Part shown: positions 1 to 64,000 of the stretch, piece after piece
Layout: every line of letters starts with the position of its first letter
Position numbering within the stretch: the stretch's first letter is position 1
From: Escherichia phage JLBYU43
Length of the DNA: 64,000 bases
Reading direction: 5' to 3' (one strand)
Sequence record: NC_105512.1
Notes under the pieces: model-generated
Told to the model about the DNA's origin: nothing
Database searches by the model: none
Seen by the model: the letters and a program-made list of their open reading frames with translations, nothing else
Program-made: the position numbers and the translations under genes

Positions 1-388
1 CCAATTTTTCTACTAATAATTTAAAAGCATCTAGTACAGGTACTTCAAACCATTCTCCAGATACTATATAATCTTTAAGAAGATTATGTAATTCTTTCTC
101 TGTACGTCTTTTATCCGACGAAAATCTGAAATGGTATAGCTTGTAGTCTCTATTAGGTGAATAAGTTTGATAACTTGCTAACCTCTCATTCACATCTATA
201 GTCATACCTATTTTATACATGCCTGGCCATGCTGGATTACCAATTACATATACAAAACCTTCCGTTATAGGTATTTTATGCTCCCTTTTATACTTTAAGA
301 GATTTAAGGCTGCCATTCGATAACAGAATCTAAACTCTGAAGTTTTTAACTTACCTTCTTTACCTGAAATTTCGTTATATTTGCTCAT
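1..388 (-). pseudogene. T5orf172-domain (GIY-YIG-like) protein with two frame disruptions; 3' end lies beyond window start
   Basis: Minus-strand ATG at 386-388 gives ...EGFVYVIGNPAWPGMYKIGMTIDVNER, then stops at 152-154 and 149-151. LASYQTYSPNRDYKLYHFRF is encoded only in a second frame (180 to 121). SSDKRRTEKELHNLLKDYIVSGEWFEVPVLDAFKLLVEKL resumes in the first frame (119 to 1). Motifs YKIG.T, E..LH and GEWF fit the T5orf172 family. Confidence 0.5.
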
Positions 389-456
389 ATAAGCTCTTAT
401 GAGCTTATCATCTATAATGAAGTTATCAGGAAGGTTTAAGGCAGATAAAACTTTAT

Positions 457-610
457 TAATTAGCATAGACTTCCTTAATAGAATAAACTTTTAAGTAAGG
501 GTGATTAATACCAAATTCCGCCATCACTTCGTTTTCATCTTTACCGTAATGGGCTAGTGGATACTTCTTACGATCTTTGCTAGAACGCAGATCACTTACT
601 TTTAAACGAA
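457..610 (-). CDS. hypothetical small protein (50 aa)
   Basis: Short minus-strand ORF (MKLFRLKVSDLRSSKDRKKYPLAHYGKDENEVMAEFG...) below the ORF-track size cutoff; no homology recognised. Confidence 0.25.
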
Positions 611-644
611 ATAATTTCATTTCGAAATCCTTCTATTAAATTGG

Positions 645-719
645 AAGCGGGTGTAGGAATCGAACCTACCTCTTTCTAGCTTATGAGACTAGCGATCTCT
701 ACCAGAGATCTAACCCGCA
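645..719 (-). tRNA. tRNA with CAT anticodon (Met or Ile2)
   Basis: Minus-strand cloverleaf: T-arm GTAGG-TTCGATT-CCTAC, anticodon loop CTCATAA, D-stem GATC/GATC, CCA encoded at 642-644. Position 1-72 is a T-T mismatch. Confidence 0.6.
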
Positions 720-728
720 ATTGTTTGG

Positions 729-803
729 TCTCCGTGGGAGGATTTGAACCCCCGACCCTACCGCCCCAAACGGAACGCTCTGGCCAAACTGAGCTACACG
801 GAG
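729..803 (-). tRNA. tRNA-Pro (TGG)
   Basis: Acceptor CTCCGTG/CACGGAG, anticodon loop TTTGGGG, T-loop TTCAAAT, CCA encoded at 726-728. Confidence 0.7.
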
Positions 804-835
804 AATATTCTTTGTTAACTCACTTTATAAGATAT

Positions 836-864
836 ATTATACAGAGAATTAAGTGAAATAGCAA
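836..864 (-). promoter_or_regulatory. sigma70-type promoter (TTGCTA-17-TATAAT)
   Basis: Reverse complement reads TTGCTA, 17-nt spacer, TATAAT; directs minus-strand transcription into tRNA-Pro and the CAT tRNA. Confidence 0.55.
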
Positions 865-1121
865 ATGAATTTTTAATAAATTTACTTATTGCGTAGGCCA
901 CCTGGAGGGTTCAAGCCCCACGGCTGACAAAGAAGTTTGCGAGACTTCTCTTAAATGCCAGAATAGACCCGCCGATCTATCGGAACCTACATAATAAGTA
1001 AACTTTCGTTTACCTACACCTACCTGGTCGGGAGGATTTTCAGCGACTAGAACCGGCCGGAAACTCATCGCCTTGTTTACCCTGTAGTCCCACTATAAGT
1101 GACGCGACCTACAAAGATTTG

Positions 1122-1193
1122 GTGCGGTCGGAGGGAATCGAACCCTCAACTTCTGGTTGGCAACCAAAAATTATACCTTTTAACTACGAACGC
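1122..1193 (-). tRNA. tRNA-Gly (GCC)
   Basis: Acceptor GCGTTCG/CGACCGC with one mismatch, anticodon loop TTGCCAA, T-arm GAGGG-TTCGATT-CCCTC, CCA encoded at 1119-1121. Confidence 0.65.
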
Positions 1194-1409
1194 ATAATGA
1201 GTCAATCTAGGTAGGACTTGAACCTACTATCACTTGTGCGGATTTACGAGAACCATTCTTTCACTCGAATCGAACGAGCTTCTACCCTCGGCAAGCTGGT
1301 GTCCCCTCTCCACCACGCTAGAATGATAATTAATGCCTGCTCCTTTGAATCAAGAAGTCCACCCCGGACTTTGGGTCTTTGCAGTACATCACGCTGCTCT
1401 GATGTTTGG

Positions 1410-1483
1410 TACACCCACTAGGACTTGAACCTAGAACCCTCCGCTTAAGAGGCGGTAGCTCTAACCAATTGAGCTATGGATGT
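1410..1483 (-). tRNA. tRNA-Lys (CTT)
   Basis: Acceptor ACATCCA/TGGGTGT, D-arm GCTC-AATTGGTTA-GAGC, anticodon loop CTCTTAA, T-arm CTAGG-TTCAAGT-CCTAG, CCA encoded at 1407-1409. Confidence 0.6.
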
Positions 1484-1492
1484 ATAATTTGG

Positions 1493-1569
1493 CGGTACTA
1501 AGGGTAATCGAAACCCTACCTCTCCCGTGACAGGGGAGTACCATTACCAAGCCAGCCCCGATCGCATAA
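1493..1569 (-). tRNA. tRNA-Asp (GTC)-like element with degenerate D-arm
   Basis: Clean anticodon hairpin CTCCC-CTGTCAC-GGGAG and T-arm AGGGT-TTCGATT-ACCCT, 3' acceptor TAGTACC, discriminator G, encoded CCA. No canonical D-stem; only a weak 5' acceptor (GGGGCTG or GGTACTC) can be paired. Confidence 0.35.
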
Positions 1570-1574
1570 TTTAT

Positions 1575-1760
1575 TTACTCAGCTTTGAGTTTTTCGATAG
1601 CTTCCTCAACCTCTTTTAGAGCTTCACGACGCTCTACTTGACCTTGAAGTTCTTCAAGAAGTTCAGCTTTCAGAGCCTTAATAATATTACCACGAACCTT
1701 AATATTATTAATCATATTATCACGATCAGCTTCTAGTCGAGCAATTGCACGAGTTGTCAT
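1575..1760 (-). CDS. hypothetical small coiled-coil protein (61 aa)
   Basis: ORF-track ORF embedded between tRNAs; charged heptad-like sequence (ALKAELLEELQGQVERREALKEVEEAIEKLKAE). Confidence 0.4.
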   Translation of the reverse strand: MTTRAIARLEADRDNMINNIKVRGNIIKALKAELLEELQGQVERREALKEVEEAIEKLKAE

Positions 1761-1790
1761 ATCTATTTCCTCAGTTGTTAGTGAAATTGG

Positions 1791-1873
1791 CGGGCCGTGT
1801 AGGAGTTGAACCTACTTTATCCTTGCGGATACGGATTAACAGTCCGGCGCTTAAACCGTTCAGCCAACGACCC
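1791..1873 (-). tRNA. tRNA-Asn (GTT) with enlarged variable region
   Basis: Anticodon arm CGGACTGTTAATCCG matches the E. coli tRNA-Asn arm as recalled; acceptor GGGTCGT/ACGGCCC; T-arm GTAGG-TTCAACT-CCTAC; CCA at 1788-1790. About 15 nt (ATCCGCAAGGATAAA, itself a small hairpin) lie between anticodon stem and T-stem. Confidence 0.55.
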
Positions 1874-2029
1874 TAAATTTATATTGCTGACTAGGATTTT
1901 CACCTAGACGGAGTTAGCACCGTAGCGTGTAGCGGCATACCTCTCCAAACCGTGCCTCATCTTTCAATTACTGAGGCAGTGTTCCTACGCGTGCCTGAAC
2001 TGTTTTAACAATTCTTTCAGCAAATTGGA

Positions 2030-2102
2030 CGACCGCATGAGATTCGAACTCACATAAAAAGGATTTGCAATCCTTCGCCTAAGCCATTCAGCCAACAGTC
2101 GA
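2030..2102 (-). tRNA. tRNA-Cys (GCA)
   Basis: Acceptor CGACTGT/GCGGTCG with G-T wobbles, anticodon arm AAGGA-TTGCAAA-TCCTT, T-arm GTGAG-TTCGAAT-CTCAT, CCA at 2027-2029. Confidence 0.6.
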
Positions 2103-2285
2103 TTTATCTTGTTTTTCGAGATCTTCAAATTCTAGATTTATAGAATGTCCTATGGACCTAGCATAATAGCTATCTCCAGCATCAGTATCTCTTTCAATTT
2201 GGTACAACCTGTACGCAACGATCGTACCTCTTCTCCTTTTCAGGGAGATACTAATCCTTCTCAGTTAAAGTTGCATATTATCTGG

Positions 2286-2353
2286 CAGGGGTAAAGGTAT
2301 TCGAAACCTTTTCATGGGTTTTGGAGGCCCACTAGCAACCTATGCGTACCCCA
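2286..2353 (-). tRNA. tRNA-Trp (CCA), short D region
   Basis: Anticodon arm TGGGC-CTCCAAA-ACCCA and 3' end TACCCCTGCCA resemble the E. coli tRNA-Trp as recalled; T-arm AAGGT-TTCGAAT-ACCTT; only about 67 nt with a reduced D-arm. Confidence 0.5.
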
Positions 2354-2365
2354 ATTATTAATTGG

Positions 2366-2437
2366 CACACCCACGGAGAATTGAACTCCGATTCTCAGAT
2401 TGAAATCCTGATGTCCTAACCATTAGACGATAGGTGC
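2366..2437 (-). tRNA. tRNA-Glu (TTC)
   Basis: Acceptor GCACCTA/TGGGTGT, D-arm GTCT-AATGGTTA-GGAC, anticodon arm TCAGG-ATTTCAA-TCTGA, T-arm CGGAG-TTCAATT-CTCCG, CCA at 2363-2365. Confidence 0.65.
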
Positions 2438-2448
2438 ATTAATTTTGG

Positions 2449-2526
2449 TGGGGGATGGAGGACTCGAACCTCCGCGTGGTATACCCGGTCTACAGCCAGG
2501 CGCCGTCGCCACTGAGCCAATCCCCC
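2449..2526 (-). tRNA. tRNA-Tyr (GTA)
   Basis: Perfect acceptor GGGGGAT/ATCCCCC, anticodon arm CCTGG-CTGTAGA-CCGGG, 10-nt variable region, T-arm GGAGG-TTCGAGT-CCTCC, CCA at 2446-2448. Confidence 0.65.
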
Positions 2527-2650
2527 ATATTTGAATGAAAAGTAAGTCGGTTAAACTCAAAGTGGAATATTTCAGGAAATCCTGACTTTACCCCTAAAAG
2601 CAACTCGCTTAATTACTTCTCATTCAGATATGTTTCCAAAGTAGATAACT

Positions 2651-2679
2651 ATTATATCAAGTTTTATGGCACTGAGCAA
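2651..2679 (-). promoter_or_regulatory. sigma70-type promoter (TTGCTC-17-TATAAT)
   Basis: Reverse complement gives TTGCTC, 17 nt, TATAAT; the -35 element lies inside the left arm of the 13-bp inverted repeat. Confidence 0.45.
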
Positions 2680-2707
2680 GTCAGATTTTAAAGAACTTGC
2701 TCAGTGC
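2669..2707. repeat. perfect 13-bp inverted repeat (hairpin with 13-nt loop)
   Basis: GCACTGAGCAAGT at 2669-2681 and ACTTGCTCAGTGC at 2695-2707 are exact reverse complements; sits just downstream of the minus-strand CDS ending at 2716. Confidence 0.6.
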
Positions 2708-2715
2708 TATATCAG

Positions 2716-2991
2716 TTAATCAAATGAAGGAGTGACTTTCAAAGTGAATGGAAGTTCGAATACCTCTTCACCTTCATCAGTAACAGTGACTACTCGACCC
2801 TCTAGATTATTCATGCTGATTTCAACATCAGCCGTAGCATCAGGAGCCATACCAGCCTCAATACATTGAGCTTTGATCTCTGGAAGAAGTTCTACATTGT
2901 AGAAATAAAGCCACTCGATCTCACCTTCCCAACCACCCCAGGATTTACATACTGAGCTTTCAATACCAGTTGCTGTAACACGTTTTGACAT
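2716..2991 (-). CDS. hypothetical protein (91 aa)
   Basis: ORF-track ORF; start moved to the ATG at 2989-2991, preceded by GAGAGG RBS and the promoter at 3021-3050. Confidence 0.5.
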   Translation of the reverse strand: MSKRVTATGIESSVCKSWGGWEGEIEWLYFYNVELLPEIKAQCIEAGMAPDATADVEISMNNLEGRVVTVTDEGEEVFELPFTLKVTPSFD

Positions 2992-3020
2992 TCTGATTCC
3001 TCTCATCAATTTATATAACT

Positions 3021-3050
3021 ATTATATCAGAAATTTAAGGCAAAAGGCAA
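3021..3050 (-). promoter_or_regulatory. sigma70-type promoter (TTGCCT-18-TATAAT)
   Basis: Reverse complement: TTGCCT, TAAATTTCTGA..., TATAAT, then the conserved leader ATAAATTGATGAGAGG. Confidence 0.55.
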
Positions 3051-3080
3051 GTACATTTTTAAAAATTCTGTTTGGAGGAG

Positions 3081-3287
3081 TTAAAGACCGGATTCATCAG
3101 CCAGATCTAGACCAATAAGGGTGATTGCCATGATTGCAGCAGCCTGTTCTTTTTCACTCACATCTTTAGCAGACGCGATAATCTTTTCAAATTGTGATTT
3201 AAAATCTGCTACTTCAGCTTCTAAACCAGCTTCAGCAATAATGCCTTTCACCATAATACGCTGCGTCATAATTTCAGGATTTGCCAT
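3081..3287 (-). CDS. hypothetical protein (68 aa)
   Basis: ORF-track ORF; a 55-aa ORF (3284-3448) overlaps its start with ATG/TGA overlap. Confidence 0.45.
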   Translation of the reverse strand: MANPEIMTQRIMVKGIIAEAGLEAEVADFKSQFEKIIASAKDVSEKEQAAAIMAITLIGLDLADESGL

Positions 3288-3465
3288 TTGTTTTCTCCAG
3301 TTTCATTTTTAGTATTTTGCAAACAAAGTCAATATCTTCATCCGTGCCTAGATCTCTATCTTCAAGGGTTGCCTTGAAATTTTTTGTTAGTTCCATAAGA
3401 ATAACTTCCCTGGAACGACGTGTTGGCGGAGGTGGATGTCTATACATCTTAATTCCTTAATTTGG

Positions 3466-3537
3466 TGGGTCGGAGGAGAATCTAACTCCTACTCGTTAGC
3501 TTATGAGGCCACCGCTTTAACTTTAAGCTACCGACCC
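3466..3537 (-). tRNA. tRNA with CAT anticodon (Met, fMet or Ile2)
   Basis: Perfect acceptor GGGTCGG/CCGACCC, anticodon loop CTCATAA on an imperfect stem, T-arm AGGAG-TTAGATT-CTCCT, CCA at 3463-3465. Confidence 0.55.
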
Positions 3538-3546
3538 TATGTTTGG

Positions 3547-3632
3547 AGGAAGAAGTGGGAATCGAACCCACAAGGCTATATTTCAAACTGACAGATTAGC
3601 AATCTGCTGCAATACCGTTATGCTATTCTTCC
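3547..3632 (-). tRNA. tRNA-Ser (GCT), type II
   Basis: Perfect acceptor GGAAGAA/TTCTTCC, anticodon arm GCAGA-TTGCTAA-TCTGT, long variable arm, T-arm GTGGG-TTCGATT-CCCAC, CCA at 3544-3546. Confidence 0.6.
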
Positions 3633-3647
3633 GAATTTATAAGATAT

Positions 3648-3676
3648 ATTATATTAGAAATTTAGCTTCATAGCAA
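3648..3676 (-). promoter_or_regulatory. sigma70-type promoter (TTGCTA-17-TATAAT)
   Basis: Reverse complement: TTGCTA, 17 nt, TATAAT; overlaps the 3' end of CDS 3654-4172 and precedes the Ser and CAT tRNAs. Confidence 0.55.
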
Positions 3677-4172
3677 GAAAATTTTTCAAGTTTTCGGTAG
3701 ACATCTCATCCACATCTACAGGAGAAACAAATCCATTTAATTGTTTAGCAAATTTTTCACCTGCAGGATCATTATCCCCAACAGCTACCAATTTAAAAGG
3801 TAGTAATTTCAATTGCTTTAACAACGCTTTTCCAGGGGAAGAACCCAACATTGCTAGGGCTGGATAACCAGCATTATGTAATGCAACTGCCTTAAATACA
3901 GATTCAGCAATCAATACTACTTTTTCATCTCCATTGAGAGTTTCTAGTCCCCATACACACTGGGTAGTAGAATAAGTAAAATATTTAGCTTCAAAGGGAC
4001 ACTTACCATGACCTTTTGGAGCAGAAGGATTATAAGTTTGATAGCCCCTCAACATCCCAGAGAAATCATATAACGGGACTGTTAGCCATCCTTCCGGACT
4101 TAACCAGCAATGATATTTTTCTGTATCAAATCCCCTAGATAGAAGGTGCTGTGTTAGCTCATCAACACTCAT
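3654..4172 (-). CDS. hypothetical protein, possible Toprim-like fold (172 aa)
   Basis: ORF-track ORF with AGGAG RBS upstream; LVAVGDNDPAGEKFAKQL resembles a Toprim acidic motif. Weak assignment. Confidence 0.5.
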   Translation of the reverse strand: MSVDELTQHLLSRGFDTEKYHCWLSPEGWLTVPLYDFSGMLRGYQTYNPSAPKGHGKCPFEAKYFTYSTTQCVWGLETLNGDEKVVLIAESVFKAVALHNAGYPALAMLGSSPGKALLKQLKLLPFKLVAVGDNDPAGEKFAKQLNGFVSPVDVDEMSTENLKNFLAMKLNF

Positions 4173-4213
4173 ATTTGATCTCCTAGTTAGTTTTATAAAT
4201 ACATTATATAGAA

Positions 4214-4244
4214 AAGCCCGCGCTCTCGGAGGAAACGCGGGCTT
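4214..4244 (-). terminator. intrinsic terminator hairpin
   Basis: AAGCCCGCG/CGCGGGCTT 9-bp GC-rich stem with 13-nt loop, followed on the minus strand by TTCTAT; immediately 3' of CDS 4268-5284. Confidence 0.55.
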
Positions 4245-4267
4245 GTTTCGAAGATTACGTGTAACTA

Positions 4268-5284
4268 TTACTTATTACGCATATCCATAATCATCTGGCC
4301 ATCATAACCAGTACCTACAACAGTCTGAGGAACGCCACCCTGATATTTTTCAGCGCGTTTCATATCAACTTCCAGCTGCTTCCAACGAATCATTTCAGGA
4401 GTAATGGTACGTTGCAGAGCGGCGTTAGCTTCAGCTTCTTTCTTAGCTGCGTACAGTTTAGCATCTGCGTCACGTTCGTTAGCTACTGCCATATTTTCAC
4501 GAGCAGAACGATCAGCTTCAGCTTGCTTAACTTTCTGCTGTGCTTCTTGTTCAACACGAGCTAGTTCAGCTTTTGCAGCGTTAACTTGTTCTTCACGAAC
4601 TTTTGTGTTTTGTACCTGTTCCATGATTACCGGTGGCAGAGTAATATCCTGAAGGAATACTTGCTTAACGGTGTAACCATAAGGACGCGCGTACTCTTCT
4701 ACTTCTTGCTGAATAGCGGTTTGCAGTTGAGCCTGAATCTTAGCGTCGAACAGATCTTGTGCTTTTGGTACAGACTTACCAAACTCACGAATCGTAGACA
4801 GCATCTTCTCTTCAACGTACTTGTTCAGAGCTTGATCCTGAGTACCTGCGTTAATACGGTTAATCGGTGCCTTAGAACCATCAAACTGCAACATAACAGT
4901 CAAGTCAACAGTGGATTTAAACTTATCCTGGCTAGGAACCTGAAGTTTATCTAATTTTACAGCAATATCTTTTGTACTAAAAGTATCGAAAGATGCAAAC
5001 GGGTTTACAAGATGGAAACCAGGCAATACTGGATTAGGATCTACTTTACCCAGAAATGTTTGGGTTTTAACCGTACCATCAGAAACAATAGTATATGAAT
5101 TAAAAGCTAGAATCAAGCCTGCTAAACCAACTACAGCACCAATACCCCAACGTTTAATAGTATATGAATTAAAAGCTAGAATCAAGCCTGCTAAACCAAC
5201 TACAGCACCAATACCCCAACGTTTAATAGTACGAATTACTTTCTGCTCAGAAGTCAGTTCTTTCATATTTTTAGTATTAAACAT
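4268..5284 (-). CDS. SPFH/band-7 (HflC/prohibitin-like) membrane protein with duplicated N-terminal TM segment
   Basis: N-terminal hydrophobic helix, SPFH-like core and a long coiled-coil C-terminus rich in E/A/Q/K; AAGGAAA RBS before the ATG at 5282-5284. Confidence 0.65.
   Translation of the reverse strand: MFNTKNMKELTSEQKVIRTIKRWGIGAVVGLAGLILAFNSYTIKRWGIGAVVGLAGLILAFNSYTIVSDGTVKTQTFLGKVDPNPVLPGFHLVNPFASFDTFSTKDIAVKLDKLQVPSQDKFKSTVDLTVMLQFDGSKAPINRINAGTQDQALNKYVEEKMLSTIREFGKSVPKAQDLFDAKIQAQLQTAIQQEVEEYARPYGYTVKQVFLQDITLPPVIMEQVQNTKVREEQVNAAKAELARVEQEAQQKVKQAEADRSARENMAVANERDADAKLYAAKKEAEANAALQRTITPEMIRWKQLEVDMKRAEKYQGGVPQTVVGTGYDGQMIMDMRNK
5092..5229. repeat. perfect direct tandem duplication, 2 x 69 bp, in-frame within CDS 4268-5284
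   Basis: 5092-5160 and 5161-5229 are identical (TATATGAATTAAAAGCTAGAATCAAGCCTGCTAAACCAACTACAGCACCAATACCCCAACGTTTAATAG); encodes KRWGIGAVVGLAGLILAFNSYTI twice. Confidence 0.9.
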
Positions 5285-5321
5285 ATGTTTCCTTTGTTTT
5301 AGTTACAGTTAATAAAATTGG

Positions 5322-5393
5322 CCGAGGTGACAGGATTCGAACCTGCATAAAGGAATTTAGAAGACTCCTGCCTATCCCTTAGACTACACCCCG
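5322..5393 (-). tRNA. tRNA-Arg (TCT)
   Basis: Acceptor CGGGGTG/CACCTCG, anticodon arm GGAGT-CTTCTAA-ATTCC, T-arm GCAGG-TTCGAAT-CCTGT, CCA at 5319-5321. Confidence 0.65.
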
Positions 5394-5884
5394 TTTAGGT
5401 ATTTTTAAGAACTCTCGTAAAAGTCCTTAAAGATACCCAACGGTAGGTAGGGTCAGCCCCCTCAGATTAAGCTCTGCAGCCCTTCCGTCAGACAATATCT
5501 TCCAGTTTAAGTCAAGGTGACTTTGTGGTTATGTTCTCCGTATGTGAAGAACTCGGTTAGGCTTAGGTCATGACTCCCAGCCTACTGCTGCCGCTCAACA
5601 GGAATTATCGCGAATTACCTGTACTATTGGGCACCATTAGTGACATCTCTCATGTCAGCATTTCCCACTTTGTGGATAGCTTGAAAAACTACTCCGATAT
5701 GGAGAAAGAACTTCACTATCCTAGAAATACCTTCTAAAGTTCTTCTTTAGCCTGGACATAGTTAAATCGTAATAAAACTATTCAGCAGACTAGTTGGTTA
5801 GCCTGGAACCAACTACCGCGTGGTTTAGGCAGTGCGTAACTAACCTAGGAAGCTTTTACGTTAAAAGCATCAGTTATCCAGTTC

Positions 5885-5958
5885 TTACCGACCGTAGGAT
5901 TCGAACCTACATCTTCCACCAGTTACGGCTTGATAATACCAATTATACTAGGACGGCA
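5885..5958 (-). tRNA. tRNA-like element, anticodon arm not resolvable
   Basis: Good T-arm (GTAGG-TTCGAAT-CCTAC) and D-loop-like AATTGGTA; acceptor GCCGTCC/GGTCGGT pairs with one mismatch. No 5-bp anticodon stem could be folded. Confidence 0.3.
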
Positions 5959-5995
5959 GTGTTACTACATAAGTGATTTCCACACACCACTATTA

Positions 5996-6478
5996 CTAAC
6001 CAAAGTTAGTAAATTCTTTATGTAAGGATTCTCTTAATATCTTAGAGGCCTCGAAAGCCTCTTCCGCAGTTTTAAACCCTCTTTTACTGTAATTTTTTCC
6101 TTCATGTCTTACTTGGTATCTCCAGGAAGAGCCTTCCCAACTTACTCCTTTGTACCCAGAAGTATTATTGCATTGTTGGTTTCTATTCGCATTGTTTTGC
6201 GATCTAGAGGCGTCCCTTAGATTATTTTTCCTATTATTTCTAGGATTAGTATCCTTATGATCTACTTCTTCAGGCCTATATCCATAGTACATAATAAACA
6301 ATAAGACATGCAGTTGATAGGTGTCGCCCTGAAATCCCACATCTGGGTGTGATTTCTTATTATTGGCACAACACTCTTTCAAACCTTTCTTTGTTTTCCT
6401 ATATAGTACCCCATTATCAGGATCAGCTACAAAATATTTTTCAAGTATTTCTTTAGTAGGGTATTCTTTCCTTTTCAT
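5996..6478 (-). CDS. HNH homing endonuclease with AP2-like DNA-binding domain
   Basis: HNH motifs (HHKD.N..NN..NLR) followed by SGYKGVSWEGSSWRYQVRHEGKNYSKRGFKTAEEA; paralog of CDS 46900-47409. Confidence 0.75.
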   Translation of the reverse strand: MKRKEYPTKEILEKYFVADPDNGVLYRKTKKGLKECCANNKKSHPDVGFQGDTYQLHVLLFIMYYGYRPEEVDHKDTNPRNNRKNNLRDASRSQNNANRNQQCNNTSGYKGVSWEGSSWRYQVRHEGKNYSKRGFKTAEEAFEASKILRESLHKEFTNFG

Positions 6479-6521
6479 GAAACTATTATATCAACTTTTT
6501 CGATGTTAAGCAAATCAATTT

Positions 6522-6965
6522 TTAATTAAATTCGCCAGCAACCTGAGCAGCAATGCCACCGTCGTAACGACCAGGAAACTCTTCCTTAATCGCTTTCATC
6601 AGCATACCTTTTGTAATCCCAGGATTCAACTTAACTAATTCTGCAAAGTATTTGCGAATCTCAGAATCAGATAACTGAGGCGGCAGATACTGCTGTAACC
6701 ATTTGTTCAGTATATATTCATACTGAGCAGACTGCAAGCTATAATTATCAAGGTCTTGACCGTGAAGTTTAGCTTTCGTCTGATTAATGCTTTTCAGTTG
6801 AGCTTTTAGATAAGATACAAACTGTTCAGAAGTAATGAAGTCTTTATCAACACGCTGAAGATCTCCGATTATGGTCTGGTAGCTTTTAGCTACTTCTTTA
6901 TCAGAACCATTAAACTTGGATTCCTGCAAAGCCCTACGCAAAACATCTAGAATATTCTCTTCCAT
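6522..6965 (-). CDS. hypothetical protein (147 aa)
   Basis: ORF-track ORF, protein-like composition; no confident family assignment. Confidence 0.55.
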   Translation of the reverse strand: MEENILDVLRRALQESKFNGSDKEVAKSYQTIIGDLQRVDKDFITSEQFVSYLKAQLKSINQTKAKLHGQDLDNYSLQSAQYEYILNKWLQQYLPPQLSDSEIRKYFAELVKLNPGITKGMLMKAIKEEFPGRYDGGIAAQVAGEFN

Positions 6966-7135
6966 TATTTAATTCCCAGTGCTTGGTTAAAAGATTGTTC
7001 TGTCATAACTGCTGAGACTTTGGCGAAATCAAACTTCTTAGGATTTGTAGTAATTTCAGCAACGTTAGTAGTTTTAACTGTTTTCGTAGTACGAATACCG
7101 TGAGTGTTAACACCAATAATTACTAAGGTTTTCAT
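6965..7135 (-). CDS. hypothetical small protein (56 aa)
   Basis: Start moved to the internal ATG (MKTLVIIG...) preceded by GAGAGGAAAG RBS and the promoter at 7169-7197. Confidence 0.45.
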   Translation of the reverse strand: MKTLVIIGVNTHGIRTTKTVKTTNVAEITTNPKKFDFAKVSAVMTEQSFNQALGIK

Positions 7136-7168
7136 TGTTCGCTTTCCTCTCATCAATTTATACAGTTA

Positions 7169-7197
7169 TTATACAGAATTTTAAGGCTTAAAGCAAT
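7169..7197 (-). promoter_or_regulatory. sigma70-type promoter (TTGCTT-17-TATAAT)
   Basis: Reverse complement: TTGCTT, TAAGCCTTAAAATTCTG, TATAAT, then conserved leader ATAAATTGATGAGAGG. Confidence 0.6.
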
Positions 7198-7204
7198 TGA
7201 ATTT

Positions 7205-7651
7205 TTAAATTTTCTTAGTCACAGGCTTATAGAACGTGTGGCCTTGAATTTTAGTTGTTTTCTTGAACGTTTTCGTCCAGTACGGCTTTTCTTTACCACT
7301 ATGGAAGTATAACGCTCCATATGTTGGATCATGTGGTAAATCAACGTAGTATATCACTCTAGCTACATTCTTAGCAGTTTGCCAAGCCGCATCGGTTTTA
7401 TCAACTTTTGGTCTCTTAGATACCCAAGAGAACTGGTTAGACTGATATACTACTTTACAGTAAGAATCCGGGAATGTGCCAGAGTTAACACGGTTTTTAG
7501 TGACCTGTGCAACTGCAACCATTCCCTTCGTGCCCTCACCTCGGCTCTCAAAATAGACATTTTTTGCAATGCAATCAATCTGTTTAGCGTCGTAGGTAGC
7601 ATGACTCTGAAAGCTAAAGGTTAGGGCAGCCATTAGTAAGACTGCCTTCAT
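7205..7651 (-). CDS. secreted cell-wall hydrolase, SleB/CwlJ-like
   Basis: N-terminal signal peptide (MKAVLLMAALTFSFQSHA) then motifs typical of Hydrolase_2 family (NVYFESRGEG, AVAQVTKNRV). Confidence 0.55.
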   Translation of the reverse strand: MKAVLLMAALTFSFQSHATYDAKQIDCIAKNVYFESRGEGTKGMVAVAQVTKNRVNSGTFPDSYCKVVYQSNQFSWVSKRPKVDKTDAAWQTAKNVARVIYYVDLPHDPTYGALYFHSGKEKPYWTKTFKKTTKIQGHTFYKPVTKKI

Positions 7652-7663
7652 TCTTTTTACTCC

Positions 7664-8485
7664 TTAAAATAGATCATATTCTAATCTATTGGGATTTTCT
7701 CGGTATCCATAAGACGTAAGGGTTCCTCTCATGTACTCTGCGTCAACAGGATTAGATGTTACTAGAACCACTTTTAGTGGTCTTTGACCTAAAAATAGTA
7801 TATGATCTAATAAATCTTTTCCTTGTACCTCTGGATCCCCTAAATCTGAGTCCATAAATAAATAGGATCCTGTGAAACTAAACATATCTGATAGTTCCAG
7901 CGCACCTATAACTGTACGACAAATAATGGACATTTCAGGTAGATCTCTAACATCGTCTATTAGAATATTGGTCTGCTTCCCAATTTCTGCATTACATAAA
8001 CCATTTACTAGTTTTTCTCTTTCCCCTTTAGCTTGTTCGAAAGTGGTGAAGCCAGGAGATACGAAAAACTTTCCACCTAATGTAATGCTATACGCAAAAC
8101 CCTCGGAGAGGAGTTCTACACCTACGGTTTTATCAGTATTAATCCTATTTAACTTAAAATTTGTCTCTCTTAGATTAAGAATTCTGTTATCCCACGGTAT
8201 GGTATTTATATGGTCGATCATATCAGGTGGCTCTTCACCATAATGGAGCAACCACGCTATTCGGTGCCCATAAATAATTGTGGGTTTATTACCTAAGAGC
8301 AAGCTAACTCTGATGTACCCATTAGAGTTCTTACTACATATTTCTCTCCCAGCATATAGGGTGTGCCAAGTTTTATTCTTGTATTTATTAGGCTTATAAA
8401 ATAATTTACCTGTATAAGGATTATATTCTATAATTTCTCGAATATAATCTATATATGATAGTATTTGTTTTTGTAATTTACCCAT
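7664..8485 (-). CDS. HNH endonuclease with C-terminal domain of unknown function
   Basis: N-terminal HNH_3-like region (NGYIRVSL..HRIAWLLHYG..DHIN..DNR..NLR); the C-terminal 150 aa are unassigned. Confidence 0.65.
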   Translation of the reverse strand: MGKLQKQILSYIDYIREIIEYNPYTGKLFYKPNKYKNKTWHTLYAGREICSKNSNGYIRVSLLLGNKPTIIYGHRIAWLLHYGEEPPDMIDHINTIPWDNRILNLRETNFKLNRINTDKTVGVELLSEGFAYSITLGGKFFVSPGFTTFEQAKGEREKLVNGLCNAEIGKQTNILIDDVRDLPEMSIICRTVIGALELSDMFSFTGSYLFMDSDLGDPEVQGKDLLDHILFLGQRPLKVVLVTSNPVDAEYMRGTLTSYGYRENPNRLEYDLF

Positions 8486-8515
8486 AATAGCCTCGTCTCA
8501 TCAATTTAAAAATAT

Positions 8516-8544
8516 ATTATATAGAAAACTAAACTAATTAGCAA
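8516..8544 (-). promoter_or_regulatory. sigma70-type promoter (TTGCTA-17-TATAAT)
   Basis: Reverse complement: TTGCTA, 17 nt, TATAAT, leader AAATTGATGAGACGAGG, then ATG of CDS 7664-8485. Confidence 0.6.
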
Positions 8545-8936
8545 ATACATTTTTAAATTGAGAGACTAGTAAACCGATAAACAGCCTAGAGGCGCCACAG
8601 GCCATATCTTATGAGCCATGTACCTTTGATCTAGGGTTTGAATCATCAACGAATACTTTGCATCTTTTAGCTTTAGAAGGTTAGAAGTTTGAGTGCTTTT
8701 AACTTTTCAGCTTTCATACTTGAGCGTTGATCTTTGAAGTTGTGTTGGTACTACCAACGACGTCTTGTTTTATTTTGACAGATGCAACATCTGCCGAAAA
8801 ATAAATTAAGATAATCTCCAATAGATTATACTGTATCTAGTATGGTCAGCGGTCTTATTTAACCTCGTATTTCAACCGCTGCTGCGAGGTAAGATGCTTG
8901 GGCTTTCGTCTACCGATTTACTAGTCTTTTAAATTA

Positions 8937-9575
8937 TTACTCTACTTCGATAAAAGTAGAGGCGTTGGACTCAGACAGAACAAAGTCAACGTTGGTTGCA
9001 AAGTCCTGGTATTCTTCGTCGTGTTGCTTGATCAGCTTTTCCAGCTCCAGCGGATCGATCAGGAACGGAGTGTTCTTGAGTTCCAGCAGGTTAAGCTGCA
9101 TCTTAACTTCATCCTCGGAAGTCTTCTTGTCGCGGGTAGCCATGGTATCCTGCAAACGCTCATACTTAGCATCAAACTGAGCTTTCTGAGTGTTAAACTT
9201 AACAGTAGCAGCATGGAACTGCTTACGCATGTTAGCCAGCAACTGAGCTTTGAGTTCCATAGAACGCTTAGCTTCGATTGCTTCCGCAACAGTCATAGAG
9301 CGCGAACCGATCTCTACAACAGTTTCAGCATTGCTCTTGATCAGCGCAGCTTTCAGACGATCACGCTGGGACATCATATCCAGCAGAGACTGGAAATCAG
9401 TCTTAATACGGGTAGACAGATCGTCTACTTCGATTGCAGCGCCAACTACAACCTGGTTCTTGTCCTTACCTTCACCAACAGCGATCAAAAGCTGTTGTTC
9501 AGTAGCTTTACGGATTTTAGCTTCCAGAGACTTGATAGTTGCCAGAGCACGAGTTTTAGAGATACGAGTAGTCAT
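8937..9575 (-). CDS. hypothetical protein, host-like codon usage (212 aa)
   Basis: ORF-track ORF; codon choice (CTG, CGT, GGT) resembles highly expressed E. coli genes. Confidence 0.6.
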   Translation of the reverse strand: MTTRISKTRALATIKSLEAKIRKATEQQLLIAVGEGKDKNQVVVGAAIEVDDLSTRIKTDFQSLLDMMSQRDRLKAALIKSNAETVVEIGSRSMTVAEAIEAKRSMELKAQLLANMRKQFHAATVKFNTQKAQFDAKYERLQDTMATRDKKTSEDEVKMQLNLLELKNTPFLIDPLELEKLIKQHDEEYQDFATNVDFVLSESNASTFIEVE

Positions 9576-9628
9576 TATTTGCTTCCTTATATGAAGTTTG
9601 AGATTTGAATTTGTTTAAATTTGGTCTA

Positions 9629-9811
9629 TTACAGACCAATTGCCAGCAGAGTGCGCAGAACAGTATCGTTACTGTTATCAATTTTAGGATTAGCACGATT
9701 TAGCAGATCAAAGATTTTCTGGATACCTGATTGACGTTCAGCCATACGACGGATACCCAGATTACGAGTAGCTTTCTTACCATTTTTACGAACATTTTTA
9801 GATACTGGCAT
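9629..9811 (-). CDS. hypothetical small basic protein (60 aa)
   Basis: ORF-track ORF directly downstream of the promoter at 9852-9880 with AGGAAAACAAAT leader. Confidence 0.45.
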   Translation of the reverse strand: MPVSKNVRKNGKKATRNLGIRRMAERQSGIQKIFDLLNRANPKIDNSNDTVLRTLLAIGL

Positions 9812-9851
9812 ATTTGTTTTCCTTTTATTGTTTTCTCAAATTTATGAATAT

Positions 9852-9880
9852 ATTATACAGAATTTTGGAGCCGGAAGCAA
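9852..9880 (-). promoter_or_regulatory. sigma70-type promoter (TTGCTT-17-TATAAT)
   Basis: Reverse complement: TTGCTT, CCGGCTCCAAAATTCTG, TATAAT. Confidence 0.6.
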
Positions 9881-9881
9881 A

Positions 9882-10583
9882 TCAAATTTTCATTTTTTCG
9901 ATCATAGCTGCAACACAATAGCTCTCAACTAGGGCATCGAATGCTGGGTCGTGCTTAACCGGATAGATCCCATAACGAATGGTGTCCATCTTCTCCATTT
10001 TAGCTATTGCCCAGCTAATACCTTCGGTTTCTAGAGCTTTATAACTATAGCCAGTTTGCATCCAGAGATTACGAAGAGATCTAACATTACCCAAGTTCCA
10101 GAATTTCCACGGAACTATTTCTTCATTGGTTCCAGCATGGAAAGTGTTTGCAGAGTAGATAGTCATATCAAACTCTGGGCCATTGCCATAATACAAAGCA
10201 TTTTCGCCTAGAGCCAACTCCATAATATTTTGAGCCATAGAGAAGGCAGCATGGTTAGAGCCAAGTTTATTAGTGCAATGATGTTTACCATTTTGGAAGG
10301 CAACCAGTTTTGGATTAGGCTCATTCATAGCTTCCATAATGTGGATAGCAGACGGGCTATGTTTAGCCTGATCCATCCAGAATGCTAGAGTAGATGCTGT
10401 AACTTTGGCACCAGAATTAAGTTGATCTTGTACATCTAAAGTAACAAATACTAGATCAGGGTCTTTATCAATTCCATGCATAGCCACAAAAGCGAATGAA
10501 GGCATTGCGATATGGGTAGTACCACAATCTCCTGGAGTTCCTAGAGATTCAATATCTAGCATACCAAATGGTTTTACTTTCAT
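9882..10583 (-). CDS. DEDD-family 3'-5' exonuclease (DnaQ/RNase T-like)
   Basis: Exo I-like motif MLDIESLG near the N-terminus and Exo III-like H..AFDA near the C-terminus. Confidence 0.55.
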   Translation of the reverse strand: MKVKPFGMLDIESLGTPGDCGTTHIAMPSFAFVAMHGIDKDPDLVFVTLDVQDQLNSGAKVTASTLAFWMDQAKHSPSAIHIMEAMNEPNPKLVAFQNGKHHCTNKLGSNHAAFSMAQNIMELALGENALYYGNGPEFDMTIYSANTFHAGTNEEIVPWKFWNLGNVRSLRNLWMQTGYSYKALETEGISWAIAKMEKMDTIRYGIYPVKHDPAFDALVESYCVAAMIEKMKI

Positions 10584-10611
10584 AACTTATCCTTTATTGT
10601 GTAGAAAACTA

Positions 10612-10833
10612 TTAAAGAGCTGTCTCTTTAATAGACTCCCACTTCTTGGGGTCTTTAAAACCAGGAAGCATATCCTCACTGACATCCCAGTTCTCTTCCA
10701 TATAGAGATCATCTAAGTCTAGCTCATCCACTGCTAAATCCATTATCTCATGACTAGAAAGTCGTGTATAATCTCTAGCGGACTTATGAGTGCTAGCACG
10801 GTTAAAATCATTCTTTGCTACAAAATTACGCAT
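10612..10833 (-). CDS. hypothetical protein (73 aa)
   Basis: ORF-track ORF; acidic C-terminal half. Confidence 0.4.
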   Translation of the reverse strand: MRNFVAKNDFNRASTHKSARDYTRLSSHEIMDLAVDELDLDDLYMEENWDVSEDMLPGFKDPKKWESIKETAL

Positions 10834-10874
10834 AGTTTCTCCGATTAAGAGGGGCTTTCGCCCCTATTTATCTA

Positions 10875-11390
10875 TTACTTCGCTTTACGCTTGCGAGCTG
10901 GTTTAGCAGATTTACGAGCAGAATCACCCGTGAACTTAATGCCTACACCGTAACACAGAGCACGAACGTTATCTTTACTATACTCTACGCCAAAGATATT
11001 TGGCTTAACAGAACCAAACTGCCCGCGAGTATCACGCAATACATCTGCCGTTGGTTTACGCTTCTGGTTAACTGCCTTCTCATAGTCTTTCATAGACATA
11101 CCATTACGAGAGAACAATTCAGCCCCAGCGTTGAAGCTCAGGGAAACTGGGACAGATTTGTGGCCGTAATTTTCTACATACATAACCATTTTGTAGGATT
11201 TACGGGTGGCATTTTTAGCTTTAGGCTTCTGACGAATCGGAGCCGGATTATTCAGTGCTTGCGCAGCCTGAGCATCGGTGGGATGCTTACGCAGGTGGCG
11301 TTCCAGACGAGCCTTGCGATTAGCCTCAGTCTTCGGGAAAGTTTTAACTGCCGGAGCTGCTTGAGTTTTTGCGTTTTTCTGCTTAGCCAT
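10875..11390 (-). CDS. hypothetical lysine/arginine-rich protein (171 aa)
   Basis: ORF-track ORF with strongly basic termini; nucleic-acid binding is a guess. Confidence 0.55.
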   Translation of the reverse strand: MAKQKNAKTQAAPAVKTFPKTEANRKARLERHLRKHPTDAQAAQALNNPAPIRQKPKAKNATRKSYKMVMYVENYGHKSVPVSLSFNAGAELFSRNGMSMKDYEKAVNQKRKPTADVLRDTRGQFGSVKPNIFGVEYSKDNVRALCYGVGIKFTGDSARKSAKPARKRKAK

Positions 11391-11428
11391 TATTTGTTTT
11401 CCTTTTTGTTTATCAATTTATGAAGTAT

Positions 11429-11457
11429 ATTATACGAGAATTTGAAGCGTTTAGCAA
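11429..11457 (-). promoter_or_regulatory. sigma70-type promoter (TTGCTA-17-TATAAT)
   Basis: Reverse complement: TTGCTA, AACGCTTCAAATTCTCG, TATAAT. Confidence 0.6.
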
Positions 11458-11473
11458 ATGAATTTTTTAAAAA

Positions 11474-11752
11474 TTATCTACCAACCATCTTAGCTTGTTC
11501 GGCATCTGAGACATATTGATACGCCCCTTTATTATACGCCGGAGCAGTACACATTTTCTTACGCTCAATCTCTTCCTGAGCTTTTCTTTCACGTTCAGCT
11601 AATTCTTCATCCAGATAAACTAAACGTTGCTCTGGAGGAGGTGGAAGACGTGTTTCTGGCTCACCAATATTAGCCTTTCTTATTTGACGAGGTGATTGTG
11701 CACGTTTTCTCAATGGTTTAAATCCTAATGAATTTGAGTTATAAATTCGCAT
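11474..11752 (-). CDS. hypothetical protein (92 aa)
   Basis: ORF-track ORF with GAGGAGGG RBS before the ATG, downstream of the promoter at 11780-11808. Confidence 0.45.
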   Translation of the reverse strand: MRIYNSNSLGFKPLRKRAQSPRQIRKANIGEPETRLPPPPEQRLVYLDEELAERERKAQEEIERKKMCTAPAYNKGAYQYVSDAEQAKMVGR

Positions 11753-11779
11753 AAAGCCCTCCTCACTTTCAATACGAAT

Positions 11780-11808
11780 ATTATACTAAATTAGAGGGCT
11801 TTAAGCAA
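11780..11808 (-). promoter_or_regulatory. sigma70-type promoter (TTGCTT-17-TATAAT)
   Basis: Reverse complement: TTGCTT, AAAGCCCTCTAATTTAG, TATAAT. Confidence 0.6.
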
Positions 11809-11828
11809 GAAAATTTTTAATTTATTTA

Positions 11829-12305
11829 TCACATCTCAGCCATTTCAGCTTCAGTAATAACTGTGTTGCACAATGCATCTACAGCTTCATTACCACTAAT
11901 ACCAGAATGCCCTTTAACCTTAATAAAGGTAGGATTAGTATTATGAAAGTTGATATACTGCTGTGTTAATTTAAATGCTTCCTGCCAAAGTTCTAGATTA
12001 AGAGGAACTTCACCATCTGCTTTCTTCCAGCCTTTCCTTTGCCAAGAAAACATCCAACTTTCCATACCATTTTTGCAATAAGCAGAATCAGTATAGATAG
12101 CAATTGGTCTATTATCTTTTTTAACAGACCAACGTAGAGCTTCTACAATAGCTGTGAGTTCCATCTCATTATTTGTAGTTTTAGGATTATAACCAGATTT
12201 AGAACCTAAACGATCGTCGTTATCATCATAGACAATAAAACCCCAAGCACCTGGACCTGGGTTAGACTTACAAGCACCATCTGTGTAAATGTGGAAAACG
12301 CTCAC
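11829..12305 (-). CDS. rnhA: ribonuclease H (RNase HI)
   Basis: Protein begins ...IYTDGAC..NPGPGAWG and continues with ...AIYTDS.Y and ...KVKGHSG...NE.VD, the conserved RNase HI catalytic motifs. Confidence 0.8.
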   Translation of the reverse strand: MSVFHIYTDGACKSNPGPGAWGFIVYDDNDDRLGSKSGYNPKTTNNEMELTAIVEALRWSVKKDNRPIAIYTDSAYCKNGMESWMFSWQRKGWKKADGEVPLNLELWQEAFKLTQQYINFHNTNPTFIKVKGHSGISGNEAVDALCNTVITEAEMAEM

Positions 12306-12850
12306 TTATTAAGTTCCTCTATTGGTGGGTAATAGTTGGTATAGAAATCTTCTATAACTGCTTCGCTACCATGAAGTGTTTTTCTTAGTTCATTAGCCTT
12401 TATGACCGCACTTTCTAGGTCTAAGTAGTCAAAAACACACCCGTAAATATTTTTACCATTATTATCAATCACCTGTACTTGCCATTTCTGTAGTTGTTTG
12501 TTCCAGTGTACGCCTAGATATCCAGATTTACTCGATGCGGTACAATTTCTGTTATTAGACTGGCTTGTAGCTTCTCTTAGATTTATCCACCTATTATCTG
12601 ACCTAATTCTATTTTTGTGGTCTATTAAATCAGGTATTGATCCTGTCATGTATAGAAAGGCTAACCTATGAGCTAAATAATCTATTTTATCTATCTTAAT
12701 AGTTATATAGCCATCTTTTCTTAGGTATCCAGCGGGCGAACCTGCTTTTCCTCCCCTACCACGACTTATCTTATTAGTAAATATACCGGTATCTGGGTCA
12801 TAGATTAGTATTTCTTTTAATCTTTCTTGGCTAGGTAACTTTTTACTCAT
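12302..12850 (-). CDS. HNH homing endonuclease
   Basis: HNH motifs (HRLAFLYM..IDHKNRIRSDNRWINLR); C-terminal half closely resembles CDS 36521-37054; start and stop overlap both neighbours. Confidence 0.7.
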   Translation of the reverse strand: MSKKLPSQERLKEILIYDPDTGIFTNKISRGRGGKAGSPAGYLRKDGYITIKIDKIDYLAHRLAFLYMTGSIPDLIDHKNRIRSDNRWINLREATSQSNNRNCTASSKSGYLGVHWNKQLQKWQVQVIDNNGKNIYGCVFDYLDLESAVIKANELRKTLHGSEAVIEDFYTNYYPPIEELNK

Positions 12851-13226
12851 CTAACCATCCTATGTCTATACTAAGTAATGCTTTTATTCCTGTAATACCT
12901 GTACCATAAGTATTATATCGAATAGCACTTCTGCTCTTTACTTCAAGTATATTTTCATACTCTGTATTTTCTAGAATTTCTGTAGATATACCTAAATATC
13001 CTAATTGATCTTCCTCGTCCCAACCCATATCTTCTAGAAGATTTAGACGTAACTCTACCTTCTCATCTCCATTGCCTACAGAGTGGTAGTCTTCTAAAGT
13101 CCTGAATTTAGAAGTGATAGAGTCTAGTATTAATAATACCTGTTCCTTAGTAATAGTTTCTTTATCACTCTGCAAGTAATTGGAGTAATTCAGAAGGGCT
13201 TGTTCTAATTCAATTTCTTTACTCAT
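12843..13226 (-). CDS. hypothetical acidic protein (127 aa)
   Basis: ORF-track ORF downstream of the promoter at 13256-13285. Confidence 0.5.
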   Translation of the reverse strand: MSKEIELEQALLNYSNYLQSDKETITKEQVLLILDSITSKFRTLEDYHSVGNGDEKVELRLNLLEDMGWDEEDQLGYLGISTEILENTEYENILEVKSRSAIRYNTYGTGITGIKALLSIDIGWLDE

Positions 13227-13255
13227 TTTATTATCCTTTTGTACTTATTGAGTAT

Positions 13256-13285
13256 ATTATATTTGAAATTGTACTTAATAAGCAA
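13256..13285 (-). promoter_or_regulatory. sigma70-type promoter (TTGCTT-17-TATAAT)
   Basis: Reverse complement: TTGCTT, ATTAAGTACAATTTCAA, TATAAT. Confidence 0.55.
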
Positions 13286-13303
13286 ATACAATTTCAAATA
13301 TAA

Positions 13304-13319
13304 TAGTCCCGAAGGACTA
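13304..13319 (-). terminator. intrinsic terminator (tetraloop hairpin)
   Basis: TAGTCC/GGACTA stem with TTCG loop on the minus strand, followed by TTATATTTG; just 3' of thyA. Confidence 0.6.
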
Positions 13320-13325
13320 TTTAAG

Positions 13326-14165
13326 TTAAGAAGACATTTTAGCTTTAAGAGCTGGATGCGGATCATATCCTTCCAGCTTGAAAGACCAAGCCGCAGTATT
13401 ATTCTCTAATAAATCATAGAGATCTACAAATTCTGGCATTACTAGAGTTGGCAAGGGACGTGGTTTACGTTTCAATTGCTCCTCTACTTGCTCTATATGA
13501 TCACTGTAAATATGTGTATCTCCACCACTAAAGATGAGATAACGGGGTTTTAATCCAGTCAGTTTTGCCAGGATATGTGTTAATAAAGCATAACTAGCAA
13601 TATTGAAAGGTAGGCCTAGAAAACAGTCTACAGAACGTTGTGTCCATTTAAGATCTAAGTATCCATCATTACTTACGTAACATTGGAAACCATAGTGACA
13701 TGGTGGTAATGCCATCTTATCCAGTTCAGCTACATTCCATGCAGATACTAGGTGTCTACGACCATGTGGATTATTCTTGAGACCCTCAATGAGTTCTAGA
13801 ATCTGATCTCGTCCACCAAAGTTACGCCATTGTTTGCCATATACTGGCCCTAGATTACCCTTGTCATATCCCATACTTATGGCTTGGTCTTCATAATTTG
13901 GAGTCCAGATGGTCCACTGTCCTTCGTCACGCCCAAATGTGAATACTCGTAGATCATGGAGATTTGTAGATCCAGATAAAAACCATAAGAGTTCTCCAAC
14001 TACCGATTTCCAAGCTAGACGTTTAGTAGTTACAGCTGGGAATCCCTCACGTAAATCGAACTTAGCATAGGAATCAAAAATTGAAACTGTGCCTGTTCCT
14101 GTACGATCGTTACGTGGTTCACCTAGTAGAATTACATCTGTTAGAATTTTTAAATATTGTTGCAT
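13326..14165 (-). CDS. thyA: thymidylate synthase
   Basis: Full-length ThyA with conserved motifs (LAWKSVVGELLWFLSG, RSVDCFLGLPFNIASYALL). Confidence 0.9.
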   Translation of the reverse strand: MQQYLKILTDVILLGEPRNDRTGTGTVSIFDSYAKFDLREGFPAVTTKRLAWKSVVGELLWFLSGSTNLHDLRVFTFGRDEGQWTIWTPNYEDQAISMGYDKGNLGPVYGKQWRNFGGRDQILELIEGLKNNPHGRRHLVSAWNVAELDKMALPPCHYGFQCYVSNDGYLDLKWTQRSVDCFLGLPFNIASYALLTHILAKLTGLKPRYLIFSGGDTHIYSDHIEQVEEQLKRKPRPLPTLVMPEFVDLYDLLENNTAAWSFKLEGYDPHPALKAKMSS

Positions 14166-14698
14166 TAATAAGTAACCAATTCCTGTACAAATCGCAGGCT
14201 GTTATCACTGTTTGCGCCAGTTGCGTAAACTAAACGAGTAGATTCATAGTTGTAATCTAGAATCATATTATCCAGATGTACATCTGCATCTAGTTTTTGA
14301 TTACTAAAGATTGTTGATACAAAAGCACTTTCAATATGTCCATGAATATACATTTCGTATAGTAATGTTGCGCCACCTAAAACCACTGTCTGTTGATCTT
14401 TTAAGAATGTAGGTAATGTATCCCCAATCTTAGAAATTGGAGTGTAAATACCATGTTTAATATCATCAGGCAGAGGACGATCCGCACGAATAAAGAGGTC
14501 AGATTCTCCAATCATACGTTGCCGAACAACTTCTGGAAGTGCTAAATAAGTACCCACACCAATGATGATGTTATCTGGGTTCAACACGTCCAGTTGAGAG
14601 TAGAAAGCATCTAGTTCTTCTTTGAAGGAACCCCAGGGGAGTTTACCTCGGAGGCCGAACTCCCCATTCGGCCCAACTGCATATAATGCCGTTATCAT
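14165..14698 (-). CDS. folA: dihydrofolate reductase
   Basis: MITALYAVGPNGEFGLRGKLPW and GGATLL motifs; start set at the ATG overlapping the nrdB stop (ATGA). The ORF-track N-terminal extension is judged spurious. Confidence 0.85.
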   Translation of the reverse strand: MITALYAVGPNGEFGLRGKLPWGSFKEELDAFYSQLDVLNPDNIIIGVGTYLALPEVVRQRMIGESDLFIRADRPLPDDIKHGIYTPISKIGDTLPTFLKDQQTVVLGGATLLYEMYIHGHIESAFVSTIFSNQKLDADVHLDNMILDYNYESTRLVYATGANSDNSLRFVQELVTY

Positions 14699-15840
14699 AA
14701 GAAATCTCCAAATTCGTTGCCAAGATCTTTCAGAGTATCCATAGATGTTTCTGTGACTTGACCTACACGATATGCTGCGCCAATCTGAATCTCTTGCGGA
14801 GCAGGTTGTAAAGATGTAGTATCCAACCAGTTCATGATCCACGGAATAGGGTTTTTGGTGATTACTGGTAAATGACTAGGCCATTCTACACCAATGTGCA
14901 TAAACGCATTACGCCCCACAAAATATAGGTACTCTTCTAGAAGTTCTGCATTCAAGCCAATCAGACTACGACCTTTGAAAATGAAATGACCCCATTCAAT
15001 TTCAGTTTTCAGAGTTTTCAGGAGCTGTGCTGGTGCTTTAGCCACTGCTTCATCCACCAGATCTTTGTCAAACTGCTGGAACATAATCTGGATGATTGCT
15101 TTGGACATCTGAGTATGCAGAGCTTCATCTTTAGCGATTAATTGCAGATTTTTAGCAATACCCTGCAGAATATCATTCTCTGCTAATGCAAAGGTACATG
15201 CAAAGGATGCGTAAAACTGCATTGCTTCCAGACCGTAGATCGCAAAGTAAGCGTCTAATAGCTTAGCCTGAGTTTCACGTTTAACTTCAGGGAACTCAGT
15301 TTCTGGATATGTATTGTCGCCACGATGATCGCGTACTGCGATGAAATACTGACCTAACTGGTACAGTTCATCGAATAGTTCAACAGAATCAGCGATGCGT
15401 GCGAATGCTTCTTGGTTTTTGGTTACAGAATCAATAAATTCTGCTGGATCAGTTAGCACATTACGAATAATATTGCTATAAGCACGACTATGCAGATCTT
15501 CGAAGTAGCTCCACTGTTTGAGCATACCTTCTAGTTCTGGACGACTTACAAGCGGCATAATAGCTGCTTCAGGAGCACGACTGATAAAAGAATCTGTTTG
15601 AGTCTGCCATGCTAAGTTCAGGAGTGTAATTTCCTGAATTTCACGTGGGAGATTAGGCCATTGTTTCTTATCTGCTTCCAGACTGATTTCAGTTTCAGTC
15701 CAAAATTGAGAGCGTTGCAAAAGTGCCAGACGTTCTAGTTCTGGGTGTGCTACACGTACATAATCTGCGATACCGAGAGAATCGCCCAGGAAAAGGTCAG
15801 CGTTAGTATGGTCCCAATTCAGGTTTAGTAAAGTAGTCAT
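14695..15840 (-). CDS. nrdB: ribonucleotide reductase class Ia beta subunit
   Basis: 381-aa NrdB-like protein with the ferritin-like diiron ligand pattern (E...H and ...EALH) and a C-terminal tail. Confidence 0.9.
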   Translation of the reverse strand: MTTLLNLNWDHTNADLFLGDSLGIADYVRVAHPELERLALLQRSQFWTETEISLEADKKQWPNLPREIQEITLLNLAWQTQTDSFISRAPEAAIMPLVSRPELEGMLKQWSYFEDLHSRAYSNIIRNVLTDPAEFIDSVTKNQEAFARIADSVELFDELYQLGQYFIAVRDHRGDNTYPETEFPEVKRETQAKLLDAYFAIYGLEAMQFYASFACTFALAENDILQGIAKNLQLIAKDEALHTQMSKAIIQIMFQQFDKDLVDEAVAKAPAQLLKTLKTEIEWGHFIFKGRSLIGLNAELLEEYLYFVGRNAFMHIGVEWPSHLPVITKNPIPWIMNWLDTTSLQPAPQEIQIGAAYRVGQVTETSMDTLKDLGNEFGDFL

Positions 15841-15871
15841 TGATTTTCCTCTTTCTCACTATTTCAGGAAT

Positions 15872-15900
15872 ATTATAGCAAATCTGGTAGCGATTAGCAA
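15872..15900 (-). promoter_or_regulatory. sigma70-type promoter (TTGCTA-17-TATAAT)
   Basis: Reverse complement: TTGCTA, ATCGCTACCAGATTTGC, TATAAT; precedes nrdB. Confidence 0.6.
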
Positions 15901-15946
15901 GTAAAATTTCAAAGAAAAAGGAGACCCGAAGATCTCCTTGTTTTTA

Positions 15947-18277
15947 TTAAATAGTACAACCACCGGATGCACAACCGGCTGCTTCTTCTCCAGCACCTCC
16001 ACCATTTGCGGTATTGAAGTTTGCATAGTAGAAAGTTTTCCACCCATACTTAACAGCAGTCATGAAATCACGAACTACTACTGGGCCAGGAATGATTTCA
16101 TTCTCAAACTTGGTGTAGTCATAGTACATATTCGTACTGATAGACTGACTGAAGAATTTCTGCATAGTTGCTACCCATTTGATCCACTCGATACGATCTA
16201 CATCATAAGCCAGTTTATAGCTCATTAACGTTTCCCAATCAGTTGCACCTGGAGCAATTGCAATTACTTTATTAACTGCACTACCCTTGATAGATACAAT
16301 CTTACGAGGTGGTTCGATAGAGTTAGTAACACCTAACAGAACAGAAGAACTTTCTCCCGGCATCTGAGCAGTCAGAACAGAGTTACGCATACCATATTTC
16401 AGAATATCTGCACGCAGAGACTCCCAATCCATTTCTAGACCTACAGATACCAGTTCATCAACAGTTTTCTTGTACGTGTCGATTACCAGAATTCCTTTAG
16501 ACGGTTTAGTACGATCAAACCACTCACATGCACCCTGTTCTTTAGCTAGGCGTACAGAGGCTTTATGCAGGAAGTAAGACAGTTTTTCAGCCTCACGGTG
16601 GATCCAGTTACGGGCTTCAATACCTTCATAAGCCAGACCTTCTGCTGCCATTGCACCTGCTGCGTTCATTAGGCCAATACCAACATTACGACGTTTCTTA
16701 GCCGTATATTCCATAGTTGGGAACGGATAATCCTGAATTTCAATAATTGTATCAACGAATTTCAGGAGGATGTAGCAAGTTTTTTCCCACTCAGCCAGAG
16801 ATTCCATGCGTCCAAGTACAACACCACCTAAGTTACACAGAGATACTTCACCAATATCCTCCGGCTTCATTTGATCAAGCTGCTCTTTTGTCTTATACAG
16901 TTCTGTGATATGATGGAACGGGCGTGTAGGCTGAGTAATTTCAACACAAAGGTTTGTCATACGGATCGGATCAAGGAAGTTACCATGACGATTAGATTCC
17001 CCGATGTGATGAGCATACATACGTCCTGTTTCCATTCGGATACGTAGCCAAGTATCTAGGATTTCTTTTGCGGAAACTTTAGGAGCTGCTGGAACTGTTT
17101 TTCCTTCATGATCGATCTTTGTAAGAGATGCCACACGTTTCTCCGCTGCCACGTAGATTTCTTCAAATTTAGCCTCGTCATCACTATAAAACGCTTCATG
17201 AACTTCTGGAGCATAGAAGTATGACATTAGCGTAATATCTTCGTTTTTAAGATAACGTTTTAACAAAAGATTGTTAAAGCTCAGAGAATAATCCATCTTA
17301 TCGATTTTATTCTCATCTGTAGCACGTTGTTGCTTAACCTGCATCAATTGAATGATTTCAGGGTCGAAGTATGGATAAGACACTGTGGCAGAACCACCAC
17401 GAGTTTGCTGAGTATTGGCCTTTACTGAGCGGTCAATGTGTCGATAATATGGCAGTTTTCCGGAATGCGGGAATGCCCCATTTCGCACCGGATCAGCAAT
17501 TGATCGGCTTTCAAGATGATACCCGATTCCCGCTCTGGCTGCGACCATTTTGAAGACGATGTGCTCGGCGGTGTCGATTGAATCCAACGTGTCAGTGGAA
17601 TCCACGAGGCAGCAACTAGCAAATCCACGGTCACTAGAGCGCAGACCAACCAGTGGCGGCGTAGGAACGTTGATTTTGTGGAGTGACATTGCGTTGTAGA
17701 GGTCGATTGCATCTAGAATTGTCCAGTTAGGTTGAGATAGCATCGCCATTGCCATACCCATGTAGGCAAACTGCGGAGTTTCGTAAATTTCACCAGTGGC
17801 TATGTTGCGACGGGAATACTTATCAAAGAACTGCTTCAGTCCACCACTAGTAAAAAGACGATCACGATCATGGTCGATAACCTGATTCAGAGCTTCAAAT
17901 TGCTCATCGGTAATCCATGCACTCATGTCTTCCCATGCACCTACGCTAACCATATGGTCATGGAAGAAGCGTAGAGAAGGTGGTTCGAAAGAGTCATAGA
18001 GGCGCTTACGCATTTGCGCAAGACGTAATTCCTTTGCTGGCACATCGTATGCTGGGTTATCTTTAATAAGACTTTCAGCAGCTTTAATTAATGCATCCAT
18101 CAGAGTGTCGGAATCTACAACCCCTTTAGGCAGAGTTTTTTGAGCAGCCATAGTAATGGCTGACCAACTTACATCAACTGTTTTGCAACCATACTCTGCC
18201 CAACCATTGATTTTTTCAGGAGCAAAGTCTTCTACAGTACCGTCACGTTTAATTACTTTTTCAATGCGATGGCTCAT
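15947..18277 (-). CDS. nrdA: ribonucleotide reductase class Ia alpha subunit
   Basis: NrdA-like throughout, with active-site region NLCVEI and C-terminal CxxC tail. Start set at MSHRIEKVIKRDGT with AAAGGAAAG RBS; the 35-codon ORF-track extension is judged spurious. Confidence 0.9.
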   Translation of the reverse strand: MSHRIEKVIKRDGTVEDFAPEKINGWAEYGCKTVDVSWSAITMAAQKTLPKGVVDSDTLMDALIKAAESLIKDNPAYDVPAKELRLAQMRKRLYDSFEPPSLRFFHDHMVSVGAWEDMSAWITDEQFEALNQVIDHDRDRLFTSGGLKQFFDKYSRRNIATGEIYETPQFAYMGMAMAMLSQPNWTILDAIDLYNAMSLHKINVPTPPLVGLRSSDRGFASCCLVDSTDTLDSIDTAEHIVFKMVAARAGIGYHLESRSIADPVRNGAFPHSGKLPYYRHIDRSVKANTQQTRGGSATVSYPYFDPEIIQLMQVKQQRATDENKIDKMDYSLSFNNLLLKRYLKNEDITLMSYFYAPEVHEAFYSDDEAKFEEIYVAAEKRVASLTKIDHEGKTVPAAPKVSAKEILDTWLRIRMETGRMYAHHIGESNRHGNFLDPIRMTNLCVEITQPTRPFHHITELYKTKEQLDQMKPEDIGEVSLCNLGGVVLGRMESLAEWEKTCYILLKFVDTIIEIQDYPFPTMEYTAKKRRNVGIGLMNAAGAMAAEGLAYEGIEARNWIHREAEKLSYFLHKASVRLAKEQGACEWFDRTKPSKGILVIDTYKKTVDELVSVGLEMDWESLRADILKYGMRNSVLTAQMPGESSSVLLGVTNSIEPPRKIVSIKGSAVNKVIAIAPGATDWETLMSYKLAYDVDRIEWIKWVATMQKFFSQSISTNMYYDYTKFENEIIPGPVVVRDFMTAVKYGWKTFYYANFNTANGGGAGEEAAGCASGGCTI

Positions 18278-18315
18278 TTGGCTTTCCTTTTTATAGTTAT
18301 CAGGATTTAAGGAAT

Positions 18316-18344
18316 ATTCTACTTTATTATCGGTCATTAGGCAA
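18316..18344 (-). promoter_or_regulatory. possible sigma70-type promoter (TTGCCT-17-TAGAAT)
   Basis: Reverse complement: TTGCCT, 17 nt, TAGAAT, upstream of the nrdA RBS. Confidence 0.4.
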
Positions 18345-18419
18345 ATAAAATTTTCTGATAGAAAAGGCCCGAGTATTTTCATACCCAGGCCCTGTGTATT
18401 ACCAGTCTAGCTTTTTAGC

Positions 18420-18641
18420 TTATTCAATTACTTTAGCTCTAGCTACTTCTTTTAATAGAATATCTATGGAGGTGCTCAGCTCGTTATAATTGAATGGTTT
18501 ATTTGGATTTGAGGTTACAATTTTCCACGCTAGGGTTGTCTTAGGACTTTCTTCCCCTTCCTTACGTGTAATAATATTAGCAGCACTCAGTGAAGTACGA
18601 TGTATTTTAGTTTTACGGCTCAGATGAACGACGTTTCCCAT
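18420..18641 (-). CDS. hypothetical small protein (73 aa)
   Basis: Start moved to the ATG (MGNVVHLSRK...) one nt after the phoH stop. Confidence 0.4.
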   Translation of the reverse strand: MGNVVHLSRKTKIHRTSLSAANIITRKEGEESPKTTLAWKIVTSNPNKPFNYNELSTSIDILLKEVARAKVIE

Positions 18642-18642
18642 A

Positions 18643-19404
18643 TTACACCTTCCCCATGTCTTTAAAAATACCATAGAATGCTTTAGACTCAACAGAACGA
18701 ACGTTATCAATCAATTCGATCATTGAGAATGGGGCATTTTCATATTTCTCATAGACTTCCATAAGGAGTGCTAGACCTGAGTCACCTTTAATGTCTTTCT
18801 GAGCTATATCTCCGCAGATAATTAAACGGCAGTCTTGTCCTACACGAGTTAGGAGACAAATCATTGCCTCAACGGAAATATTCTGAGCTTCATCGACAAT
18901 TACATAGGAGTTGTTGAAAGTTCTGCCACGAGCATGTTCGATAGCCAAAAATTTAATTTTCTGACGTTCGACATATCCCTTATATGCATGATCTCCGATG
19001 GCCCATTTCATACCATCAGCTATTGGCTCCAACCAAGGCTCTAGCTTTTCCGCTAGATCACCAGGAAGCATACCAAGAGACTTACCTAGAGGTTCATTAG
19101 GACGTACGAGGATCACTTGCTCAATATCTGAGTGAATGTCTACGAGTTCCTGAGCTGCAAGAACGGACGGAATAAAGGTTTTACCAGTACCTGGCTCACC
19201 GATACCCACAGTCACTGTGTTGTTCTTGATCATATTGATATATGATTTTTGCTCGCGGTTTTTACCTACTAGGGATTTAGCAACTGGGTTAGCGTAATCA
19301 TTAGAAAAATCAGCCTGAATTACGTTATTCTCATATTTGTTGCCACGCTTTCTTGAACCATTGCGGTTCTCTCTTTTTTGACGTGCTTTTCCCATAAATA
19401 ACAC
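18643..19404 (-). CDS. phoH: PhoH-like ATPase
   Basis: Walker A GEPGTGKT and Walker B VIVDEAQN in a PhoH-like arrangement. Confidence 0.85.
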   Translation of the reverse strand: MLFMGKARQKRENRNGSRKRGNKYENNVIQADFSNDYANPVAKSLVGKNREQKSYINMIKNNTVTVGIGEPGTGKTFIPSVLAAQELVDIHSDIEQVILVRPNEPLGKSLGMLPGDLAEKLEPWLEPIADGMKWAIGDHAYKGYVERQKIKFLAIEHARGRTFNNSYVIVDEAQNISVEAMICLLTRVGQDCRLIICGDIAQKDIKGDSGLALLMEVYEKYENAPFSMIELIDNVRSVESKAFYGIFKDMGKV

Positions 19405-19471
19405 TCCTATAGTGTACTTCGCTTCTAACAGAGGATCAACAAAAAGATCTTGTTTATCAACTTACAAATAT

Positions 19472-19500
19472 ATTATACCAATATATGTGGGAGAAAGCAA
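19472..19500 (-). promoter_or_regulatory. sigma70-type promoter (TTGCTT-17-TATAAT)
   Basis: Reverse complement: TTGCTT, TCTCCCACATATATTGG, TATAAT; precedes phoH. Confidence 0.6.
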
Positions 19501-19637
19501 CTACAATTTTAAATAAGCATATGATATTGCATTTAAATAAAAAATTTGCTTGCTTATAGAGGCAGAAATATGATACTAGATAATCATTTATTTATACGCA
19601 AAATATTACAGTATTAGATGACGAAAGAAAATTTTAA

Positions 19638-19666
19638 TTGACATAGTGGATAATGTTTAGTATAAT
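19638..19666 (+). promoter_or_regulatory. consensus sigma70 promoter (TTGACA-17-TATAAT)
   Basis: TTGACA at 19638-19643, 17-nt spacer, TATAAT at 19661-19666; first plus-strand promoter, divergent from the phoH promoter. Confidence 0.65.
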
Positions 19667-19693
19667 AGGTGTAAAAATTCTGTGGAGAAGGGG

Positions 19694-20558
19694 AATGCCG
19701 AAAAAATTAACTCAAGAAGAAGTAGATAAATGCCTAGCCGAACGTGGTTTTACTATGGTGGATAAGCCTTACCAAAATTCTAGGTATAGGCATACGTATC
19801 AGTGTGAATATGGTCATCAATGGACATCTAAATTTGATGCTATTAGGAATGGAAAGACCAATTGTCCTACTTGTTCTATTAATAGCCGTAAACTAGATAT
19901 CGATAAAATTAATACTGTATTACAGGGTAGGGGTATTACATTGTTGGAGGGCTATAAAAATAGTGCCGATATAAATACTAAATTTAGGTGTGTTTGTGGT
20001 CATGAGTGGGCTACTACACTTAATAGTATAATTAATAGAGGTAGTGGCTGCCCCTCTTGTGCTATTAATAAACAAAAACTTAGTATTAATACTATAAACG
20101 ATCGTCTTACTGCTAGGAATATTAGAATAGTAGGTGAATATAGTAATGCGAATATTAAGACCACCTTTCTCTGTGGTGCAGGGCATCAGTGGGAAGCTAC
20201 TCCAGGATCCGTGTTAGGAGGAAATGGTTGTCCTTACTGTAAGTATAGGGATTTAGAAAATACTAAGGTATATATTATGCATAGCCCTTCACATGGTGTT
20301 AAAATAGGAAGGTCTAACAATCCAGAGCGCAGACTTTTACATATTAAATCTAGTAGTCACCTTACTGATCTGGAAGTAATTAAAGTATTTGAAATTGGAG
20401 AATATAGTGATGCTGTTCAAATCGAAAAATTAGCTCATAATTACTTTAAAGAACAGAATTGCCAATACAAAGATTTTGATGGTGCTACGGAATTCTTCAA
20501 TATTGAGCCAGAAGTAGCTATAAAATTTATCGAGGAAATAATCAATGACAGAAAATGA
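19694..20558 (+). CDS. T5orf172-domain (GIY-YIG-like) protein with three N-terminal zinc-ribbon repeats
   Basis: Three tandem repeats each ending C..GH.W...(G)CP.C(S/A/K), then KIGRSNNPERRL...GATEFF. Start set at the ATG at 19694 after GGAGAAGGGG RBS. Confidence 0.7.
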
Positions 20559-22371
20559 ACTAATTGAAAATTGCAAAGGTTTACTTACTCTAACTGCTGA
20601 CAAAGACTTGCAGCATAATAATGCTAATAAACCTAGCGAGATGTTTCATACACAGAGGGACTTACTAGCTGGAGAAATCAACAAGTATTTAGTAGCACAA
20701 GAATTACCTAAACATTTATTAGACGCCCATAATCTAGGTAAAATACACATCCATGATATGGATTATAGAGCACAGGGGTACACTAACTGTTGTTTAGTAG
20801 ACCTAGGTGGTATGTTGAAAAATGGTACTAAAATTGGTAATGCGAATATTGAAACTCCTAAATCTATAACTACTGCATGTGCGATTACTGCTCAGATTAT
20901 TGCTCAGGTATCAGGCGCTCAGTATGGGGGTACTTCTATTGATCGTATTGATGAAGTTCTAGCTCCGTATGTTAGGAAGTCCTACAATAAACATCTGGGG
21001 CGTGGCCTACGTTGGCTTAAGGATGAGAGAAAAGCTGCTGTATATGCTACTGAACTTACTGAAAAAGAATGTTATGATGCATTCCAAGCTCTAGAGTATG
21101 AAACTAATTCATTATTTAACTCTAATGGGCAGACTCCTTTTATTACGCTGGGCTTTGGATTAGGGCAGGAGTGGGAGGAAAGGATGATTCAGAAAGCCAT
21201 CCTCCAAAATCGTATTAAAGGTTTAGGTGCTGCTGAGTCAACTCCTATCTTCCCTAAACTAGTATTCTCAGTTAAAGAAGGGTTAAATAAAAATCCAGGT
21301 GATCCTAACTATGATATAAAACAACTAGCACTTGAGTGTTCTGCTACTCGTATGTACCCAGACTATTTAAGTTACGAGAAAGTTGTAGCTGTTACTGGTG
21401 ATTTTAAAGCCCCTATGGGTTGTCGTAGTTTTTTATCTGCCATCCCCTCTGGAGAAATTGCAGGACGTAATAATTTAGGTGTTGTGTCTATCAATCTACC
21501 TATGGTTGCTGCTGAGGCAGATGGAGTTTTTGAAGATTTCTGGGATATTCTAGACAAATATGTGGATGAGGCTTTTGAAGCACATGACTTCTTCTTAAAC
21601 AGACTGAAGAAAGTTAAGGCTAAACAAGCCCCTATTCTTTATATGCACGGTGGTTTTGGTGTACGTTTAGAAGGAGAAGAATATGTATGGCCTATTTTTG
21701 AGGGTAGATCTTCTGTATCTCTTGGGTATATTGGGGTCTATGAGATGTGCCAAATAATGTTTAGTTTACCACAGACTCATAGGGACTGTATTGAATTTAC
21801 AGAGGAAGTTCTCACTCACCTAAAAAATCGTTGCGAAGTTAAAGCTACTGAAACTAATCTTGGGTTTAGCTTGTATGCTACTCCTAGTGAGTCTCTGTGT
21901 AATCGCTTTAATAAACTACTGGAGCGTAGATTCCCAGAGTATTCTTGGTTAGCAGATAAAGGTTATCTTACTAATAGCCATCATTTGGACGTGAGGGAGA
22001 AGGTAGCTCCAGATACTAAATTTGAGTATGAGGCTCATTTTACTAAAATAGCTAATGGTGGTAATATATCATTTGTGGAACTACCTCAAATGAAAAAGTT
22101 CCACAAAGCTCTTGAGTATGTGGTGGATAAGGGGCTAGAATGTAGTCATTATATTGGTGTTAATATACCAATTGATGAGTGCTTCAATTGTGGGTATATG
22201 GGTGAATCTATTGCTTCTGAGCGTGGGTTTGTATGTCCAAGTTGTGGGTCTGAAGAAATAGAGGTTACACGTAGGGTTTGCGGGTACCTGGGATCCCCTG
22301 GCAGTAGGCCTTTCAATTCTGGGAAACAAAAAGAAGTTCTTGGTAGAGTAAAACACTTAAATTTCAAGTAA
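20545..22371 (+). CDS. nrdD: anaerobic ribonucleoside-triphosphate reductase (class III)
   Basis: C-terminal zinc ribbon CFNCGYMG...CPSCGS followed by glycyl-radical motif RRVCGYLG. Confidence 0.85.
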   Translation: MTENELIENCKGLLTLTADKDLQHNNANKPSEMFHTQRDLLAGEINKYLVAQELPKHLLDAHNLGKIHIHDMDYRAQGYTNCCLVDLGGMLKNGTKIGNANIETPKSITTACAITAQIIAQVSGAQYGGTSIDRIDEVLAPYVRKSYNKHLGRGLRWLKDERKAAVYATELTEKECYDAFQALEYETNSLFNSNGQTPFITLGFGLGQEWEERMIQKAILQNRIKGLGAAESTPIFPKLVFSVKEGLNKNPGDPNYDIKQLALECSATRMYPDYLSYEKVVAVTGDFKAPMGCRSFLSAIPSGEIAGRNNLGVVSINLPMVAAEADGVFEDFWDILDKYVDEAFEAHDFFLNRLKKVKAKQAPILYMHGGFGVRLEGEEYVWPIFEGRSSVSLGYIGVYEMCQIMFSLPQTHRDCIEFTEEVLTHLKNRCEVKATETNLGFSLYATPSESLCNRFNKLLERRFPEYSWLADKGYLTNSHHLDVREKVAPDTKFEYEAHFTKIANGGNISFVELPQMKKFHKALEYVVDKGLECSHYIGVNIPIDECFNCGYMGESIASERGFVCPSCGSEEIEVTRRVCGYLGSPGSRPFNSGKQKEVLGRVKHLNFK

Positions 22372-22378
22372 GCTAATC

Positions 22379-22410
22379 AGCCAGGTTGCTAGTCGACCTG
22401 GCTTTTATTT
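22379..22410 (+). terminator. intrinsic terminator
   Basis: AGCCAGGT/ACCTGGCT 8-bp stem with 9-nt loop followed by TTTTATTTT, directly 3' of nrdD. Confidence 0.7.
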
Positions 22411-22413
22411 TAT

Positions 22414-22442
22414 TTGCTTTCAGCTAAAAATTTATGTATAAT
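22414..22442 (+). promoter_or_regulatory. sigma70-type promoter (TTGCTT-17-TATAAT)
   Basis: TTGCTT, TCAGCTAAAAATTTATG, TATAAT, then leader AGATTTATAAATTTAAGAGGAGGG. Confidence 0.65.
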
Positions 22443-22469
22443 AGATTTATAAATTTAAGAGGAGGGTAT

Positions 22470-22829
22470 ATGAAATTAAAACCATTTATTGTTGTATCTA
22501 AACTAGGGCATTATCACGTAGGAGTAGATACAATTCAGGAAGCTATTTTTGCTGCTACAGGTGATTACTCATTACTAGAAGGTATTGGGTATCCTACACT
22601 ACTAGGCGACTTCGTAGAGCAAGAACTAGATATTACTGTCTATAATCCTATATATGAAGAACCTGAATACTTAAAAGAGACTCTAGAATTTGTATATTGG
22701 AACCACTTACAAGTATTTAATGTTACCTCTAATGGCACAGAGGATTTCTCTTCTGTTATTAAATGCCATATTAAACAAGTTTACTACGATTATTTCTACG
22801 AGGATATTGGAGCGGAGCTAAAAGTATGA
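22470..22829 (+). CDS. hypothetical protein (119 aa)
   Basis: Start set at the ATG after GAGGAGGG RBS (MKLKPFIVV...); the ORF-track start lies inside the promoter. Confidence 0.55.
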   Translation: MKLKPFIVVSKLGHYHVGVDTIQEAIFAATGDYSLLEGIGYPTLLGDFVEQELDITVYNPIYEEPEYLKETLEFVYWNHLQVFNVTSNGTEDFSSVIKCHIKQVYYDYFYEDIGAELKV

Positions 22830-23029
22830 AAAACGTAAAACATCTTAAATATCGCTTAATTTACAACGGACGTATGGAAACAGAAGATCTAGCACAGCTA
22901 GCGATCAATTCAGATGAAGTTACAGTTCGTGCTTTGTCCATTGAGAAGCTGCGTGCTTCTTACGAAAATCGTATTATGGAATTAGAGGAGAAACTTTATG
23001 GCATTCTCGAGTCAGAAGCTACCAAGTGA
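22826..23029 (+). CDS. hypothetical protein (67 aa)
   Basis: ORF-track ORF, ATGA overlap with the upstream gene. Confidence 0.45.
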   Translation: MKNVKHLKYRLIYNGRMETEDLAQLAINSDEVTVRALSIEKLRASYENRIMELEEKLYGILESEATK

Positions 23030-23243
23030 AAATGTTAGTCTTATTGACCTGAGTAAACTCAATGTAGAGTTTCAGGGGGTTTTAATGAAGCACTGGGAAA
23101 CTGGCTATAAGGATGGTGTTGAATCCTGTGCTACTATGCTAGAATTTATTGCTAATACCTTAGTGGAGAAAGGCAATAAAGAATTAGCTGAGCTGTTAGA
23201 CAGTATTGGGCAAAACTTCAGAGAGCAGGTGAAAAATGCGTAG
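22998..23243 (+). CDS. hypothetical protein (81 aa)
   Basis: ORF-track ORF with GGAG RBS; overlaps both neighbours. Confidence 0.45.
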   Translation: MAFSSQKLPSENVSLIDLSKLNVEFQGVLMKHWETGYKDGVESCATMLEFIANTLVEKGNKELAELLDSIGQNFREQVKNA

Positions 23244-24012
23244 ACTAATCATTGTTAGTGGTGCTGGTTTAAGTGTTGATAGTGGTATCCGTGCATTCCG
23301 TACAGATACTGCTAGTGGTAAAGCAATGTGGGACGAGTACGATCTAGAAGAGGTGTGTGATATTCATGCTTTTCGTGGCCAGTTCTACTGGAAAACCCAC
23401 GAGTTCTACAACAAGCGTCGTCAGGAGTTGCGGACTGTTGAACCTAACATTGCGCACCTTCGTATTGGGGAATGGTTCCAGCGGTATCCAGAAGCGGTAC
23501 TAAACATTACTACTAACGTAGATGACTTGCTGGAAAGAGCTGGTGTGCCGAAAAGTGAGGTTCTCCACGTTCATGGCTATTTACCGGAAGTTCGTATTAA
23601 GGAATTGCCAGACCGAAAAGAGTACATCCTAGATGTGGGCTATACTGCTATTGATCCTGATGAATTTTATTGGGCAAAGCCTAACGTTGTATTCTTTGGT
23701 GAAGCAGCCCCCGAATATGCTCTGATGCATGCCACTTTTGATAGTCTTACAGCTAACGATATGGTTATCGTGGTTGGGTGTAGTAACCAAGTTATCAACT
23801 TCAACTGGGAACTTTTTCCTGCACTAGCTCGTGGTACTAAGATGATGGTTGTTAACCCAACTATTAACTACTTGGAACAATCCCTGTACGAAGAGCGTGG
23901 TGTTACTGTATGGCGTGCTGGGGCTGCCGAAGTTTTCGGTAACAAACACTTTATTGGCCAGGTAGAAGCTTTTATGGAAGGAACTATTTATGCCCCAGAA
24001 AAGCATGTGTGA
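23236..24012 (+). CDS. Sir2-family (sirtuin-like) NAD-binding protein
   Basis: N-terminal GAGLSVDSGIRAFR matches the sirtuin NAD-binding signature GAG(I/L)S..SGIP.FR; 258 aa is compatible with a single Sir2 domain. Confidence 0.6.
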   Translation: MRRLIIVSGAGLSVDSGIRAFRTDTASGKAMWDEYDLEEVCDIHAFRGQFYWKTHEFYNKRRQELRTVEPNIAHLRIGEWFQRYPEAVLNITTNVDDLLERAGVPKSEVLHVHGYLPEVRIKELPDRKEYILDVGYTAIDPDEFYWAKPNVVFFGEAAPEYALMHATFDSLTANDMVIVVGCSNQVINFNWELFPALARGTKMMVVNPTINYLEQSLYEERGVTVWRAGAAEVFGNKHFIGQVEAFMEGTIYAPEKHV

Positions 24013-24152
24013 TCTTTTAGTATGGCCGGACGGTAGTTGGTGCTACCGTTTCGAATTTGCTACCGATGACTTCTCATGGAAAAGTGATGATTTCTGCGTT
24101 ATCTAAGAGGATACAGCAGAATGGAAAGAGTTCCTTATTAAGGAGGGAGAGT

Positions 24153-24338
24153 ATGGTGAAGAAGATTTTTAAGGGTATCTGGAAGGGTCTATTATGGTTT
24201 GTCAACCTAATCGGTATGATTACCATTTATTCTCTGTTCCTATCTGTTATGTGGGGTAAAGGTGAACTGAAGGTTCCAGTTCCTTTTACTGATGAAGTTA
24301 AAGTCTGGACGTGGGATGCTACTGGTGGAAATAAGTAA
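24153..24338 (+). CDS. small membrane protein (61 aa)
   Basis: Start set at the ATG after AAGGAGGGAGAG RBS; hydrophobic segment GLLWFVNLIGMITIYSLFLSVMW. Confidence 0.45.
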   Translation: MVKKIFKGIWKGLLWFVNLIGMITIYSLFLSVMWGKGELKVPVPFTDEVKVWTWDATGGNK

Positions 24339-24528
24339 TACTCCTGTGATTTTCCTGGATATTGATGGGGTGCTCAATTCGAGCATCTCTCACCATCATG
24401 CTCGAGATAATGAAAAGCTGTTCTTTGGCAGTGATTGGGTTTATAAGCCATTACTCCAGGCTTTTCAGAACTTCCTCAAACCTTCTCCAATAATGATTGT
24501 TGGGGTATCTTCATGGTTTTCTGTATGA
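24316..24528 (+). CDS. HAD-like phosphatase, N-terminal part (ends at in-frame TGA)
   Basis: Contains FLDIDGVLN, resembling HAD motif I (DxDG); ORF ends at TGA 24526-24528, in the same frame as the next ORF. Confidence 0.4.
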   Translation: MLLVEISNTPVIFLDIDGVLNSSISHHHARDNEKLFFGSDWVYKPLLQAFQNFLKPSPIMIVGVSSWFSV

Positions 24529-24534
24529 AATGAA

Positions 24535-24831
24535 ATGGAGAACGTTCAGATTATGACCGGACTCGGTTTGATCGATCGTTTTCTTGGTACAACAGATTTT
24601 ACTGGAGGTGGTTTATCTAGGGGTAATTCTGTTTTACGTTTTGTCGAAAAATATAAGCTCAAACATTGGTGTGTGCTGGATGATGCCGGTGCTATGATGT
24701 ATCAGTATCCAACGGTTATAGTCAATGGTAGAACTGGGATAAATCTTCAAGATTTAAGAGCTGTTAGCTATATGTTAGAATTTAGTCCAGATCTTGAAAT
24801 GTGTAAAGCCCTACAGCAATTTAAGGTGTAA
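24535..24831 (+). CDS. HAD-like phosphatase, C-terminal part
   Basis: Begins 6 nt after the TGA in the same frame; KYKLKHWCVLDDAG resembles HAD motifs III/IV. Confidence 0.4.
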   Translation: MENVQIMTGLGLIDRFLGTTDFTGGGLSRGNSVLRFVEKYKLKHWCVLDDAGAMMYQYPTVIVNGRTGINLQDLRAVSYMLEFSPDLEMCKALQQFKV

Positions 24832-24833
24832 AT

Positions 24834-25262
24834 ATGTTTAATAATGTATTCTCTAAAGAAGCTAACCCAATTTTGGTTAACTTTTGGCGTACTCTCCCAG
24901 CTAGCCTGTATAATGAGGCTATTAACTCTTTGAAAATATGGTGTGAGAATAACGAAATCTCCTTTGCTTTTAAAGATGATATTGATGAGGCCCCTTGTAT
25001 TGGTTTAATTGTTCAGGTAGAGGAGGGTCTTGAAGAGATTGTCGGCTGGAAAGAGTTAGATGAAATGGGCTTAGTTTTTGCATTAAATTATAAGCTGTTT
25101 ATGCCTGCTAAGCATCGCCTCGTTGTTAACTATAAAACTAGTGAGTCTCCTGGTTTTCAGGTTAATGAACGTGAGGGCTGGTCATATTCGCCCGAGGAAG
25201 TAAATGAAGGGATTCAGAAACTTCGTCGTTTCGGGTATATGATCCCAGGTTTAACTGCTTAA
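24834..25262 (+). CDS. hypothetical protein, paralog A (142 aa)
   Basis: ORF-track ORF; C-terminal 80 aa align with CDS 25272-25667 (W.EL..MGL..A.N...F.P......ESP..QV......Y.......G...R.G...PGL). Confidence 0.55.
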   Translation: MFNNVFSKEANPILVNFWRTLPASLYNEAINSLKIWCENNEISFAFKDDIDEAPCIGLIVQVEEGLEEIVGWKELDEMGLVFALNYKLFMPAKHRLVVNYKTSESPGFQVNEREGWSYSPEEVNEGIQKLRRFGYMIPGLTA

Positions 25263-25271
25263 GGAGGCAGA

Positions 25272-25667
25272 ATGGAACAAGTATTTTGGCGTCAGATAGA
25301 TCCTAGTTTGGTAGAGCGTGCTGAGGGGCTCCTTGCACATTGGTTGGGGGTTGACAAGGTTAGTGTAACATTTCCGTTTACTTCTGTAACAGACCCTAGT
25401 GTAGGTGTATTTGTGGACGAAGATGAAGATGATGGTTGGGAAGCTGACTGGAATGAATTGTCCAGCATGGGCTTGATTGTTGCCATCAACTTCTCTATAT
25501 TCCATCCACGTGGCTTAGCCATTACACGTGACCCCGAAACTGGTGAATCCCCTTATCTTTTGCAAGTAGAAGATGATATTTGGGAGTACACCGAAGATAT
25601 TCTCGAAGAAGCTAAAGGTCAATTAAATCGCATTGGGATCTATGTTCCAGGCCTAAATGATGATTGA
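25272..25667 (+). CDS. hypothetical protein, paralog B (131 aa)
   Basis: ORF-track ORF with AAGGAGG RBS; paralogous to CDS 24834-25262. Confidence 0.55.
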   Translation: MEQVFWRQIDPSLVERAEGLLAHWLGVDKVSVTFPFTSVTDPSVGVFVDEDEDDGWEADWNELSSMGLIVAINFSIFHPRGLAITRDPETGESPYLLQVEDDIWEYTEDILEEAKGQLNRIGIYVPGLNDD

Positions 25668-25758
25668 TTTTCATTAGCCCAATCCTGATTACCGAGTCAT
25701 TTTGGCTCGGTTTTCTCTGTGCTCAAAGACACTGATAGCACCTTCGTAAAAAATTTTG

Positions 25759-25787
25759 TTGCACGATGCTCAAAATCTTGGTATAAT
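25759..25787 (+). promoter_or_regulatory. sigma70-type promoter (TTGCAC-17-TATAAT)
   Basis: TTGCAC at 25759-25764, 17-nt spacer, TATAAT at 25782-25787; followed by about 590 nt without a credible ORF. Confidence 0.55.
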
Positions 25788-26380
25788 ATTTATATTGAAT
25801 TGAGAGACATTAGTAAAAATTGATTTTGCTAATTTTTCTTAGTGAAGCTGACAATGGATTTACGGCGAGAGTGGTCGATGACCCGTAAATAGCTGCATAA
25901 GGTACGTTGCTAGAGCTTTATGAAAAAGTTTTTCTTGTTTACAATCCGCGATACGGAACAGTTAGGCTGCCCCATTAAGGGTTGTTTTAACTATTACTAG
26001 TGTTTATATTGCATTAGTTAATCTTCAATTAAGTGATCTGTGTACCCTGAATTCGGAAAGGTAAATCCAAACCGTGCATATTTAGCTCGTTATATAGGCA
26101 GAGCTTTATATGGGGGTGCGAACGAAAAGAGCAGCGAATGGCGGCACGTACAGTAGTCACCTACCAATAGGATAGCGAGGACAAATAGAATCGGCTTAGC
26201 GGCCAATGACCTAGGTTCTATTCTGTATATGAGCGAAGAGAGCACAGCACTGAGATATGATAACTTATTCATATTGTTTGATGATAATTGATGTTTACGT
26301 AAATAGTAGTAATAGTTGTTCTATTCTTTCTGAATAGTCCTAAAGAAAAGATTTCGATTAATCAACACAGGAGTATTGTT

Positions 26381-29170
26381 GTGTTTTCTATCCTCCAAGG
26401 TCACGCCGGGTTTTCTCGTGATTTAGCAACAGGTATTTGGCGAGAAATCAAAGCGGAAGATTATACCTTTGCCAAACGATTCTCGAAAGAGCATCCAGAA
26501 GGTAAACCAGCTTCTATGCCCTTCAAATTTGATGTAATAGAAGAGCACGACCCACAAAGCCTTGCTGAAATGTTACCACTTATGAGACGTTTAACGTCTG
26601 ACCCTCATATCGTTGTGGTACGAGGTCGATGTCTTGCACCTAAAAATAATGTGCGACGTAAGAAAGGTAACTTTAATGTATCCAACCCTAGCAATATTAT
26701 TGCTATGGACGTGGATGGTATCCTGGATACCGGTGGGTACGACAAGTTTAATCTTGTAGGTATGGCCCGTCACATTATTAAGATGTTGAATAGTATTAGT
26801 GAGGACATGTTTCCTCTTGATGCAGGGTTTATTGCTCATGCATCGTCTTCGGCTGGCCTAAAACCAGGTATCCGAATGCACTTAATGCTAGAATCTAACG
26901 TCAAGGTAACTCAAGGTCAGTTAAAGTTCTTATTTACGTCTATCAATGATAGTAGTAAGCAAAAATTCGGTTTTGATATTGCCGACTTAGCTTATTATTC
27001 ATCTGTCCAGCTTCACTATTTTGCCGACCCTTTATTTAGCGATGGTATTGTTGATCCGTTTAAAGCGGAGAGTAAGCCACGTCTGGTGTATGTTAAAGGT
27101 TCGAAAGTAAATTTGCCTAATAATCTGGTTGACTATGAAACAACTAGAGGGGAGTTTAAGGAAGAGTTTTATTCTTTACTTGATCAAATTAAAGGCAAAA
27201 AGATTGCTTCTGATAAAGTAGAAGAAACCATCAGCGAATTGGAAGAAGCTGAGGATGGGGTGTACTTGCGTATTATCCCCAAACTATACCATAGAGCATT
27301 AGAGGATGGTGTTGATTTCGCATGGCTAGAACGTGAGATTAAACCCGCTTTATCTGAATATATTGCAACTAAAGATAACAGTCGTAATATTCAAGATTAC
27401 TTTAATAACGGTCGTAAGCAGGCTCTCAAAGCGTTTGTTAATAATTCTAAACGCGAGATTCCATTAAATCTGAAAGGTGTTCCTCTTAAGAAATTAGAAG
27501 TGGATTCTCCACCAGAAGTTCCATACCTGAAGATTAACATTGTGCCCCCAAAAGGGCATATAACATTTGTTAAGGCAAGTCTTGGTACTGGCAAAACTAC
27601 GGCAGTAACTAAATGGCTGGACGCAGGTGTTCTTCCTGGCAACTTTTTAGCAGTTACAAATACTAGAGCGCTGGTATCTTCAAACGCTAAGAAATTTAGC
27701 GCAGGACAATATGATAAGTCTGTAGATATGCTCAACTTTAAACGTGGAGCTATTGATCGTATGTCCACAACTATTCACTCTTTGCATAAGTTCAAGAGTT
27801 TTATTGGTCAAATTGATGCAATCTTTATCGATGAATGTGATGCTGTAATGAATGACCTATTATTCGCCCCGGTTGTTAAACAGCGTCGTGAATGTATTCA
27901 AGTTCTACGTGACATCCTCATGACAGCTAAAACTGTAATTCTATCAGATGGTGATATTAGTGCCGAAACTATTGAAGCATATGGTTCTCTAATTGATTTT
28001 GATAAACCAGTAGCATTTTATAATCATCACCGTAAAATGCTGTCAAAAGCTCATGCTTATGAGTTCCCTGACGAATCCAGTATTTGGGTTGCACTTCAAA
28101 CATCTCTAGAGATGGGTGAGAAGTCAATCCTAGTATCTGACTGTGGACCTGATGAATTAAATGAAAAGGGAATGGCATTACGTCGTAATACCGGTGCGTT
28201 AGTTAAAGAAATTCACTCAAACTCTACGTCTGATGTAGATATCCGACGTATTCTGGATTATACAACTAATGAGCTAATTGATCAACAGATTGATTGTTTG
28301 TTATGTAGTCCATCTGTAACGAGTGGTGTTGACTTTAACTATTTTGATAACGTATTCGTAATCACTAGAACCTCAAACCAAGCGCCAAACATGCGTTTCC
28401 AAGCAATCAGGCGCGACCGTGGTGCTCAGAACATTTATTATTTTATTGATAAATCTACGAGTGGATTTTCTGCAGGTTCCGAGCAATATAATATTGACGA
28501 GGGTTGGATTGAGTTAGCCCAACAACTGTACGCACGTCGTCGTGAGCTGGAATCTAGAAACTATACCAGTACTTTGCGTTATTATCTTCTCGATCAAGGT
28601 GCAACTATTGATATCTTCAGTGAAAGCTGGGGGACTATCGAAGGTGCAGGCAAAGAGTATACAGAAGAGCGAATCAAAGCCATTTTGTATTCAACTCCTG
28701 ATTATTGTGCTCCACGCCATGCAGATGCGTATGAAGCTAAACTACTTCTTGTTCGCTATTATCATCTTGAGTCTATTAAAGATGTAACAGTTGAGCATGT
28801 TGAGCAATATATCAAGGATAAACCTAATGATCGAGCTGCATTCTTCCATAAAATGCACGAGATGTTCTGGGAAGATATTAAGAAGTGTTCAAATGTCACT
28901 ATCAAACCATTCATAGAAGCTCTGAAAGGTAAGAAGAAAGATTTCTTCCTTAAAACAGGTCAGAGTGCTAACCCAAAATACGCCAGAATGTATCTTGGTA
29001 TGATGGGTATTGGTAAGGATATGAACACGGAGAATATTGTAGACTGGTACAGAACCTATTGTAAAATCGAATGTATGCCAATCCCGTATAAGTTTATGAC
29101 TGATGAGGAGAAACATATGCATGATGAAGCAATGGCAGAGCTAGGCGCTAGAAATGACAGTGAAGAATAA
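26381..29170 (+). CDS. P-loop NTPase, putative replication initiation or helicase-like protein (929 aa, GTG start)
   Basis: Walker A SLGTGKTTAV and DExD-like Walker B IFIDECDAV in the central region; ACAGGAG RBS before the GTG start. Confidence 0.7.
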   Translation: MFSILQGHAGFSRDLATGIWREIKAEDYTFAKRFSKEHPEGKPASMPFKFDVIEEHDPQSLAEMLPLMRRLTSDPHIVVVRGRCLAPKNNVRRKKGNFNVSNPSNIIAMDVDGILDTGGYDKFNLVGMARHIIKMLNSISEDMFPLDAGFIAHASSSAGLKPGIRMHLMLESNVKVTQGQLKFLFTSINDSSKQKFGFDIADLAYYSSVQLHYFADPLFSDGIVDPFKAESKPRLVYVKGSKVNLPNNLVDYETTRGEFKEEFYSLLDQIKGKKIASDKVEETISELEEAEDGVYLRIIPKLYHRALEDGVDFAWLEREIKPALSEYIATKDNSRNIQDYFNNGRKQALKAFVNNSKREIPLNLKGVPLKKLEVDSPPEVPYLKINIVPPKGHITFVKASLGTGKTTAVTKWLDAGVLPGNFLAVTNTRALVSSNAKKFSAGQYDKSVDMLNFKRGAIDRMSTTIHSLHKFKSFIGQIDAIFIDECDAVMNDLLFAPVVKQRRECIQVLRDILMTAKTVILSDGDISAETIEAYGSLIDFDKPVAFYNHHRKMLSKAHAYEFPDESSIWVALQTSLEMGEKSILVSDCGPDELNEKGMALRRNTGALVKEIHSNSTSDVDIRRILDYTTNELIDQQIDCLLCSPSVTSGVDFNYFDNVFVITRTSNQAPNMRFQAIRRDRGAQNIYYFIDKSTSGFSAGSEQYNIDEGWIELAQQLYARRRELESRNYTSTLRYYLLDQGATIDIFSESWGTIEGAGKEYTEERIKAILYSTPDYCAPRHADAYEAKLLLVRYYHLESIKDVTVEHVEQYIKDKPNDRAAFFHKMHEMFWEDIKKCSNVTIKPFIEALKGKKKDFFLKTGQSANPKYARMYLGMMGIGKDMNTENIVDWYRTYCKIECMPIPYKFMTDEEKHMHDEAMAELGARNDSEE

Positions 29171-29387
29171 AAAATGGGAAACAAGGAAGTTTCCAGTAAA
29201 AGAGCGTAAAGTTCCTGTTTACGACACTTCGGAAAAGCTATGTAGGGTGGTACCACACAGATTAGCTGGCATCCCTAACATATCCGAGTGGTTACTTAAA
29301 CAACGGAAAACTAACGTGTCTCTTCGCATCGGCTTTGAGTTAGATAAAGTCTATGCTGAACTTGCTTCTTTGCTCAAGGAACAATAA
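29154..29387 (+). CDS. hypothetical protein (77 aa)
   Basis: ORF-track ORF overlapping the end of the 929-aa gene; stop overlaps the next start. Confidence 0.4.
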   Translation: MTVKNKKWETRKFPVKERKVPVYDTSEKLCRVVPHRLAGIPNISEWLLKQRKTNVSLRIGFELDKVYAELASLLKEQ

Positions 29388-29959
29388 TGTTTATAAGAAT
29401 TCCCGAATTTCCTGACTATGCAGTGAATGAAAATGGAGATGTATACTCTTTTCTCTCCAACAAATTTCTTGCTCCAGGTCAAAATACTGCGGGGTACTTA
29501 CAAGTTAACTTAATGAAAGATGGCTCCCCTATAAATGTGAGAGTGCATAGGCTAGTGGCTTATTGTTTTGGTCTACTTCCTGAGTTAGAATCAGAGTTGG
29601 TAGTAGACCATATAAATGATAATAAGTTAGATCCTAGATTAGTTAACCTACAGGTATTAACCCACAAAGCTAATGCAATAAAATTCCATAATAAAAACTG
29701 GAGAGAACATCCAGATTTCTTAGCAGAGATTAAGAAATTAGAAAGTATGGGTATAACTAAAGCAGCTGCATCTTATAGGTGTAGGGCTATGTTTAAATAT
29801 AATGTGGTTATTCCTTCCGGTGATACTCTAACCTTAGAGTTAATAGAATCTACATATCAGAAAACCAATTCTTGGAGAAAAACCGCGAGAGTACTTGGAT
29901 TTAAAAGCGCTCCTGCCATTCTTTATAGATATAACAAGCTGAAAGCAGCTTCTTTATAA
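29387..29959 (+). CDS. HNH homing endonuclease
   Basis: HNH_3-like motifs (GYLQVNL..HRLVAYCF...VDHINDNKLDPRLVNLQVLTHKAN). Confidence 0.7.
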   Translation: MFIRIPEFPDYAVNENGDVYSFLSNKFLAPGQNTAGYLQVNLMKDGSPINVRVHRLVAYCFGLLPELESELVVDHINDNKLDPRLVNLQVLTHKANAIKFHNKNWREHPDFLAEIKKLESMGITKAAASYRCRAMFKYNVVIPSGDTLTLELIESTYQKTNSWRKTARVLGFKSAPAILYRYNKLKAASL

Positions 29960-29965
29960 ATTTAT

Positions 29966-29994
29966 TTGCTTTCAGGAAAAAATTTCTGTATAAT
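29966..29994 (+). promoter_or_regulatory. sigma70-type promoter, T5 PN25-like
   Basis: TTGCTTTCAGGAAAAAATTTCTGTATAATAGATTCATAAATTTGAGAGAGGAG, near-identical to the T5 PN25 promoter as recalled. Confidence 0.75.
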
Positions 29995-30025
29995 AGATTC
30001 ATAAATTTGAGAGAGGAGTTTAAAT

Positions 30026-30730
30026 ATGGCTGGTTCTCGTAGAAAGAAACACATTCATGAAATCCCGGATGAAGTCTTTAAAAAGGTTATAGAGCATCTG
30101 GAGAACGGCGGTACTAAGAAAGCAGCATGTGAAATGCTCGGCGTATCATCCAATCCAACTATGGAAAGGATGATTGAGGAATGGCAAGACCGCCAAATTC
30201 AAGTTGCCGAGATGAAGAAAAAGAAACGTGGCACACTCATTGAAGGCATTGAGTTAGCTAACGTTATTGAGCAGTATTTATCTGGTGATTCTTTTGAAGA
30301 AATTGCCGATCGTAATTATCGTTCTGTAGCAATGGTTAAATCTGTTTTGGAACGCTATGGTGCTCTGCTTCGTTTGAACGATATTGTAGATCCATTGAAT
30401 CCTCCAATTATTCCTGATGATGCTGTAGCAGAAGAATTTGAGGTTGGAGAACTAGTTTGGGTTCCTGGATACCAGTGTATTGGTGAAATCAAAAAAGCAA
30501 TGGATAATCCTGTTGGTTGTTACCGTGTATGGCTTCTATCAGAAGGCAAACAACAGAACGTCCATTATATGAATTACGAGCTGGCTTCTGTTAAACATCT
30601 GGAAAAGCTAGGGGTTGATGTAAAATCTCTAGGGTATAAATGGACTCGTGAAGAAATTATTACGTTGATTAATGAAGCTGTTAAGGCTGCCCTGAAACTT
30701 GATAAAGAAAAAGGAAAACGCCGTGAGTAA
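30026..30730 (+). CDS. putative HTH DNA-binding protein (234 aa)
   Basis: N-terminal helix-turn-helix-like segment (GGTKKAACEMLGVSSN); first gene after the PN25-like promoter. Confidence 0.55.
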   Translation: MAGSRRKKHIHEIPDEVFKKVIEHLENGGTKKAACEMLGVSSNPTMERMIEEWQDRQIQVAEMKKKKRGTLIEGIELANVIEQYLSGDSFEEIADRNYRSVAMVKSVLERYGALLRLNDIVDPLNPPIIPDDAVAEEFEVGELVWVPGYQCIGEIKKAMDNPVGCYRVWLLSEGKQQNVHYMNYELASVKHLEKLGVDVKSLGYKWTREEIITLINEAVKAALKLDKEKGKRRE

Positions 30731-30959
30731 GCTAACTGATTTGCTTAAAGATGGGGATGTAAAATATCTTCAACGGGATAGCTGGGAGAATAATAAAGAG
30801 TATACTGTACTGTTAAAATTTGACGTAGACAGCAATACTGTACGTCAATACGTGTGGATGCCTCCAGATACTACGCTGCTGCCTAGTGATGAAGAGGTTG
30901 AATTAACCCTAGACGAAGCTCTAGCGGATGATTGGGAGATTGTTGAGCTAGATGTGTAG
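30723..30959 (+). CDS. hypothetical acidic protein (78 aa, GTG start proposed)
   Basis: ORF-track ORF 30699-30959; in-frame GTG at 30723 preceded by AAAAGGAAAA is a likelier start. Confidence 0.4.
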   Translation: MSKLTDLLKDGDVKYLQRDSWENNKEYTVLLKFDVDSNTVRQYVWMPPDTTLLPSDEEVELTLDEALADDWEIVELDV

Positions 30960-30979
30960 CAATTACCGAAAAATTTCAG

Positions 30980-31008
30980 TTGCTTAATCCTATAATTCTT
31001 GATATAAT
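30980..31008 (+). promoter_or_regulatory. sigma70-type promoter, T5 PD/E20-like
   Basis: TTGCTTAATCCTATAATTCTTGATATAATATTCTCATAGTTTGAA, near-identical to the T5 D/E20 promoter as recalled. Confidence 0.7.
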
Positions 31009-31065
31009 ATTCTCATAGTTTGAAAGAACTATTCTGTTTAATTCTTAATTAAGGAAATATAAAAT

Positions 31066-31476
31066 ATGACTACTCCAACTCAGTGGACTGATGAACTGTT
31101 CGAAAAAATGTCTTCCGAATACGTTGCTCGTATGGAGCAATTCCCAGAGGATGAACGTCCGGGTGTTAGCATGGAAATTGTTAGCGAAATTGCCCAGGAA
31201 AATGGTGTAACTCCGAACGGTTTTCGTATGAAGCTGACTAAAGCAGGTTTGTATATCAAGAAAGCTGCTGGCTCTGCTTCTAAATCTAGTGCATCTACTG
31301 GAGAAAAAGCTTCTGGTGGTTCTCGCACTTCTAAAGCTCAAGCCCATGCCGACCTTCGTTCAGCATTCTCTGATGCTGGCCTAGCACCAGATTTTCTGGA
31401 TGATGCAATTATTGACAAACTGACCGGTAAAGCGGCTGCTCATCTGGCAGAAGCAATCCGAGCTATCACTAAGTAA
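31066..31476 (+). CDS. hypothetical protein, host-like codon usage (136 aa)
   Basis: ORF-track ORF with E. coli-optimal codons and an Ala/Ser/Lys-rich central region. Confidence 0.6.
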   Translation: MTTPTQWTDELFEKMSSEYVARMEQFPEDERPGVSMEIVSEIAQENGVTPNGFRMKLTKAGLYIKKAAGSASKSSASTGEKASGGSRTSKAQAHADLRSAFSDAGLAPDFLDDAIIDKLTGKAAAHLAEAIRAITK

Positions 31477-31512
31477 TTTTTAGATAAATCCACCAACAAA
31501 AGGAACACAGTT

Positions 31513-31809
31513 ATGACCAAAGCTGAAATTATCGCACAATGTGAAAAATTTGGTGAGTTTTATCTTCATTACGAGAAACTTCGTCAGAAAGGAACCACGT
31601 ACCTTCAGGGTACGATGGAATTTGATCCAGCCCAAGATAAATATCTGGCTGAGCGTATTAAACGTGAACGTATTCGTAAAGCGAAAGATGATGAGATCCT
31701 TGTCTTCTCTCGTACTAATGATAGCTTCCGTTTTATTCCTGTCGAGAAAGTCCGTCGTGTGACTAGCCTCCAATCAGAGTTAGATCGTGCTTCTCCAGTA
31801 GGCCGATAA
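31513..31809 (+). CDS. hypothetical protein (98 aa)
   Basis: ORF-track ORF with AAAGGAACA leader. Confidence 0.5.
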   Translation: MTKAEIIAQCEKFGEFYLHYEKLRQKGTTYLQGTMEFDPAQDKYLAERIKRERIRKAKDDEILVFSRTNDSFRFIPVEKVRRVTSLQSELDRASPVGR

Positions 31810-31859
31810 GAAACCAATTAGCCCCTATATGGGGCTTTTTGTGTATTTGGGATATGTAA

Positions 31860-32168
31860 ATGAGCGAACAGGTAAATCAAAACTATGAAGGACACGTTGA
31901 TGACCAGTCCATCATACTTTGGGAGAAGGAGGGAGAACAAGTAAGATTAACAGTATCTGAATTTCGTGGGAATCTATACATGGGTATTCGTTACTGGCTT
32001 CTTGATATTAATGATGAATGGTTTCCAACGAAATCTGGCTTCTCTTTTCCTTACACCCTAGAAACAACATCACAGCTTTTCTATGCGTTTACACAGATTC
32101 TTAGTGAATCTGAGGTTTTACATGAAGTACAGAAACGAGCTGAAGAACTCAAAGCCAAGAATGCCTAG
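31860..32168 (+). CDS. hypothetical protein (102 aa)
   Basis: ORF-track ORF. Confidence 0.5.
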   Translation: MSEQVNQNYEGHVDDQSIILWEKEGEQVRLTVSEFRGNLYMGIRYWLLDINDEWFPTKSGFSFPYTLETTSQLFYAFTQILSESEVLHEVQKRAEELKAKNA

Positions 32169-32195
32169 TTCTTGGCTTTTTCTTTATAAATGTAT

Positions 32196-32224
32196 TTGCT
32201 TTCAACTCAGTTTTATTATATAAT
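32196..32224 (+). promoter_or_regulatory. sigma70-type promoter (TTGCTT-17-TATAAT)
   Basis: TTGCTT, TCAACTCAGTTTTATTA, TATAAT, leader ATAAATTGATGAGAG. Confidence 0.65.
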
Positions 32225-32255
32225 ATTTATATAAATTGATGAGAGATATAAATAA

Positions 32256-33227
32256 ATGACTAATGTAAAAGACTTTATTAAACGTTGCCAAGAAGCGTAT
32301 TACCAGGGAATGTCTTTAATCTCTGACGAAGAATATGATCGTCTGATTAAAAGATTTCCGTTAGAAGAAGAGATCGGGCCTAAGGGCGATATTCCACATC
32401 TGTATCGTATGTATTCTTTACAGAAAGTTTACTTTGATCGTGGTGATAAAGCTCCGTTTACTACCCTTGATGATGTAGAAACTGATAAGTTAGATGGTTG
32501 TGCAATTTCTCTACTGTATATCGACGGAACGTTTGTTCAAGCATTAACTCGTGGTAATGGTATTCTAGGAAATGATGTCACAAGCAACGTTAGATTGCTG
32601 AACATCCCGAAAAAGATTTCCCAAAAAGTACCAACTCAAATCACTGGTGAAGTTCTTATCACTAAAGAAGTAGAAAACAAACGTAACTACGCTTCCGGTG
32701 CTATTAACTTAAAAGAAGAAGATGACTTCATCGAACGTATTGCAGAAGGTGGCTTGATTTTTGTAGCGTACGGTATTCAGTGTTCAGAGGATTCTGTAGG
32801 TATTACAGGTTCTTACTTAGATGATATGTCTTGGTTGGCTAACGAAGATTTTATCACTGTAATGAACATTAAAAACTACTTTAATTGGTATCCAACGGAT
32901 GGTAAAGTAGTTCGTATTAATGACAACAACAAATTCTTCCGTGAAGGTTGGACAAATAAACATCCTCGTGGTGCTTATGCAATCAAACAAGATGAAGAAG
33001 GCGAAATTACAACTCTTCTCAAAGTTGAATGGCAGGTAGGGGCTTCTGGTAAAGTAACTCCAGTTGGTTATTTCGAACCGGTAATTATTGATGATGCTAC
33101 AATTGTTAAGGCGACTCTTAATAACGTTGATTATATTAACTCTCTTGATCTAGAGATCGGTTGCCAGATTCGAGTAATTCGTGCTGGTGGTGTAATCCCG
33201 TGTATAGTAGAGCGAGTATACGATTAA
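32256..33227 (+). CDS. ligA: NAD-dependent DNA ligase, N-terminal half (adenylation and OB domains)
   Basis: SDEEYDRL (domain Ia), KLDGCAISLLY (KxDG adenylation lysine), TRGNGILGNDVTSNVR and IRAGGVIP match LigA motifs. Confidence 0.8.
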   Translation: MTNVKDFIKRCQEAYYQGMSLISDEEYDRLIKRFPLEEEIGPKGDIPHLYRMYSLQKVYFDRGDKAPFTTLDDVETDKLDGCAISLLYIDGTFVQALTRGNGILGNDVTSNVRLLNIPKKISQKVPTQITGEVLITKEVENKRNYASGAINLKEEDDFIERIAEGGLIFVAYGIQCSEDSVGITGSYLDDMSWLANEDFITVMNIKNYFNWYPTDGKVVRINDNNKFFREGWTNKHPRGAYAIKQDEEGEITTLLKVEWQVGASGKVTPVGYFEPVIIDDATIVKATLNNVDYINSLDLEIGCQIRVIRAGGVIPCIVERVYD

Positions 33228-33277
33228 TACATAACCCTTTGCTACCCATCTACCATATCGGAATTATAAAGTGGTTA

Positions 33278-33306
33278 TTGACATTTTCGCCGCTTAGGTA
33301 TATACT
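33278..33306 (+). promoter_or_regulatory. sigma70-type promoter (TTGACA-17-TATACT)
   Basis: TTGACA, 17 nt, TATACT inside the 200-bp gap between the two ligase ORFs. Confidence 0.5.
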
Positions 33307-33370
33307 ATTATCATTCAGTTGAGGGATAGAAAGTTATGGCGAGGGTAAGCAAAGTTAGTTAAAATTGTAG

Positions 33371-33399
33371 TTGCTAAATGCTTAAATACTTGCTATAAT
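33371..33399 (+). promoter_or_regulatory. sigma70-type promoter (TTGCTA-17-TATAAT)
   Basis: TTGCTA, AATGCTTAAATACTTGC, TATAAT, leader ATAAATTGATAAGGAAG. Confidence 0.65.
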
Positions 33400-33429
33400 A
33401 TTTATATAAATTGATAAGGAAGAAATTTG

Positions 33430-34209
33430 ATGAAAATCGAAATTCCAACACAATGTCCCTCTTGTGGTTCTAAGCTAGATCTTGTCAACGGACAATTATT
33501 CTGTCGGAATAAGTCCAACTGTCCAGCGCAATCAAGTAAGTTAATTGAGAACTTCTGTACAAAAATGAAGTTAAAGGGCTTTGGTCCAAAAACTATTGAG
33601 AAGCTGGAGCTGACGAAGATTTCAGAACTATTTTACCTAACCGAAGAAGATTTGGTTAGAGCCGTGGGTAGCAAGGTTGCCGCTAAGTTAATTAGCGAAT
33701 TAAATACTAAAGTTCGCGGAGACATTGACTTTGGTTCAGTTCTCGGTTCTTTAGGAATCCCTCTAATCGGAGAGGTTGCAGCAAAGAAATTATCCCAAAA
33801 TTGCACTAGCTTCCACGATGTGAAGGCTGACGGCAAGGCTGGAGAAAATTATAAAGCCTGGCTAAATTCCCCACAAGGCAAGGATGTTATCGAATTACCG
33901 TGGAAATTTTCAACTGGTATTAGGGGCACTAAAGCTAATATCATCATTACAGATGAATTAGTTGCCCAGCCAAATGGAATCGCGGTATGTATTACCGGAT
34001 CTTTGCAAGATTTTGCAAATCGAACGGATGCAACAAACTATTTAGAAAGTCTAGGGTATACGGTTAAGAAATCAGTTACTAAAGACGTCAAATACCTAAT
34101 CTGTGAGGATGAATCAAAACGTTCTTCCTCATCTTATAAGAAAGCCGAAACGAATGGGATAGAAATCCTGTCGATTAAAGAACTATTGGAGAAAAATAAT
34201 AATGTCTAA
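33430..34209 (+). CDS. ligA: NAD-dependent DNA ligase, C-terminal half (Zn finger, HhH, BRCT)
   Basis: Zinc-finger CPSCGS...C..C, helix-hairpin-helix region and BRCT-like IAVCITGSL; ATG at 33430 preferred over the TTG at 33427. Confidence 0.75.
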   Translation: MKIEIPTQCPSCGSKLDLVNGQLFCRNKSNCPAQSSKLIENFCTKMKLKGFGPKTIEKLELTKISELFYLTEEDLVRAVGSKVAAKLISELNTKVRGDIDFGSVLGSLGIPLIGEVAAKKLSQNCTSFHDVKADGKAGENYKAWLNSPQGKDVIELPWKFSTGIRGTKANIIITDELVAQPNGIAVCITGSLQDFANRTDATNYLESLGYTVKKSVTKDVKYLICEDESKRSSSSYKKAETNGIEILSIKELLEKNNNV

Positions 34210-34969
34210 ACTGAACTGGAACGTAGAAGGTGTAACCGAGTCTCTGAAAGCAAAAGCCACTGCTCTGGGTGTTGCTGTAATCTCTCAAGAACAAGTAGCT
34301 GCTATCGCTGCTGAACTGGCCGCTGAAACTGGCAAAGATGTTACCGCTCGCTCTGTTGGCTCTAAACTGCGTAAAGAAGGTTTTGAAGTACAGAAAGCTA
34401 ATGAAGTACAGAAATCTCCGTGGACTCCTGAGCAGGAAGCTGAACTGGTTGATTTCCTGAACGCTCATGCTGGTCAGTATACCTATGCTGAAATCGCTGC
34501 TGCTGTAGCTGGTGGTCAGTTCGGTGCTAAGCAGGTACAGGGTAAGATTCTGAGCCTGGAAATGACCGCTTCTGTTAAGCCAACCGAAAAAGCTGCCGCT
34601 GTTCGTTCCTTCACTCCGGATGAAGAAACTGATTTTGTTAATCAGGTTGTTGCTGGTGCTACTATTGAAGCTATCGCTGCTCACTTCGGTCGTAATATCA
34701 AGCAGATCCGTGGTAAAGCTCTGAGCCTGCTTCGTGAAGGTCGTATCGCTGCTATGCCGGTACAGGAAACCTCAAGTGCTAAAACTCGTGAAGATCTGTT
34801 AGAAGGTCTGGATTTGGTTAACATGACTGTTGCTGAGATCGCCGAGAAAACTGGTAAGTCTGAGCGCGGTGTTAAATCTATGCTGTCTCGTCGTGGTCTG
34901 GTTGCTAAGGACTATGATGGTGCCGCTAAGCGTGCTAAACTGGATGCAAAAGCTGCGGCTGCTGAATAA
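34202..34969 (+). CDS. repeat-containing protein with four HTH-like repeats, host-like codon usage (possible T5 D5-like DNA-binding protein)
   Basis: Four tandem units sharing the pattern [hydrophobic]AEIAxxxG....R.VKS.LSRRGL; Ala-rich; E. coli-optimal codons. D5 identity is a guess from size and position. Confidence 0.6.
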   Translation: MSKLNWNVEGVTESLKAKATALGVAVISQEQVAAIAAELAAETGKDVTARSVGSKLRKEGFEVQKANEVQKSPWTPEQEAELVDFLNAHAGQYTYAEIAAAVAGGQFGAKQVQGKILSLEMTASVKPTEKAAAVRSFTPDEETDFVNQVVAGATIEAIAAHFGRNIKQIRGKALSLLREGRIAAMPVQETSSAKTREDLLEGLDLVNMTVAEIAEKTGKSERGVKSMLSRRGLVAKDYDGAAKRAKLDAKAAAAE

Positions 34970-34986
34970 TCTGGTAAATTAAACCT

Positions 34987-35018
34987 AAGGGGAGGGGGCT
35001 ATGCTCCTTCCCCTTTTT
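34987..35018 (+). terminator. intrinsic terminator
   Basis: AAGGGGAGG/CCTTCCCCTT stem followed by TTTTT, directly 3' of CDS 34202-34969. Confidence 0.65.
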
Positions 35019-35051
35019 GCATTTAGAAGGCACGAAAGCGTGCAAAGGAGA

Positions 35052-36524
35052 ATGACCTTGTTTAACGTGCAAGCTGTAGTGTTGAAGATGCTTCTAGCTT
35101 CTGAACAGAAGCAAATAGCATTGGAAACATTCTCAAAACTGCATAAAGATCATTTTAATGACGCTTTCTCCTCAATTTACCAAGCCGTCCAGAATTATTA
35201 TAAAAAATATAACACAATGCCGTCCATTGACGCACTGATGCTTGAGGCTAATAGGAACGCCCGTCTTTCTCAAGCTCTAGTCGTCTTAGCTAACACTCAA
35301 ATTCCAGAAGTGAGCATGGAACAGGCACTTGAAGTCCTAGAAGCAGAATATACACAGGATTTATTCCTGAAGCTTCTAGAAACAGACGTGCTTCAAGATT
35401 TAACAATGCTGGATCAGGGAGAAATTCTCAACCGAGTTGCCTCCCTTCACTTAAAATTAGAAGAGAAAGTAACGAATACTGGAAAAGTATTCAACGCAGA
35501 TAACATGCGTATTTTCCAGAGAGAAGAAGATACCAAACTGAACTTAATCGCTCTTGGTATTTGTAATGAGTTCGACGCTCAAATTGGTTTAGCTCGCACA
35601 GAAACGTTACTGCTTGGTGGTTGGCGTGGTACTGGTAAATCCATTATCTGTTCAAACATACAGGTTCAGCAATATTTGAATGGAGATATTGCTCCATACT
35701 TCTCAATTGAGATGAAAGAACATGAAGTATTTAGACGTAATCTAGCCATGTTAGCTGGTGTATCAGCATTAGCAATGCGTAATAACACTCTTGAAGGTGC
35801 TGCTCTGTTGAGATTAGCCAGAACTAGGGCTAGGATGTTTAATGGTGGTGAAGAGCTTTTCGATAACTTCGTTAAGCAATACACTATGGCTAAAATGAGT
35901 GACTTCTATGATATGGAAAGTAAACTCCTTGAAGGCTATGAGCTTCACACTCCTATGATCATCGTTTACGATCCTGAACTGTCTATTACGACTGTTGACG
36001 TAGAATTAAATAAACTAGTTGCTAAATATGGTGATAAGGTTACTGTAGCTCTTCTAGACTATATTAACCAAACAAGACTTCCAGATTCAAAGACCATTGA
36101 CATGTATGACTGGAAAGAACAGATGGTCGTTAGTTCATCTTTCAAATCTATCTGCCAGAAACATAACGTGGCTGGTGTAGCTCCTTACCAGATCGATCAA
36201 GATGGTAGAACACGTATGTCAAAGGGGATTCTTGATTCCGCAGACATGGCTGCTAATCTTAATGCTGCAAAAGCTGATAATGGTCAAGGTGCTATTATGT
36301 TTGACTTCGTTAAGACTCGTTCTTCTGATAGCGTGAAGTTTATGCCTAAAATGAACTGGGAAACTCTGCGAATGGATAACACTACCAACCTAGCAATGGA
36401 AGATATATCTCAAATGGAAGCTGAGTTCGTTATCCCTATTGAGAAGGATAAGCCGGCTCAACCTAAACGTGCTAAGAAAGACAAAACTGAAAATTCAACA
36501 GGTGAACAGGCCAGCGATATATGA
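35052..36524 (+). CDS. DnaB-like replicative helicase
   Basis: RecA-like core with Walker A GGWRGTGKS; start set at the ATG after AAAGGAGA RBS (MTLFNVQ...). The ORF-track start lies inside the terminator. Confidence 0.7.
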   Translation: MTLFNVQAVVLKMLLASEQKQIALETFSKLHKDHFNDAFSSIYQAVQNYYKKYNTMPSIDALMLEANRNARLSQALVVLANTQIPEVSMEQALEVLEAEYTQDLFLKLLETDVLQDLTMLDQGEILNRVASLHLKLEEKVTNTGKVFNADNMRIFQREEDTKLNLIALGICNEFDAQIGLARTETLLLGGWRGTGKSIICSNIQVQQYLNGDIAPYFSIEMKEHEVFRRNLAMLAGVSALAMRNNTLEGAALLRLARTRARMFNGGEELFDNFVKQYTMAKMSDFYDMESKLLEGYELHTPMIIVYDPELSITTVDVELNKLVAKYGDKVTVALLDYINQTRLPDSKTIDMYDWKEQMVVSSSFKSICQKHNVAGVAPYQIDQDGRTRMSKGILDSADMAANLNAAKADNGQGAIMFDFVKTRSSDSVKFMPKMNWETLRMDNTTNLAMEDISQMEAEFVIPIEKDKPAQPKRAKKDKTENSTGEQASDI

Positions 36525-37054
36525 TAACACAGGAAAGGCTAAAAGAGTTATTTGATTACTCCCCAGAAACTGGGGAGTTTACTAGAAAAGTATCTAGAGG
36601 CAATCAGAAAGCTGGGAGTATAGTAAATAGAAAAGACTCTAATGGCTATATAATTATTGGCATAGATGGCAAGGATTACAAAGCTCATCGTATGGCTTTT
36701 CTATTTATGGAGAATACACTGCCTGAAAAAGTAGACCATGTAAACAGAATACCATTCGATAACAGATGGTGTAATCTAAGAGATGCCACAGCCCAGGAAA
36801 ATAGTAGAAATAAAACAGCATGTAGTAAATCTGGATACTTAGGAGTTGCTTGGGATAAGAAAAATCAAAAATGGGAAGTTAGAGTCAGGGATTATTTAGG
36901 AAATAAAAAATATTTCGGAAGATTTAACTATCTGGATTTACAATCAGCTGTTGAGATAGCTAATAAGGCCAGACTACAGTTACACGGAGAACGTGCTGTT
37001 ATAGAGATTTTTGATATATATAATTATCCTGCACTAGAGGAGCTAAACTCATGA
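36521..37054 (+). CDS. HNH homing endonuclease
   Basis: HNH motifs (HRMAFLFM..VDHVNRIPFDNRWCNLR); paralog of CDS 12302-12850; wedged between helicase and primase with overlapping start and stop. Confidence 0.75.
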   Translation: MITQERLKELFDYSPETGEFTRKVSRGNQKAGSIVNRKDSNGYIIIGIDGKDYKAHRMAFLFMENTLPEKVDHVNRIPFDNRWCNLRDATAQENSRNKTACSKSGYLGVAWDKKNQKWEVRVRDYLGNKKYFGRFNYLDLQSAVEIANKARLQLHGERAVIEIFDIYNYPALEELNS

Positions 37055-37941
37055 GTAGAATAACAGAACTACTTGATCTGAAAGGCATCGAATATAAAGA
37101 TACAGGTGGTGATATTCTTATATGCTGTCTCAATCCAGATCACGATGATAAACACCCAAGTTTGCGTATTGATCCTGAAACAGGCATTATGCACTGCTTG
37201 AGTTGTGGCTTCGGTAAAGGTATACCGAGCATTTACCATTATTTTAATGAGACTCAGTACCGACAGTCTCCAAGACTATCGCAGGTACGTAAAAAGATTT
37301 CAGAGATTAGGAATGGATCTACGAATCTTGCAATTCCTGAATCTGCTTACCTTTTCGAAGGTGATTTCCGAGGTATAAGTTCTAAGACCTTGAAGAAATA
37401 TTTTGCTTTCCAACACCAAGCAGACTGGGAAGGCAGAATTGTATTTCCAATCACAGATGCTGTTGGACGTAATATCCTATTTTTGGGTCGTTCTATAAAC
37501 AGTTCTGCCCCTCCTAAATACTTAGTAAAACCAAAACAAGTTTCACCACCGATTTTCCCTGTACGATATAATACTCCAGTTCTTATCTTAGTTGAGGGTA
37601 TCTTTGATATGCTGAACCTAGAGGATAATGGTATAGACTATGCTTCTTGCTGCTTTGGTACACATCAGTTCACTTCAGATAACATTGCAGATAAGTTCAG
37701 TCCTTATATTATTGCTGGTGTAAAAGTTGTTGTTATCTTACTAGATAATGATGCTTCTGGTAATAAAGCTGCACAAGCGTTGGCCAAGTTAATTCGTACA
37801 AAAACGCGTTTAACACCTGTAATTGCTAACTTTCTCCTACCTGAAGGCAAAGATCCAGGTGATTTAAACAAAGATGAAATTGATATGTTAGCAAAACGTA
37901 TTGAAATTTTAGTTGCTGAATCGCTTAAAGATTTGGTATAA
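37051..37941 (+). CDS. DNA primase (zinc-binding plus Toprim)
   Basis: Zinc-binding CCLNPDHDDKHPSLRID...HCLSCG and Toprim-like LVEGIFDMLNL ... LLDNDASGNKA. Confidence 0.75.
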   Translation: MSRITELLDLKGIEYKDTGGDILICCLNPDHDDKHPSLRIDPETGIMHCLSCGFGKGIPSIYHYFNETQYRQSPRLSQVRKKISEIRNGSTNLAIPESAYLFEGDFRGISSKTLKKYFAFQHQADWEGRIVFPITDAVGRNILFLGRSINSSAPPKYLVKPKQVSPPIFPVRYNTPVLILVEGIFDMLNLEDNGIDYASCCFGTHQFTSDNIADKFSPYIIAGVKVVVILLDNDASGNKAAQALAKLIRTKTRLTPVIANFLLPEGKDPGDLNKDEIDMLAKRIEILVAESLKDLV

Positions 37942-37967
37942 TAGTCCTAAATAACTGAGGAGCTACT

Positions 37968-38297
37968 ATGGAATATGTATATATTTATGAGGATGTTCCA
38001 GTGTATGATAGTATAACACGCAAAGAGGTTAAACTAGAGCGGTTTACAACACTGGAGTCCCTTAACAAACGAAAGAATTTCCATTTATTTGGTGATCCTA
38101 AATTACCTGCATCTTATATTTACTTTAAAGTAAAAGATACAGGTCAAGAGGTATACCTAACATATGATTGGGCTGTTGTAGAAAATACTGAGCAATCTAT
38201 GAAAGCGCTAGATGCTTTTCTGCGTATAGATGAAGAATTTCGGGTACTAGAAAAGCATCGCAATGAAATGCGTAAATTACTTCACACCTATAAATAG
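37968..38297 (+). CDS. hypothetical protein (109 aa)
   Basis: ORF-track ORF with GAGGAG RBS. Confidence 0.5.
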   Translation: MEYVYIYEDVPVYDSITRKEVKLERFTTLESLNKRKNFHLFGDPKLPASYIYFKVKDTGQEVYLTYDWAVVENTEQSMKALDAFLRIDEEFRVLEKHRNEMRKLLHTYK

Positions 38298-38300
38298 TAT

Positions 38301-38329
38301 TTGCTATTATCCCAATATTTTGATATAAT
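38301..38329 (+). promoter_or_regulatory. sigma70-type promoter (TTGCTA-17-TATAAT)
   Basis: TTGCTA, TTATCCCAATATTTTGA, TATAAT upstream of the polymerase gene. Confidence 0.65.
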
Positions 38330-38390
38330 ATATTGGTAAGTTAGAGAAGAAACACTGAAGTTATACTTACTTACCAAGAGGAGATTAAAT

Positions 38391-40958
38391 TTGAAAATCG
38401 CAGTAGTTGATAAAGCTCTAAATAACACTCGTTATGATAAACATTTCCAGCTATACGGCGAGGAAGTTGATGTATTCCATATGTGTAACGAGAAGTTATC
38501 TGGTCGTTTGCTTAAAAAGCACATTACTATTGGAACACCAGAAAACCCATTTGATCCGAATGATTATGATTTTGTTATACTAGTAGGTGCTGAACCTTTC
38601 CTGTATTTCGCAGGTAAGAAAGGCATTGGTGACTATACTGGTAAACGTGTAGAGTATAATGGATATGCTAACTGGATTGCGAGTATCAGCCCAGCCCAGT
38701 TACACTTTAAGCCCGAAATGAAACCAGTTTTTGATGCAACAGTAGATAATATCCACGATATTATCAATGGTCGTGAGAAGATTGCAAAAGCTGGTGATTA
38801 CCGCCCTATTACTGACCCTGATGAGGCAGAAGAATATATCAAGATGGTGTATAATATGGTTATCGGACCTGTAGCATTCGACTCCGAAACCTCAGCACTA
38901 TACTGTCGAGATGGTTATCTGCTTGGTGTTTCTATGTCTCACCAAGAGTATCAGGGTGTGTATATCGATTCTGATTGTCTCACAGAGGTTGCAGTATATT
39001 ATCTCCAGAAAATTCTGGATAGTGAAAACCACACTATTGTTTTTCACAACCTGAAGTTTGATATGCACTTTTATAAGTACCATCTGGGACTTACTTTTGA
39101 TAAAGCACATAAAGAACGCAGGCTTCATGATACTATGTTGCAGCATTATGTTCTAGATGAGCGTCGTGGTACTCATGGCTTGAAATCTCTAGCAATGAAG
39201 TATACCGATATGGGTGACTATGACTTTGAACTAGATAAGTTCAAGGAGGATTACTACAAAGCACATAAAATCAAGAAAGAAGATTTCACTTATGATTTAA
39301 TTCCGTTTGATATTATGTGGCCTTACGCTGCAAAAGATACCGATGCCACCATACGTTTGCACAACTTCTTCTTACCAAAAATTGAGAAGAATGAAAAACT
39401 TTGCAGTCTGTATTATGATGTTCTAATGCCTGGTTGTGTATTCCTCCAGCGTGTTGAGGATCGTGGTGTACCAATTTCTATTGATCGCCTGAAAGAAGCA
39501 CAGTACCAGTTAACTCATAATCTGAATAAAGCTCGTGAAAAGCTGTATACTTACCCAGAAGTCGTTCAGCTAGAGAAAGATCAGAACGAAGCGTTTAACC
39601 CAAACTCTGTTAAACAACTCCGTGTTCTTCTGTTTGATTATGTTGGGTTAACTCCAACAGGTAAATTGACAGATACTGGAGCGGACTCTACAGATGCAGA
39701 AGCTCTGAACGAACTGTCTACGCAGCATCCAATTGCTAAAACTCTGCTAGAGATTCGTAAGCTGACTAAGCTGATCTCTACTTACGTTGAGAAGATTCTT
39801 CTGAGCATTGATGCTGATGGTTGCATTCGTACTGGCTTCCACGAACACATGACTACTTCTGGTCGTCTGAGTTCTTCTGGTAAACTGAACCTGCAACAGT
39901 TACCTCGTGATGAATCTATTATCAAGGGTTGTGTAGTAGCTCCTCCCGGGTATCGTGTAATCGCATGGGACTTAACAACTGCGGAAGTTTATTATGCTGC
40001 TGTTCTATCTGGTGATAGAAATATGCAACAAGTATTTATCAACATGAGAAATGAACCAGATAAATACCCTGACTTCCACTCTAACATCGCACACATGGTA
40101 TTTAAGCTCCAATGCGAACCTCGTGATGTTAAAAAGTTATTCCCAGCCCTGCGTCAAGCAGCTAAAGCAATCACTTTTGGTATTTTGTATGGTTCTGGCC
40201 CGGCTAAAGTAGCTCATTCTGTTAATGAGGCTCTTTTGGAACAAGCTGCTAAGACAGGCGAACCGTTTGTAGAGTGTACTGTTGCAGATGCTAAAGAGTA
40301 CATTGAAACTTACTTCGGCCAGTTCCCGCAGCTTAAGCGTTGGATTGATAAGTGCCACGATCAGATCAAGAATCATGGATTTATCTATAGTCACTTTGGT
40401 CGTAAACGTCGTCTGCATAATATCCACTCTGAAGACCGTGGTGTTCAGGGTGAAGAAATCCGTTCTGGATTTAACGCAATCATTCAGTCTGCTTCTTCTG
40501 ATAGTCTCCTTTTAGGTGCTGTAGATGCAGATAATGAGATCATTTCTCTTGGCCTAGAACAAGAGATGAAGATTGTTATGCTGGTTCACGACTCAGTAGT
40601 TGCTATTGTTCGTGAGGATTTGATCGACCAATACAATGAAATCCTGATTCGTAATATCCAAAAAGACCGTGGTATCAGTATTCCTGGCTGTCCGATTGGT
40701 ATTGATTCTGATTCTGAAGCTGGAGGTTCTCGTGACTACTCTTGTGGTAAGATGAAGAAGCAGCACCCATCAATCGCTTGTATTGATGATGATGAATATA
40801 CTCGTTATGTCAAGGGTGTATTACTTGATGCAGAATTCGAGTATAAGAAATTAGCTGCAATGGATAAAGAGCATCCAGATCATAGCAAATACAAGGATGA
40901 TAAGTTTATTGCTGTATGTAAAGATTTGGATAATGTGAGAAGGATTCTCGGTGCTTGA
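38391..40958 (+). CDS. family A DNA polymerase with 3'-5' exonuclease (T5-type, TTG start)
   Basis: 855 aa; exonuclease motif VAFDSETSAL; Pol A motifs (RQAAKAITFGILYG, HDS). N-terminus MKIAVVDKALNN matches the T5 polymerase as recalled; AGAGGAGA RBS before the TTG. Confidence 0.9.
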   Translation: MKIAVVDKALNNTRYDKHFQLYGEEVDVFHMCNEKLSGRLLKKHITIGTPENPFDPNDYDFVILVGAEPFLYFAGKKGIGDYTGKRVEYNGYANWIASISPAQLHFKPEMKPVFDATVDNIHDIINGREKIAKAGDYRPITDPDEAEEYIKMVYNMVIGPVAFDSETSALYCRDGYLLGVSMSHQEYQGVYIDSDCLTEVAVYYLQKILDSENHTIVFHNLKFDMHFYKYHLGLTFDKAHKERRLHDTMLQHYVLDERRGTHGLKSLAMKYTDMGDYDFELDKFKEDYYKAHKIKKEDFTYDLIPFDIMWPYAAKDTDATIRLHNFFLPKIEKNEKLCSLYYDVLMPGCVFLQRVEDRGVPISIDRLKEAQYQLTHNLNKAREKLYTYPEVVQLEKDQNEAFNPNSVKQLRVLLFDYVGLTPTGKLTDTGADSTDAEALNELSTQHPIAKTLLEIRKLTKLISTYVEKILLSIDADGCIRTGFHEHMTTSGRLSSSGKLNLQQLPRDESIIKGCVVAPPGYRVIAWDLTTAEVYYAAVLSGDRNMQQVFINMRNEPDKYPDFHSNIAHMVFKLQCEPRDVKKLFPALRQAAKAITFGILYGSGPAKVAHSVNEALLEQAAKTGEPFVECTVADAKEYIETYFGQFPQLKRWIDKCHDQIKNHGFIYSHFGRKRRLHNIHSEDRGVQGEEIRSGFNAIIQSASSDSLLLGAVDADNEIISLGLEQEMKIVMLVHDSVVAIVREDLIDQYNEILIRNIQKDRGISIPGCPIGIDSDSEAGGSRDYSCGKMKKQHPSIACIDDDEYTRYVKGVLLDAEFEYKKLAAMDKEHPDHSKYKDDKFIAVCKDLDNVRRILGA

Positions 40959-41448
40959 TTTCAAATTGCCCGTATATGCTTTACGGGCATTTGTATCAAT
41001 TGAGCAAGAAGGTGATTATTCCGTAATTACAACAAGATATAATAAATATGTGCTAGATAACAGGAAGTTGCCTGGTACGTTTTCTCAACGTAGGCTTATT
41101 CTATTTGAGAAACGGAAAGAATTACCATACAAGCTCTATCCTATTAGAGGTAGAATATCAATGTTGTCTCAATTAGTTGGGTCAAAGCGTAGCCAATTTA
41201 TAGATTCTGATGGAAATCTTATTAACTGGAAGAAAACTACGTTCTATGATGTTGTCACCTCTAAAGTTTTACATTCAGCTAGAATTTATAACGGAAAATA
41301 CCAATGCTATGTAGCTAAAGTTCCATACCCATTTGTATTATCCTATGTTCCAGCTTATATAAGCTATATTCTGGTAAATAATAGCCCTGTTATTTATCAA
41401 GCCCATCAAGAGGAGCCTGAAATTCCTAGACTTAGAATAAAATTATGA
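40951..41448 (+). CDS. hypothetical protein (165 aa)
   Basis: ORF-track ORF overlapping its neighbours by a few nt. Confidence 0.5.
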   Translation: MLDFKLPVYALRAFVSIEQEGDYSVITTRYNKYVLDNRKLPGTFSQRRLILFEKRKELPYKLYPIRGRISMLSQLVGSKRSQFIDSDGNLINWKKTTFYDVVTSKVLHSARIYNGKYQCYVAKVPYPFVLSYVPAYISYILVNNSPVIYQAHQEEPEIPRLRIKL

Positions 41449-42797
41449 AGGTTGTTATATCTAATAAAGCCTATTTCAAGCCCGATGATGAACTTTGGGA
41501 TTATTGTAGTAAGCAAACCACTTATCACATTGAGACAATGACTAGTAAATACCCTATTATGTATAAGAATAGTGGTGTTGTTGCCAAAGAGATTAAGTGG
41601 ATTCCTATCACGCGTCTGGATTTATTAGATGCTAAAGGAGTAAAATACGAATTAGTTGATAAACGCACACTAGCTCCGGTAGATATACCAAAACCTAAGT
41701 TCAAACTGCGTGAAGAAGACCAGCTCCCAATATATGAAGAGTGTGATGATACCTGTATTATTAATGGTAAGCCTGGATTCGGTAAAACTATCCTAGCCCT
41801 TGCACTTGCATATAAATTTGGCCAGAAAACTTTGGTAATTTGTACTAACACATCTATTCGTGAAATGTGGGCGGCAGAAGTTCGTAAATGGTTTGGGTTT
41901 GAACCGGGTATCATAGGTTCTGGGAAATACAATATTGATCCACCAATTGTGGTCAGTAATATTCAAACAGTGAATAAACATGCGAATAATCTTTCTAAAG
42001 TATTCGGTACTGTTATAGTTGATGAAGTTCACCATTGTGTGGCTACAACTTTCACTAACTTCCTAGAAATATCATGTGCTCGCTATAAGATTGGACTATC
42101 TGGAACATTAAAACGTAAAGATGGTCTACAAGTTATGTTCAAAGATTTCTTTGGATATAAGATCTTTAGCCCACCGGTTAATAATACTGTTGCACCTACA
42201 ATCCATAGGTACTCCGTGCCTGTTGAGTTATCGGGAAACCAAAACGTACCATGGGCATTACGTGCTAATGATGTGTACAACCATCCTGAATATCGAGAGA
42301 CTATTATAAATCTAGCACATTTATATGTGAATATGGGGCATAAGGTACTCATTGTAAGTGACAGAACAGAGTTAATCCAAACAGTACTAGAAGCTCTTGC
42401 ACAGCGTGGTGTTACAACATACGAAATTATAGGGGCAACCCACTTGGATGACCGATTAAAAATTCAGGAAGATATAGCAAAAGGTGGACCTTGTGTACTT
42501 GCAGCAGCTCAAAGTATCTTCTCTGAAGGTATTTCTCTTAATGAGTTGTCTTGTTTAATAATGGGAAGTCTCATTAATAATGAATCTCTCATTGAACAGC
42601 TTGCAGGTCGTGTTCAACGTATTGTTGAGGGTAAACTCGACCCGATTGTTGTAGATCTAATTATGAAAGGTGGCACTGGACTAAGGCAGGCTTCTGGACG
42701 TATGGCAGTATATCGTAACAACGGGTGGAAAACTATTACCATGACTCCGGAGAAAGCAGTTCAATTAGCTAAAATTGCATTTGGCAACAGCTCATAA
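41445..42797 (+). CDS. SF2 DNA helicase (DEAH-type)
   Basis: Walker A NGKPGFGKT and motif II VIVDEVHH. Confidence 0.75.
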   Translation: MKVVISNKAYFKPDDELWDYCSKQTTYHIETMTSKYPIMYKNSGVVAKEIKWIPITRLDLLDAKGVKYELVDKRTLAPVDIPKPKFKLREEDQLPIYEECDDTCIINGKPGFGKTILALALAYKFGQKTLVICTNTSIREMWAAEVRKWFGFEPGIIGSGKYNIDPPIVVSNIQTVNKHANNLSKVFGTVIVDEVHHCVATTFTNFLEISCARYKIGLSGTLKRKDGLQVMFKDFFGYKIFSPPVNNTVAPTIHRYSVPVELSGNQNVPWALRANDVYNHPEYRETIINLAHLYVNMGHKVLIVSDRTELIQTVLEALAQRGVTTYEIIGATHLDDRLKIQEDIAKGGPCVLAAAQSIFSEGISLNELSCLIMGSLINNESLIEQLAGRVQRIVEGKLDPIVVDLIMKGGTGLRQASGRMAVYRNNGWKTITMTPEKAVQLAKIAFGNSS

Positions 42798-42809
42798 ATG
42801 ATGTATAAT
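42781..42809 (+). promoter_or_regulatory. sigma70-type promoter (TTGGCA-17-TATAAT)
   Basis: TTGGCA, 17 nt, TATAAT overlapping the helicase 3' end. Confidence 0.5.
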
Positions 42810-42882
42810 ATATACATAAATTTGAGAGAGAGAAAGTTTCGGATTGATAAGAAAGTCCGAAGCAGAAAAATAAAAATTTTAG

Positions 42883-42912
42883 TTGCTAAATTCTCTCGAA
42901 ATCTAGTATAAT
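42883..42912 (+). promoter_or_regulatory. sigma70-type promoter (TTGCTA-18-TATAAT)
   Basis: TTGCTA, AATTCTCTCGAAATCTAG, TATAAT, leader ATACATAAATTCGAGGAG. Confidence 0.6.
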
Positions 42913-43019
42913 ATATACATAAATTCGAGGAGAAAACAAAAATTAAATTCTTCGATTATGAAAAGCTATACTTACTAGCTAGAGGAAATTCCGACCTAAT
43001 TATTAAGCTATTCAAAAGA

Positions 43020-43304
43020 ATGCTTACAGAGCCTGATGCTCACCAATTATTGGTCGGTCCCTCATTCATTTTGAATGAATCAACAATAGTTGATAATCCA
43101 AATAAATTGTCTAATAGACAACTGGCAGAATATCTAGGAATTTTAAGTCTACGAAATTATGCCGAATACAAGTTTACAAACGATCCTAGTCTGGACATGC
43201 AATATGTTCCAGTATGGATACCACGTTTAGTAATCGACACTAACCCACTAATCGCAATTAACAAATCGAAATTAATCTTTAAAGAGGAAATAAAATATGG
43301 CTAA
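43020..43304 (+). CDS. hypothetical protein (94 aa)
   Basis: ORF-track ORF; first sizeable ORF after the tandem promoters. Confidence 0.5.
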   Translation: MLTEPDAHQLLVGPSFILNESTIVDNPNKLSNRQLAEYLGILSLRNYAEYKFTNDPSLDMQYVPVWIPRLVIDTNPLIAINKSKLIFKEEIKYG

Positions 43305-44070
43305 GTCTTGGGGCGAAACTACTGGTGGTTCTAACGATAAAATCGAATTCCTGAAGTTCAACAACGGTATCACTCGTGTTCGTATCGTTTCTGGTGTTCT
43401 TCCACGTTATGTTTATTGGCTGACTAATAAAGATGGTAACGCAGCTCCTTTCGAATGTCTCCGTTTTAACCGTGACAAAGAGAGTTTTGTTCGTGGTAAA
43501 GCTGATCCGGTTCATGAGATGGGCTTCTTCGAGAAAGAGCTGGATAAAGATGGTAATCGTGTTCCGCTGAAACCGAAGAAAAACTATATCGCTTTTGTTA
43601 TTGACCGTTCTGATAACAAACTGAAAGTAATGGAAGTTAAGGCTACTATTCTGAAAGGCATTCAGTCTATCATGAAGCAGTTGAGTCTGGCAACTCCGTT
43701 TGATATTGATATTTCTATCGAGAAAAAAGGTAAAGGTTTCGATACTGAGTATGATGTACAGCAGATTGCTGCTATGCAGTTCCAGATTAAGCTGCAAGAT
43801 CCTAACAGTGCGGAATCTAAGCAATATGCTGCGGATGTCGATCTGATCGGTGAAGCTATGTGTGATGAAGATGGCGACATCATTAAGTTCGAAAAAGTTC
43901 CTTCTCTGGAACAAACCTATCCGGTTCCTACCTATGAAGAGCAGAAAGAAGCAATTCTAGCCTTCATGGAGGGTCGTGAGAATAAAGATGATGATGCCAA
44001 ATCTGGTAATAGCAATGCAGGTTCCCAGAAAGGTATTGACTCAGAAGCTGCAAGCGATCTGGACGACTAA
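43297..44070 (+). CDS. putative single-stranded DNA-binding protein (acidic C-terminal tail), host-like codon usage
   Basis: E. coli-optimal codons; acidic C-terminus ending DSEAASDLDD as in phage SSBs; AAAGAGGAAA RBS. Function inferred from composition and position. Confidence 0.55.
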   Translation: MAKSWGETTGGSNDKIEFLKFNNGITRVRIVSGVLPRYVYWLTNKDGNAAPFECLRFNRDKESFVRGKADPVHEMGFFEKELDKDGNRVPLKPKKNYIAFVIDRSDNKLKVMEVKATILKGIQSIMKQLSLATPFDIDISIEKKGKGFDTEYDVQQIAAMQFQIKLQDPNSAESKQYAADVDLIGEAMCDEDGDIIKFEKVPSLEQTYPVPTYEEQKEAILAFMEGRENKDDDAKSGNSNAGSQKGIDSEAASDLDD

Positions 44071-44106
44071 TAAATAGAGGGGCTTCGGCCCCTTTCTTTT
44101 TAACCA

Positions 44107-45084
44107 ATGAGAATATTATTTAGTGCTGATCATCATATCAAACTAGGACAAGATAAAGTTCCAAAGGAATGGCAGAAGCGTCGCTTTCTGATGCTAGGAG
44201 AACGGTTAAATGATATATTCCATAATCATAACTGTGATCTTCATATTGCTGGTGGTGATATACTTGATGTTGCCGACCCGTCGTCAGAAGAAATAGAACT
44301 GCTTGAACAGTTCATGTCAAGACTTGACCATCCAGGCAAAATCTTTACTGGAAATCATGAAATGTTAACTAAAACCATTTCATGTCTATATCATTATGCA
44401 GGAGTTATTAATAAAGTAACAAGTGGTAAGTGGGAAGTAATTACCAAACCATATCGTTCCCCTGAATTTGATATTGTTCCGTACGATGAAATCCATAAAT
44501 CTAAGTGGAAACCATCTGAATCAAAACTATGTTTCACGCATGTTCGTGGTGAAATCCCTCCACATGTAAAACCAGAAATTGATCTAACTAAGTACAACTG
44601 TTATGATACTGTAATTGCTGGAGATTTACATTCTTATACTAATAGCCAGACTATCGGGTCTACTAGACTCCTCTACCCAGGGTCTCCATTAACTACATCG
44701 TTCCATAGAGAACGCACAAAAGGTACAAATGGTTGCTTTATCGTTGATACCGACACATTAAAAGTAGAATGGATTGAACTCGGTGATTTACCACAACTGA
44801 TTCGTAAAACAATTGGAGCTGGTGAAGAGATGGAACCTAGTGATTATGATCGTGTAGTCTATGAAGTTACTGGTGACGTTGTTCAATTAAAGTCTATTAA
44901 AGACTCTGATTTATTAGATAAGAAGATTAACCATCGAGTTACTAAAGATGCTAAGTTAAATCTTGTTGATCTTGATATGTTAGGTGAACTTGAACTTTAC
45001 TTCCGTGAAGTCGAGAAGCTATCTCAAGGCGACATTGATAGAATCTTGGCTAGAGCTGCGAAATATGTCAAAGATTACAATTAA
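44107..45084 (+). CDS. Mre11/SbcD-like nuclease
   Basis: Calcineurin-like phosphoesterase motifs (ILFSADHH, GGD, GNHE, GDLH). Confidence 0.75.
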   Translation: MRILFSADHHIKLGQDKVPKEWQKRRFLMLGERLNDIFHNHNCDLHIAGGDILDVADPSSEEIELLEQFMSRLDHPGKIFTGNHEMLTKTISCLYHYAGVINKVTSGKWEVITKPYRSPEFDIVPYDEIHKSKWKPSESKLCFTHVRGEIPPHVKPEIDLTKYNCYDTVIAGDLHSYTNSQTIGSTRLLYPGSPLTTSFHRERTKGTNGCFIVDTDTLKVEWIELGDLPQLIRKTIGAGEEMEPSDYDRVVYEVTGDVVQLKSIKDSDLLDKKINHRVTKDAKLNLVDLDMLGELELYFREVEKLSQGDIDRILARAAKYVKDYN

Positions 45085-46903
45085 GACACTAAAATTTAGT
45101 AACGTTATGTCTTACGGTAAGGACATCGTAATTCATTTCGATAAGAATCCAGTTACTCAACTAATTGGCGGCAATGGACTAGGGAAATCTACAATTGCCA
45201 CTGTTATTGAAGAACTCTTTTATAATAAGAACTCACGCGGTATTAAGAAGGATGCTCTGTTCTCCTGGTCTTCTCCGAAAAAAGAATACGATATGCACGC
45301 TTACTTCTCGAAAGATGAAGATGAATACGAACTGCATAAAGTAGTTAAGTCAACTGCCAAAGTAACTCTTATTAAGAACGGAGAAGATATTAGTGGACAC
45401 ACGGCAACTCAAACGTACAAGATGGTTGAAGAGATTATGGGAGGTGACTTCCAAACATTCACCAAACTAATTTATCAATCAGTGGGTTCCAATCTAGACT
45501 TTCTAAAAGCAACAGATGCAACACGTAAGGCTTTTCTTGTTAACTTGTTCAATCAAGAACAGTACAAAGAAATGTCAGAAACTATTAAGGCTGACCGTAA
45601 AGAAATAGCAAATACCTTAAATAATTTGCAGGGCCAAATGGCTGTAATTACGAAAATCCTTAATGGGAAGAATAATCTGGGAACTTTGCAGGAACCGGTA
45701 GAAGTACCAGAGTTTGATGAAGAGCCATTAGCACAAGAACTTACTGAATCGAAAATTAAGGCGGCATTAGCCAAGTCTCAAGAGGCTAATATTACTAAAT
45801 TGCGTAATTTGGACAAAGCTGTACAAGTTGCCGAACAATCTTTCGAGCCTTTCAAAAATTTGCCTGCGCCCATTGACCAAAATGAAGAGATCTCAAGTGT
45901 TACGCGTGACCTAACGATTGTGACCTCACGTGCGGGCGAAGTCAAGAAACGTTATCAGAAGTTCAAGCAAGAAGCTTCAAATACTGAATGTCCTACTTGT
46001 GGTACTCATCTGGATACAACTGCTGCTCAAAAAGCAATGGATATGGCTAGAACAGAATATGATCCTCTGTTCAAAGAGAAGCAATCTCTTGAAACCAAGC
46101 TAGAACAACTGAAGAAAGAACAACTTGAGTACGTTGCATATACTAGAGCAAAGGATGCTTTGGATAAAGCAGTGGTAGCTAGAGACGAGTTCAAAAATTC
46201 AATGAGTGATGCTTCTTTTGAAGAACTCAATGTGCAAATCCTACAGGTGCAAATCCGACAATTAGAACAGGAAATCGCTGATGGCCGTTCTAAGGTTGCA
46301 ATTGCCAAAGAGCATAATGCAAATGTTGAATTAGCCAATGCAAAATATAAAGCGAAACTAGAACAGATTGAGAAAGCTGAGGCAGAAATGTCTGAGATTA
46401 CTTCCAAACTGGATGGAGTATCAGAAGCTGTTGCTGATCTCGATATTCTGATCGCCGCATTGAAAAATCTGGTAGGGTATAAACTAGAACATAGTGTGAA
46501 AGTATTTGAAGAGCTTATTAATAAATACCTTTCTATTATGACTGGTGGTAAATTCGCACTTGGATTTGAACTTGATGAAACAAAATTACAAGTAGTAATC
46601 TTCAATGATGGAAACCGCACCAGTATGGAGAACTGCTCTACAGGTCAGCAGAGTAGAATTAACCTAGCAACTCTGTTAGCTATTCGAATGCTGTTAACAT
46701 CTATTAGTAAAGTTAATATTAATCTTCTGTTCCTTGACGAAGTTATTAGCTTTATTGATACGAAAGGACTTGATACTCTCGTTGAATTATTAAATGAAGA
46801 AGATAGTCTGAATTCTATCATTGTTTCTCATGGGCACTCTCACCCGCTGGCCCATAAGATTACAGTTAAAAAAGATGCAGAAGGATTCTCCTATTTAGAA
46901 TGA
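45065..46903 (+). CDS. Rad50/SbcC-like ATPase
   Basis: Walker A GGNGLGKST, long central coiled coil with CxxC zinc hook (CPTCGT), C-terminal signature and Walker B (LLFLDEV). Start set at MSKITIKTLKF inside the 3' end of the nuclease gene. Confidence 0.75.
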   Translation: MSKITIKTLKFSNVMSYGKDIVIHFDKNPVTQLIGGNGLGKSTIATVIEELFYNKNSRGIKKDALFSWSSPKKEYDMHAYFSKDEDEYELHKVVKSTAKVTLIKNGEDISGHTATQTYKMVEEIMGGDFQTFTKLIYQSVGSNLDFLKATDATRKAFLVNLFNQEQYKEMSETIKADRKEIANTLNNLQGQMAVITKILNGKNNLGTLQEPVEVPEFDEEPLAQELTESKIKAALAKSQEANITKLRNLDKAVQVAEQSFEPFKNLPAPIDQNEEISSVTRDLTIVTSRAGEVKKRYQKFKQEASNTECPTCGTHLDTTAAQKAMDMARTEYDPLFKEKQSLETKLEQLKKEQLEYVAYTRAKDALDKAVVARDEFKNSMSDASFEELNVQILQVQIRQLEQEIADGRSKVAIAKEHNANVELANAKYKAKLEQIEKAEAEMSEITSKLDGVSEAVADLDILIAALKNLVGYKLEHSVKVFEELINKYLSIMTGGKFALGFELDETKLQVVIFNDGNRTSMENCSTGQQSRINLATLLAIRMLLTSISKVNINLLFLDEVISFIDTKGLDTLVELLNEEDSLNSIIVSHGHSHPLAHKITVKKDAEGFSYLE

Positions 46904-47409
46904 AAAAGCAAGATATAACTGTAGAGTTCCTACAGGATAGGTATGAAATTAGAGACGGTACTCTATTTCATAGAAAATCAGTAGGATCAGCTAAGAAAGG
47001 ATCTAGAGTCGGATCCCTGTCTAAAGATGGGTATTATAGAACAAGTATTAAAGGGACAGAATACAGAGTATACGATTTAATTTACTTTATGGCCAACGGT
47101 ACCTGGGCAGACTCAGTGGATCATAAAGATAGAAATAGGCAAAATGATATTCCAGATAACTTACGTAATGCTTCTAAGTCTCAGCAAGCTCAAAATAGAT
47201 CTTCTAGGTCTAAGGCTACTAAGTATAAAGGTTTAGATTTCCCTAACGGTAGAGATGGTAAACCCAGGGCTAGAATTAAGAACCCTAATACTGGTATTAG
47301 AGAAAACTTAGGATCTTTTAATACTCTAGAGGAGGCCGCCAGAGCCTATGATATTAAAGCAAAAGAATACTTCGGAGATTTCGCAGTATTAAATTTCCCA
47401 GAGGAATAA
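46900..47409 (+). CDS. HNH homing endonuclease with AP2-like domain
   Basis: HNH (VDHKDRNRQNDIPDNLR) then YKGLDFPNGRDGKPRARIKNP...EEAARAY; paralog of CDS 5996-6478. Confidence 0.75.
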   Translation: MKKQDITVEFLQDRYEIRDGTLFHRKSVGSAKKGSRVGSLSKDGYYRTSIKGTEYRVYDLIYFMANGTWADSVDHKDRNRQNDIPDNLRNASKSQQAQNRSSRSKATKYKGLDFPNGRDGKPRARIKNPNTGIRENLGSFNTLEEAARAYDIKAKEYFGDFAVLNFPEE

Positions 47410-47891
47410 TGGCAATTGATAGTAGAGAAAAAGGAAAGAGAGCAGAGTATCAAGTTAGGGATATTTTAAGAGAGCGTACAGGTCTTGAGTGGGAGCGTGT
47501 ACCTGGCTCAGGTGCTTTCGGTCAAAGTCATGGGTTGAAAGGTGACATCTATCTCCCGCCCCAAACAGGTAAAATCAGCAAGTATTGTTTTGAAGTAAAA
47601 CATTACAAAGATGACGCATTATCAAGTAATTTATTTAATGTTGGTGAATCCACTTTAGAGAAGTGGTGGCAGCAGTGCTCACGTGAAGGTGAGCAGATGA
47701 ACTCCAAACCTGCATTAATATTCAAAAAAGACAGAGGACAGTGGTTAATAGCTTTGGATAGCTCAGACCCGATGGTTGACAACTTAATGAGTCGTACCCA
47801 TATGGTGTTAAATAAGAAAGACATGGAAATCGTAATTGGTTTATTTGAGCCGTGGCTACATCATGCATCTGTTGAGGACTTAATTAAATAA
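47409..47891 (+). CDS. hypothetical protein, possible PD-(D/E)xK nuclease
   Basis: GDIY...FEVKH arrangement resembles a PD-(D/E)xK catalytic core. Weak. Confidence 0.45.
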   Translation: MAIDSREKGKRAEYQVRDILRERTGLEWERVPGSGAFGQSHGLKGDIYLPPQTGKISKYCFEVKHYKDDALSSNLFNVGESTLEKWWQQCSREGEQMNSKPALIFKKDRGQWLIALDSSDPMVDNLMSRTHMVLNKKDMEIVIGLFEPWLHHASVEDLIK

Positions 47892-48766
47892 TGAGTAAAT
47901 CCTGGGGAAAATTTATTGAAGAAGAGGAAGCTGAAATGGCTTCCCGTCGTAACCTAATGATTGTCGATGGAACTAACTTAGGCTTTCGCTTCAAACATAA
48001 CAATAGTAAAAAACCATTTGCCTCAAGTTATGTTTCCACTATTCAGTCTCTTGCAAAATCTTATTCTGCTAGAACTACAATAGTTTTAGGAGATAAAGGG
48101 AAGTCTGCATTCCGCCTAGAGCATCTCCCCGAGTATAAAGGGAACCGAGATGAGAAGTACTCGCAGCGTACGGAGGAGGAGAAAGCGTTAGATGAGCAGT
48201 TCTTCGAGTATTTGAAAGATGCTTTCGAATTATGTGAAACTACATTCCCAACTTTCACTATTCGGGGCGTAGAAGCAGACGACATGGCAGCTTATATTGT
48301 TAAGCTCATCGGGCATCTATATGATCACGTTTGGTTGATTTCTACTGACGGTGACTGGGATACTTTATTAACTGATAAAGTTTCTCGCTTCTCTTTCACA
48401 ACACGTCGTGAATATCATCTTCGTGATATGTATGAGCATCATAATGTTGACGATGTAGAGCAGTTTATCTCCCTGAAAGCAATTATGGGTGATTTAGGGG
48501 ATAATATCCGAGGTGTTGAAGGTATTGGGGCAAAGCGTGGGTATAATATTATTCGTGAATTTGGTAACGTTCTGGATATTATTGATCAGCTCCCACTACC
48601 TGGAAAACAGAAATATATACAGAATTTAAATGCTTCAGAAGAATTGCTTTATCGAAACCTAATTCTGGTTGATTTACCTACCTACTGTGTGGATGCTATT
48701 GCTGCTGTAGGTCAAGATGTATTAGATAAGTTTACAAAAGATATTTTGGAGATTGCAGAACAATGA
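47891..48766 (+). CDS. flap endonuclease / 5'-3' exonuclease
   Basis: N-terminus MSKSWGKFIEEEEAEMASRRNLMIVDGTNLGFRF and downstream acidic clusters match the T5 D15 5'-exonuclease as recalled. Confidence 0.85.
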   Translation: MSKSWGKFIEEEEAEMASRRNLMIVDGTNLGFRFKHNNSKKPFASSYVSTIQSLAKSYSARTTIVLGDKGKSAFRLEHLPEYKGNRDEKYSQRTEEEKALDEQFFEYLKDAFELCETTFPTFTIRGVEADDMAAYIVKLIGHLYDHVWLISTDGDWDTLLTDKVSRFSFTTRREYHLRDMYEHHNVDDVEQFISLKAIMGDLGDNIRGVEGIGAKRGYNIIREFGNVLDIIDQLPLPGKQKYIQNLNASEELLYRNLILVDLPTYCVDAIAAVGQDVLDKFTKDILEIAEQ

Positions 48767-49209
48767 TTAAAATTAAATTAACTCATCCAGATTGTATGCC
48801 TAAGATTGGTTCCGAAGATGCCGCAGGTATGGATTTGCGAGCGTTCTTTGGTACTAATCCTGCCGCAGATTTACGTGCTATTGCACCAGGCAAATCCTTA
48901 ATGATTGACACCGGTGTCGCGGTAGAAATTCCGCGAGGTTGGTTCGGTTTGGTAGTTCCTCGCAGCTCTTTAGGTAAGCGTAAACTAATGATCGCAAATA
49001 CCGCAGGAGTGATCGACTCAGACTACCGTGGTACTATTAAGATGAACCTGTTTAACTACGGTTCTGAAATGCAAACTCTGGAGAATTTCGAGAGACTTTG
49101 TCAGCTAGTGGTACTACCACACTACTCAACCCATCATTTTGAAATCGTTGACGAACTAGAGGAGACTGATCGTGGAGAAGGTGGCTTTGGAAGTTCAGGA
49201 AGCAAATAA
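48763..49209 (+). CDS. dut: dUTP diphosphatase
   Basis: dUTPase motifs (AAGMDLRA, PRSS, ANTAGVIDSDYRG). Confidence 0.85.
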   Translation: MIKIKLTHPDCMPKIGSEDAAGMDLRAFFGTNPAADLRAIAPGKSLMIDTGVAVEIPRGWFGLVVPRSSLGKRKLMIANTAGVIDSDYRGTIKMNLFNYGSEMQTLENFERLCQLVVLPHYSTHHFEIVDELEETDRGEGGFGSSGSK

Positions 49210-49435
49210 TTTTACTGATCCTAATACGGTAGGTGTTGATACTAATACATTAACTTACCAGAGTAAAACTACTGAACCAGAAACGTTTGTGCTAAAAACA
49301 GATAAAGAGGGTAATGTTACCTTCTGGGATCCTGAAGGTTTTGTAGAGCTTTGTACTAATACAGATAATGAGCAGTTAAAATTACTACTAACTATTTATA
49401 ATCTTGGTATTATAGAAGGTTGTAGAAGCGAATAA
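49172..49435 (+). CDS. hypothetical protein (87 aa)
   Basis: ORF-track ORF overlapping the dut 3' end; last plus-strand ORF before the bidirectional terminator. Confidence 0.4.
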   Translation: MEKVALEVQEANNFTDPNTVGVDTNTLTYQSKTTEPETFVLKTDKEGNVTFWDPEGFVELCTNTDNEQLKLLLTIYNLGIIEGCRSE

Positions 49436-49443
49436 TAGAAAAA

Positions 49444-49468
49444 CCCCAGTGGATTTTGTCCACTGGGG
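49444..49468. terminator. bidirectional intrinsic terminator between convergent genes
   Basis: CCCCAGTGGA/TCCACTGGGG 10-bp stem with 5-nt loop; T-runs on both strands (TTTCTCTTTT on plus, TTTTTCT on minus). Confidence 0.75.
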
Positions 49469-49476
49469 TTTCTCTT

Positions 49477-52400
49477 TTATTGTGCCTTATTTGCTAGTAG
49501 AGAATTAACTACTAACGTTAGGTCTGCAATTTGCTTTTTAAGATCAGATACTTCTGATTCTAGGGCTGTGATTCTGCTATCAGATTCTCTGCCTGCTTGT
49601 ACTAACAGACCTGTTATAGCCGCATAGTCAACAGAATAGAAACGTTCCTCGCCAACTAGTTGCTCACCAGTAAGTGTAGGCCCTTCAAGATCTGTATATT
49701 TTGTAAATCCACTTACAGCCTCCGGTAGCGCTTCCATCACTTCCTGAGCTATAACACCAGCGTAAGGCATCCCATTTTTCTTAAGGGTATAAGTATAGCC
49801 TTTCATTTTGCGCAATGATTCAGTGGCGTTTTGGATTTCCTCAATATTATCCTTCAGATCTCTATCGGATGACTGAGTAATGTTTGTTACTTCAACGCTT
49901 CCATTAACATTAAAAACACGGGATCCATCAGTGCTTTGCTGAGCATAGAACAAATAACCATCTGGTAGCTTGCATTCAACAACAGATGGCCTAGTAGTAC
50001 TACCCCATAGCAGGATAGAAGCATTTTTTGCTGCCGTCATGGTATTCTCATATTTGAATTCACGACCATTACTTCTTCTAACGGAAATACCACTACCATC
50101 AGCAAATATTCCACCGTTATAGCTAGGAGTTCTTAATGTGATATCATCACTTACAGTTAGAGTACTGCCGTTCATATCGTTATGTAGGATAACATCCTTA
50201 GCAGCCCCACCTTTTCCCACGTACCACAGTCTAGCAGAATCTGTTCTACATGCTAAATAACCAACTTGAGACGTATCGGTTCCGGTAAGTCTTATTGATA
50301 AGGCCTCACCAGCTTTAGCTATCGAAACAGGCACACCAAAATCAGCAAATTTATCTGTAATTAATCTGTTCCATGTTCCAATAGTACCGCCCTCAATACT
50401 TCTAGCCCAAAACTTGGAGTTACGGCCAGCAAATTGGGTAGCATAATTACCACTAAACCCTACATGAACTCCACCATATACAACATTATTTTCCGGAGTA
50501 TTAACTTGACCCGCAATACCATAAAACTTATTGACAGTGTTATGTTGTGTATTCCAATCTACACCAGTGGAGGATAAAATACCGGAAGGAGCTGAAAAGG
50601 TCCCCTCTTTATTGAAATTAAAGAATTGGTGGTTAGTACCGGTGGGGTCTCTAACAACAACTTGACCCGCATTTTCACTAGCTCTAAACTCCGCACCATA
50701 TACCGTATTTCCTACTCTATACCTAGAATAGAAGGTGGCATTAGATACAGATATACCGTCAGCAATAACACCATTACCCGCCCCTATAGTACCGCTAAAA
50801 CTAATCTTAGGAGCATATAAAGACAGTTCATCTCCCACGTTCATACCATTAGAAAGAACTATACGCTCACCATTTCCTATATAGTAGTTTCCTTCCGTTG
50901 TTGCTTGATAGAAACCTATACGGTTTAAAGAAAAATCAAACATAGTAAGAACATCAGTTGAATCTGTTGCAGGATTAGCGGTCCCCCATGCGTAAGTTGT
51001 ATTTTTATACGTAAAGTTTGACGTTGGTACAGTTACCTCACAGAATGCAGGAACACGTAACTGGACAGGAAAACCACGGGCCTCAATATAAATTGCAACA
51101 TATCTTTCAGCATCTTTGGAGGAAGAAAGAATACATTTCATTGCAATCTCATTTCTCGCATAGTTATTGAAGTATCCGTACCCACCATCTTTACTATCAC
51201 TCCAACCCCCACATCTAATAAAACCATTGAAACTACAACAGTTCATAGGGTCACTGCCTATAGAGGATCGTGTTTTTACATCAATAAAAGCTCCAGATGC
51301 ATATAGTGAGCTATAAGCAAGGTCAATAATAACAGGGTAGTATTTACCCTCCTCAACACCCGCAGGTGCATTAAGTGTTAACCATTCACCACCGCCTATA
51401 GATGGTATCTGAAGATTTGTTTTGGCTTCAGATATAGATAAGCCTCCAGTACCCCCCTGAGTTATAGGTAGGGCTATAAGTCTTTTTAATTCTTTATCAT
51501 AAGCCCCCCAATTTTTATTATCTGTAATAAAAATTTGAGCTGTACCGGCATGGTTTACTACATGTGTTTCACCTGTAGCCTGTACGAACCTATTTACCTG
51601 TAGGTTTACTTTAGAAGTGGCTACATCTGACAAGCTTATAGCATTACCAATAAAATTACCGTTTATCTGGAAATTACCGTCAATACTTAAGCCAGCATAT
51701 TTATTGGTATTAGCATCAGATTGTAGGTGTAGTGTCAACCAAGCTTTGTTATCCCCACGTATTTCTGAGTAAATCCTACTACGAGCTCTCTGTACTCCAG
51801 AAGTATCCCGTAAGAACTGACTAAGTATTCCAGAAGAAGCTTGTGCAGAGTCATTTTCAACAAGAAGCTGTAAATGCGCAAACGTTGGAGAACTGCTACG
51901 TCCTAATCCTAGATTTGTACGAGCGTCATCGGTGGTAACTCCTCCCGTACCACCCTGAGCTACGGCGAGGGGTTGCCATCTACTAGCTTTAGGGTTAAAC
52001 GCACCCCACTGACCATCAGCATCAACCTGTAAGTAACAGCCGTCCTTCTGAACGTCAGTGGACAAAATGATAGTTCTTGTATCACTAGAACGCTGAAAAC
52101 GGTTTATCTGTAGGTTATTTCTTGCTTCCGCAGCTGATCTACCTCCAGTACCTCCTTGTCCTACTGCAAGAGGTATATATGCTCTATTCTCTATATCATA
52201 AGCTCCCCAAAGTTTACCACTAGTAATAACGATTTTAGCATTATTGCCCGGGTTTAACAACTGGGTCTCAGAGCTAAGCTGTACAAGCCTGTTTACATCA
52301 TCTATTCTAGCATTTTTAGTCCATAAGGGTCCACTCTCCGGTCTCCAGCGATATGAGTATATTGCTCTAGTAGATGAACCTACAAAGAGACCAGCAAAGG

Positions 52401-53226
52401 AAGGTACACCATCAGTACCTGAAATAAATCCGGTAAGAACTGTTTCACCTACTGCTATACTAGGAAAACCTGTAGCCGTTTCGTATATTCTTAGAAACCC
52501 CAGAAAATTGGAAGGATTACCAGAAATATCCGGACAATCTCTTGGGGATTCCCCAAGACCTATAGAGGCTTTCATACCAGAAGCTACATTTTCAGCTTTA
52601 GTAGCAGATGCCGCCGCATTAGTTTCTGATGTTTTAGCATTGGTTTCTGATTCTTTAGCAGCACTAGCACTGTTAGCAGCAGCAGTTTTACTACTATTAG
52701 CGTTAGTTTCAGAGGTTTTGGCCGCAGAAGCAGATGCTGCAGCATTAGTTTCTGAAGTTTTAGCAGCTGATGCAGAAGCAGCCGCAGCAGTTTTGCTACT
52801 ATTAGCATTGGTCTCAGAAGTTTTAGCCGCTGTTTCACTAGCTTTTGCGTTAGTTTCTGAAGTTTTTGCAGCCGTCTCACTAGCTTTTGCATTGGTCTCA
52901 GAAGTCTTAGCAGCTTTAGCACTATTAGCAGAAGCAGTAGCAGAAGAAGCAGACTGAGTTGCAGATTGCTGGGAAGATGCCGCAGAAATTTCTGCTTCAT
53001 TTTCAGAATCTTTGGCATTTAGTTCCGACTGTTTAGCATTAATCTCTGATTGTTTGGCTGCTGCAGCAGATGCTTTAGAGGACTCTATAGCAGAGGTTAG
53101 CTCCGCAGCAGTAATAGAGCTAATTGTATTTCCCAGAACTATAGTATATTTAGGATACTTACTTGCAGTTACACTATTTTGGTCCATAGTGACCATTTGC
53201 TGTAGAATTATTTTAGTTATAGCCAT
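49477..53226 (-). CDS. ltf: L-shaped tail fibre protein with C-terminal intramolecular chaperone domain
   Basis: 1249 aa; N-terminal low-complexity repeat array (SETNAKASETAAKT...), long beta-rich body, C-terminal S74-type chaperone region (SDRDLKDNIEEIQNATESLRKMKGYTYTLK...AGVIAQEV). Confidence 0.8.
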   Translation of the reverse strand: MAITKIILQQMVTMDQNSVTASKYPKYTIVLGNTISSITAAELTSAIESSKASAAAAKQSEINAKQSELNAKDSENEAEISAASSQQSATQSASSATASANSAKAAKTSETNAKASETAAKTSETNAKASETAAKTSETNANSSKTAAAASASAAKTSETNAAASASAAKTSETNANSSKTAAANSASAAKESETNAKTSETNAAASATKAENVASGMKASIGLGESPRDCPDISGNPSNFLGFLRIYETATGFPSIAVGETVLTGFISGTDGVPSFAGLFVGSSTRAIYSYRWRPESGPLWTKNARIDDVNRLVQLSSETQLLNPGNNAKIVITSGKLWGAYDIENRAYIPLAVGQGGTGGRSAAEARNNLQINRFQRSSDTRTIILSTDVQKDGCYLQVDADGQWGAFNPKASRWQPLAVAQGGTGGVTTDDARTNLGLGRSSSPTFAHLQLLVENDSAQASSGILSQFLRDTSGVQRARSRIYSEIRGDNKAWLTLHLQSDANTNKYAGLSIDGNFQINGNFIGNAISLSDVATSKVNLQVNRFVQATGETHVVNHAGTAQIFITDNKNWGAYDKELKRLIALPITQGGTGGLSISEAKTNLQIPSIGGGEWLTLNAPAGVEEGKYYPVIIDLAYSSLYASGAFIDVKTRSSIGSDPMNCCSFNGFIRCGGWSDSKDGGYGYFNNYARNEIAMKCILSSSKDAERYVAIYIEARGFPVQLRVPAFCEVTVPTSNFTYKNTTYAWGTANPATDSTDVLTMFDFSLNRIGFYQATTEGNYYIGNGERIVLSNGMNVGDELSLYAPKISFSGTIGAGNGVIADGISVSNATFYSRYRVGNTVYGAEFRASENAGQVVVRDPTGTNHQFFNFNKEGTFSAPSGILSSTGVDWNTQHNTVNKFYGIAGQVNTPENNVVYGGVHVGFSGNYATQFAGRNSKFWARSIEGGTIGTWNRLITDKFADFGVPVSIAKAGEALSIRLTGTDTSQVGYLACRTDSARLWYVGKGGAAKDVILHNDMNGSTLTVSDDITLRTPSYNGGIFADGSGISVRRSNGREFKYENTMTAAKNASILLWGSTTRPSVVECKLPDGYLFYAQQSTDGSRVFNVNGSVEVTNITQSSDRDLKDNIEEIQNATESLRKMKGYTYTLKKNGMPYAGVIAQEVMEALPEAVSGFTKYTDLEGPTLTGEQLVGEERFYSVDYAAITGLLVQAGRESDSRITALESEVSDLKKQIADLTLVVNSLLANKAQ

Positions 53227-53648
53227 TATTGAGTTACCCCATCACTAATATAAACCTTGCCTTCCATAATACGGAAAGAACTAGCAGCACTACCAACAGC
53301 TGTTCTAGTAATAATTACATCATAGTACCCAGCTAATCTCTGTCGAGGGTTATATCTATCTCTTTCTTTAGATGCTTTGGAAGCAATAGTAGTTACGGCA
53401 TTAACAGGTAGACTTATAGATGCTACTCCTTGATTCGCATCAATAATAGATGTAGTAAAAGATGCTAAAGTTTCAGCTCCATCTTCTAAGCTACTTTTAA
53501 TACTTCCCCTAAGAGAGAAGCCAGTAAGATCTACTGGCTTAGATGTAGCAGGATAAACACTATCATCTACATCCATAAATTGCATAAGTAAACCATAAGG
53601 TACGTTCTCATCTACTACTAAATCAATAACTCTATTTTCTGTACTCAT
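53226..53648 (-). CDS. tail protein (T5 p132-like, by size and position)
   Basis: 140-aa ORF between the tail fibre and baseplate genes; assignment by synteny only. Confidence 0.45.
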
Positions 53649-53652
53649 TATT

Positions 53653-55725
53653 TTACCTTATATGGATATACCCGTTTTGCAGGTCTATCTTCATTTTGTA
53701 AGATCCCTCTGGATTAGAGGATAGTGCTGCTGCACGATCATATATAATATTTACACCAATTTGTGATAAGAAAGCGTTATTAGCAACAATCTTACTAGCA
53801 GTTACTGTACCATTAACTATCATATCACCATGTAAAATCATTGCAGGGCTAGCCCATGCTGAACCATTCCATTGTCTAGTAAATGCTGTTTGCGGAGCAT
53901 TACTATTAAACTCAGTTAATACATCGTATTTAACAGGTGGGGAACCAAAATTACTTTGGAAGAAGGAGTTAGCACGACTATCGTCCCATCCTCCTAACCC
54001 GGCCACTCCAAGAGAATACATGCCCGGACCTCTCTGGCCATCCGCACCAATAGTACCTTCAGTACCACTCCACTGAACCACATCAGACCAGCTAGTACCT
54101 TCAAGAAGTTTGTTAGTAACTGGGTCAAGTGTACCCGTAGTAGCATAGATATTTTGTGTCATATCTGTACGATTAGGTGGAGTTTTTGACCAACCAGGGG
54201 GTGGATAATCTTGTTCTAGCGGTTTAGCTGGTAGAGATGTTGCTAACTTATAAACAAATACTGTTTGTTTACCCTGTAATCCAGTACCAATATCTACGTC
54301 ACCATTTGGTGTTCCAATTACTACACCACTAGAAATACGTAGGGTGGTACCATCATAACGTATCCATTGTGTAGCATTACCAATATCTAATTTAGCTTTG
54401 GCAGAGGTATTATCCACGCCCATCCAAATACCAGAGTTATTATCTCCCCAAGTTTTACCTTGAGTATAGATTGCTGGGTTATCTTGGCCAGTTAGATTAG
54501 TCATTACAAAGTTAGCAGCATTGATAGTTTTGGTTATAACACTACCATCAACGTTAACTATCTTTTTAATAGGATCGAAAGATATTGGTGCTTTTCCTTT
54601 TGCATCCAGAAGACCTATATTAATAGCACCAGTAGCGGCATCAATTAAAAATGTTTGCTTCCACGTAGAGCCATCTTTAATCTTACCTTTAATATACGCA
54701 TAGTTTACTTCGATACCAGTTTCATTAACAAAACTATTATCAAGAGGAGTATCCTCATTTAGTATAAAAGTCTGTACTGCAGAATCTGTTACATCTTTAG
54801 CATCTGGCCCCCACGCTATAGAGGAGACTTTAAATTTATGCTCAATTTTCCACGGAAACGATATAATAGTTGCCGCTTGTGCAGCACCTACGTTAATTTT
54901 TTGGGCCTTAGTCCATCCAGTTCTTGCAAATTCTGCGGAGTCTATATAAGAAACGACAAATTCACGAACATTGGCTCCAGACCCCCTATTCCAATCCCAT
55001 TGCACACGTAAATCATAACGTTCTTTACCATCTGCAATTCTTGCAGCCTTGAAGGTAATATTGCTAGGAGCAGTGGGAGGTACAAAGTTATACTCTACAA
55101 CAAGAACTTTAGAAAACTCAAAGTATCCAGAGGAGTCTACAGTTACACCATCAGGCATAGTAACTTGCCCTGATATACGTACTTTATAATCCCCAATAGG
55201 AACACCACCAAATCTAATAGTTGGGGATAGTGGGCCTATATAATACTTTACCCACGGGCTATTTGAAGGTTGAGTACTTTTTAACTCAATAGTACAATAA
55301 CTAGCTTCTCCTGTAGTTTCTATAACTACTATAGGAGCACCTACGCCCACATCTACTGGATCAGCTTCTGATCTAGCGGCAGTAATAGTAGGTTTTCTCT
55401 TAGTACTAAAGGTAGTTTTATTGGATAAGTTTATACCAATTTTAGCCTCTAGTAATTCAGAATCTATAATAGAATCATAAAAAGCCCCTTGAACTTCATA
55501 AGAGGTTGAAGGGGTTAGATTATTAATCATTACGAAGAAAGTATCTATACCAGTATAATCACGTCTATCTATACTTTCTCCTATCTTTAACCAAAATGAT
55601 CTACCAATAACGTCATAGTCAGTATATATAGAGTGCTGGACATACGCCATTGTATATCCAGTCATTATACTATTTAAGACCATTTTGGCTGGTGCATTAT
55701 TCGAAATCATTAAATGGATGCCCAC
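53653..55725 (-). CDS. baseplate / tail tip protein (T5 pb4-like, by size and position)
   Basis: 690-aa beta-rich protein in the tail module; assignment by synteny and length. Confidence 0.5.
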
Positions 55726-58559
55726 TCCACAGACTGTTCTCCATCATCTCCTTCTGCTCTAATACGAAAATATAGTTTTCTATTGATCCCTAGAGCACCA
55801 CTGTTATGAAGAGCAAAATCTGCCTTATTATACATTAATAAATAGTCATAAGTATATTGATTTTCAATGCGTACACTTCTTAGCATTCTATTCTGAGAAT
55901 CATAGATCTCCAGAGTGTAGAATATACTTTCTATTATATCTTCTTCCGGTATCCTATCCCAAGCTAGTTTTACATCCGGGCCGACAAACTCAGTTACATC
56001 TCCAGAGGCCGTATTAGTTACTCTAAAATTAGATACTACGCTTAGGTTTTTAGCAGAGTTAAGTTCTATAGATAATGTTACTGGAGAACTTCTTCTACCG
56101 TTTATATCCACAGCTCTTATTTCAAATATTGCTAAACCTGCAGGCTCTCCAATTATCTCTTGGATCATGCGTTCATTGGGATTTGTTTCTAGTTGCTGCA
56201 CAATATAAGGCTCAGCATGACCGGAATGCACAATAGAGTAATAAACTACGTTATTAGTTAAACTTGGAAGCCAAGATAGCTCACCATTTTTTCCTATAGA
56301 GCCAACTAAACCACCGGGTGTAGGAGTATATTTAAAATCTCTAGGAGGAAGAACATTGTTACTAATATCTGGTATATCATTACCACTATTATCTACTTGA
56401 TCAGAGTTGATAAATACATCTTCTCCATACTCCTGTAGGGTGACGTTTATCTTTCCTTCTCTAGAGTTTTCTACTTCATCTACTAAAAAGTATTTCTTAT
56501 CCCATCCATAACGGTCATATGTAAATGCAATAGCATCATTAGGCTCAATACCAATGAATTGATATGGCAAAGAAAATGAGAGGGTTCTAGAATATCTAGA
56601 TTTTTTAAGCTCTCTGTCTGCAAAACTTCTAGCAGTATAGTAGTTAGTTATATTTGCAAAAGATAACTGTAATTTTTTGTCTAGATTTTTATCTTGCTCT
56701 TTATATTTAGAGTTGTAAAAGGTAATAGCATTAGTTTTCCAGCTAAGAGCAGGATCTACGATAGATGCTTGAACTGAGTTGAATTTATTTCTACCAGTAG
56801 TATCTGATAGCTCTAAATCACCATAAGTATCCAGAAAATTAATCTCTAATGGAGTATTAGAGTATTTTTCTACAGTAATCCTATACTGGCCAGATAAGTT
56901 GTTAATAGCCCCACCGTAGGACTCTAGCAAACCTTGCACGTTTTTAAATACTGATTCAGACGTATCTAGAATAGTATTCATCTGTACTATTTGTCTATTT
57001 TCTGCTAATGGATCAGTCCACCCAACATATCTCCAGTATGGCTGCCAGGATACTTGGTAAGATTCATCTATAATATCTAAGATAGCAGCTTCTTGTACCA
57101 ATTGTTGGAGAGGGAACTGATCAATAGCAATGTTTGCACCATACCTATCTGAAGTTAAGTAGTCAAGTGTTTGCCAAATACCGTTTAAACTAGTATTATT
57201 AGCAGTTACTCTACCATCAGAATGATAGATTTTTATCTTCTTACCCTGAATCTCAGCACTAACTTCTGGAATCTCAGTTCTATTTTCATTAATAGTAAAG
57301 CGTACTACCGCGTATGCAGTATCTAATAGTTTATATCTAGCATCCCAGTACTCAGGCCCATTACCGTTCATATTTTGGAGGTAGAACCCACGTTCCTTCG
57401 CTATATTTACTAATACTTCAGAAGCCGTTTGATCAGCTTTTCCATGATAAGTCCAAATCCTTATATCACCATTACCATCATTATACTTATATTCCTGACC
57501 ATGCACAGAATGACTACTAGAAGATATTCCTGACGCTATTCTTTGCATGGTGTCTCCGGCTACTTTTTTAACACCGAAGCAGGTTCTAGCAGAGCTATCA
57601 TTAGAATCCATACAAATCATGGGATTATCACCAAAGGAAAAGTCAAGAAAACCGTCTATCTCTCCTTCAGCAAAAGCATATACTACATAAACTATATTAG
57701 GATTGTGTAATTCCGTATCCGCAAAAATAGGTATTCCCGGTATTTTCTGTACACCATAAACTACTGGTATATACTTAGCAGCAAGGTTAAAATCTATATC
57801 TACTTCTTTAGTAACAGTCTCGTAATACTTTTTAAGACTATAACTTCTAGATAGTCCAAATAGCTTTTTCTTAGACTTTAGCTTGTATCTTTCTTCCTGT
57901 ACCTGATACTTTGCTAGAATAGAGATACTTTTATTGGCGTGAAAGAAACCGTAGTCTTCTTGGTACTCAAGTCTTTTAGCCCCATTAGATGGAACTAATT
58001 GCCCTGCTACAACCTCAAGCCCCCTATGAGAAGCATCATCAGTAAATCTACCGTTAACCCTATCAAAATCATAGAATTGGTTAGAACAATTCCAAGTAAT
58101 TGTAGAGGTTCCAACCCCAGAAGTACTAATATTGTCCTTAATACCTCCACCAGTAATTCTCCCTCTAAAGTATAATAAAGGGCCATTTGTGTCTGGGTCT
58201 ACAGGTAAAATAGAACCATCCTCTGTAATAATTGCTTGGTGGATTGATACTAGTCTATCTAAAAAGGATACACCATTCTGCACTAATTTCAGTACTTCAT
58301 CCTGTGCTGTACCTGTAATAGTAAAAGATAGGCTGCCAATAGATAAATCTCTATTTTGTTTATGTGTGCTAATAGACTTAACTTTACCGGCCTGGTACAA
58401 AATACCATTATATAGTACATCTCTAAAATAGTCAGTTAAGTAAATAAAAGCAGTACTAGTACCAGTAGAGCCGGGTAATTCTAGAGAAATTAGACTAGCA
58501 GTTTTTATTCTGCTATTATTTTTTAAGTAGTTTCTAGCACTATCTAATATTTTTTTCAT
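55710..58559 (-). CDS. baseplate hub protein (T5 pb3-like, by size and position)
   Basis: 949-aa protein immediately after the Dit-like gene; assignment by synteny and length. Confidence 0.55.
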   Translation of the reverse strand: MKKILDSARNYLKNNSRIKTASLISLELPGSTGTSTAFIYLTDYFRDVLYNGILYQAGKVKSISTHKQNRDLSIGSLSFTITGTAQDEVLKLVQNGVSFLDRLVSIHQAIITEDGSILPVDPDTNGPLLYFRGRITGGGIKDNISTSGVGTSTITWNCSNQFYDFDRVNGRFTDDASHRGLEVVAGQLVPSNGAKRLEYQEDYGFFHANKSISILAKYQVQEERYKLKSKKKLFGLSRSYSLKKYYETVTKEVDIDFNLAAKYIPVVYGVQKIPGIPIFADTELHNPNIVYVVYAFAEGEIDGFLDFSFGDNPMICMDSNDSSARTCFGVKKVAGDTMQRIASGISSSSHSVHGQEYKYNDGNGDIRIWTYHGKADQTASEVLVNIAKERGFYLQNMNGNGPEYWDARYKLLDTAYAVVRFTINENRTEIPEVSAEIQGKKIKIYHSDGRVTANNTSLNGIWQTLDYLTSDRYGANIAIDQFPLQQLVQEAAILDIIDESYQVSWQPYWRYVGWTDPLAENRQIVQMNTILDTSESVFKNVQGLLESYGGAINNLSGQYRITVEKYSNTPLEINFLDTYGDLELSDTTGRNKFNSVQASIVDPALSWKTNAITFYNSKYKEQDKNLDKKLQLSFANITNYYTARSFADRELKKSRYSRTLSFSLPYQFIGIEPNDAIAFTYDRYGWDKKYFLVDEVENSREGKINVTLQEYGEDVFINSDQVDNSGNDIPDISNNVLPPRDFKYTPTPGGLVGSIGKNGELSWLPSLTNNVVYYSIVHSGHAEPYIVQQLETNPNERMIQEIIGEPAGLAIFEIRAVDINGRRSSPVTLSIELNSAKNLSVVSNFRVTNTASGDVTEFVGPDVKLAWDRIPEEDIIESIFYTLEIYDSQNRMLRSVRIENQYTYDYLLMYNKADFALHNSGALGINRKLYFRIRAEGDDGEQSVEWASI

Positions 58560-59170
58560 AGACTTTCCCGTAAATTTAATGAGATGTTGGAGTATGTTCC
58601 GTTATTATTTAGTGTAGATCCAAAAGCATCACCATTCATGAGTTTTGTTCTAAATAGTATTCCATTAAATACTGGCTTCTCCGCTCCAGTAGTAGTTATA
58701 AATAAATCAGGATATAAGTTTATGTACCATGTATTACCTGATTTGCTGAATGATGTTATTTTATATACTTTTGGGTGGCTAGACAGTTTAAATAAATCCC
58801 CAGGTTTTGGAGTACCTGTGAGAAGTCCCTTTGTATCCATGGTTATATTAGAACCTTTCTGTCCAGCAGGTATATTTACTAGATTAGTATTACCTCTAAC
58901 TCTGAAAGCTTCGTATTGAGGTAGTATAACATCTATATAACCACCAGTCCTTTTGTACTCTAGAATAAAAGCATCTAGAACACTATATTCATCTGGAAAT
59001 AATTCTGGATAAGAAATATTTATACCCCAGTATTGAGCAGATACCTTAACTTCGTTAACTTTACCATTTGGTAACTCATCACGAATTACTGGGTCATTAT
59101 CAATCAGGTTAACACTTTCGAATCCTAATCCTGAAAGTTCTGGATTCGTGTATGGGTCTGGTAATCTCAT
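58556..59170 (-). CDS. distal tail protein Dit (T5 pb9-like)
   Basis: 204-aa ORF directly downstream of the tape measure gene, the conserved Dit position. Confidence 0.6.
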   Translation of the reverse strand: MRLPDPYTNPELSGLGFESVNLIDNDPVIRDELPNGKVNEVKVSAQYWGINISYPELFPDEYSVLDAFILEYKRTGGYIDVILPQYEAFRVRGNTNLVNIPAGQKGSNITMDTKGLLTGTPKPGDLFKLSSHPKVYKITSFSKSGNTWYINLYPDLFITTTGAEKPVFNGILFRTKLMNGDAFGSTLNNNGTYSNISLNLRESL

Positions 59171-59253
59171 AGTTAATTTCTCCTCTTTAATAACAATATT
59201 ATAATAGTATTAGAAAATTTTATCAAGAAATTTTTATTTTTCCATAAAGAAAA

Positions 59254-59272
59254 GGAGGACTCAAAGTCCTCC
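59254..59272 (-). terminator. intrinsic terminator 3' of the tape measure gene
   Basis: GGAGGACT/AGTCCTCC 8-bp stem with 3-nt loop followed on the minus strand by TTTTCTTTAT. Confidence 0.65.
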
Positions 59273-59279
59273 TCCAGTT

Positions 59280-62200
59280 TTAAGAATTCCCTAATGTTTT
59301 CAGACTAGCACCGTTCTCATTCAGAGCTAATTCTACTGCGTCTCTTAGAGCACCACTATTACTAGAAGCAAACTCTCTAAAACTTGCAGCATCCATAGCA
59401 CTAATATTCAAGATGATAGGTCTTCCTGAAGTTGAGTTAGATGAGGTTTTTAGCTCATCATTAGGTGTAGCTTTCATAGGAACCATAGGTGTAACTACTT
59501 CTGTACCATGCTCACCCATTTGATAGCTAACCCCAGGGTACATATTACCGCCCTCAGCACGAGGAACGAAAGAGTTAGCACCACCTATACCTTTATCGCC
59601 TCTGATATAAGATAATTCACCAGCATTAGCAGACATAGACACATCTATATTCTTCTGACGTTCTCCTAAGGTTAGGTAACTAGTTGTATCCGCTCCAGAA
59701 TCAGCAATACTTGACATACTAGAAGCAGAAGATGCTTGAGCAAGAGCTAAGGCACCCGCCAAACCTGCCGCAACCATTAGTGGAATAGAGAACGGATATG
59801 GAACAGCGGTGGCCGCCTGCATTACAGCTACTGCAGTTTGGATAATAATCTGCTTCTTAGCTGCGTCTTGTTGAATCTTCAACTTTTCAGCTTCTAGTTT
59901 CTTCAACTTAGCTTTAGATGCTTCTGATTTACCATCACGTTTCTGCTCTGCTGCAATAGCCTGATCAATTGCACTAACCTGTTGACTAGTACTATATTGA
60001 ATCATAGAGGCCACAGTCTGCATACCTGCTGCGATAGTGGAAGTAGTGTCTAAAGACCCCATAGAGAACTGAATCATAGCATTGGTTAAATTACCAATGC
60101 TTTGAGCTACAGCAGTTGCTTCGGAATTTAACTCAGATAGTTTAGAAATTGCCTGATCATAAGAAGCCATTCTATTTCCCATATCAGCAAAATCTTTATC
60201 TTCTCCAGATAGTCCAGTTGTAGGGGTGTACACAGCACCTAAAGAAGATCCAACAGAAGCTTGCATCTCCGCATTTCTCTGTGCCCTTAAACCTGCTAGT
60301 TGTGCCCTAGTTTCAGCTATCTTTTTATTATATTCCGCTTGTGCCGCAGCATTACCTAATGTTTTCTGCTTTAAGTCTTCATATAATTTTAGCTGTTCCT
60401 GTAAGCGCTCCGCATTTCCCATTAATGGTTTAGCAGTAAATTGTCTTTGCTGTTCTTCCTCTCTACCAGCAGCCATTGAAGCAATCTGATCTTGGCGGAA
60501 TTTCCAGATTTCACGTTCAATTTGGGCTTGAGCACGTCTAGACTGCTCCATCTTAGCTTGGCCATTTTCTTGTTTAGAATATAGCTCAGTTTTTTCCCTC
60601 TCTAACTGTAGCTCTAGGTTTAGCTGTGCTAAACGATACTGAGTATCAGTCATAGTACGGTTATTTAAAAGGGCTATTTCTCTATCAACGCCAAGAATTT
60701 TATCTGTCTGATCTTTAACTTTCTTAGCATTCTCGAATCCCTGGGCTTTAGTATTAAGAATTTCTGTCTCTATCTTAGCCACCTGTTTTAATGCCTCAGG
60801 ATCATTAGGGTTAATGGCTAGCAACGCTTTTGCTGCCGTAAGCTGTTCTTGTTGTTGACGTAATAATACTTCTCTAGCTGCTGCCTCAGCCTTAGCCTTA
60901 TCCTTAGTCTGGGCGTAAACCTCATCCTTACGTTTAGCTACCTCTAGTGCATTCTGCTCAGTTTTATCCATAGCAGCTGCATACTCTGCTAGACCTTTCT
61001 GAGTAGTCTTCATTTGGTCTAGATTTTGAAAACCTAGATTTAGATTCTTAACTAAAGTATCTGTACTTTGTCCAGTTACTTTAGCAGTATCTTCTACTGC
61101 TTTTATAGAACTAGCTAAGTCACCGGCAGCTTTTTTAGCGTTAGTAATATTACCTGCCGCCATTTTTATATTATTTGCAGTATCACTAGAGCTTTTCTTT
61201 AGTTGGTCATAGTTCTTCTGTATCTCTGCAACAGCTTTGAGATTCTTAGGATCAACTTCGAATACTCCTGTTTCTCCCGGAATAGCAGTGGCAGCATACT
61301 TCATATTAGCTCCTAACTGCTTAGCTAGATTGCCATTACGTAGCAACGCCTCTCCAGTATCCTGCACTGCTTGTTTTAGAATCTTCTCAGTTTGAGCGCG
61401 TTCTTCTATTTCTTGGTTTTGACGAGCCAATTCATTAGTAAGTTGTACTACTAACTTATTACTTTCATCACCACCAATACCAAAAGCAGTCAATGCGTTG
61501 GCGAAAGGAGCAGTAGCCGCTTGTTTTGCTTTAAGATCATCTAACTGCTGTTTAATCTCCTGAGCTTTCTTAATACGAGCGTCACTTTCCTTAAGGTATG
61601 TATCTAGATCTTCTTGAGCCCCTACAGCATTCTCTATGAGAGCCGTAACATTTTCAGTAGGAGTGGTTTTAGCAGATGCACTACGTGCCATCGCAGAAAC
61701 CCTCATCTGGGAAGATTTAGTTTGGTACAAGAAAGTATTGATAGTATCAATAACTGGAGTTAAGTATGTTGCAGCACTTTGCTGTAGGCTTCTTAGGGCA
61801 GAGTTGGCGTTAGTAGCAAATTGTTCCCAAGAAGTTGCTCTAAGAGCATCATCTAGGTATCCAAATCTACGAGTAGACTCTGCAATAACTTCATTTGCGT
61901 ACGCCTGTTGTCTCTGATATGTAGTTAAGCTATCCACAGTATATTTAATACCTGTACTAGTAGCATTTAACTGTTTAACGTAGTTTGCATACGCATCGTT
62001 AAGACGAATAGTAACACCAAGTTCATCCAGAAGTTCAATTTCTTGTTTTGATACACCCTTAATTACACGGTTAAGTGCATCAGTCATATCAACACCAAGA
62101 ACAGCGGCAGCACGACGAGCTACTAAACCAAACTGCTCTAATTGCTCACTGTCAAATCCGTAGGCTGAAGCAGTAGATGCTTGACGCATAGCTTCTTCAA

Positions 62201-62939
62201 AGGATACAGCACCATTAGTAGCATTTTGTAGTGCTAGAGCTAGTGTCTGTACTGGTGTACCTGTCATAGAGCCAACAATAGTACCAAACTGTTCCAATCT
62301 GTTTAGCTGATCACCTACTTTTAGATTATCAAGAGCAGACTGAAGAACGAATATATTAGAAGCAAAAGCTGCGTATAATATAGGTAAACCACCACCTACT
62401 TTAGCCATTGCTGCGAAGTCACGAGTAGCTCCGCGTGCTGAACCAGAAGTATTACCAATAGCTCTAGAAGCTCTACTTGCGGCACCTGCTGTGTTATTAA
62501 ATCCTTTAGCAGTACCACCTAAAACCCTGTTAGTATCGTATAATCTATCATAGACTTTTTCTGTTGCAGCTGCAACATCATTACCCATTGCTTTAACAGA
62601 CCTAGATACTCCATTAAATCCAACTTCTAGTTTGTCTGCTACTTCAATCATTGTAATAGCTAAGTCATCCAGCTTAGCACCTATATCATTAATAGATTTA
62701 GTAACGCTAAGCATACCTCTACTAGCTTGCATTTTAGTAAGACTTTTTGCTGCTCTATCCGCTGCCCTCTCAATGGAGTAAAGGGTTTTGGGCATTTTAC
62801 CTAACTGCTCATTTGTCAGTTCGGAAGCAGCAGCAGCATTTTCCAACGCATCAGATACGTTTTCAATAGACTTTGCAGTACGAGTTGCCCCCTTCTGTTT
62901 AACGTCTATTAGTAATTCTCGTATTAGCTTATCAGTCAT
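59280..62939 (-). CDS. tail tape measure protein (T5 pb2-like)
   Basis: 1219 aa, largely alpha-helical/coiled-coil and Ala/Gln/Lys-rich with a hydrophobic segment near the C-terminus; length equals T5 pb2 as recalled. Confidence 0.8.
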   Translation of the reverse strand: MTDKLIRELLIDVKQKGATRTAKSIENVSDALENAAAASELTNEQLGKMPKTLYSIERAADRAAKSLTKMQASRGMLSVTKSINDIGAKLDDLAITMIEVADKLEVGFNGVSRSVKAMGNDVAAATEKVYDRLYDTNRVLGGTAKGFNNTAGAASRASRAIGNTSGSARGATRDFAAMAKVGGGLPILYAAFASNIFVLQSALDNLKVGDQLNRLEQFGTIVGSMTGTPVQTLALALQNATNGAVSFEEAMRQASTASAYGFDSEQLEQFGLVARRAAAVLGVDMTDALNRVIKGVSKQEIELLDELGVTIRLNDAYANYVKQLNATSTGIKYTVDSLTTYQRQQAYANEVIAESTRRFGYLDDALRATSWEQFATNANSALRSLQQSAATYLTPVIDTINTFLYQTKSSQMRVSAMARSASAKTTPTENVTALIENAVGAQEDLDTYLKESDARIKKAQEIKQQLDDLKAKQAATAPFANALTAFGIGGDESNKLVVQLTNELARQNQEIEERAQTEKILKQAVQDTGEALLRNGNLAKQLGANMKYAATAIPGETGVFEVDPKNLKAVAEIQKNYDQLKKSSSDTANNIKMAAGNITNAKKAAGDLASSIKAVEDTAKVTGQSTDTLVKNLNLGFQNLDQMKTTQKGLAEYAAAMDKTEQNALEVAKRKDEVYAQTKDKAKAEAAAREVLLRQQQEQLTAAKALLAINPNDPEALKQVAKIETEILNTKAQGFENAKKVKDQTDKILGVDREIALLNNRTMTDTQYRLAQLNLELQLEREKTELYSKQENGQAKMEQSRRAQAQIEREIWKFRQDQIASMAAGREEEQQRQFTAKPLMGNAERLQEQLKLYEDLKQKTLGNAAAQAEYNKKIAETRAQLAGLRAQRNAEMQASVGSSLGAVYTPTTGLSGEDKDFADMGNRMASYDQAISKLSELNSEATAVAQSIGNLTNAMIQFSMGSLDTTSTIAAGMQTVASMIQYSTSQQVSAIDQAIAAEQKRDGKSEASKAKLKKLEAEKLKIQQDAAKKQIIIQTAVAVMQAATAVPYPFSIPLMVAAGLAGALALAQASSASSMSSIADSGADTTSYLTLGERQKNIDVSMSANAGELSYIRGDKGIGGANSFVPRAEGGNMYPGVSYQMGEHGTEVVTPMVPMKATPNDELKTSSNSTSGRPIILNISAMDAASFREFASSNSGALRDAVELALNENGASLKTLGNS

Positions 62940-63022
62940 GTTTTATTTTTCCCAATAAAAAAGGCTCTGGGCAAATCACCCAGAGCCAAGCCTCATCGTG
63001 GAACGCCCATTGGAGGAAACTT

Positions 63023-63391
63023 TTACCGTGCACGAGATCTAGCATGTGGCTTAACGTTAGGAATCCTTCCGTTTTGCGGTTTATGCTTCTCAGCACGTTT
63101 ACGTGCAGCATCTACAGCTTTAGCATCAAATATATTGATAATGTGTAGAACAAATTCTTTTTCTATAGGATCAGTAATCCCATAAATATCAAATAAAACA
63201 CCTAGAGCAGCTTTGTCTTTACCTATAAAGATAGGGAAGTCACCAGGTATGAAACAGTCAATTAGACTATTATAAATATTCATACTAGTAGCTACAATAG
63301 GTGGAAAGTCTTCAAGTTCAACAGGCATGGCCTTAGGATCAGGCTCTATACCCATTGATTCACAAAGTATTAAATATTGTTGTTTAGTCAT
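63023..63391 (-). CDS. putative tail assembly protein (122 aa)
   Basis: ORF-track ORF between the chaperone-like gene and the tape measure gene; its frame is open upstream to 63478, overlapping the preceding ORF. Confidence 0.45.
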   Translation of the reverse strand: MTKQQYLILCESMGIEPDPKAMPVELEDFPPIVATSMNIYNSLIDCFIPGDFPIFIGKDKAALGVLFDIYGITDPIEKEFVLHIINIFDAKAVDAARKRAEKHKPQNGRIPNVKPHARSRAR

Positions 63392-63452
63392 TTTAGATGC
63401 TGAGCTTTTAATACACTTATCTGCAAAATCAGCAACAGCATCTAGTAATTCT

Positions 63453-63857
63453 TTACGCTTTTGAGCTACGAAAAGTATCTAAGTGGAACACTGTCTGGTT
63501 GATCCAAGAATCAAACGCAGCAGAGTTCTGCATAAGCATTACAGCATTATCACGACTAAATGGAACTTCAGTAGCAGGATCGGCATCTGTTTCGATCAGC
63601 ATCAGTTTTTCAACGTCACCTACGGTCAAACCAGTCCAACCTTTAATCGCAGCATCAACGAAGGCTTCAATGAACTTATCATCATCCTGTACCTGAATCA
63701 AAGTACCATTAACCCACTCATCACGCTTAGCAGAAGTGATAACTCGTTTAGAAGTAGCACGAGACATATAATTAAGCTCTAGCTTAAAGTTCGGCATACC
63801 TGGGTATGAAAGAGTGACAGTACGAGTTTCAAGGGTAATATCTTTTAAATTGATCAT
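63453..63857 (-). CDS. putative tail assembly chaperone (134 aa)
   Basis: Small acidic ORF upstream of the tape measure gene; start overlaps the stop of the upstream tail gene (ATGA). Confidence 0.5.
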   Translation of the reverse strand: MINLKDITLETRTVTLSYPGMPNFKLELNYMSRATSKRVITSAKRDEWVNGTLIQVQDDDKFIEAFVDAAIKGWTGLTVGDVEKLMLIETDADPATEVPFSRDNAVMLMQNSAAFDSWINQTVFHLDTFRSSKA

Positions 63858-64000
63858 TTCTTTATTTCTCCAAAGAAGTCGATTCTTACCGGATCAGAGT
63901 CTGCAGTAGGGATTACATCCCATTCAACTCTGTATATATCCGAGAATTGTAGGCGTTTTGTTATACGTGCTGAAGGGAAGTCAATCGAAATATGTTCATT
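63854..64000 (-). CDS. tail structural protein, C-terminal fragment (possibly major tail tube); 5' end beyond window
   Basis: Frame open from the window end to TGA at 63854-63856 (...NEHISIDFPSARITKRLQFSDIYRVEWDVIPTADSDPVRIDFFGEIKK*). Confidence 0.45.
   Translation of the reverse strand, partial: NEHISIDFPSARITKRLQFSDIYRVEWDVIPTADSDPVRIDFFGEIKK

What the first reader, a model, noticed from the sequence alone, without database searches (positions are those of the whole stretch)
5092..5229. Perfect 69-bp in-frame tandem duplication inside the SPFH gene
Positions 5092-5160 and 5161-5229 are identical 69-nt units, giving two copies of the 23-residue segment KRWGIGAVVGLAGLILAFNSYTI, which is the predicted membrane anchor. 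Zero divergence implies a very recent duplication or an assembly artefact. If real, the anchor would be doubled, changing topology or oligomerisation.
Basis: seen in the sequence. Interest (0 to 1): 0.55.

Follow-up and report, generated by a model that had tools for sequence, protein, structure and literature searches.

The report
Private duplication of SPFH membrane anchor
One T5-like phage genome (Escherichia phage JLBYU43) carries a perfect, in-frame 69-bp tandem duplication that doubles the membrane anchor of a conserved SPFH protein; it looks like a real but ordinary replication-slippage mutation seen in this one record only, so it is a minor curiosity.

Summary
Window 5087-5231 holds two identical 69-nt units plus a 7-nt extension, inside a minus-strand gene (4268-5284, 338 aa). 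This gene is the SPFH/Band-7 orthologue of T5.080. The units encode KRWGIGAVVGLAGLILAFNSYTI twice, and that segment is the protein's only hydrophobic stretch. The exact protein is UGO55717.1 of Escherichia phage JLBYU43, seen on one contig. All 100 of 433 T5-like phage records inspected, 44 loci and 131 family proteins have a single anchor. The junction is absent from the phage, viral, metagenome and genome collections, including by a codon-degenerate pattern. Removing one unit restores an ungapped alignment with relatives. The breakpoints fall on a 7-bp direct repeat (AATAGTA) that already lies 69 bp apart in 10 of 24 single-copy relatives. That is the signature of slipped mispairing and is unlikely for an arbitrary assembly join (p about 6e-4). 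The gene is under strong purifying selection (omega about 0.05). The effect on the protein is not determined: either a two-helix hairpin that leaves the SPFH domain in the cytoplasm, or a first copy that stays out of the membrane. No reads were available. The verdict is a real feature, mechanistically ordinary, and of low interest.

The parts
4268..5284 (-). SPFH/Band-7 membrane protein gene, 338 aa. It is the orthologue of T5.080 and identical to UGO55717.1 of Escherichia phage JLBYU43.
   Evidence: ORF. Pfam PF01145 E 5.4e-18. Exact protein look-up. T5 annotation. PHROG 200 E 1e-84.
5156..5224 (-). Duplicated unit, copy 1 in gene order (codons K21-I43: KRWGIGAVVGLAGLILAFNSYTI). Hydrophobic helix 1.
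5087..5155 (-). Duplicated unit, copy 2 in gene order (codons K44-I66). Hydrophobic helix 2, which is followed by the native VSDGTVKTQTF start of the SPFH domain.
5225..5231 (.). 7-bp direct repeat AATAGTA (gene strand TACTATT) at the promoter-proximal end of the array.
   Evidence: Present at the same place in single-copy relatives.
5156..5162 (.). 7-bp direct repeat AATAGTA at the novel junction between the two units.
   Evidence: The junction pattern matches only here.
5087..5093 (.). 7-bp direct repeat AATAGTA at the distal end of the array.
4541..5062 (-). SPFH (Band 7) domain, residues 75-248.
   Evidence: Pfam. AF2 model with an alpha/beta core, pLDDT 80-93. Foldseek hits to erlin, prohibitin, HflK/C, stomatin and QmcA.
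4409..4636 (-). Long C-terminal helix, residues 217-292. It corresponds to the coiled-coil wall of SPFH cages.
   Evidence: AF2 secondary structure. Alignment to QmcA residues 22-245.
5319..5393 (-). tRNA-Arg(UCU) immediately upstream. In T5 the RNAX - tRNA-Arg - T5.080 stretch lies downstream of promoter P16-17, so co-transcription is inferred.
   Evidence: ARAGORN. Rfam. T5 annotation.

Best explanation
This is a genuine, evolutionarily very recent tandem duplication, private to the JLBYU43 lineage or stock. It most likely arose when the nascent strand slipped during phage DNA replication, or by unequal exchange between concatemer copies, between two pre-existing 7-bp direct repeats (AATAGTA) that lie 69 bp apart in the 5' end of the SPFH gene. 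The product has the form DR-unit-DR-unit-DR. The spacing is a multiple of three, so the reading frame is kept and the protein gains a second copy of residues K21-I43, meaning two K/R-flanked hydrophobic helices instead of one. The wild-type protein is inferred to be a type-II (N-in, C-out) single-pass protein like HflC/HflK, with a periplasmic SPFH domain that assembles into a ring or cage. In the duplicated allele the more likely outcome (about 55%) is a tight helical hairpin (N-in, loop IKR out, C-in), which would leave the SPFH domain in the cytoplasm and so produce a null or altered protein. The alternative (about 30%) is that helix 1 stays out of the bilayer and helix 2 acts as the normal anchor, leaving function largely intact. 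The allele probably became fixed through plaque-purification bottlenecks and not through selection. Shown here: the repeat, the microhomology, the single-copy ancestral state, the uniqueness of the allele, and purifying selection on the gene. Inferred: the slippage mechanism, that the duplication was present in the sequenced DNA, and every consequence for topology.
For: Perfect 2 x 69 + 7 nt array. Removing one unit gives a 948-nt gene that aligns without gaps to 24 T5-like relatives, at up to 99.2% identity over the first 260 nt. TACTATT...69 bp...TACTATT is already present in 10 of 24 single-copy relatives, including the four most similar over the first 260 nt, and it is the only 7-bp direct-repeat pair with 20-150 bp spacing in the first 489 nt of the gene. 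The chance that an arbitrary exact duplication is extended by 7 or more matching bases is about 6e-4. All 100 inspected rows of the 433 phage records are single copy. The junction is absent from phages, viral contigs, metagenome contigs and genome contigs, and the positive control works. Of 134 proteins in hand, 131 have one hydrophobic segment, 2 are truncated, and only this one has two. The distance from the N-terminus to the DG[TS]V motif is 29-48 residues in the intact proteins where the motif was found and 68 here. Large conserved ORFs in the window are intact, so there is no sign of a poor assembly. Omega is 0.04-0.07, and against close relatives the unit shows only synonymous differences. 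The N-tail has 6 K/R (net +4), the inter-helix loop NSYTIKRW has +2, and the C-flank has 2 K/R. AF2 models two helices, 11-36 and 40-61, with a break at 37-39, followed by a standard SPFH core and a long helix. The fold matches cage-forming SPFH proteins.
Against: There is no read-level data and no independent isolate. The protein is on record from one contig only, and the look-up of encoding contigs has no entry for it. Sister JLBYU phages were assembled from 150-nt-class Illumina iSeq reads with Geneious and 'circularized', although T5-like genomes are linear with long terminal repeats. Manual finishing is therefore likely, and a 145-nt array cannot be spanned with anchors by a single read. 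Two identical copies carry no divergence information by themselves. The topology statements rest on the positive-inside rule and a crude hydrophobicity sum, and AF2 confidence in the anchor region is only about 59-75. The K+R bias across the family is moderate, 3.0 before the TM against 1.8 after it.
Confidence: 0.78

Rival explanations
1. Assembly or finishing artefact. The de novo contig of this terminally redundant phage 'circularised', and its overlapping ends were joined without proper trimming (or the assembler mis-joined them), leaving a spurious 69-bp tandem copy. The real phage would then have the ordinary 315-aa gene.
For: The duplication exists in one record only. The copies show zero divergence. 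Sister phages from the same laboratory series were assembled in Geneious 8.1 from iSeq reads and 'all circularized'. Untrimmed end overlaps are a known class of error in phage genome records (general knowledge).
Against: An arbitrary join would coincide with a pre-existing 7-bp direct-repeat pair at exactly the repeat spacing only about 6e-4 of the time. An assembler cannot write the novel junction into a consensus unless some reads contain it. A period of 69 does not match the usual k-mer overlap lengths (my own knowledge). The site is internal to the window, not at a record end. The other large genes are intact. An in-frame result has a prior of only one in three under this model.
Confidence: 0.12
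2. A real duplication that is adaptive. Doubling the anchor was selected because it re-targets the SPFH domain to the cytoplasmic face (a stomatin-like or QmcA-like orientation) or changes ring assembly, giving this phage an advantage on its isolation host, for example by escaping a host factor that senses or uses the periplasmic form.
For: The change is in-frame and keeps the whole downstream protein. The gene and its TM sequence are strongly constrained, so a tolerated change in this segment is notable. The SPFH superfamily naturally uses both single-pass and hairpin anchors and both orientations: the Foldseek hits include HflK/C, QmcA, stomatin and flotillin, and the differences in their topology are from my own knowledge.
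Against: It does not recur in about 430 T5-like genomes or in any public collection, even though about 40% of relatives carry the perfect slippage substrate. No phenotype data exist. Fixation through plaque-purification bottlenecks explains it without selection. A strongly conserved single-anchor architecture argues that departures from it are usually deleterious.
Confidence: 0.07
3. A minority variant or in-vitro chimera promoted to consensus. The duplication exists only in part of the lysate population, or was created by template switching at the 7-bp repeat during library PCR, and the assembler happened to choose it.
For: Microhomology-mediated template switching can also happen in vitro (general knowledge). 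Tandem duplications are unstable, so stocks are expected to be mixed (inference).
Against: PCR chimeras at one specific site are rare relative to coverage of tens to hundreds of fold (coverage of sister phages) and should not win a majority consensus. No data here indicate heterogeneity.
Confidence: 0.03

Closest known systems
T5.080 and its orthologues in Tequintavirus / Demerecviridae ('conserved hypothetical protein, single transmembrane domain'; variously annotated SPFH/Band 7, 'lipoprotein' or 'modulator of FtsH protease')
   Same: Same locus (downstream of RNAX and tRNA-Arg). 86-96% nucleotide identity over the gene once one unit is removed. Identical N-terminal 60 residues in many relatives.
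   Different: All orthologues are 314-315 aa with one anchor. This allele is 338 aa with two.
E. coli HflK/HflC (type-II SPFH cage around FtsH; PDB 7vhq, 7wi3, 9cz2)
   Same: Short K/R-rich N-tail, one TM, SPFH domain, long coiled-coil helix. Foldseek E 3e-12 to 1e-10. The periplasmic orientation is inferred from the charge bias.
   Different: Only about 17% identity. No NCBIfam HflK/HflC model is matched. No evidence of FtsH binding. Apparently one gene, not a K/C pair.
E. coli QmcA (SPFH-NfeD complex, PDB 8z5g)
   Same: Best sequence-level match among solved structures (E 1.6e-4, query residues 66-289). Same domain order.
   Different: QmcA faces the cytoplasm with an N-out anchor (my own knowledge) and works with the NfeD partner YbbJ. 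No NfeD gene is adjacent here: the neighbours are a Toprim-like ORF and tRNA-Arg.
Stomatin / flotillin / podocin hairpin-anchored SPFH proteins
   Same: If the two helices form a hairpin, the N-terminus and the SPFH domain would lie on the same (cytoplasmic) side, as in these proteins. Foldseek matches to stomatin reach E 3e-11.
   Different: Their anchor is one re-entrant hydrophobic segment, not two copies of a TM helix. The resemblance here is a prediction only.
Short-direct-repeat (microhomology) mediated tandem duplications and deletions, as described for E. coli lacI and phages T4 and T7, and in-frame internal tandem duplications such as FLT3-ITD
   Same: Head-to-tail identical copies bounded by a short direct repeat that is also at the junction. 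Single-copy ancestor with the repeat pair. In-frame product.
   Different: Nothing distinctive. No hairpin or palindrome that would bring the repeats together was found (z = 0.71).

Membership tests
SPFH / Band 7 superfamily (Pfam PF01145) | Significant match to the Band_7 profile above the gathering score | tested here: met
   66.1 bits against a cut-off of 23.6, E 5.4e-18, residues 75-248
SPFH / Band 7 superfamily (Pfam PF01145) | SPFH alpha/beta fold followed by a long coiled-coil helix | tested here: met
   AF2 model with pLDDT 80-93 in the core and a helix at 217-292. Foldseek probability 1.00 to erlin, prohibitin, HflK/C, stomatin and QmcA.
SPFH / Band 7 superfamily (Pfam PF01145) | N-terminal membrane anchor | tested here: met
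   One hydrophobic segment in 131 of 134 proteins in hand; it is doubled here
SPFH / Band 7 superfamily (Pfam PF01145) | Assembly into a large ring or cage oligomer | not testable with these tools
   Only monomer prediction is available
HflK/HflC-type modulators of FtsH | Match to the curated HflK or HflC family models | tested here: not met
   No NCBIfam family at E <= 0.01
HflK/HflC-type modulators of FtsH | Physical association with FtsH or an effect on FtsH substrates | not testable with these tools
   No literature on the T5 protein was found
Bacterial lipoprotein (RefSeq and PHROG name for this family) | Signal peptide ending in a lipobox with an invariant Cys | tested here: not met
   No lipobox in the first 40 residues of any of the 134 proteins, and 127 of 134 have no Cys at all
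Microhomology-mediated (slipped-mispairing) tandem duplication | Identical head-to-tail copies with the same short direct repeat at both ends and at the junction | tested here: met
   AATAGTA at 5087-5093, 5156-5162 and 5225-5231, with flanking bases that mismatch
Microhomology-mediated (slipped-mispairing) tandem duplication | Single-copy ancestral state that already carries the direct-repeat pair at the same spacing | tested here: met
   10 of 24 relatives have TACTATT twice, 69 bp apart. The alignment is ungapped after one unit is removed.
Microhomology-mediated (slipped-mispairing) tandem duplication | Junction present in the physical DNA (reads or an amplicon) | not testable with these tools
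   No reads are available, and only one record carries the allele
Known anti-phage defence or counter-defence proteins (PADLOC) | Match to a PADLOC model | tested here: not met
   0 families

The most novel reading that the evidence does not exclude
The duplication is real and functional. It converts a type-II, periplasm-facing single-pass SPFH protein into a hairpin-anchored, cytoplasm-facing one. That would be a natural one-step example of how the SPFH superfamily could switch anchor type and membrane orientation (HflK/C-like to stomatin-like or QmcA-like), retained in this phage because it helps on its host.
Probability: 0.06. Interest if true: 0.5.

Novelty: new member of a known kind. Interest (0 to 1): 0.15.

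Why it matters
It matters little as it stands. It is a strain-private allele produced by a textbook mutational mechanism, in a gene whose function in T5-like phages is unknown. It has three modest uses. First, it flags a feature of the JLBYU43 record that should be checked against reads. Second, it provides a ready-made natural pair (315-aa and 338-aa alleles) for testing how a duplicated signal-anchor is handled by the E. coli insertion machinery. Third, that same pair could show which side of the membrane this widespread phage SPFH protein works on. The family is conserved at 55-90% amino-acid identity to this protein across T5-like phages, contigs of about 175-180 kb that include phage RB43, and phages of about 90 kb, yet no function has been assigned to it.

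Tried and rejected
1. A DNA hairpin bringing the two direct repeats together. The single-stranded fold of 5080-5170 is no better than shuffles (-1.8 kcal/mol, z 0.71), and only weak inverted repeats lie nearby. Rejected.
2. Lipoprotein, as RefSeq and PHROG name the family. No lipobox or Cys is present. Rejected.
3. HflK/HflC equivalog, or the 'modulator of FtsH' annotation. There is no NCBIfam hit. The name is unsupported.
4. A defence-system component. There is no PADLOC hit.
5. Arguing that the gene is dispensable from T5 deletion mutants. The sequenced viable deletions are 30661-38625 and 29191-32442 (PMC11464382), while T5.080 lies at 39791-40738, just outside them. No such claim can be made.
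6. Looking for a paper on JLBYU43. None names it. Only sister JLBYU phages are described (PMC10373560), so the sequencing method for JLBYU43 is inferred from the shared series and the neighbouring protein accessions.
7. The look-up of encoding contigs for an independent assembly of the exact protein found nothing on record.
8. A search for the reciprocal product (the unit deleted), or for any other anchor-length variant in the family, found none.
9. Chimeric assembly of two co-infecting phages. The gene is a mosaic, L006-like at the 5' end and AZ23-like at the 3' end. However, the switch lies at about nt 300-400 of the gene, not at the duplication (nt 54-129), and the two units are identical. 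This does not explain the repeat.
10. AF2 was used only as an illustration. It gives two helices with a short break at moderate confidence and cannot decide membrane topology.

Full report
**Observation**

The reported repeat is real. Tandem Repeats Finder gives 5087-5231, period 69, 2.1 copies, 100% matches and no indels. The repeat finder gives 5087-5155 and 5156-5224 at 100% identity. A direct comparison shows 5092-5160 is identical to 5161-5229, and the period-69 identity extends over 5087-5231, which is 2 x 69 + 7 nt. It is the only long perfect tandem repeat in the window.

The repeat lies in a minus-strand ORF, 4268..5284, 338 aa. The translation reads ...VIRTI-KRWGIGAVVGLAGLILAFNSYTI-KRWGIGAVVGLAGLILAFNSYTI-VSDGTVKTQTF.... 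The protein matches Pfam Band_7/SPFH (E 5.4e-18, residues 75-248) and PHROG 200 (E 1e-84).

**Source and context**

The window is a T5-like phage (Tequintavirus, Demerecviridae). The gene matches 433 phage records, mostly Salmonella and Escherichia T5-likes. The exact 338-aa protein is UGO55717.1, 'SPFH domain-containing protein [Escherichia phage JLBYU43]'. It has been seen on one contig of 111,814 bp, and the 14 other listed members of its 249-member 90% cluster are 314-315 aa.

The T5 orthologue is T5.080 (39791-40738), annotated 'contains single transmembrane domain'. It lies downstream of promoter P16-17, the stable RNA 'RNAX' and tRNA-Arg, and upstream of a bidirectional terminator and a major nick site. 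The window has the same tRNA-Arg at 5319-5393.

No paper names JLBYU43. Sister JLBYU phages, whose protein accessions fall in the same range, were sequenced on an Illumina iSeq 100 from NEBNext Ultra II FS libraries. They were assembled de novo with Geneious 8.1, and 'all phages circularized' (PMC10373560). That JLBYU43 was handled the same way is an inference.

**Is the duplication found anywhere else?**

It is not.

- In the 40 best and 60 evenly spread rows of the 433 records, every full-length match spans 948 or 940 bp in two pieces, 69 bp short of the query. Every one-piece match stops at query positions 836-905, at or before the repeat region.
- A 43-nt junction query, designed so that only a true junction can seed megablast, found nothing among 50,697 phage records.
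- Exact junction patterns found nothing in IMG/VR, the JGI metagenomes or the GTDB genomes.
- A codon-degenerate pattern for the junction peptide NSYT[IV]KRWGIG also found nothing in all three collections, while it matched the window once at 5139-5170 as a positive control.
- Of 134 proteins in hand (the query, its listed cluster mates, and representatives down to about 55% identity), 131 have exactly one hydrophobic segment, two are N-terminally truncated, and only this protein has two. Lengths of the 131 other intact proteins are 297-329 aa.
- The distance from the start to the conserved DG[TS]V motif is 29-48 residues in the intact proteins where the motif was found and 68 here. No reciprocal deletion was seen.

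**Real event or artefact?**

Removing one unit gives a 948-nt gene that aligns without gaps to 24 T5-like relatives, at up to 99.2% identity over the first 260 nt. The array is bounded by a 7-bp direct repeat, AATAGTA, at 5087-5093, 5156-5162 (the junction) and 5225-5231, and the neighbouring bases mismatch.

The same heptamer pair (gene strand TACTATT), 69 bp apart, is present in 10 of 24 single-copy relatives, including the four most similar over the first 260 nt of the gene. It is the only 7-bp direct-repeat pair with 20-150 bp spacing in the first 489 nt of the gene. This DR-unit-DR-unit-DR structure is what slipped mispairing or unequal exchange at short direct repeats produces.

An arbitrary duplication, such as an untrimmed contig-end overlap, would show 7 or more extra matching bases only about 6e-4 of the time. 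An assembler cannot place a novel junction in a consensus unless reads contain it. The large conserved ORFs of the window are intact, for example 855, 949, 1219 and 1249 aa, so the record does not look error-prone. No DNA hairpin assists the slippage (z 0.71).

Some points argue for caution. There is only one record and no reads. The assembly of a linear, terminally redundant genome was 'circularised' and therefore probably hand-finished. The reads were probably too short to span the 145-nt array with anchors, so even the copy number (2 or more) depends on assembly. I put a real duplication in the DNA at about 85% and an artefact at about 12%.

**The gene and its constraint**

The gene is under strong purifying selection. 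Omega is 0.04-0.07 against 24 relatives. Within the duplicated unit, 15 of the 17 relatives sharing at least 88% nucleotide identity over the gene show only synonymous differences (1-5), and the other two show a single non-synonymous change.

Homologues from several phage lineages keep one K/R-flanked N-terminal TM followed by the conserved NSYT[IV]V.DGTVKTQTF motif. These are T5-likes, contigs of about 175-180 kb that include RB43, and phages of about 90 kb. The TM sequence itself is lineage-specific. None has a lipobox, so the common 'lipoprotein' label is unsupported. There is no NCBIfam HflK/HflC match and no PADLOC match.

QmcA is the best sequence-level match among solved structures (E 1.6e-4). 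An AF2 model (62-sequence alignment, mean pLDDT 77) shows a standard SPFH core and a long helix at 217-292. Its best structural matches are the cage-forming erlin1/2, prohibitin, HflK/C, stomatin and QmcA (Foldseek E 1e-14 to 1e-9).

No function has been published for the T5 protein. It lies just outside the sequenced viable T5 deletions, so dispensability cannot be claimed.

**Consequence for the protein (inference)**

The N-tail has 6 K/R (net +4) and the 20 residues after the anchor have 2 K/R. Across the family the means are 3.0 before the TM and 1.8 after it. By the positive-inside rule the normal protein is N-in/C-out, like HflC and HflK, with a periplasmic SPFH domain.

In the duplicated allele, two 15-residue hydrophobic cores (GIGAVVGLAGLILAF, Gly-rich and only moderately hydrophobic) are separated by NSYTIKRW. 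There are two possible outcomes.

- Hairpin: N-in, KR loop out, SPFH domain in the cytoplasm. This buries both helices but puts two positive charges on the wrong side.
- Helix 1 left out of the bilayer, with helix 2 as the normal anchor. This satisfies all the charges and keeps the domain periplasmic.

The K+R balance does not discriminate between them, while hydrophobic burial favours the hairpin. I estimate about 55% hairpin, about 30% helix 1 excluded, and the remainder mixed or degraded. AF2 draws two helices (11-36 and 40-61) with a break at 37-39, at pLDDT about 59-75, which is compatible with either outcome.

The allele is unique although about 40% of relatives carry the perfect slippage substrate. 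That suggests the event is rare, counter-selected in nature, or both. Fixation by plaque-purification bottlenecks is the simplest explanation for its presence in a consensus genome.

**Verdict**

The feature is most likely a genuine but mechanistically ordinary microhomology-mediated in-frame tandem duplication, private to one phage record, with an undetermined effect on a protein of unknown function. Interest is low (0.15). The most novel reading not excluded is a selected, one-step switch of SPFH anchor type and orientation, with a probability of about 6%.

Noticed in passing
window 5886-5957 (-): A tRNA-like element scores 35.5 bits against Rfam tRNA (gathering score 29) but is not called by ARAGORN. 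It lies in the stretch that corresponds to T5's 719-nt stable 'RNAX' of unknown function, between tRNA-Arg and the next ORF.
   Followed up: partly
window 5996-6478 (-): A 160-aa HNH_3 endonuclease ORF (E 1.2e-11) sits where T5 has only RNAX and promoter P16-17. It is probably a homing-endonuclease insertion into or beside the RNAX region.
   Followed up: partly
window 7664-8485 (-): A 273-aa ORF combines an HNH_3 endonuclease domain with a cREC_REC 'cyclic-phosphate processing receiver' domain (PF20274, E 1.6e-12). This is an unusual fusion inside a tRNA-rich region.
   Followed up: no
window 4268-5284 (-) compared with L006 and L001: The SPFH gene is a recombination mosaic. Gene nt 1-300 are 98-100% identical to IMG/VR loci L006 and L002, while nt 400-948 are 94-100% identical to phage AZ23 (L001). 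Each partner is only 81-93% identical over the other part.
   Followed up: partly
loci L027-L040; proteins P0040-P0134: The same SPFH protein is shared at 55-80% amino-acid identity by T5-like siphoviruses, contigs of about 175-180 kb (including RB43 and Cronobacter/Enterobacter phages), phages of about 90 kb, and Aeromonas/Morganella phages. Conservation starts exactly at the NSYT[IV]VQDG motif, whereas the N-tail and TM are lineage-specific. This suggests horizontal spread with replacement of the anchor.
   Followed up: partly
window 823-19517 (minus-strand copies) and 22409-53765 (plus-strand copies): There are dispersed repeat families of 53-62 nt with TTGCT...TATAAT cores: 11 copies of D1, plus families D2, D4, D5 and D7. 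They look like T5-type early promoters in front of many short ORFs and tRNA clusters (compare the promoters annotated in T5).
   Followed up: no
window 52603-52931, inside ORF 49477-53226 (-): Imperfect tandem repeats with periods of 21, 42, 63 and 105 nt, 62-87% matching (GCA/GCT-rich), lie near the 5' end of a 1249-aa ORF. This is possibly a tail-fibre gene with a repetitive N-terminal region.
   Followed up: no
window 3654-4268 compared with T5 37279-39791 and AZ23: The segment downstream of the SPFH gene is variable. The window goes straight to a Toprim-like ORF (3654-4172), T5 has three plus-strand ORFs (T5.077-079) there, and AZ23 has nadR and pnuC.
   Followed up: no

What the first reader, a model, noticed from the sequence alone, without database searches (positions are those of the whole stretch)
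5996..47409. Heavy load of freestanding homing-endonuclease genes, including two paralog pairs
At least seven HNH or T5orf172 genes are interspersed among essential genes (5996-6478, 7664-8485, 12302-12850, 29387-29959, 36521-37054, 46900-47409, plus T5orf172 genes at 1-388 and 19694-20558). CDS 12302-12850 and 36521-37054 share a near-identical C-terminal half, and CDS 5996-6478 and 46900-47409 share the HNH plus AP2 architecture. Several overlap both neighbours (ATGA-type), as expected for recent insertions between conserved genes. These are likely sites of mosaicism and marker exclusion.
Basis: partly seen in the sequence, partly recalled or inferred. Interest (0 to 1): 0.45.

Follow-up and report, generated by a model that had tools for sequence, protein, structure and literature searches.

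The report
Homing endonuclease genes in T5-like phage
This stretch of a T5-like phage genome carries eight selfish "homing endonuclease" genes wedged between replication and nucleotide-metabolism genes. This is real but well documented for this phage group; the one oddity is a copy fused in frame to a small host gene.

Summary
The window is a T5-like phage (Demerecviridae, Markadamsvirinae), about 90-94% identical to H8, SP3, Shivani and similar phages. All eight ORFs exist. Six pass Pfam HNH_3 and two pass T5orf172.

Each is a minority allele among roughly 400-480 related phage records: T1 20%, H1 13%, H2 6%, H3 about 8-15%, T2 6%, H4 2%, H5 16%, H6 4%. Empty sites are base-precise. At H5, the helicase/primase ATGA overlap is simply duplicated around the insert. 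Orthologues in relatives are intact, with pN/pS of 0.08-0.46. Occupancy is scattered across a DNA-polymerase clustering. So the homing-endonuclease reading holds.

- H3 and H5 are evenly about 55% identical, not near-identical in the C-terminal half.
- H1 and H6 are only 28% identical and are not a special pair.
- Five ORFs belong to one family (phrog_99, HNH plus an AP2-like domain). H4 belongs to another (phrog_59).
- The load of 6 HNH genes is high against a median of 1, but phages H8 (9) and SHSML-45 (7) exceed it.

The phenomenon is already published for T5-like phages.

The most interesting detail is H2. Its endonuclease is inserted in frame just after the start codon of the T5.084-type cREC gene, and GenBank records label this an "intein". 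The fusion is old and conserved.

The parts
1..388 (-). T1: T5orf172/MUG113 (GIY-YIG superfamily) endonuclease gene in the tRNA cluster. Its C-terminus is cut by the window edge.
   Evidence: Pfam T5orf172 4e-14 and MUG113 6e-17. tRNA genes lie at 642-5393. T1 plus flank is present in 81 of 403 matching phage records.
5996..6478 (-). H1: HNH_3 plus AP2-like endonuclease gene. It lies between the T5.081 homologue (6522-6965) and the tRNA-Arg/rnaX-like region.
   Evidence: HNH_3 1.2e-11. phrog_99 1.5e-47. Present in 1/25 IMG/VR genomes and 56/442 phage records. Orthologue pN/pS 0.08. Identity breakpoint at the 96th percentile.
7664..8485 (-). H2: single 273-aa ORF. It combines an HNH_3 plus AP2-like module (aa 1-172, nt 7970-8485) with a full cREC_REC domain (aa 173-273, nt 7664-7969), fused in frame. 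It uses the promoter-proximal leader and ATG of the T5.084-type gene.
   Evidence: HNH_3 5.5e-11 and cREC_REC 1.6e-12. 25/27 relatives have only a roughly 105-aa cREC ORF here, 51% identical to the C-terminal part. Full fusion is in 26/448 records. The same fusion occurs at 75% aa identity in the distant contig L103.
12302..12850 (-). H3: HNH_3 plus AP2-like endonuclease gene between RNase H (11829-12305) and ORF 12843-13226. It overlaps both.
   Evidence: HNH_3 8e-14. phrog_99 1e-62. Present in 5/27 IMG/VR genomes, plus 2 diverged alleles at the same site. 34 records hold the full cassette. pN/pS 0.09-0.17.
12843..13226 (-). 127-aa ORF of unknown function that travels with H3. In HildyBeyeler an unrelated 93-aa ORF occupies this slot.
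   Evidence: Coverage by relatives is 0.28 over 12301-13200. No similarity to the HildyBeyeler ORF. phrog_26840, unknown function.
19639..19667 (+). Perfect sigma-70 consensus promoter (TTGACA-N17-TATAAT) upstream of T2 and nrdD.
   Evidence: Read directly from the sequence. T5 annotates an nrdD promoter at the equivalent place.
19695..20558 (+). T2: endonuclease gene with three treble-clef zinc-finger (DUF4379/CapR) repeats plus a C-terminal T5orf172 domain. It is inserted between the promoter and nrdD. Its 3' end overlaps the nrdD start by 14 nt.
   Evidence: Pfam DUF4379 2.5e-14, T5orf172 6e-12, CapR 3.8e-10. phrog_681 1.8e-65. Present in 7/25 IMG/VR genomes and 25/440 records. A deletion relic is present in HildyBeyeler. 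Breakpoint at the 99th percentile.
29387..29959 (+). H4: I-HmuI-like HNH_3 endonuclease gene (weak NUMOD4 N-terminus, different family from the other five). It lies between the T5.110 homologue and the D2 helicase.
   Evidence: HNH_3 5.6e-9. phrog_59 4e-29. Present in 0/30 IMG/VR genomes and 11/480 records, about 6 distinct phages.
36521..37054 (+). H5: orthologue of T5 hegJ (putative H-N-H endonuclease P-TflX), between the D6 helicase and the primase. ATGA overlaps at both ends.
   Evidence: HNH_3 6e-8. Same site as T5.120 hegJ. Present in 10/30 genomes at 73-90% nt identity and in 70/443 records. The empty allele is a single ATGA. pN/pS 0.20-0.46.
46900..47409 (+). H6: HNH_3 plus AP2-like endonuclease gene between D13 (SbcC-like) and D14 (RusA-like).
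   Evidence: HNH_3 3.6e-7. phrog_99 2.9e-43. Present in 1/33 genomes, with a different insert in one other, and in 19/442 records. Gln replaces the I-HmuI Asn96 equivalent, and Tyr replaces the first conserved His.

Best explanation
The eight ORFs are freestanding homing endonuclease genes of a T5-like phage: six of the HNH_3/I-HmuI type and two of the T5orf172 type.

**Inferred mechanism.** In a mixed infection, each enzyme binds a long site in or beside the neighbouring conserved gene of a phage that lacks the insert. Binding would be through its AP2-like or zinc-finger domain. The enzyme nicks or cuts that site. Recombinational repair from the endonuclease-carrying genome then copies the gene, and sometimes its flanks, into the empty site.

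**What is shown here.**
- Domain content and conserved catalytic residues.
- Minority, patchy occupancy of base-precise sites between conserved genes.
- Intact, selectively constrained orthologues.
- One deletion relic.
- Identity discontinuities at some sites.

**What is inferred.** Cleavage, target identity and actual homing.

**H2 as a special case.** The endonuclease module is inserted in frame right after the start codon of the small cREC gene (T5.084 type). Endonuclease and host protein are therefore made as one polypeptide from the host gene's own leader. This fused allele replaces the standalone allele as a unit.
For: **Domains.**
- Pfam HNH_3 and T5orf172 score above the gathering cut-offs.
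- PHROG 'HNH endonuclease' and 'endonuclease' families match.
- A profile of the six ORFs matches I-HmuI 1U3E (1.7e-12) and AP2/ERF structures.
- Asp-His and Asn-Leu are invariant.

**Presence and absence.**
- IMG/VR genomes: H1 1/25, H2 2/27, H3 5/27, T2 7/25, H4 0/30, H5 10/30, H6 1/33. Empty-site gaps are 3-8 bp at H4-H6.
- Phage records: 56/442, 26/448, 34/228, 25/440, 11/480, 70/443, 19/442 and 81/403.
- Junctions are base-precise. The empty H5 allele is 'ATGA' and the occupied allele has ATGA at each end.

**Pattern across relatives.**
- Low-coverage segments of the window are almost exclusively the endonuclease genes.
- Occupancy is scattered over a DNA-polymerase clustering. The nearest neighbour, at 2.3% distance, has none of the seven sites occupied.
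- Orthologues have no stop codons and pN/pS of 0.08-0.46.
- A T2 relic is present in HildyBeyeler.
- Identity breakpoints sit at T2 (99th percentile), H1 (96th) and H6 (86th).

**Literature.**
- The BF23 paper states that homing endonuclease genes are the main source of differences among T5-like genomes (PMC10644984).
- Barth et al. 2023 report T5orf172 genes with CapR-type zinc fingers, enriched in T5-like phages and near nrd genes, and HNH-AP2 endonucleases (PMC10448857).
Against: - No cleavage or homing data exist for any of these eight proteins.
- H2, H4 and H5 show no flank identity breakpoint.
- H6 has Gln at the metal-binding Asn position and Tyr at the first conserved His, so it may be weakened.
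- Purifying selection is also compatible with a function useful to the phage.
- The polymerase clustering is a single-gene UPGMA in a mosaic group, so gains and losses cannot be counted rigorously.
- The phage collection holds GenBank/RefSeq duplicates, so the frequencies are per record, not per independent phage.
Confidence: 0.85

Rival explanations
1. Some or all of the genes are domesticated nucleases kept because they help the phage. Possible roles are excluding co-infecting relatives, producing the strand interruptions typical of T5 DNA, or amplifying or rearranging loci. On this view they are not purely selfish homing elements.
For: All orthologues are intact, with pN/pS of 0.08-0.46. 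The H2 fusion is conserved at 75% aa identity with no indels, while synonymous sites are saturated. H5/hegJ is a long-standing resident with diverged alleles. A 2026 paper reports a phage homing endonuclease (SegB) aiding immune evasion (PMC13096335; title and abstract only).
Against: Each gene is absent from 80-98% of close relatives that are viable phages. A T2 relic shows that loss is tolerated. Purifying selection is also expected for an actively homing element.
Confidence: 0.15
2. The genes are ancestral to the group and their patchy distribution reflects repeated loss, not mobility.
For: A T2 deletion relic is present in HildyBeyeler and in IMG/VR genome 2974666860. H5 alleles are old.
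Against: Empty sites at H4, H5 and H6 are seamless. They show single ATGA or short spacers with no relic. This would need many independent exact deletions. Copies 94-99% identical sit in otherwise 85-92% identical backgrounds, for example H1 in H8 at 99% against flanks of 85-92%. Occupancy is scattered over the polymerase clustering.
Confidence: 0.08
3. H2 is an intein inside a host protein, as annotated in the HildyBeyeler and SelmaRatti GenBank records.
For: GenBank annotates an 'intein-containing hypothetical protein' with the intein at residues 3-171. The insert is in frame relative to the standalone gene.
Against: There is no Hint or intein Pfam hit. The insert starts with Lys rather than Cys/Ser, and ends with Gly-Lys rather than His-Asn. 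The next residue is Gln, not a nucleophile. The 170 residues are fully accounted for by the HNH_3 and AP2-like modules. The N-extein would be only two residues long.
Confidence: 0.02

Closest known systems
Phage T5 heg genes (hegA-hegJ), including the putative H-N-H endonuclease P-TflX (hegJ, T5.120). The F-Tfl nickases of Akulenko et al. 2004 are cited in PMC10644984.
   Same: H5 sits at exactly the hegJ site between the D6 helicase and the primase, and is 85% nt / 84% aa identical to it. It has the same HNH_3 family and the same style of insertion between early genes.
   Different: The other seven sites are empty in T5. T5 instead has hegH (nrdB/nrdA) and hegI (T5.108/T5.110), which this window lacks.
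I-HmuI (PDB 1U3E), the HNH nicking homing endonuclease of Bacillus phage SPO1
   Same: The profile of the six ORFs matches its N-terminal and HNH region at E=1.7e-12. The Asp-His, Asn-Leu-Arg and (in five of six) distal Asn residues are aligned.
   Different: I-HmuI is encoded inside a group I intron and has a helix-turn-helix C-terminus (from memory). Here the genes are freestanding, and five carry an AP2-like C-terminus.
HNH-AP2 homing endonucleases (the 'IPA-HNH' family of Barth, Dunham and Seed 2023, PMC10448857)
   Same: N-terminal HNH plus C-terminal AP2-like DNA-binding domain. Variable presence. Location near essential genes.
   Different: Barth et al. report IPA-HNH enrichment in other lineages (Barbaviruses, Flaumdraviruses) and T5orf172 enrichment in T5-like phages. 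Membership of that exact family was not tested here.
T5orf172 homing endonucleases with repeated CapR/DUF723-type zinc fingers (Barth et al. 2023)
   Same: T2 has three zinc-finger repeats plus a C-terminal T5orf172 domain and lies next to a ribonucleotide reductase gene. This matches the described architecture and neighbourhood.
   Different: None of substance. T1 is truncated by the window, so its DNA-binding part is not visible.
Freestanding seg/mob endonuclease genes of T4-like phages (from memory)
   Same: Intronless homing between conserved genes, with co-conversion of flanks and exclusion of markers from relatives.
   Different: Different nuclease families predominate (GIY-YIG Seg, HNH Mob). 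There is no experimental evidence for the present genes.

Membership tests
HNH_3 (PF13392, I-HmuI-like) nucleases | Score above the Pfam gathering threshold (24.8 bits) | tested here: met
   The six ORFs score 30.1-51.4 bits.
HNH_3 (PF13392, I-HmuI-like) nucleases | Catalytic Asp-His, Asn of Asn-Leu-Arg, and distal metal-binding Asn (I-HmuI D74/H75/N96; numbering from memory) | tested here: met
   Asp-His and Asn-Leu are invariant. The distal Asn is present in H1-H5. H6 has Gln there, so H6 is only partly compliant.
T5orf172 (PF10544, GIY-YIG superfamily) | Score above the Pfam gathering threshold (20 bits) | tested here: met
   T2 scores 46.4 bits. T1 scores 53.3 bits.
AP2 DNA-binding domain (PF00847) | Score above the Pfam gathering threshold (33.3 bits) | tested here: not met
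   Best scores are 13.9-17.3 bits for H3, H5 and H6. There is no AP2 hit for H1 or H2.
AP2 DNA-binding domain (PF00847) | Profile-level similarity to solved AP2/ERF domains; three strands plus a helix | tested here: met
   Profile of the six ORFs against WRI1 7WQ5 gives 1.5e-8, and against ERF096 5WX9 gives 2e-4. The H2 model shows strands at 119-146 plus a helix at 149-171, at low confidence.
Freestanding homing endonuclease genes | Variable presence at one locus among close relatives, with precise boundaries | tested here: met
Freestanding homing endonuclease genes | Position between or beside conserved essential genes, not within an intron or intein | tested here: met
   Neighbour annotation comes from HildyBeyeler, SP01 and T5. 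H2 is an in-frame fusion, which is an exception in form.
Freestanding homing endonuclease genes | Co-conversion or altered flanks linked to the gene | tested here: inconclusive
   Breakpoint scores are high at T2, H1 and H6 and ordinary at H2, H4 and H5. The nrdD effect at T2 reflects whole-gene allele classes.
Freestanding homing endonuclease genes | Site-specific cleavage of the empty allele and super-Mendelian inheritance in crosses | not testable with these tools
   Needs biochemistry and phage crosses.
Inteins (for H2) | Hint domain, N-terminal Cys/Ser, C-terminal His-Asn followed by Cys/Ser/Thr | tested here: not met
   There is no Hint hit. The junction residues are Lys...Gly-Lys/Gln.

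The most novel reading that the evidence does not exclude
H2 may be a long-lived 'driver-plus-payload' chimera rather than a chance read-through.

**Layout.** An HNH/AP2-like homing endonuclease is translationally fused to the N-terminus of a complete cREC enzyme. cREC is a predicted cyclic-phosphate/ADP-ribose-processing enzyme (PMC9503650), and the fused copy keeps its Asp motifs. The fusion uses the host gene's own leader and ATG.

**Behaviour.** This fused allele spreads horizontally among Demerecviridae as a unit, replacing the standalone cREC allele, which is only 51% identical.

**Supporting evidence.**
- A distant T5-like contig carries the same 273-aa fusion at 75% identity, while its flanking proteins are only 40-68% identical.
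- Both halves show equal constraint.
- No freestanding relative of the endonuclease half lies between 60% and 90% identity in 50,697 phage records.

**Implication.** This would be an intron- and intein-free way for a homing endonuclease to live inside a coding gene.
Probability: 0.35. Interest if true: 0.45.

Novelty: already known. Interest (0 to 1): 0.2.

Why it matters
**For annotation and phylogeny of T5-like phages.** These eight loci should be masked, because they account for nearly all the gene-content difference from relatives in this region. Each locus has a different nearest relative:
- T1: SE19, 99.2%
- H1: MSP1, 98.4%
- H2: KKP_3831, 99.4%
- H3: Kenya-K18, 98.3%
- T2: phage 2-3, 99.1%
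- H4: RN29, 95.2%
- H5: polluks, 94.8%
- H6: SP3, 94.4%

**For biology.** The set offers eight defined occupied/empty allele pairs with base-precise junctions, ready for cleavage and co-infection tests. T5-like phages have few characterised homing endonucleases.

**For the H2 fusion.** The GenBank 'intein' annotation should be corrected. H2 is also a candidate for studying how an endonuclease can reside in a coding gene without a splicing element.

None of this changes the general picture, which is already published.

Tried and rejected
1. **Intein reading of H2.** This follows the GenBank annotation seen. I rejected it on junction residues and the absence of a Hint domain.

2. **A roughly 1-kb co-conversion tract in nrdD next to T2.** The binned identities suggested this. 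I rejected it as an artefact of which loci reach that far. T5's nrdD is 60-70% identical over the whole gene. HildyBeyeler lacks T2 yet has the window-type nrdD together with a T2 relic. The real pattern is two deep nrdD allele classes, with T2 found only in one.

3. **IMG/VR contig 2974569706 (111,607 bp) as HildyBeyeler.** I assumed this because the lengths are equal. It is wrong, since the two are only about 88% identical.

4. **Structure prediction of H2 with a 7-sequence alignment.** Mean pLDDT was 58.6, and the cREC half scored 30-50. That is too poor for a fold search, so none was run.

5. **Search for additional HNH_3 or T5orf172 genes in the window.** I used a custom HMM and phmmer and found none.

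6. **Wide protein search with H2.** It returned only two clusters, so no deep alignment could be built.

7. **'Two paralog pairs'.** Rejected, except that H3 and H5 are the closest pair at 55%.

Full report
**What the window is.** Megablast of 5000-25000 finds 572 phage records, all T5-like (Demerecviridae, Markadamsvirinae). The best are Escherichia phage H8, Salmonella phages EH1, SP3 and Shivani, and the BASEL phages, at about 90-94% identity. No record is near-identical over the whole stretch. Gene order matches T5: tRNA cluster, endolysin, RNase H, thyA, frd, nrdB, nrdA, phoH, nrdD, Sir2, the replication genes D2-D15, then tail genes.

**Check of the observation.** ORFs lie at the stated coordinates.
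- All six HNH candidates exceed the Pfam HNH_3 gathering score.
- Both T5orf172 candidates exceed theirs.
- The second T5orf172 gene (T2) also has three DUF4379/CapR-type zinc-finger repeats.
- In an alignment of the six HNH proteins, Asp-His and Asn-Leu are invariant.
- A profile of the six matches the solved nicking homing endonuclease I-HmuI (1U3E, E=1.7e-12) over the N-terminal and HNH part. It matches plant AP2/ERF domains (7WQ5 at 1.5e-8, 5WX9 at 2e-4) over the C-terminal part.
- Pfam's own AP2 model stays below threshold for every ORF.
- The residue aligned with the distal metal-binding Asn of I-HmuI is Asn in five proteins and Gln in 46900-47409. That ORF also has Tyr for the first conserved His.
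- A custom HMM and phmmer find no further member in the window.
- PHROG places H1, H2, H3, H5 and H6 in one family (phrog_99), H4 in another (phrog_59), and T2 in phrog_681.

**Paralogy claims.**
- H3 (12302-12850) and H5 (36521-37054) are 55% identical along their full length. The N half is 53% and the C half 57%. Nucleotide identity is 52-68% and the longest shared word is 14 nt. They are the closest pair, but there is no near-identical C-terminal half.
- H1 and H6 are 28-29% identical. H1 is marginally closer to H5 and H3, at 31%.
- The correct description is one family with five members plus one outlier, not two pairs.

**Coordinates and overlaps.**
ATG 19695 follows a GGAGAAGGGG Shine-Dalgarno sequence.
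- The upstream ATG at 19653 lies inside a perfect TTGACA-N17-TATAAT promoter at 19639-19667.
- Overlap with both neighbours holds for H3, H5 and H6.

**Presence and absence in relatives.** I fetched about 20-kb loci around three conserved anchor genes from IMG/VR, covering 35 T5-like genomes. I located each site by its flanks. I then queried 50,697 phage records with each gene plus about 500-bp flanks, and counted records covering at least 80% of the query against all records matching. The collection contains GenBank/RefSeq duplicates, so these are per record.

| Gene | IMG/VR occupancy | Phage records |
|---|---|---|
| T1 | not assessable | 81/403 |
| H1 | 1/25 | 56/442 |
| H2 (full form) | 2/27 | 26/448 |
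| H3 | 5/27, plus two diverged alleles at the same site | 34/228 |
| T2 | 7/25 | 25/440 |
| H4 | 0/30 | 11/480 |
| H5 | 10/30, at 73-90% nt | 70/443 |
| H6 | 1/33 | 19/442 |

- Empty sites at H4, H5 and H6 leave 3-8 bp. At H5 the empty allele is the single ATGA shared by the helicase stop and the primase start, and the occupied allele has ATGA at both ends.
- Window segments covered by fewer than half of the relatives are almost exactly the endonuclease genes. The exceptions are two small passenger ORFs.
- When genomes are ordered by DNA-polymerase similarity, occupancy is scattered. The nearest genome, at 2.3% distance, has none of the seven.
- Each locus has a different best-matching phage.

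**Selection and decay.**
- Every orthologue found in relatives is an intact ORF, with pN/pS of 0.08-0.46.
- HildyBeyeler lacks T2 but keeps its first roughly 16 nt and last roughly 180 nt, which is a deletion relic. Another genome keeps a 121-bp remnant.

**Mosaicism.** I used a simple breakpoint score: the mean absolute difference in identity between the two 400-bp flanks, across genomes. T2 falls at the 99th percentile of background positions, H1 at the 96th, and H6 at the 86th. H2, H4 and H5 fall at the 32nd-49th.
- At T2 the discontinuity reflects two deep nrdD allele classes. T5's nrdD is 60-70% identical over the whole gene. T2 was found only with the window's class.
- H3 travels with an unrelated 127-aa ORF that replaces a 93-aa ORF seen in HildyBeyeler.

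**Load.** I counted family members in the two 20-kb segments.

| Genome | HNH_3-family ORFs |
|---|---|
| This window | 6 |
| H8 | 9 |
| SHSML-45 | 7 |
| NR01 | 5 |
| T5 | 3 |
| Median of 27 genomes | 1 |

The load is high but within the known range. T5 itself names heg genes through hegJ; hegA, hegH, hegI and hegJ fall in the stretch I fetched.

**Explanation.** The anatomy fits freestanding homing endonuclease genes:
- an I-HmuI-type or GIY-YIG-type nuclease with a DNA-binding module;
- a seamless position between conserved genes;
- minority and patchy occupancy;
- constraint while present, and relics after loss.

Cleavage of the empty allele followed by repair from the occupied genome is inferred from what is established for I-HmuI and the T4 seg/mob genes (from memory). 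It is not shown here.

**Rival readings.**
- A domesticated function is not excluded for individual genes.
- Pure differential loss is unlikely, given the seamless empty sites and the near-identical copies in divergent backgrounds.

**H2 in detail.**
- In 25 of 27 relatives the site holds a roughly 105-aa ORF (T5.084) with a cREC_REC domain. In the window, residues 173-273 of H2 are 51% identical to it.
- The leader and ATG are those of T5.084. The endonuclease coding sequence lies between the ATG and about codon 4, so a single 273-aa protein is encoded, with no internal start at the junction.
- GenBank records of HildyBeyeler and SelmaRatti call this an intein. There is no Hint domain and the junction residues are wrong for an intein.
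- A distant T5-like metagenomic contig carries the same fusion at 75% aa identity without indels, although its flanking proteins are only 40-68% identical. pN/pS is about 0.19 in both halves, and synonymous sites are saturated.
- The endonuclease half has no relative between 60% and 90% identity in the phage collection.
- Flank identity does not differ between fused and standalone genomes, so the exchanged unit is the ORF itself.
- cREC domains are predicted, but not shown, to process cyclic phosphates or ADP-ribose derivatives in phage RNA repair (PMC9503650).
- The AlphaFold model was too poor in the cREC half to use.

**Comparison with what is known.** The phenomenon is published.
- The BF23 paper attributes most differences among T5-like genomes to homing endonuclease genes (PMC10644984).
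- The BASEL paper reports infestation and gene conversion, and presence/absence in Markadamsvirinae (PMC8594841).
- Barth et al. describe T5orf172 genes with repeated zinc fingers enriched in T5-like phages and near nrd genes, and HNH-AP2 endonucleases at boundaries of exchange (PMC10448857).
- Every one of the eight genes has a copy at 94% nt identity or better in a deposited phage.

**Verdict.** The novelty class is 'already known', and interest is low. The H2 fusion is a modest side finding.

Noticed in passing
window 7664-8485 (-): An HNH/AP2-like endonuclease is fused in frame after the start codon of the T5.084-type cREC gene. GenBank records of HildyBeyeler and SelmaRatti label it 'intein-containing', which the sequence does not support. 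The same fusion is conserved at 75% aa identity in a distant T5-like contig (L103).
   Followed up: yes
window 19639-19667 (+): A perfect sigma-70 consensus promoter (TTGACA-N17-TATAAT) lies just upstream of T2. T2 is inserted between this promoter and nrdD, so it probably rides on the nrdD promoter. The first in-frame ATG (19653) lies inside the promoter.
   Followed up: partly
window 20545-22371 (+), compared with L104 19962-21686 and L001 19812-21638: nrdD exists in two deep allele classes among T5-like phages. T5's copy is only 60-70% nt identical over the whole gene, while surrounding genes are about 95% identical. T2 was found only beside the window-type allele. HildyBeyeler has that allele plus a T2 deletion relic.
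   Followed up: partly
window 37968-38297 (+): A 109-aa ORF (phrog_35630, unknown function) lies between the primase and the DNA polymerase, where T5 has a 62-bp spacer. It is covered by only about 11% of relatives and has no nuclease domain. It may be another mobile or passenger ORF.
   Followed up: partly
window 12843-13226 (-): A 127-aa ORF (phrog_26840, unknown function) co-occurs with H3 and replaces an unrelated 93-aa ORF found at this position in HildyBeyeler.
   Followed up: partly
window 46900-47409 (+): H6 has Gln at the position of the metal-binding Asn of I-HmuI and Tyr at the first conserved His of the HNH_3 motif. Its orthologue in SP3 is nevertheless intact, with pN/pS of 0.13.
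   Followed up: partly
window 15840-15947 and 29170-29387; L104 15537-16061 and 28319-28837: The window lacks the T5 endonuclease genes hegH (between nrdB and nrdA) and hegI (between T5.108 and T5.110). H4 occupies a separate site one small gene downstream of the hegI site. Across the sampled relatives at least 15 distinct endonuclease sites exist in these two 20-kb segments.
   Followed up: partly
window 3654-4172 (-) and 4268-5284 (-): A Toprim-domain ORF (homologue of T5.076) and an SPFH/Band-7 membrane protein ORF (homologue of T5.080) lie inside the tRNA region. Neither is endonuclease-like.
   Followed up: no

What the first reader, a model, noticed from the sequence alone, without database searches (positions are those of the whole stretch)
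19694..20558. Triplicated zinc-ribbon module fused to a T5orf172 domain
The N-terminal 200 aa are three tandem repeats of about 60 aa, each ending in C..GH.W then (G)CP.C, a treble-clef-like zinc-binding unit, followed by a T5orf172 nuclease-like domain. This looks like a modular DNA-recognition array attached to a nuclease, comparable to zinc-finger homing endonucleases.
Basis: seen in the sequence. Interest (0 to 1): 0.4.

Follow-up and report, generated by a model that had tools for sequence, protein, structure and literature searches.

The report
Zinc-finger-array homing endonuclease beside nrdD
This is an ordinary, already described kind of selfish phage gene: a GIY-YIG-type (T5orf172) nuclease guided by three tandem zinc-finger modules, sitting just upstream of the anaerobic ribonucleotide reductase gene of a T5-like phage and apparently moving together with it.

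Summary

The window is a T5-like phage. The gene lies between phoH and nrdD, has its own perfect sigma-70 promoter, and overlaps the nrdD start by 14 nt.

It behaves like a free-standing homing endonuclease gene:
- It is present in about 25 of 442 related phage records.
- It is absent, deleted to remnants, or replaced by a 2-repeat relative in others.
- It sits exactly where 95% homology breaks.
- It lies inside a ~3-kb tract about 100% identical to Salmonella phage 2-3, while the flanks are 85-92% identical.
- Intact copies are under purifying selection (dN/dS about 0.12-0.17).

This architecture, including repeated zinc-finger modules and enrichment in T5-like phages near ribonucleotide reductase genes, was described by Barth, Dunham and Seed (2023). 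Zinc binding, DNA binding, cleavage and homing remain inferred.

The parts
19590..19694 (+). Gene-specific upstream region. Homology to phages that lack the gene ends at about 19589.
   Evidence: Identity to phage LmqsSP1 is 95% over 13245-19589 and then breaks. The four-way alignment shows SE11 and NBEco002 diverging here.
19638..19666 (+). Perfect sigma-70 promoter, TTGACA-17 nt-TATAAT. It probably drives both the endonuclease gene and nrdD.
   Evidence: 12 of 12 consensus matches, and the only + strand promoter-like site in 19300-20700. It is retained at about 96% identity in the remnant-bearing phages HildyBeyeler and DT57C.
19684..19693 (+). Purine-rich ribosome-binding site, GGAGAAGGGG.
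   Evidence: Read directly from the sequence. The GGAG ends 7 nt before the ATG at 19695.
19695..20558 (+). Coding sequence of the 287-aa T5orf172-family endonuclease (stop codon included).
   Evidence: It is 99.7% identical to YP_009852015.1 'endonuclease' of Salmonella phage 2-3.
19704..19877 (+). Zinc-finger module 1 (aa 4-61); ligands C37, H41, C57, C60.
19890..20063 (+). Zinc-finger module 2 (aa 66-123); ligands C99, (C101 or H103), C119, C122.
   Evidence: (best DUF4379 and CapR stretch).
20076..20243 (+). Zinc-finger module 3 (aa 128-183); ligands C160, H164, C179, C182.
20262..20540 (+). T5orf172 / MUG113 (GIY-YIG superfamily) nuclease domain, aa 190-282. Nearly invariant residues are Y193, K203, G205, R213, E244 and E266.
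20545..22371 (+). nrdD (anaerobic ribonucleotide reductase). It overlaps the endonuclease gene by 14 nt and is a divergent allele linked to that gene.
   Evidence: It is 67-69% identical to the nrdD of LmqsSP1, a phage lacking the gene. This allele occurs in only 48 records, which carry the gene or, in those examined, its remnants.
19400..22400 (.). Recent transfer tract of about 3 kb (promoter + endonuclease gene + nrdD), essentially 100% identical to Salmonella phage 2-3. Boundaries are approximate.
   Evidence: A 150-nt sliding identity profile gives 99-100% inside the tract and 85-92% in the flanks.

Best explanation
The gene is a free-standing homing endonuclease gene of the T5orf172 family in a T5-like phage (Demerecviridae, closest to Salmonella phage 2-3).

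**Proposed mechanism.**
1. Three independently folded ~60-aa CapR/DUF4379 zinc-finger modules sit like beads on a string. Each holds one zinc through a Cys/His knuckle on a beta-hairpin and a CPxC at the start of a helix.
2. Together the modules recognise a long DNA site and position the C-terminal GIY-YIG-type T5orf172 nuclease domain to cut nearby.
3. In mixed infections the enzyme would cut the phoH-nrdD junction or nrdD 5' region of phages that lack the gene.
4. Recombinational repair would then copy in the gene together with its linked, divergent nrdD allele.
5. The gene carries its own consensus promoter, and its 3' end overlaps the nrdD start. nrdD is therefore expressed as the second gene of the cassette.
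6. That would explain why the promoter and the 3' end survive in phages where the reading frame has been deleted.

**Shown here:** the architecture, ligand and catalytic-residue conservation, the folds, the sporadic distribution, the remnants, the homology break, the transfer tract and purifying selection.

**Inferred:** zinc binding, DNA binding, the cleavage site, and homing itself.
For: **Architecture.** Pfam, PHROG and repeat statistics.

**Mobility signature.**
- 442 phage records match the flanks but only 25 contain the gene.
- SE11 and LmqsSP1 have an empty site with their own nrdD promoter.
- HildyBeyeler has a ~673-bp frameshifting internal deletion, and DT57C keeps only the promoter and the last ~120 bp.
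- NBEco002 has a 2-repeat relative at the same site.
- Homology to LmqsSP1 is 95% for 6.3 kb up to 19589, then 67% in nrdD.
- A ~3-kb tract is ~100% identical to phage 2-3 within flanks of 85-92%.

**Other.** GC is 34.5% against 38.8% for the window. dN/dS is mostly 0.12-0.17 in both domains. The published class description matches: repeated Zn-finger DNA-binding domains, enrichment in T5-like phages, and 33% of such genes next to RNR genes (PMC10448857).
Against: - No biochemical or genetic test exists for this protein or its close orthologs. I found no report of homing for a T5-like T5orf172 gene.
- The near-identical tract could come from ordinary recombination unrelated to nuclease activity.
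- Low dN/dS fits a selfish active nuclease but equally a domesticated function.
- The whole-model Foldseek search against PDB gave nothing significant.
- The only solved DUF4379 domains sit in kinetoplastid mitoribosome assembly complexes, not on DNA.
- In 100 of 539 family units neither the His nor the alternative Cys is present, so four-ligand zinc binding is not universal in the family.
Confidence: 0.75

Rival explanations
1. The protein is a domesticated nuclease or DNA-binding factor that benefits the phage. It might exclude competing T5-like phages or satellites (as ICP1 Odn does), or regulate the nrdD operon (as CapR and CasPR repress transcription). It would not be an actively homing selfish gene.
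For: There is purifying selection across both domains. The gene forms an operon-like unit with nrdD under a consensus promoter. Relatives with the same domains have been co-opted as a repressor (CapR), an anti-CRISPR silencer (CasPR) and an anti-satellite nuclease (Odn). Barth et al. state that homing cannot be told from domestication by bioinformatics alone.
Against: Most T5-like phages lack the gene, and it has been deleted at least twice while nrdD was kept, so it is dispensable. The nuclease catalytic residues are intact, unlike a pure repressor. It sits at a recombination boundary inside a transfer tract, as expected for a homing gene. PADLOC gives only weak domain-level hits.
Confidence: 0.15
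2. The zinc modules bind RNA or protein rather than DNA, and the protein is not a sequence-specific DNase.
For: The only solved structures with this module (mt-SAF33, a DUF4379 protein in 6yxx, and mS66) are in ribosome or assembly complexes rich in RNA and protein contacts.
Against: The module is fused here to a DNA endonuclease fold. CapR binds promoter DNA directly, and CasPRs bind sites in cas genes through this domain. The genomic behaviour is that of a DNA-targeting mobile gene.
Confidence: 0.05
3. The gene is an inactive, decaying relic with no current activity.
For: Decayed copies exist in related phages. The homing-gene life cycle predicts degeneration after fixation.
Against: The reading frame is intact. 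All 13 ligand residues and 6 nuclease residues are invariant in six orthologs with dS up to 0.33 and dN/dS of about 0.12-0.17. The promoter and ribosome-binding site are consensus-like.
Confidence: 0.05

Closest known systems
T5orf172 homing endonuclease genes with repeated CapR/DUF723/DUF4379 zinc-finger DNA-binding domains (Barth, Dunham & Seed 2023, NAR Genom Bioinform, PMC10448857)
   Same: The domain order is the same: an N-terminal array of Zn-finger modules and a C-terminal T5orf172 domain. The paper notes enrichment in T5-like phages, location next to ribonucleotide reductase genes, and position at boundaries of genetic exchange. All of these are seen here.
   Different: Nothing categorical. 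This copy has three modules, and relatives have 2-6. The specific linkage to a divergent nrdD allele, and the retention of the promoter and 3' end in remnants, are details worked out here for this locus.
CapR of the Vibrio cholerae PLE satellite, and phage CasPR anti-CRISPR proteins
   Same: They share the CapR homology zinc-finger module (Pfam PF21817, 40.5 bits). Their conserved cysteines are required for DNA-dependent repression. CasPR's C-x-C-x-C...C-x-C pattern lines up with C99-x-C101-x-H103...C119-x2-C122 here.
   Different: CapR and CasPR lack a nuclease domain and act as transcriptional repressors. Here the array is fused to an intact T5orf172 nuclease domain, and two of the three modules use His in place of one Cys.
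ICP1 Odn (Gp88), the biochemically tested T5orf172 nuclease
   Same: It has a T5orf172 domain with a conserved catalytic Arg and Glu, and it cleaves DNA in vitro unless the Glu is mutated. R213 and E266 are conserved here.
   Different: Odn is targeted by a RepA_N domain to satellite replication origins and serves phage defence. This protein is targeted by zinc-finger modules and behaves like a mobile gene.
I-TevI and other GIY-YIG homing endonucleases of T4-like phages (Seg proteins)
   Same: [quoted passage not shown]
   Different: The domain order is reversed: in I-TevI the nuclease is N-terminal. I-TevI has a single small zinc finger plus a helix-turn-helix, not a tandem array. It is intron-encoded, whereas this gene is free-standing.
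Kinetoplastid mitoribosomal DUF4379 proteins (mt-SAF33, mS66)
   Different: They are eukaryotic organellar ribosome or assembly proteins with no nuclease domain and a different partner molecule.

Membership tests
T5orf172 / GIY-YIG superfamily nuclease domain | Profile match above the curated threshold | tested here: met
   PF10544 scores 46.5 bits (cutoff 20) over aa 192-282. PF13455 MUG113 scores 47.3 bits (cutoff 22.3).
T5orf172 / GIY-YIG superfamily nuclease domain | GIY-YIG alpha/beta fold | tested here: met
T5orf172 / GIY-YIG superfamily nuclease domain | Conserved first-motif Tyr, catalytic Arg and metal-binding Glu | tested here: met
   Y193, K203, G205, R213, E244 and E266 are at least 90% conserved in 32 homologs and invariant in six orthologs. 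Their equivalence to I-TevI R27/E75 and Odn E180 is inferred from motif order, not from a residue-level superposition.
T5orf172 / GIY-YIG superfamily nuclease domain | DNA cleavage activity | not testable with these tools
   Shown only for the relative Odn.
CapR / DUF4379 zinc-finger module | Profile match above the curated threshold | tested here: met
   PF14311 scores 53.9 bits (cutoff 24.5) in three stretches. PF21817 scores 40.5 bits (cutoff 24.2).
CapR / DUF4379 zinc-finger module | Four conserved Cys/His ligand positions in each unit | tested here: met
   All three units have C, H, C, C. Family-wide conservation is 92%, 68% His (or 35% Cys at -2), 100% and 99%.
CapR / DUF4379 zinc-finger module | Fold like solved DUF4379 domains; knuckle plus helix (treble-clef) topology | tested here: met
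CapR / DUF4379 zinc-finger module | Zinc binding and sequence-specific DNA binding | not testable with these tools
   Supported only by mutagenesis of CapR and CasPR in the literature.
Free-standing homing endonuclease gene | Sporadic presence at one fixed locus among close relatives, with empty sites | tested here: met
   25 of 442 records hold the gene. Empty sites are seen in SE11 and LmqsSP1.
Free-standing homing endonuclease gene | Degenerate copies (the invasion-decay cycle) | tested here: met
   HildyBeyeler has a ~673-bp frameshifting deletion. DT57C has lost ~748 bp.
Free-standing homing endonuclease gene | Co-conversion or transfer tract around the gene; gene at a homology boundary | tested here: met
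   A ~100% identical tract runs from ~19400 to ~22400 against flanks of 85-92%. Homology to LmqsSP1 breaks at 19589. This is consistent with homing but does not prove it.
Free-standing homing endonuclease gene | Site-specific cleavage of the allele lacking the gene, and super-Mendelian inheritance in crosses | not testable with these tools
   Needs biochemistry and phage crosses.

The most novel reading that the evidence does not exclude
The ~60-aa CapR/DUF4379 modules might form a truly modular, reprogrammable DNA-reading code. Each module would read a fixed short block of bases, so that repeat number and order set the target. Under this reading, the 2-repeat and 3-repeat genes found at the same nrdD site would be specificity variants made by module gain, loss or shuffling. 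That would make this very abundant family (16,496 cluster representatives, with proteins up to 1,629 aa) a natural counterpart of C2H2 zinc-finger or TALE arrays fused to a nuclease.
Probability: 0.1. Interest if true: 0.65.

Novelty: already known. Interest (0 to 1): 0.2.

Why it matters
For phage biology this is a clean textbook example, not a discovery. A selfish nuclease gene sits at the edge of a mosaic block and appears to drag an essential-pathway gene (nrdD) between phages that are otherwise ~87% identical. Its promoter and 3' end outlive the gene itself because nrdD depends on them. The practical value lies in annotation: several GenBank records call the ortholog 'hypothetical protein' or 'putative helicase'. 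The gene is also a tractable candidate for testing how tandem CapR/DUF4379 modules read DNA, which has not been determined for any member.

Tried and rejected
- **Translation from the stated start (19694)** gives 53 stops. The frame starts at 19695.
- **Paralogs in the window.** tblastn of either half of the protein found none, although related phages carry 3-5 paralogous places elsewhere in their genomes.
- **Sequence and profile searches of PDB** found only kinetoplastid DUF4379 proteins and no nuclease structure.
- **NCBIfam** gave no meaningful hit.
- **PADLOC** gave only weak T5orf172-domain hits to the candidate system PDC-S57. I do not take this as membership of a defence system.
- **The longer 301-aa ORF** starting at 19653 was rejected because that ATG lies inside the promoter spacer.
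- **A recent DNA-level triplication** was rejected, because the repeats are only 54-61% identical in DNA.
- **A classical treble-clef or zinc-ribbon PDB neighbour** for the single repeat was looked for, but nothing appeared above noise beyond the DUF4379 proteins.
- **Literature search** found no experimental study of homing by a T5-like T5orf172 gene.
- **Target-site inference** was not attempted beyond locating the region replaced in phages that carry the gene.

Full report
**1. What is in the sequence**

The + strand ORF that matches the finding starts at the ATG at 19695 and ends with the stop codon at 20558, giving 287 aa.

A longer ORF from the ATG at 19653 exists, but that ATG lies in the spacer of a perfect sigma-70 promoter. 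The promoter is TTGACA, 17 nt, TATAAT at 19638-19666, with 12/12 matches, and it is the only + strand site found in 19300-20700. A GGAG ends 7 nt before the ATG at 19695. RefSeq annotators of the 99.7%-identical ortholog chose the same start.

**2. The repeats**

The N-terminal 188 aa are three units: aa 4-61, 66-123 and 128-183. Each carries C-x3-H and, about 20 residues later, C-P-x-C. The ligand sets are:
- C37/H41/C57/C60
- C99/H103/C119/C122, with an extra C101
- C160/H164/C179/C182

Pairwise identity is 30-45%. Local alignment scores lie 12-20 standard deviations above 2000 shuffles, and no shuffle reached the observed value. At the DNA level the units are only 54-61% identical, so the triplication is ancient.

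**3. Family assignments**

Pfam gives these hits:

| Family | E-value | Bits (cutoff) | Region |
|---|---|---|---|
| DUF4379 'probable treble clef zinc finger', three stretches | 2.2e-14 | 53.9 (24.5) | best stretch aa 97-123 |
| CapR homology domain | 3.1e-10 | 40.5 (24.2) | best stretch aa 71-123 |
| T5orf172 | 5.5e-12 | 46.5 (20) | aa 192-282 |
| MUG113 | 3.2e-12 | 47.3 (22.3) | aa 202-281 |

PHROG 681 'endonuclease' matches almost end to end at 1.8e-65. NCBIfam adds nothing.

**4. Conservation in homologs**

A word-indexed search found 184 relatives. An exhaustive search of 1.84 billion cluster representatives found 16,496 at E<=1e-3 and 6,046 at E<=1e-10, with proteins up to 1,629 aa. The family is very large.

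A repeat HMM iterated on 121 proteins found 539 units, 2-8 per protein. Ligand conservation was:
- First Cys: 92%
- Third Cys: 100%
- Fourth Cys: 99%
- Second ligand: His in 68% of units, or a Cys two residues earlier in 35%. Both are present in 117 units and neither in 100.

This C-x-C-x-[H/C] pattern matches the C33/C35/C37 set reported for CasPR proteins.

Among the 22 proteins that also carry a T5orf172 domain, the repeat number is 2-6, most often 3. In a 32-sequence alignment the nuclease-domain residues Y193, K203, G205, R213, E244 and E266 are at least 90% conserved.

It is not met.

**5. Structure**

An AlphaFold2 model of the whole protein has mean pLDDT 89 but pTM 0.47. That combination means confident domains in an undefined mutual arrangement, 'beads on a string'.

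Each unit is a helix, a short strand, a beta-hairpin whose two strands flank the C...H pair, a short helix, and then CPxC at the start of a final helix. One ligand pair on a hairpin and the other at a helix N-terminus is the treble-clef arrangement, not a classical zinc ribbon. This rests on my knowledge of zinc-finger fold classes. I had no coordinates to measure ligand distances.

Fold searches gave the following:
- Whole-model Foldseek against PDB was uninformative.
- Profile and sequence searches of PDB find the same proteins only.

The second refutation criterion was that the repeats do not model as zinc-binding folds. It is not met either, within the limits of prediction.

**6. Genomic setting**

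The window is a T5-like phage. The locus is 98.8% identical to Salmonella phage 2-3 (Epseptimavirus), where the gene is annotated 'endonuclease'. Other records call the ortholog 'GIY-YIG nuclease family protein', 'putative homing endonuclease', 'hypothetical protein' or, wrongly, 'putative helicase'.

The gene lies between a phoH-like gene (18643-19404, - strand) and nrdD (20545-22371, + strand). Its last 14 nt overlap the nrdD start. No paralog lies in the window.

**7. Evidence that it is a mobile (homing) gene**

(a) *Sporadic distribution.* 442 phage records match the flanks at megablast level, but only 25 cover 80% or more of the 2.5-kb query. Most stop matching at window ~19590-19600.

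(b) *Empty sites.* SE11 and LmqsSP1 have no gene there. They have a different intergenic sequence with their own promoter-like elements, and an nrdD that is 16 codons longer.

(c) *Remnants.*
- HildyBeyeler keeps the promoter, the first ~10 nt of the reading frame and the last ~180 bp. It has lost ~673 bp at a 6-bp AATTAA microhomology, and the frame is shifted.
- DT57C keeps the promoter up to 19689 and resumes at 20438.
- Both remnants keep exactly the parts that nrdD would need for transcription and translation initiation.

(d) *An alternative relative.* NBEco002 carries a 2-repeat relative at the same site. It is 47% identical over aa 60-285 and also overlaps nrdD.

(e) *A homology boundary.* Against LmqsSP1 the window is 95% identical for 6.3 kb up to 19589. 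Identity then falls to 67-69% in nrdD and recovers gradually (76%, 86%, 88-96%) over the next 4 kb.

(f) *Allele linkage.* The window-type nrdD allele occurs in only 48 records. These include the gene-bearing phages and the two examined remnant-bearing phages, HildyBeyeler and DT57C.

(g) *A recent transfer tract.* The window and phage 2-3 are 85-90% identical in nrdA, nrdB and the region to the right. They are 99-100% identical from ~19400 to ~22400, that is, promoter + gene + all of nrdD.

(h) *Composition.* GC is 34.5% against 38.8% for the window.

(i) *Selection.* Across six intact orthologs, with dS up to 0.33, dN/dS is mostly 0.12-0.17 in both the zinc array and the nuclease domain. All 13 ligand residues and 6 nuclease residues are invariant.

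**8. Most likely mechanism**

- *Inferred from CapR/CasPR mutagenesis and DNA-binding data:* the three zinc modules bind an extended DNA site.
- *Inferred from the fold, the conserved Arg/Glu, and the Odn biochemistry:* the T5orf172 domain cuts nearby.
- *Inferred:* in mixed infection the allele lacking the gene is cut in or near the segment that the cassette replaces, namely the nrdD promoter and first codons. Repair then copies the cassette.
- *My inference for why the transfer tract spans all of nrdD:* the two nrdD alleles are only ~67% identical, so crossovers would have to resolve in the better-conserved flanks, and the whole nrdD allele would travel with the gene.

Ordinary recombination could also produce such a tract, so homing is likely but not shown.

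**9. Comparison with what is known**

This is the class described by Barth, Dunham and Seed (2023, PMC10448857). They report T5orf172 homing endonuclease genes in which 87% carry CapR, DUF723 or DUF4379 zinc-finger domains, often in repeats. They report enrichment in T5-like phages, 33% of such genes next to ribonucleotide reductase genes, and location at boundaries of genetic exchange.

CapR itself was proposed to derive from such genes. CasPR anti-CRISPRs use the same module. I-TevI and the T4 Seg proteins are functional analogues with the nuclease at the other end and a single zinc finger. Membership features that can be tested by computation are all met. Activity features cannot be tested here.

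**10. Verdict**

Interest is low, about 0.2.

The locus details are tidy but fit published expectations: the linked divergent nrdD allele, the ~3-kb identical tract, and the retained promoter and 3' end in remnants. The one open, potentially valuable question is whether these modules read DNA in a modular, predictable way. My evidence does not address it.

Noticed in passing
window 15841-15946 and 18383-18420 (compare L001 4823-5338 and 7851-8336): The closest relative, Salmonella phage 2-3, has two extra homing endonuclease genes flanking nrdA: an HNH gene between nrdB and nrdA, and another after nrdA. The window lacks both. The nrd cluster is therefore a hot spot where endonuclease gene content differs between close relatives.
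   Followed up: partly
window 20545-22371 (nrdD): T5-like phages carry two very different nrdD alleles, about 67-69% identical in nucleotide sequence. The allele here starts 16 codons later than the common one, and its start codon lies inside the endonuclease gene.
   Followed up: partly
L002 997-1472 (HildyBeyeler); L006 1740-2143 (DT57C): Two different deletions removed most of the endonuclease gene. Both kept its consensus promoter and its 3' end, which suggests that nrdD expression now depends on cassette sequences.
   Followed up: partly
window 642-5393, - strand: There is a cluster of 11 tRNA genes (Met x2, Pro, Gly, Lys, Asn, Cys, Glu, Tyr, Ser, Arg), the usual T5-type tRNA region. Phage 2-3 has HNH endonuclease genes interspersed there.
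   Followed up: no
public records MG387042.1, OM386657.1 (orthologs of window 19695-20558); small ORF at window 18420-18710: There are annotation errors in relatives. The ortholog is called 'putative helicase' in phages SP3 and ESCO30. The small ORF next to phoH is labelled 'tail length tape measure protein' in several RefSeq records although it sits in the nucleotide-metabolism region.
   Followed up: no
public records MG065692.1 ('Campylobacter phage C13') and OR848434.1 ('Listeria phage LM 4-14-1'): Records named for Campylobacter and Listeria phages carry T5-like nrdD and endonuclease sequence that is 88-91% identical to this Enterobacteriaceae phage. They are probably mislabelled or contaminated records.
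   Followed up: no
L007 23930-25600 and 32841-34794 (phage 2-3; corresponds to window ~23200-24900 and ~32100-34100): In the closest relative, both the Sir2-like gene and the NAD-dependent DNA ligase are annotated as two separate pieces. I did not examine whether the window has the same splits or what separates the pieces.
   Followed up: no
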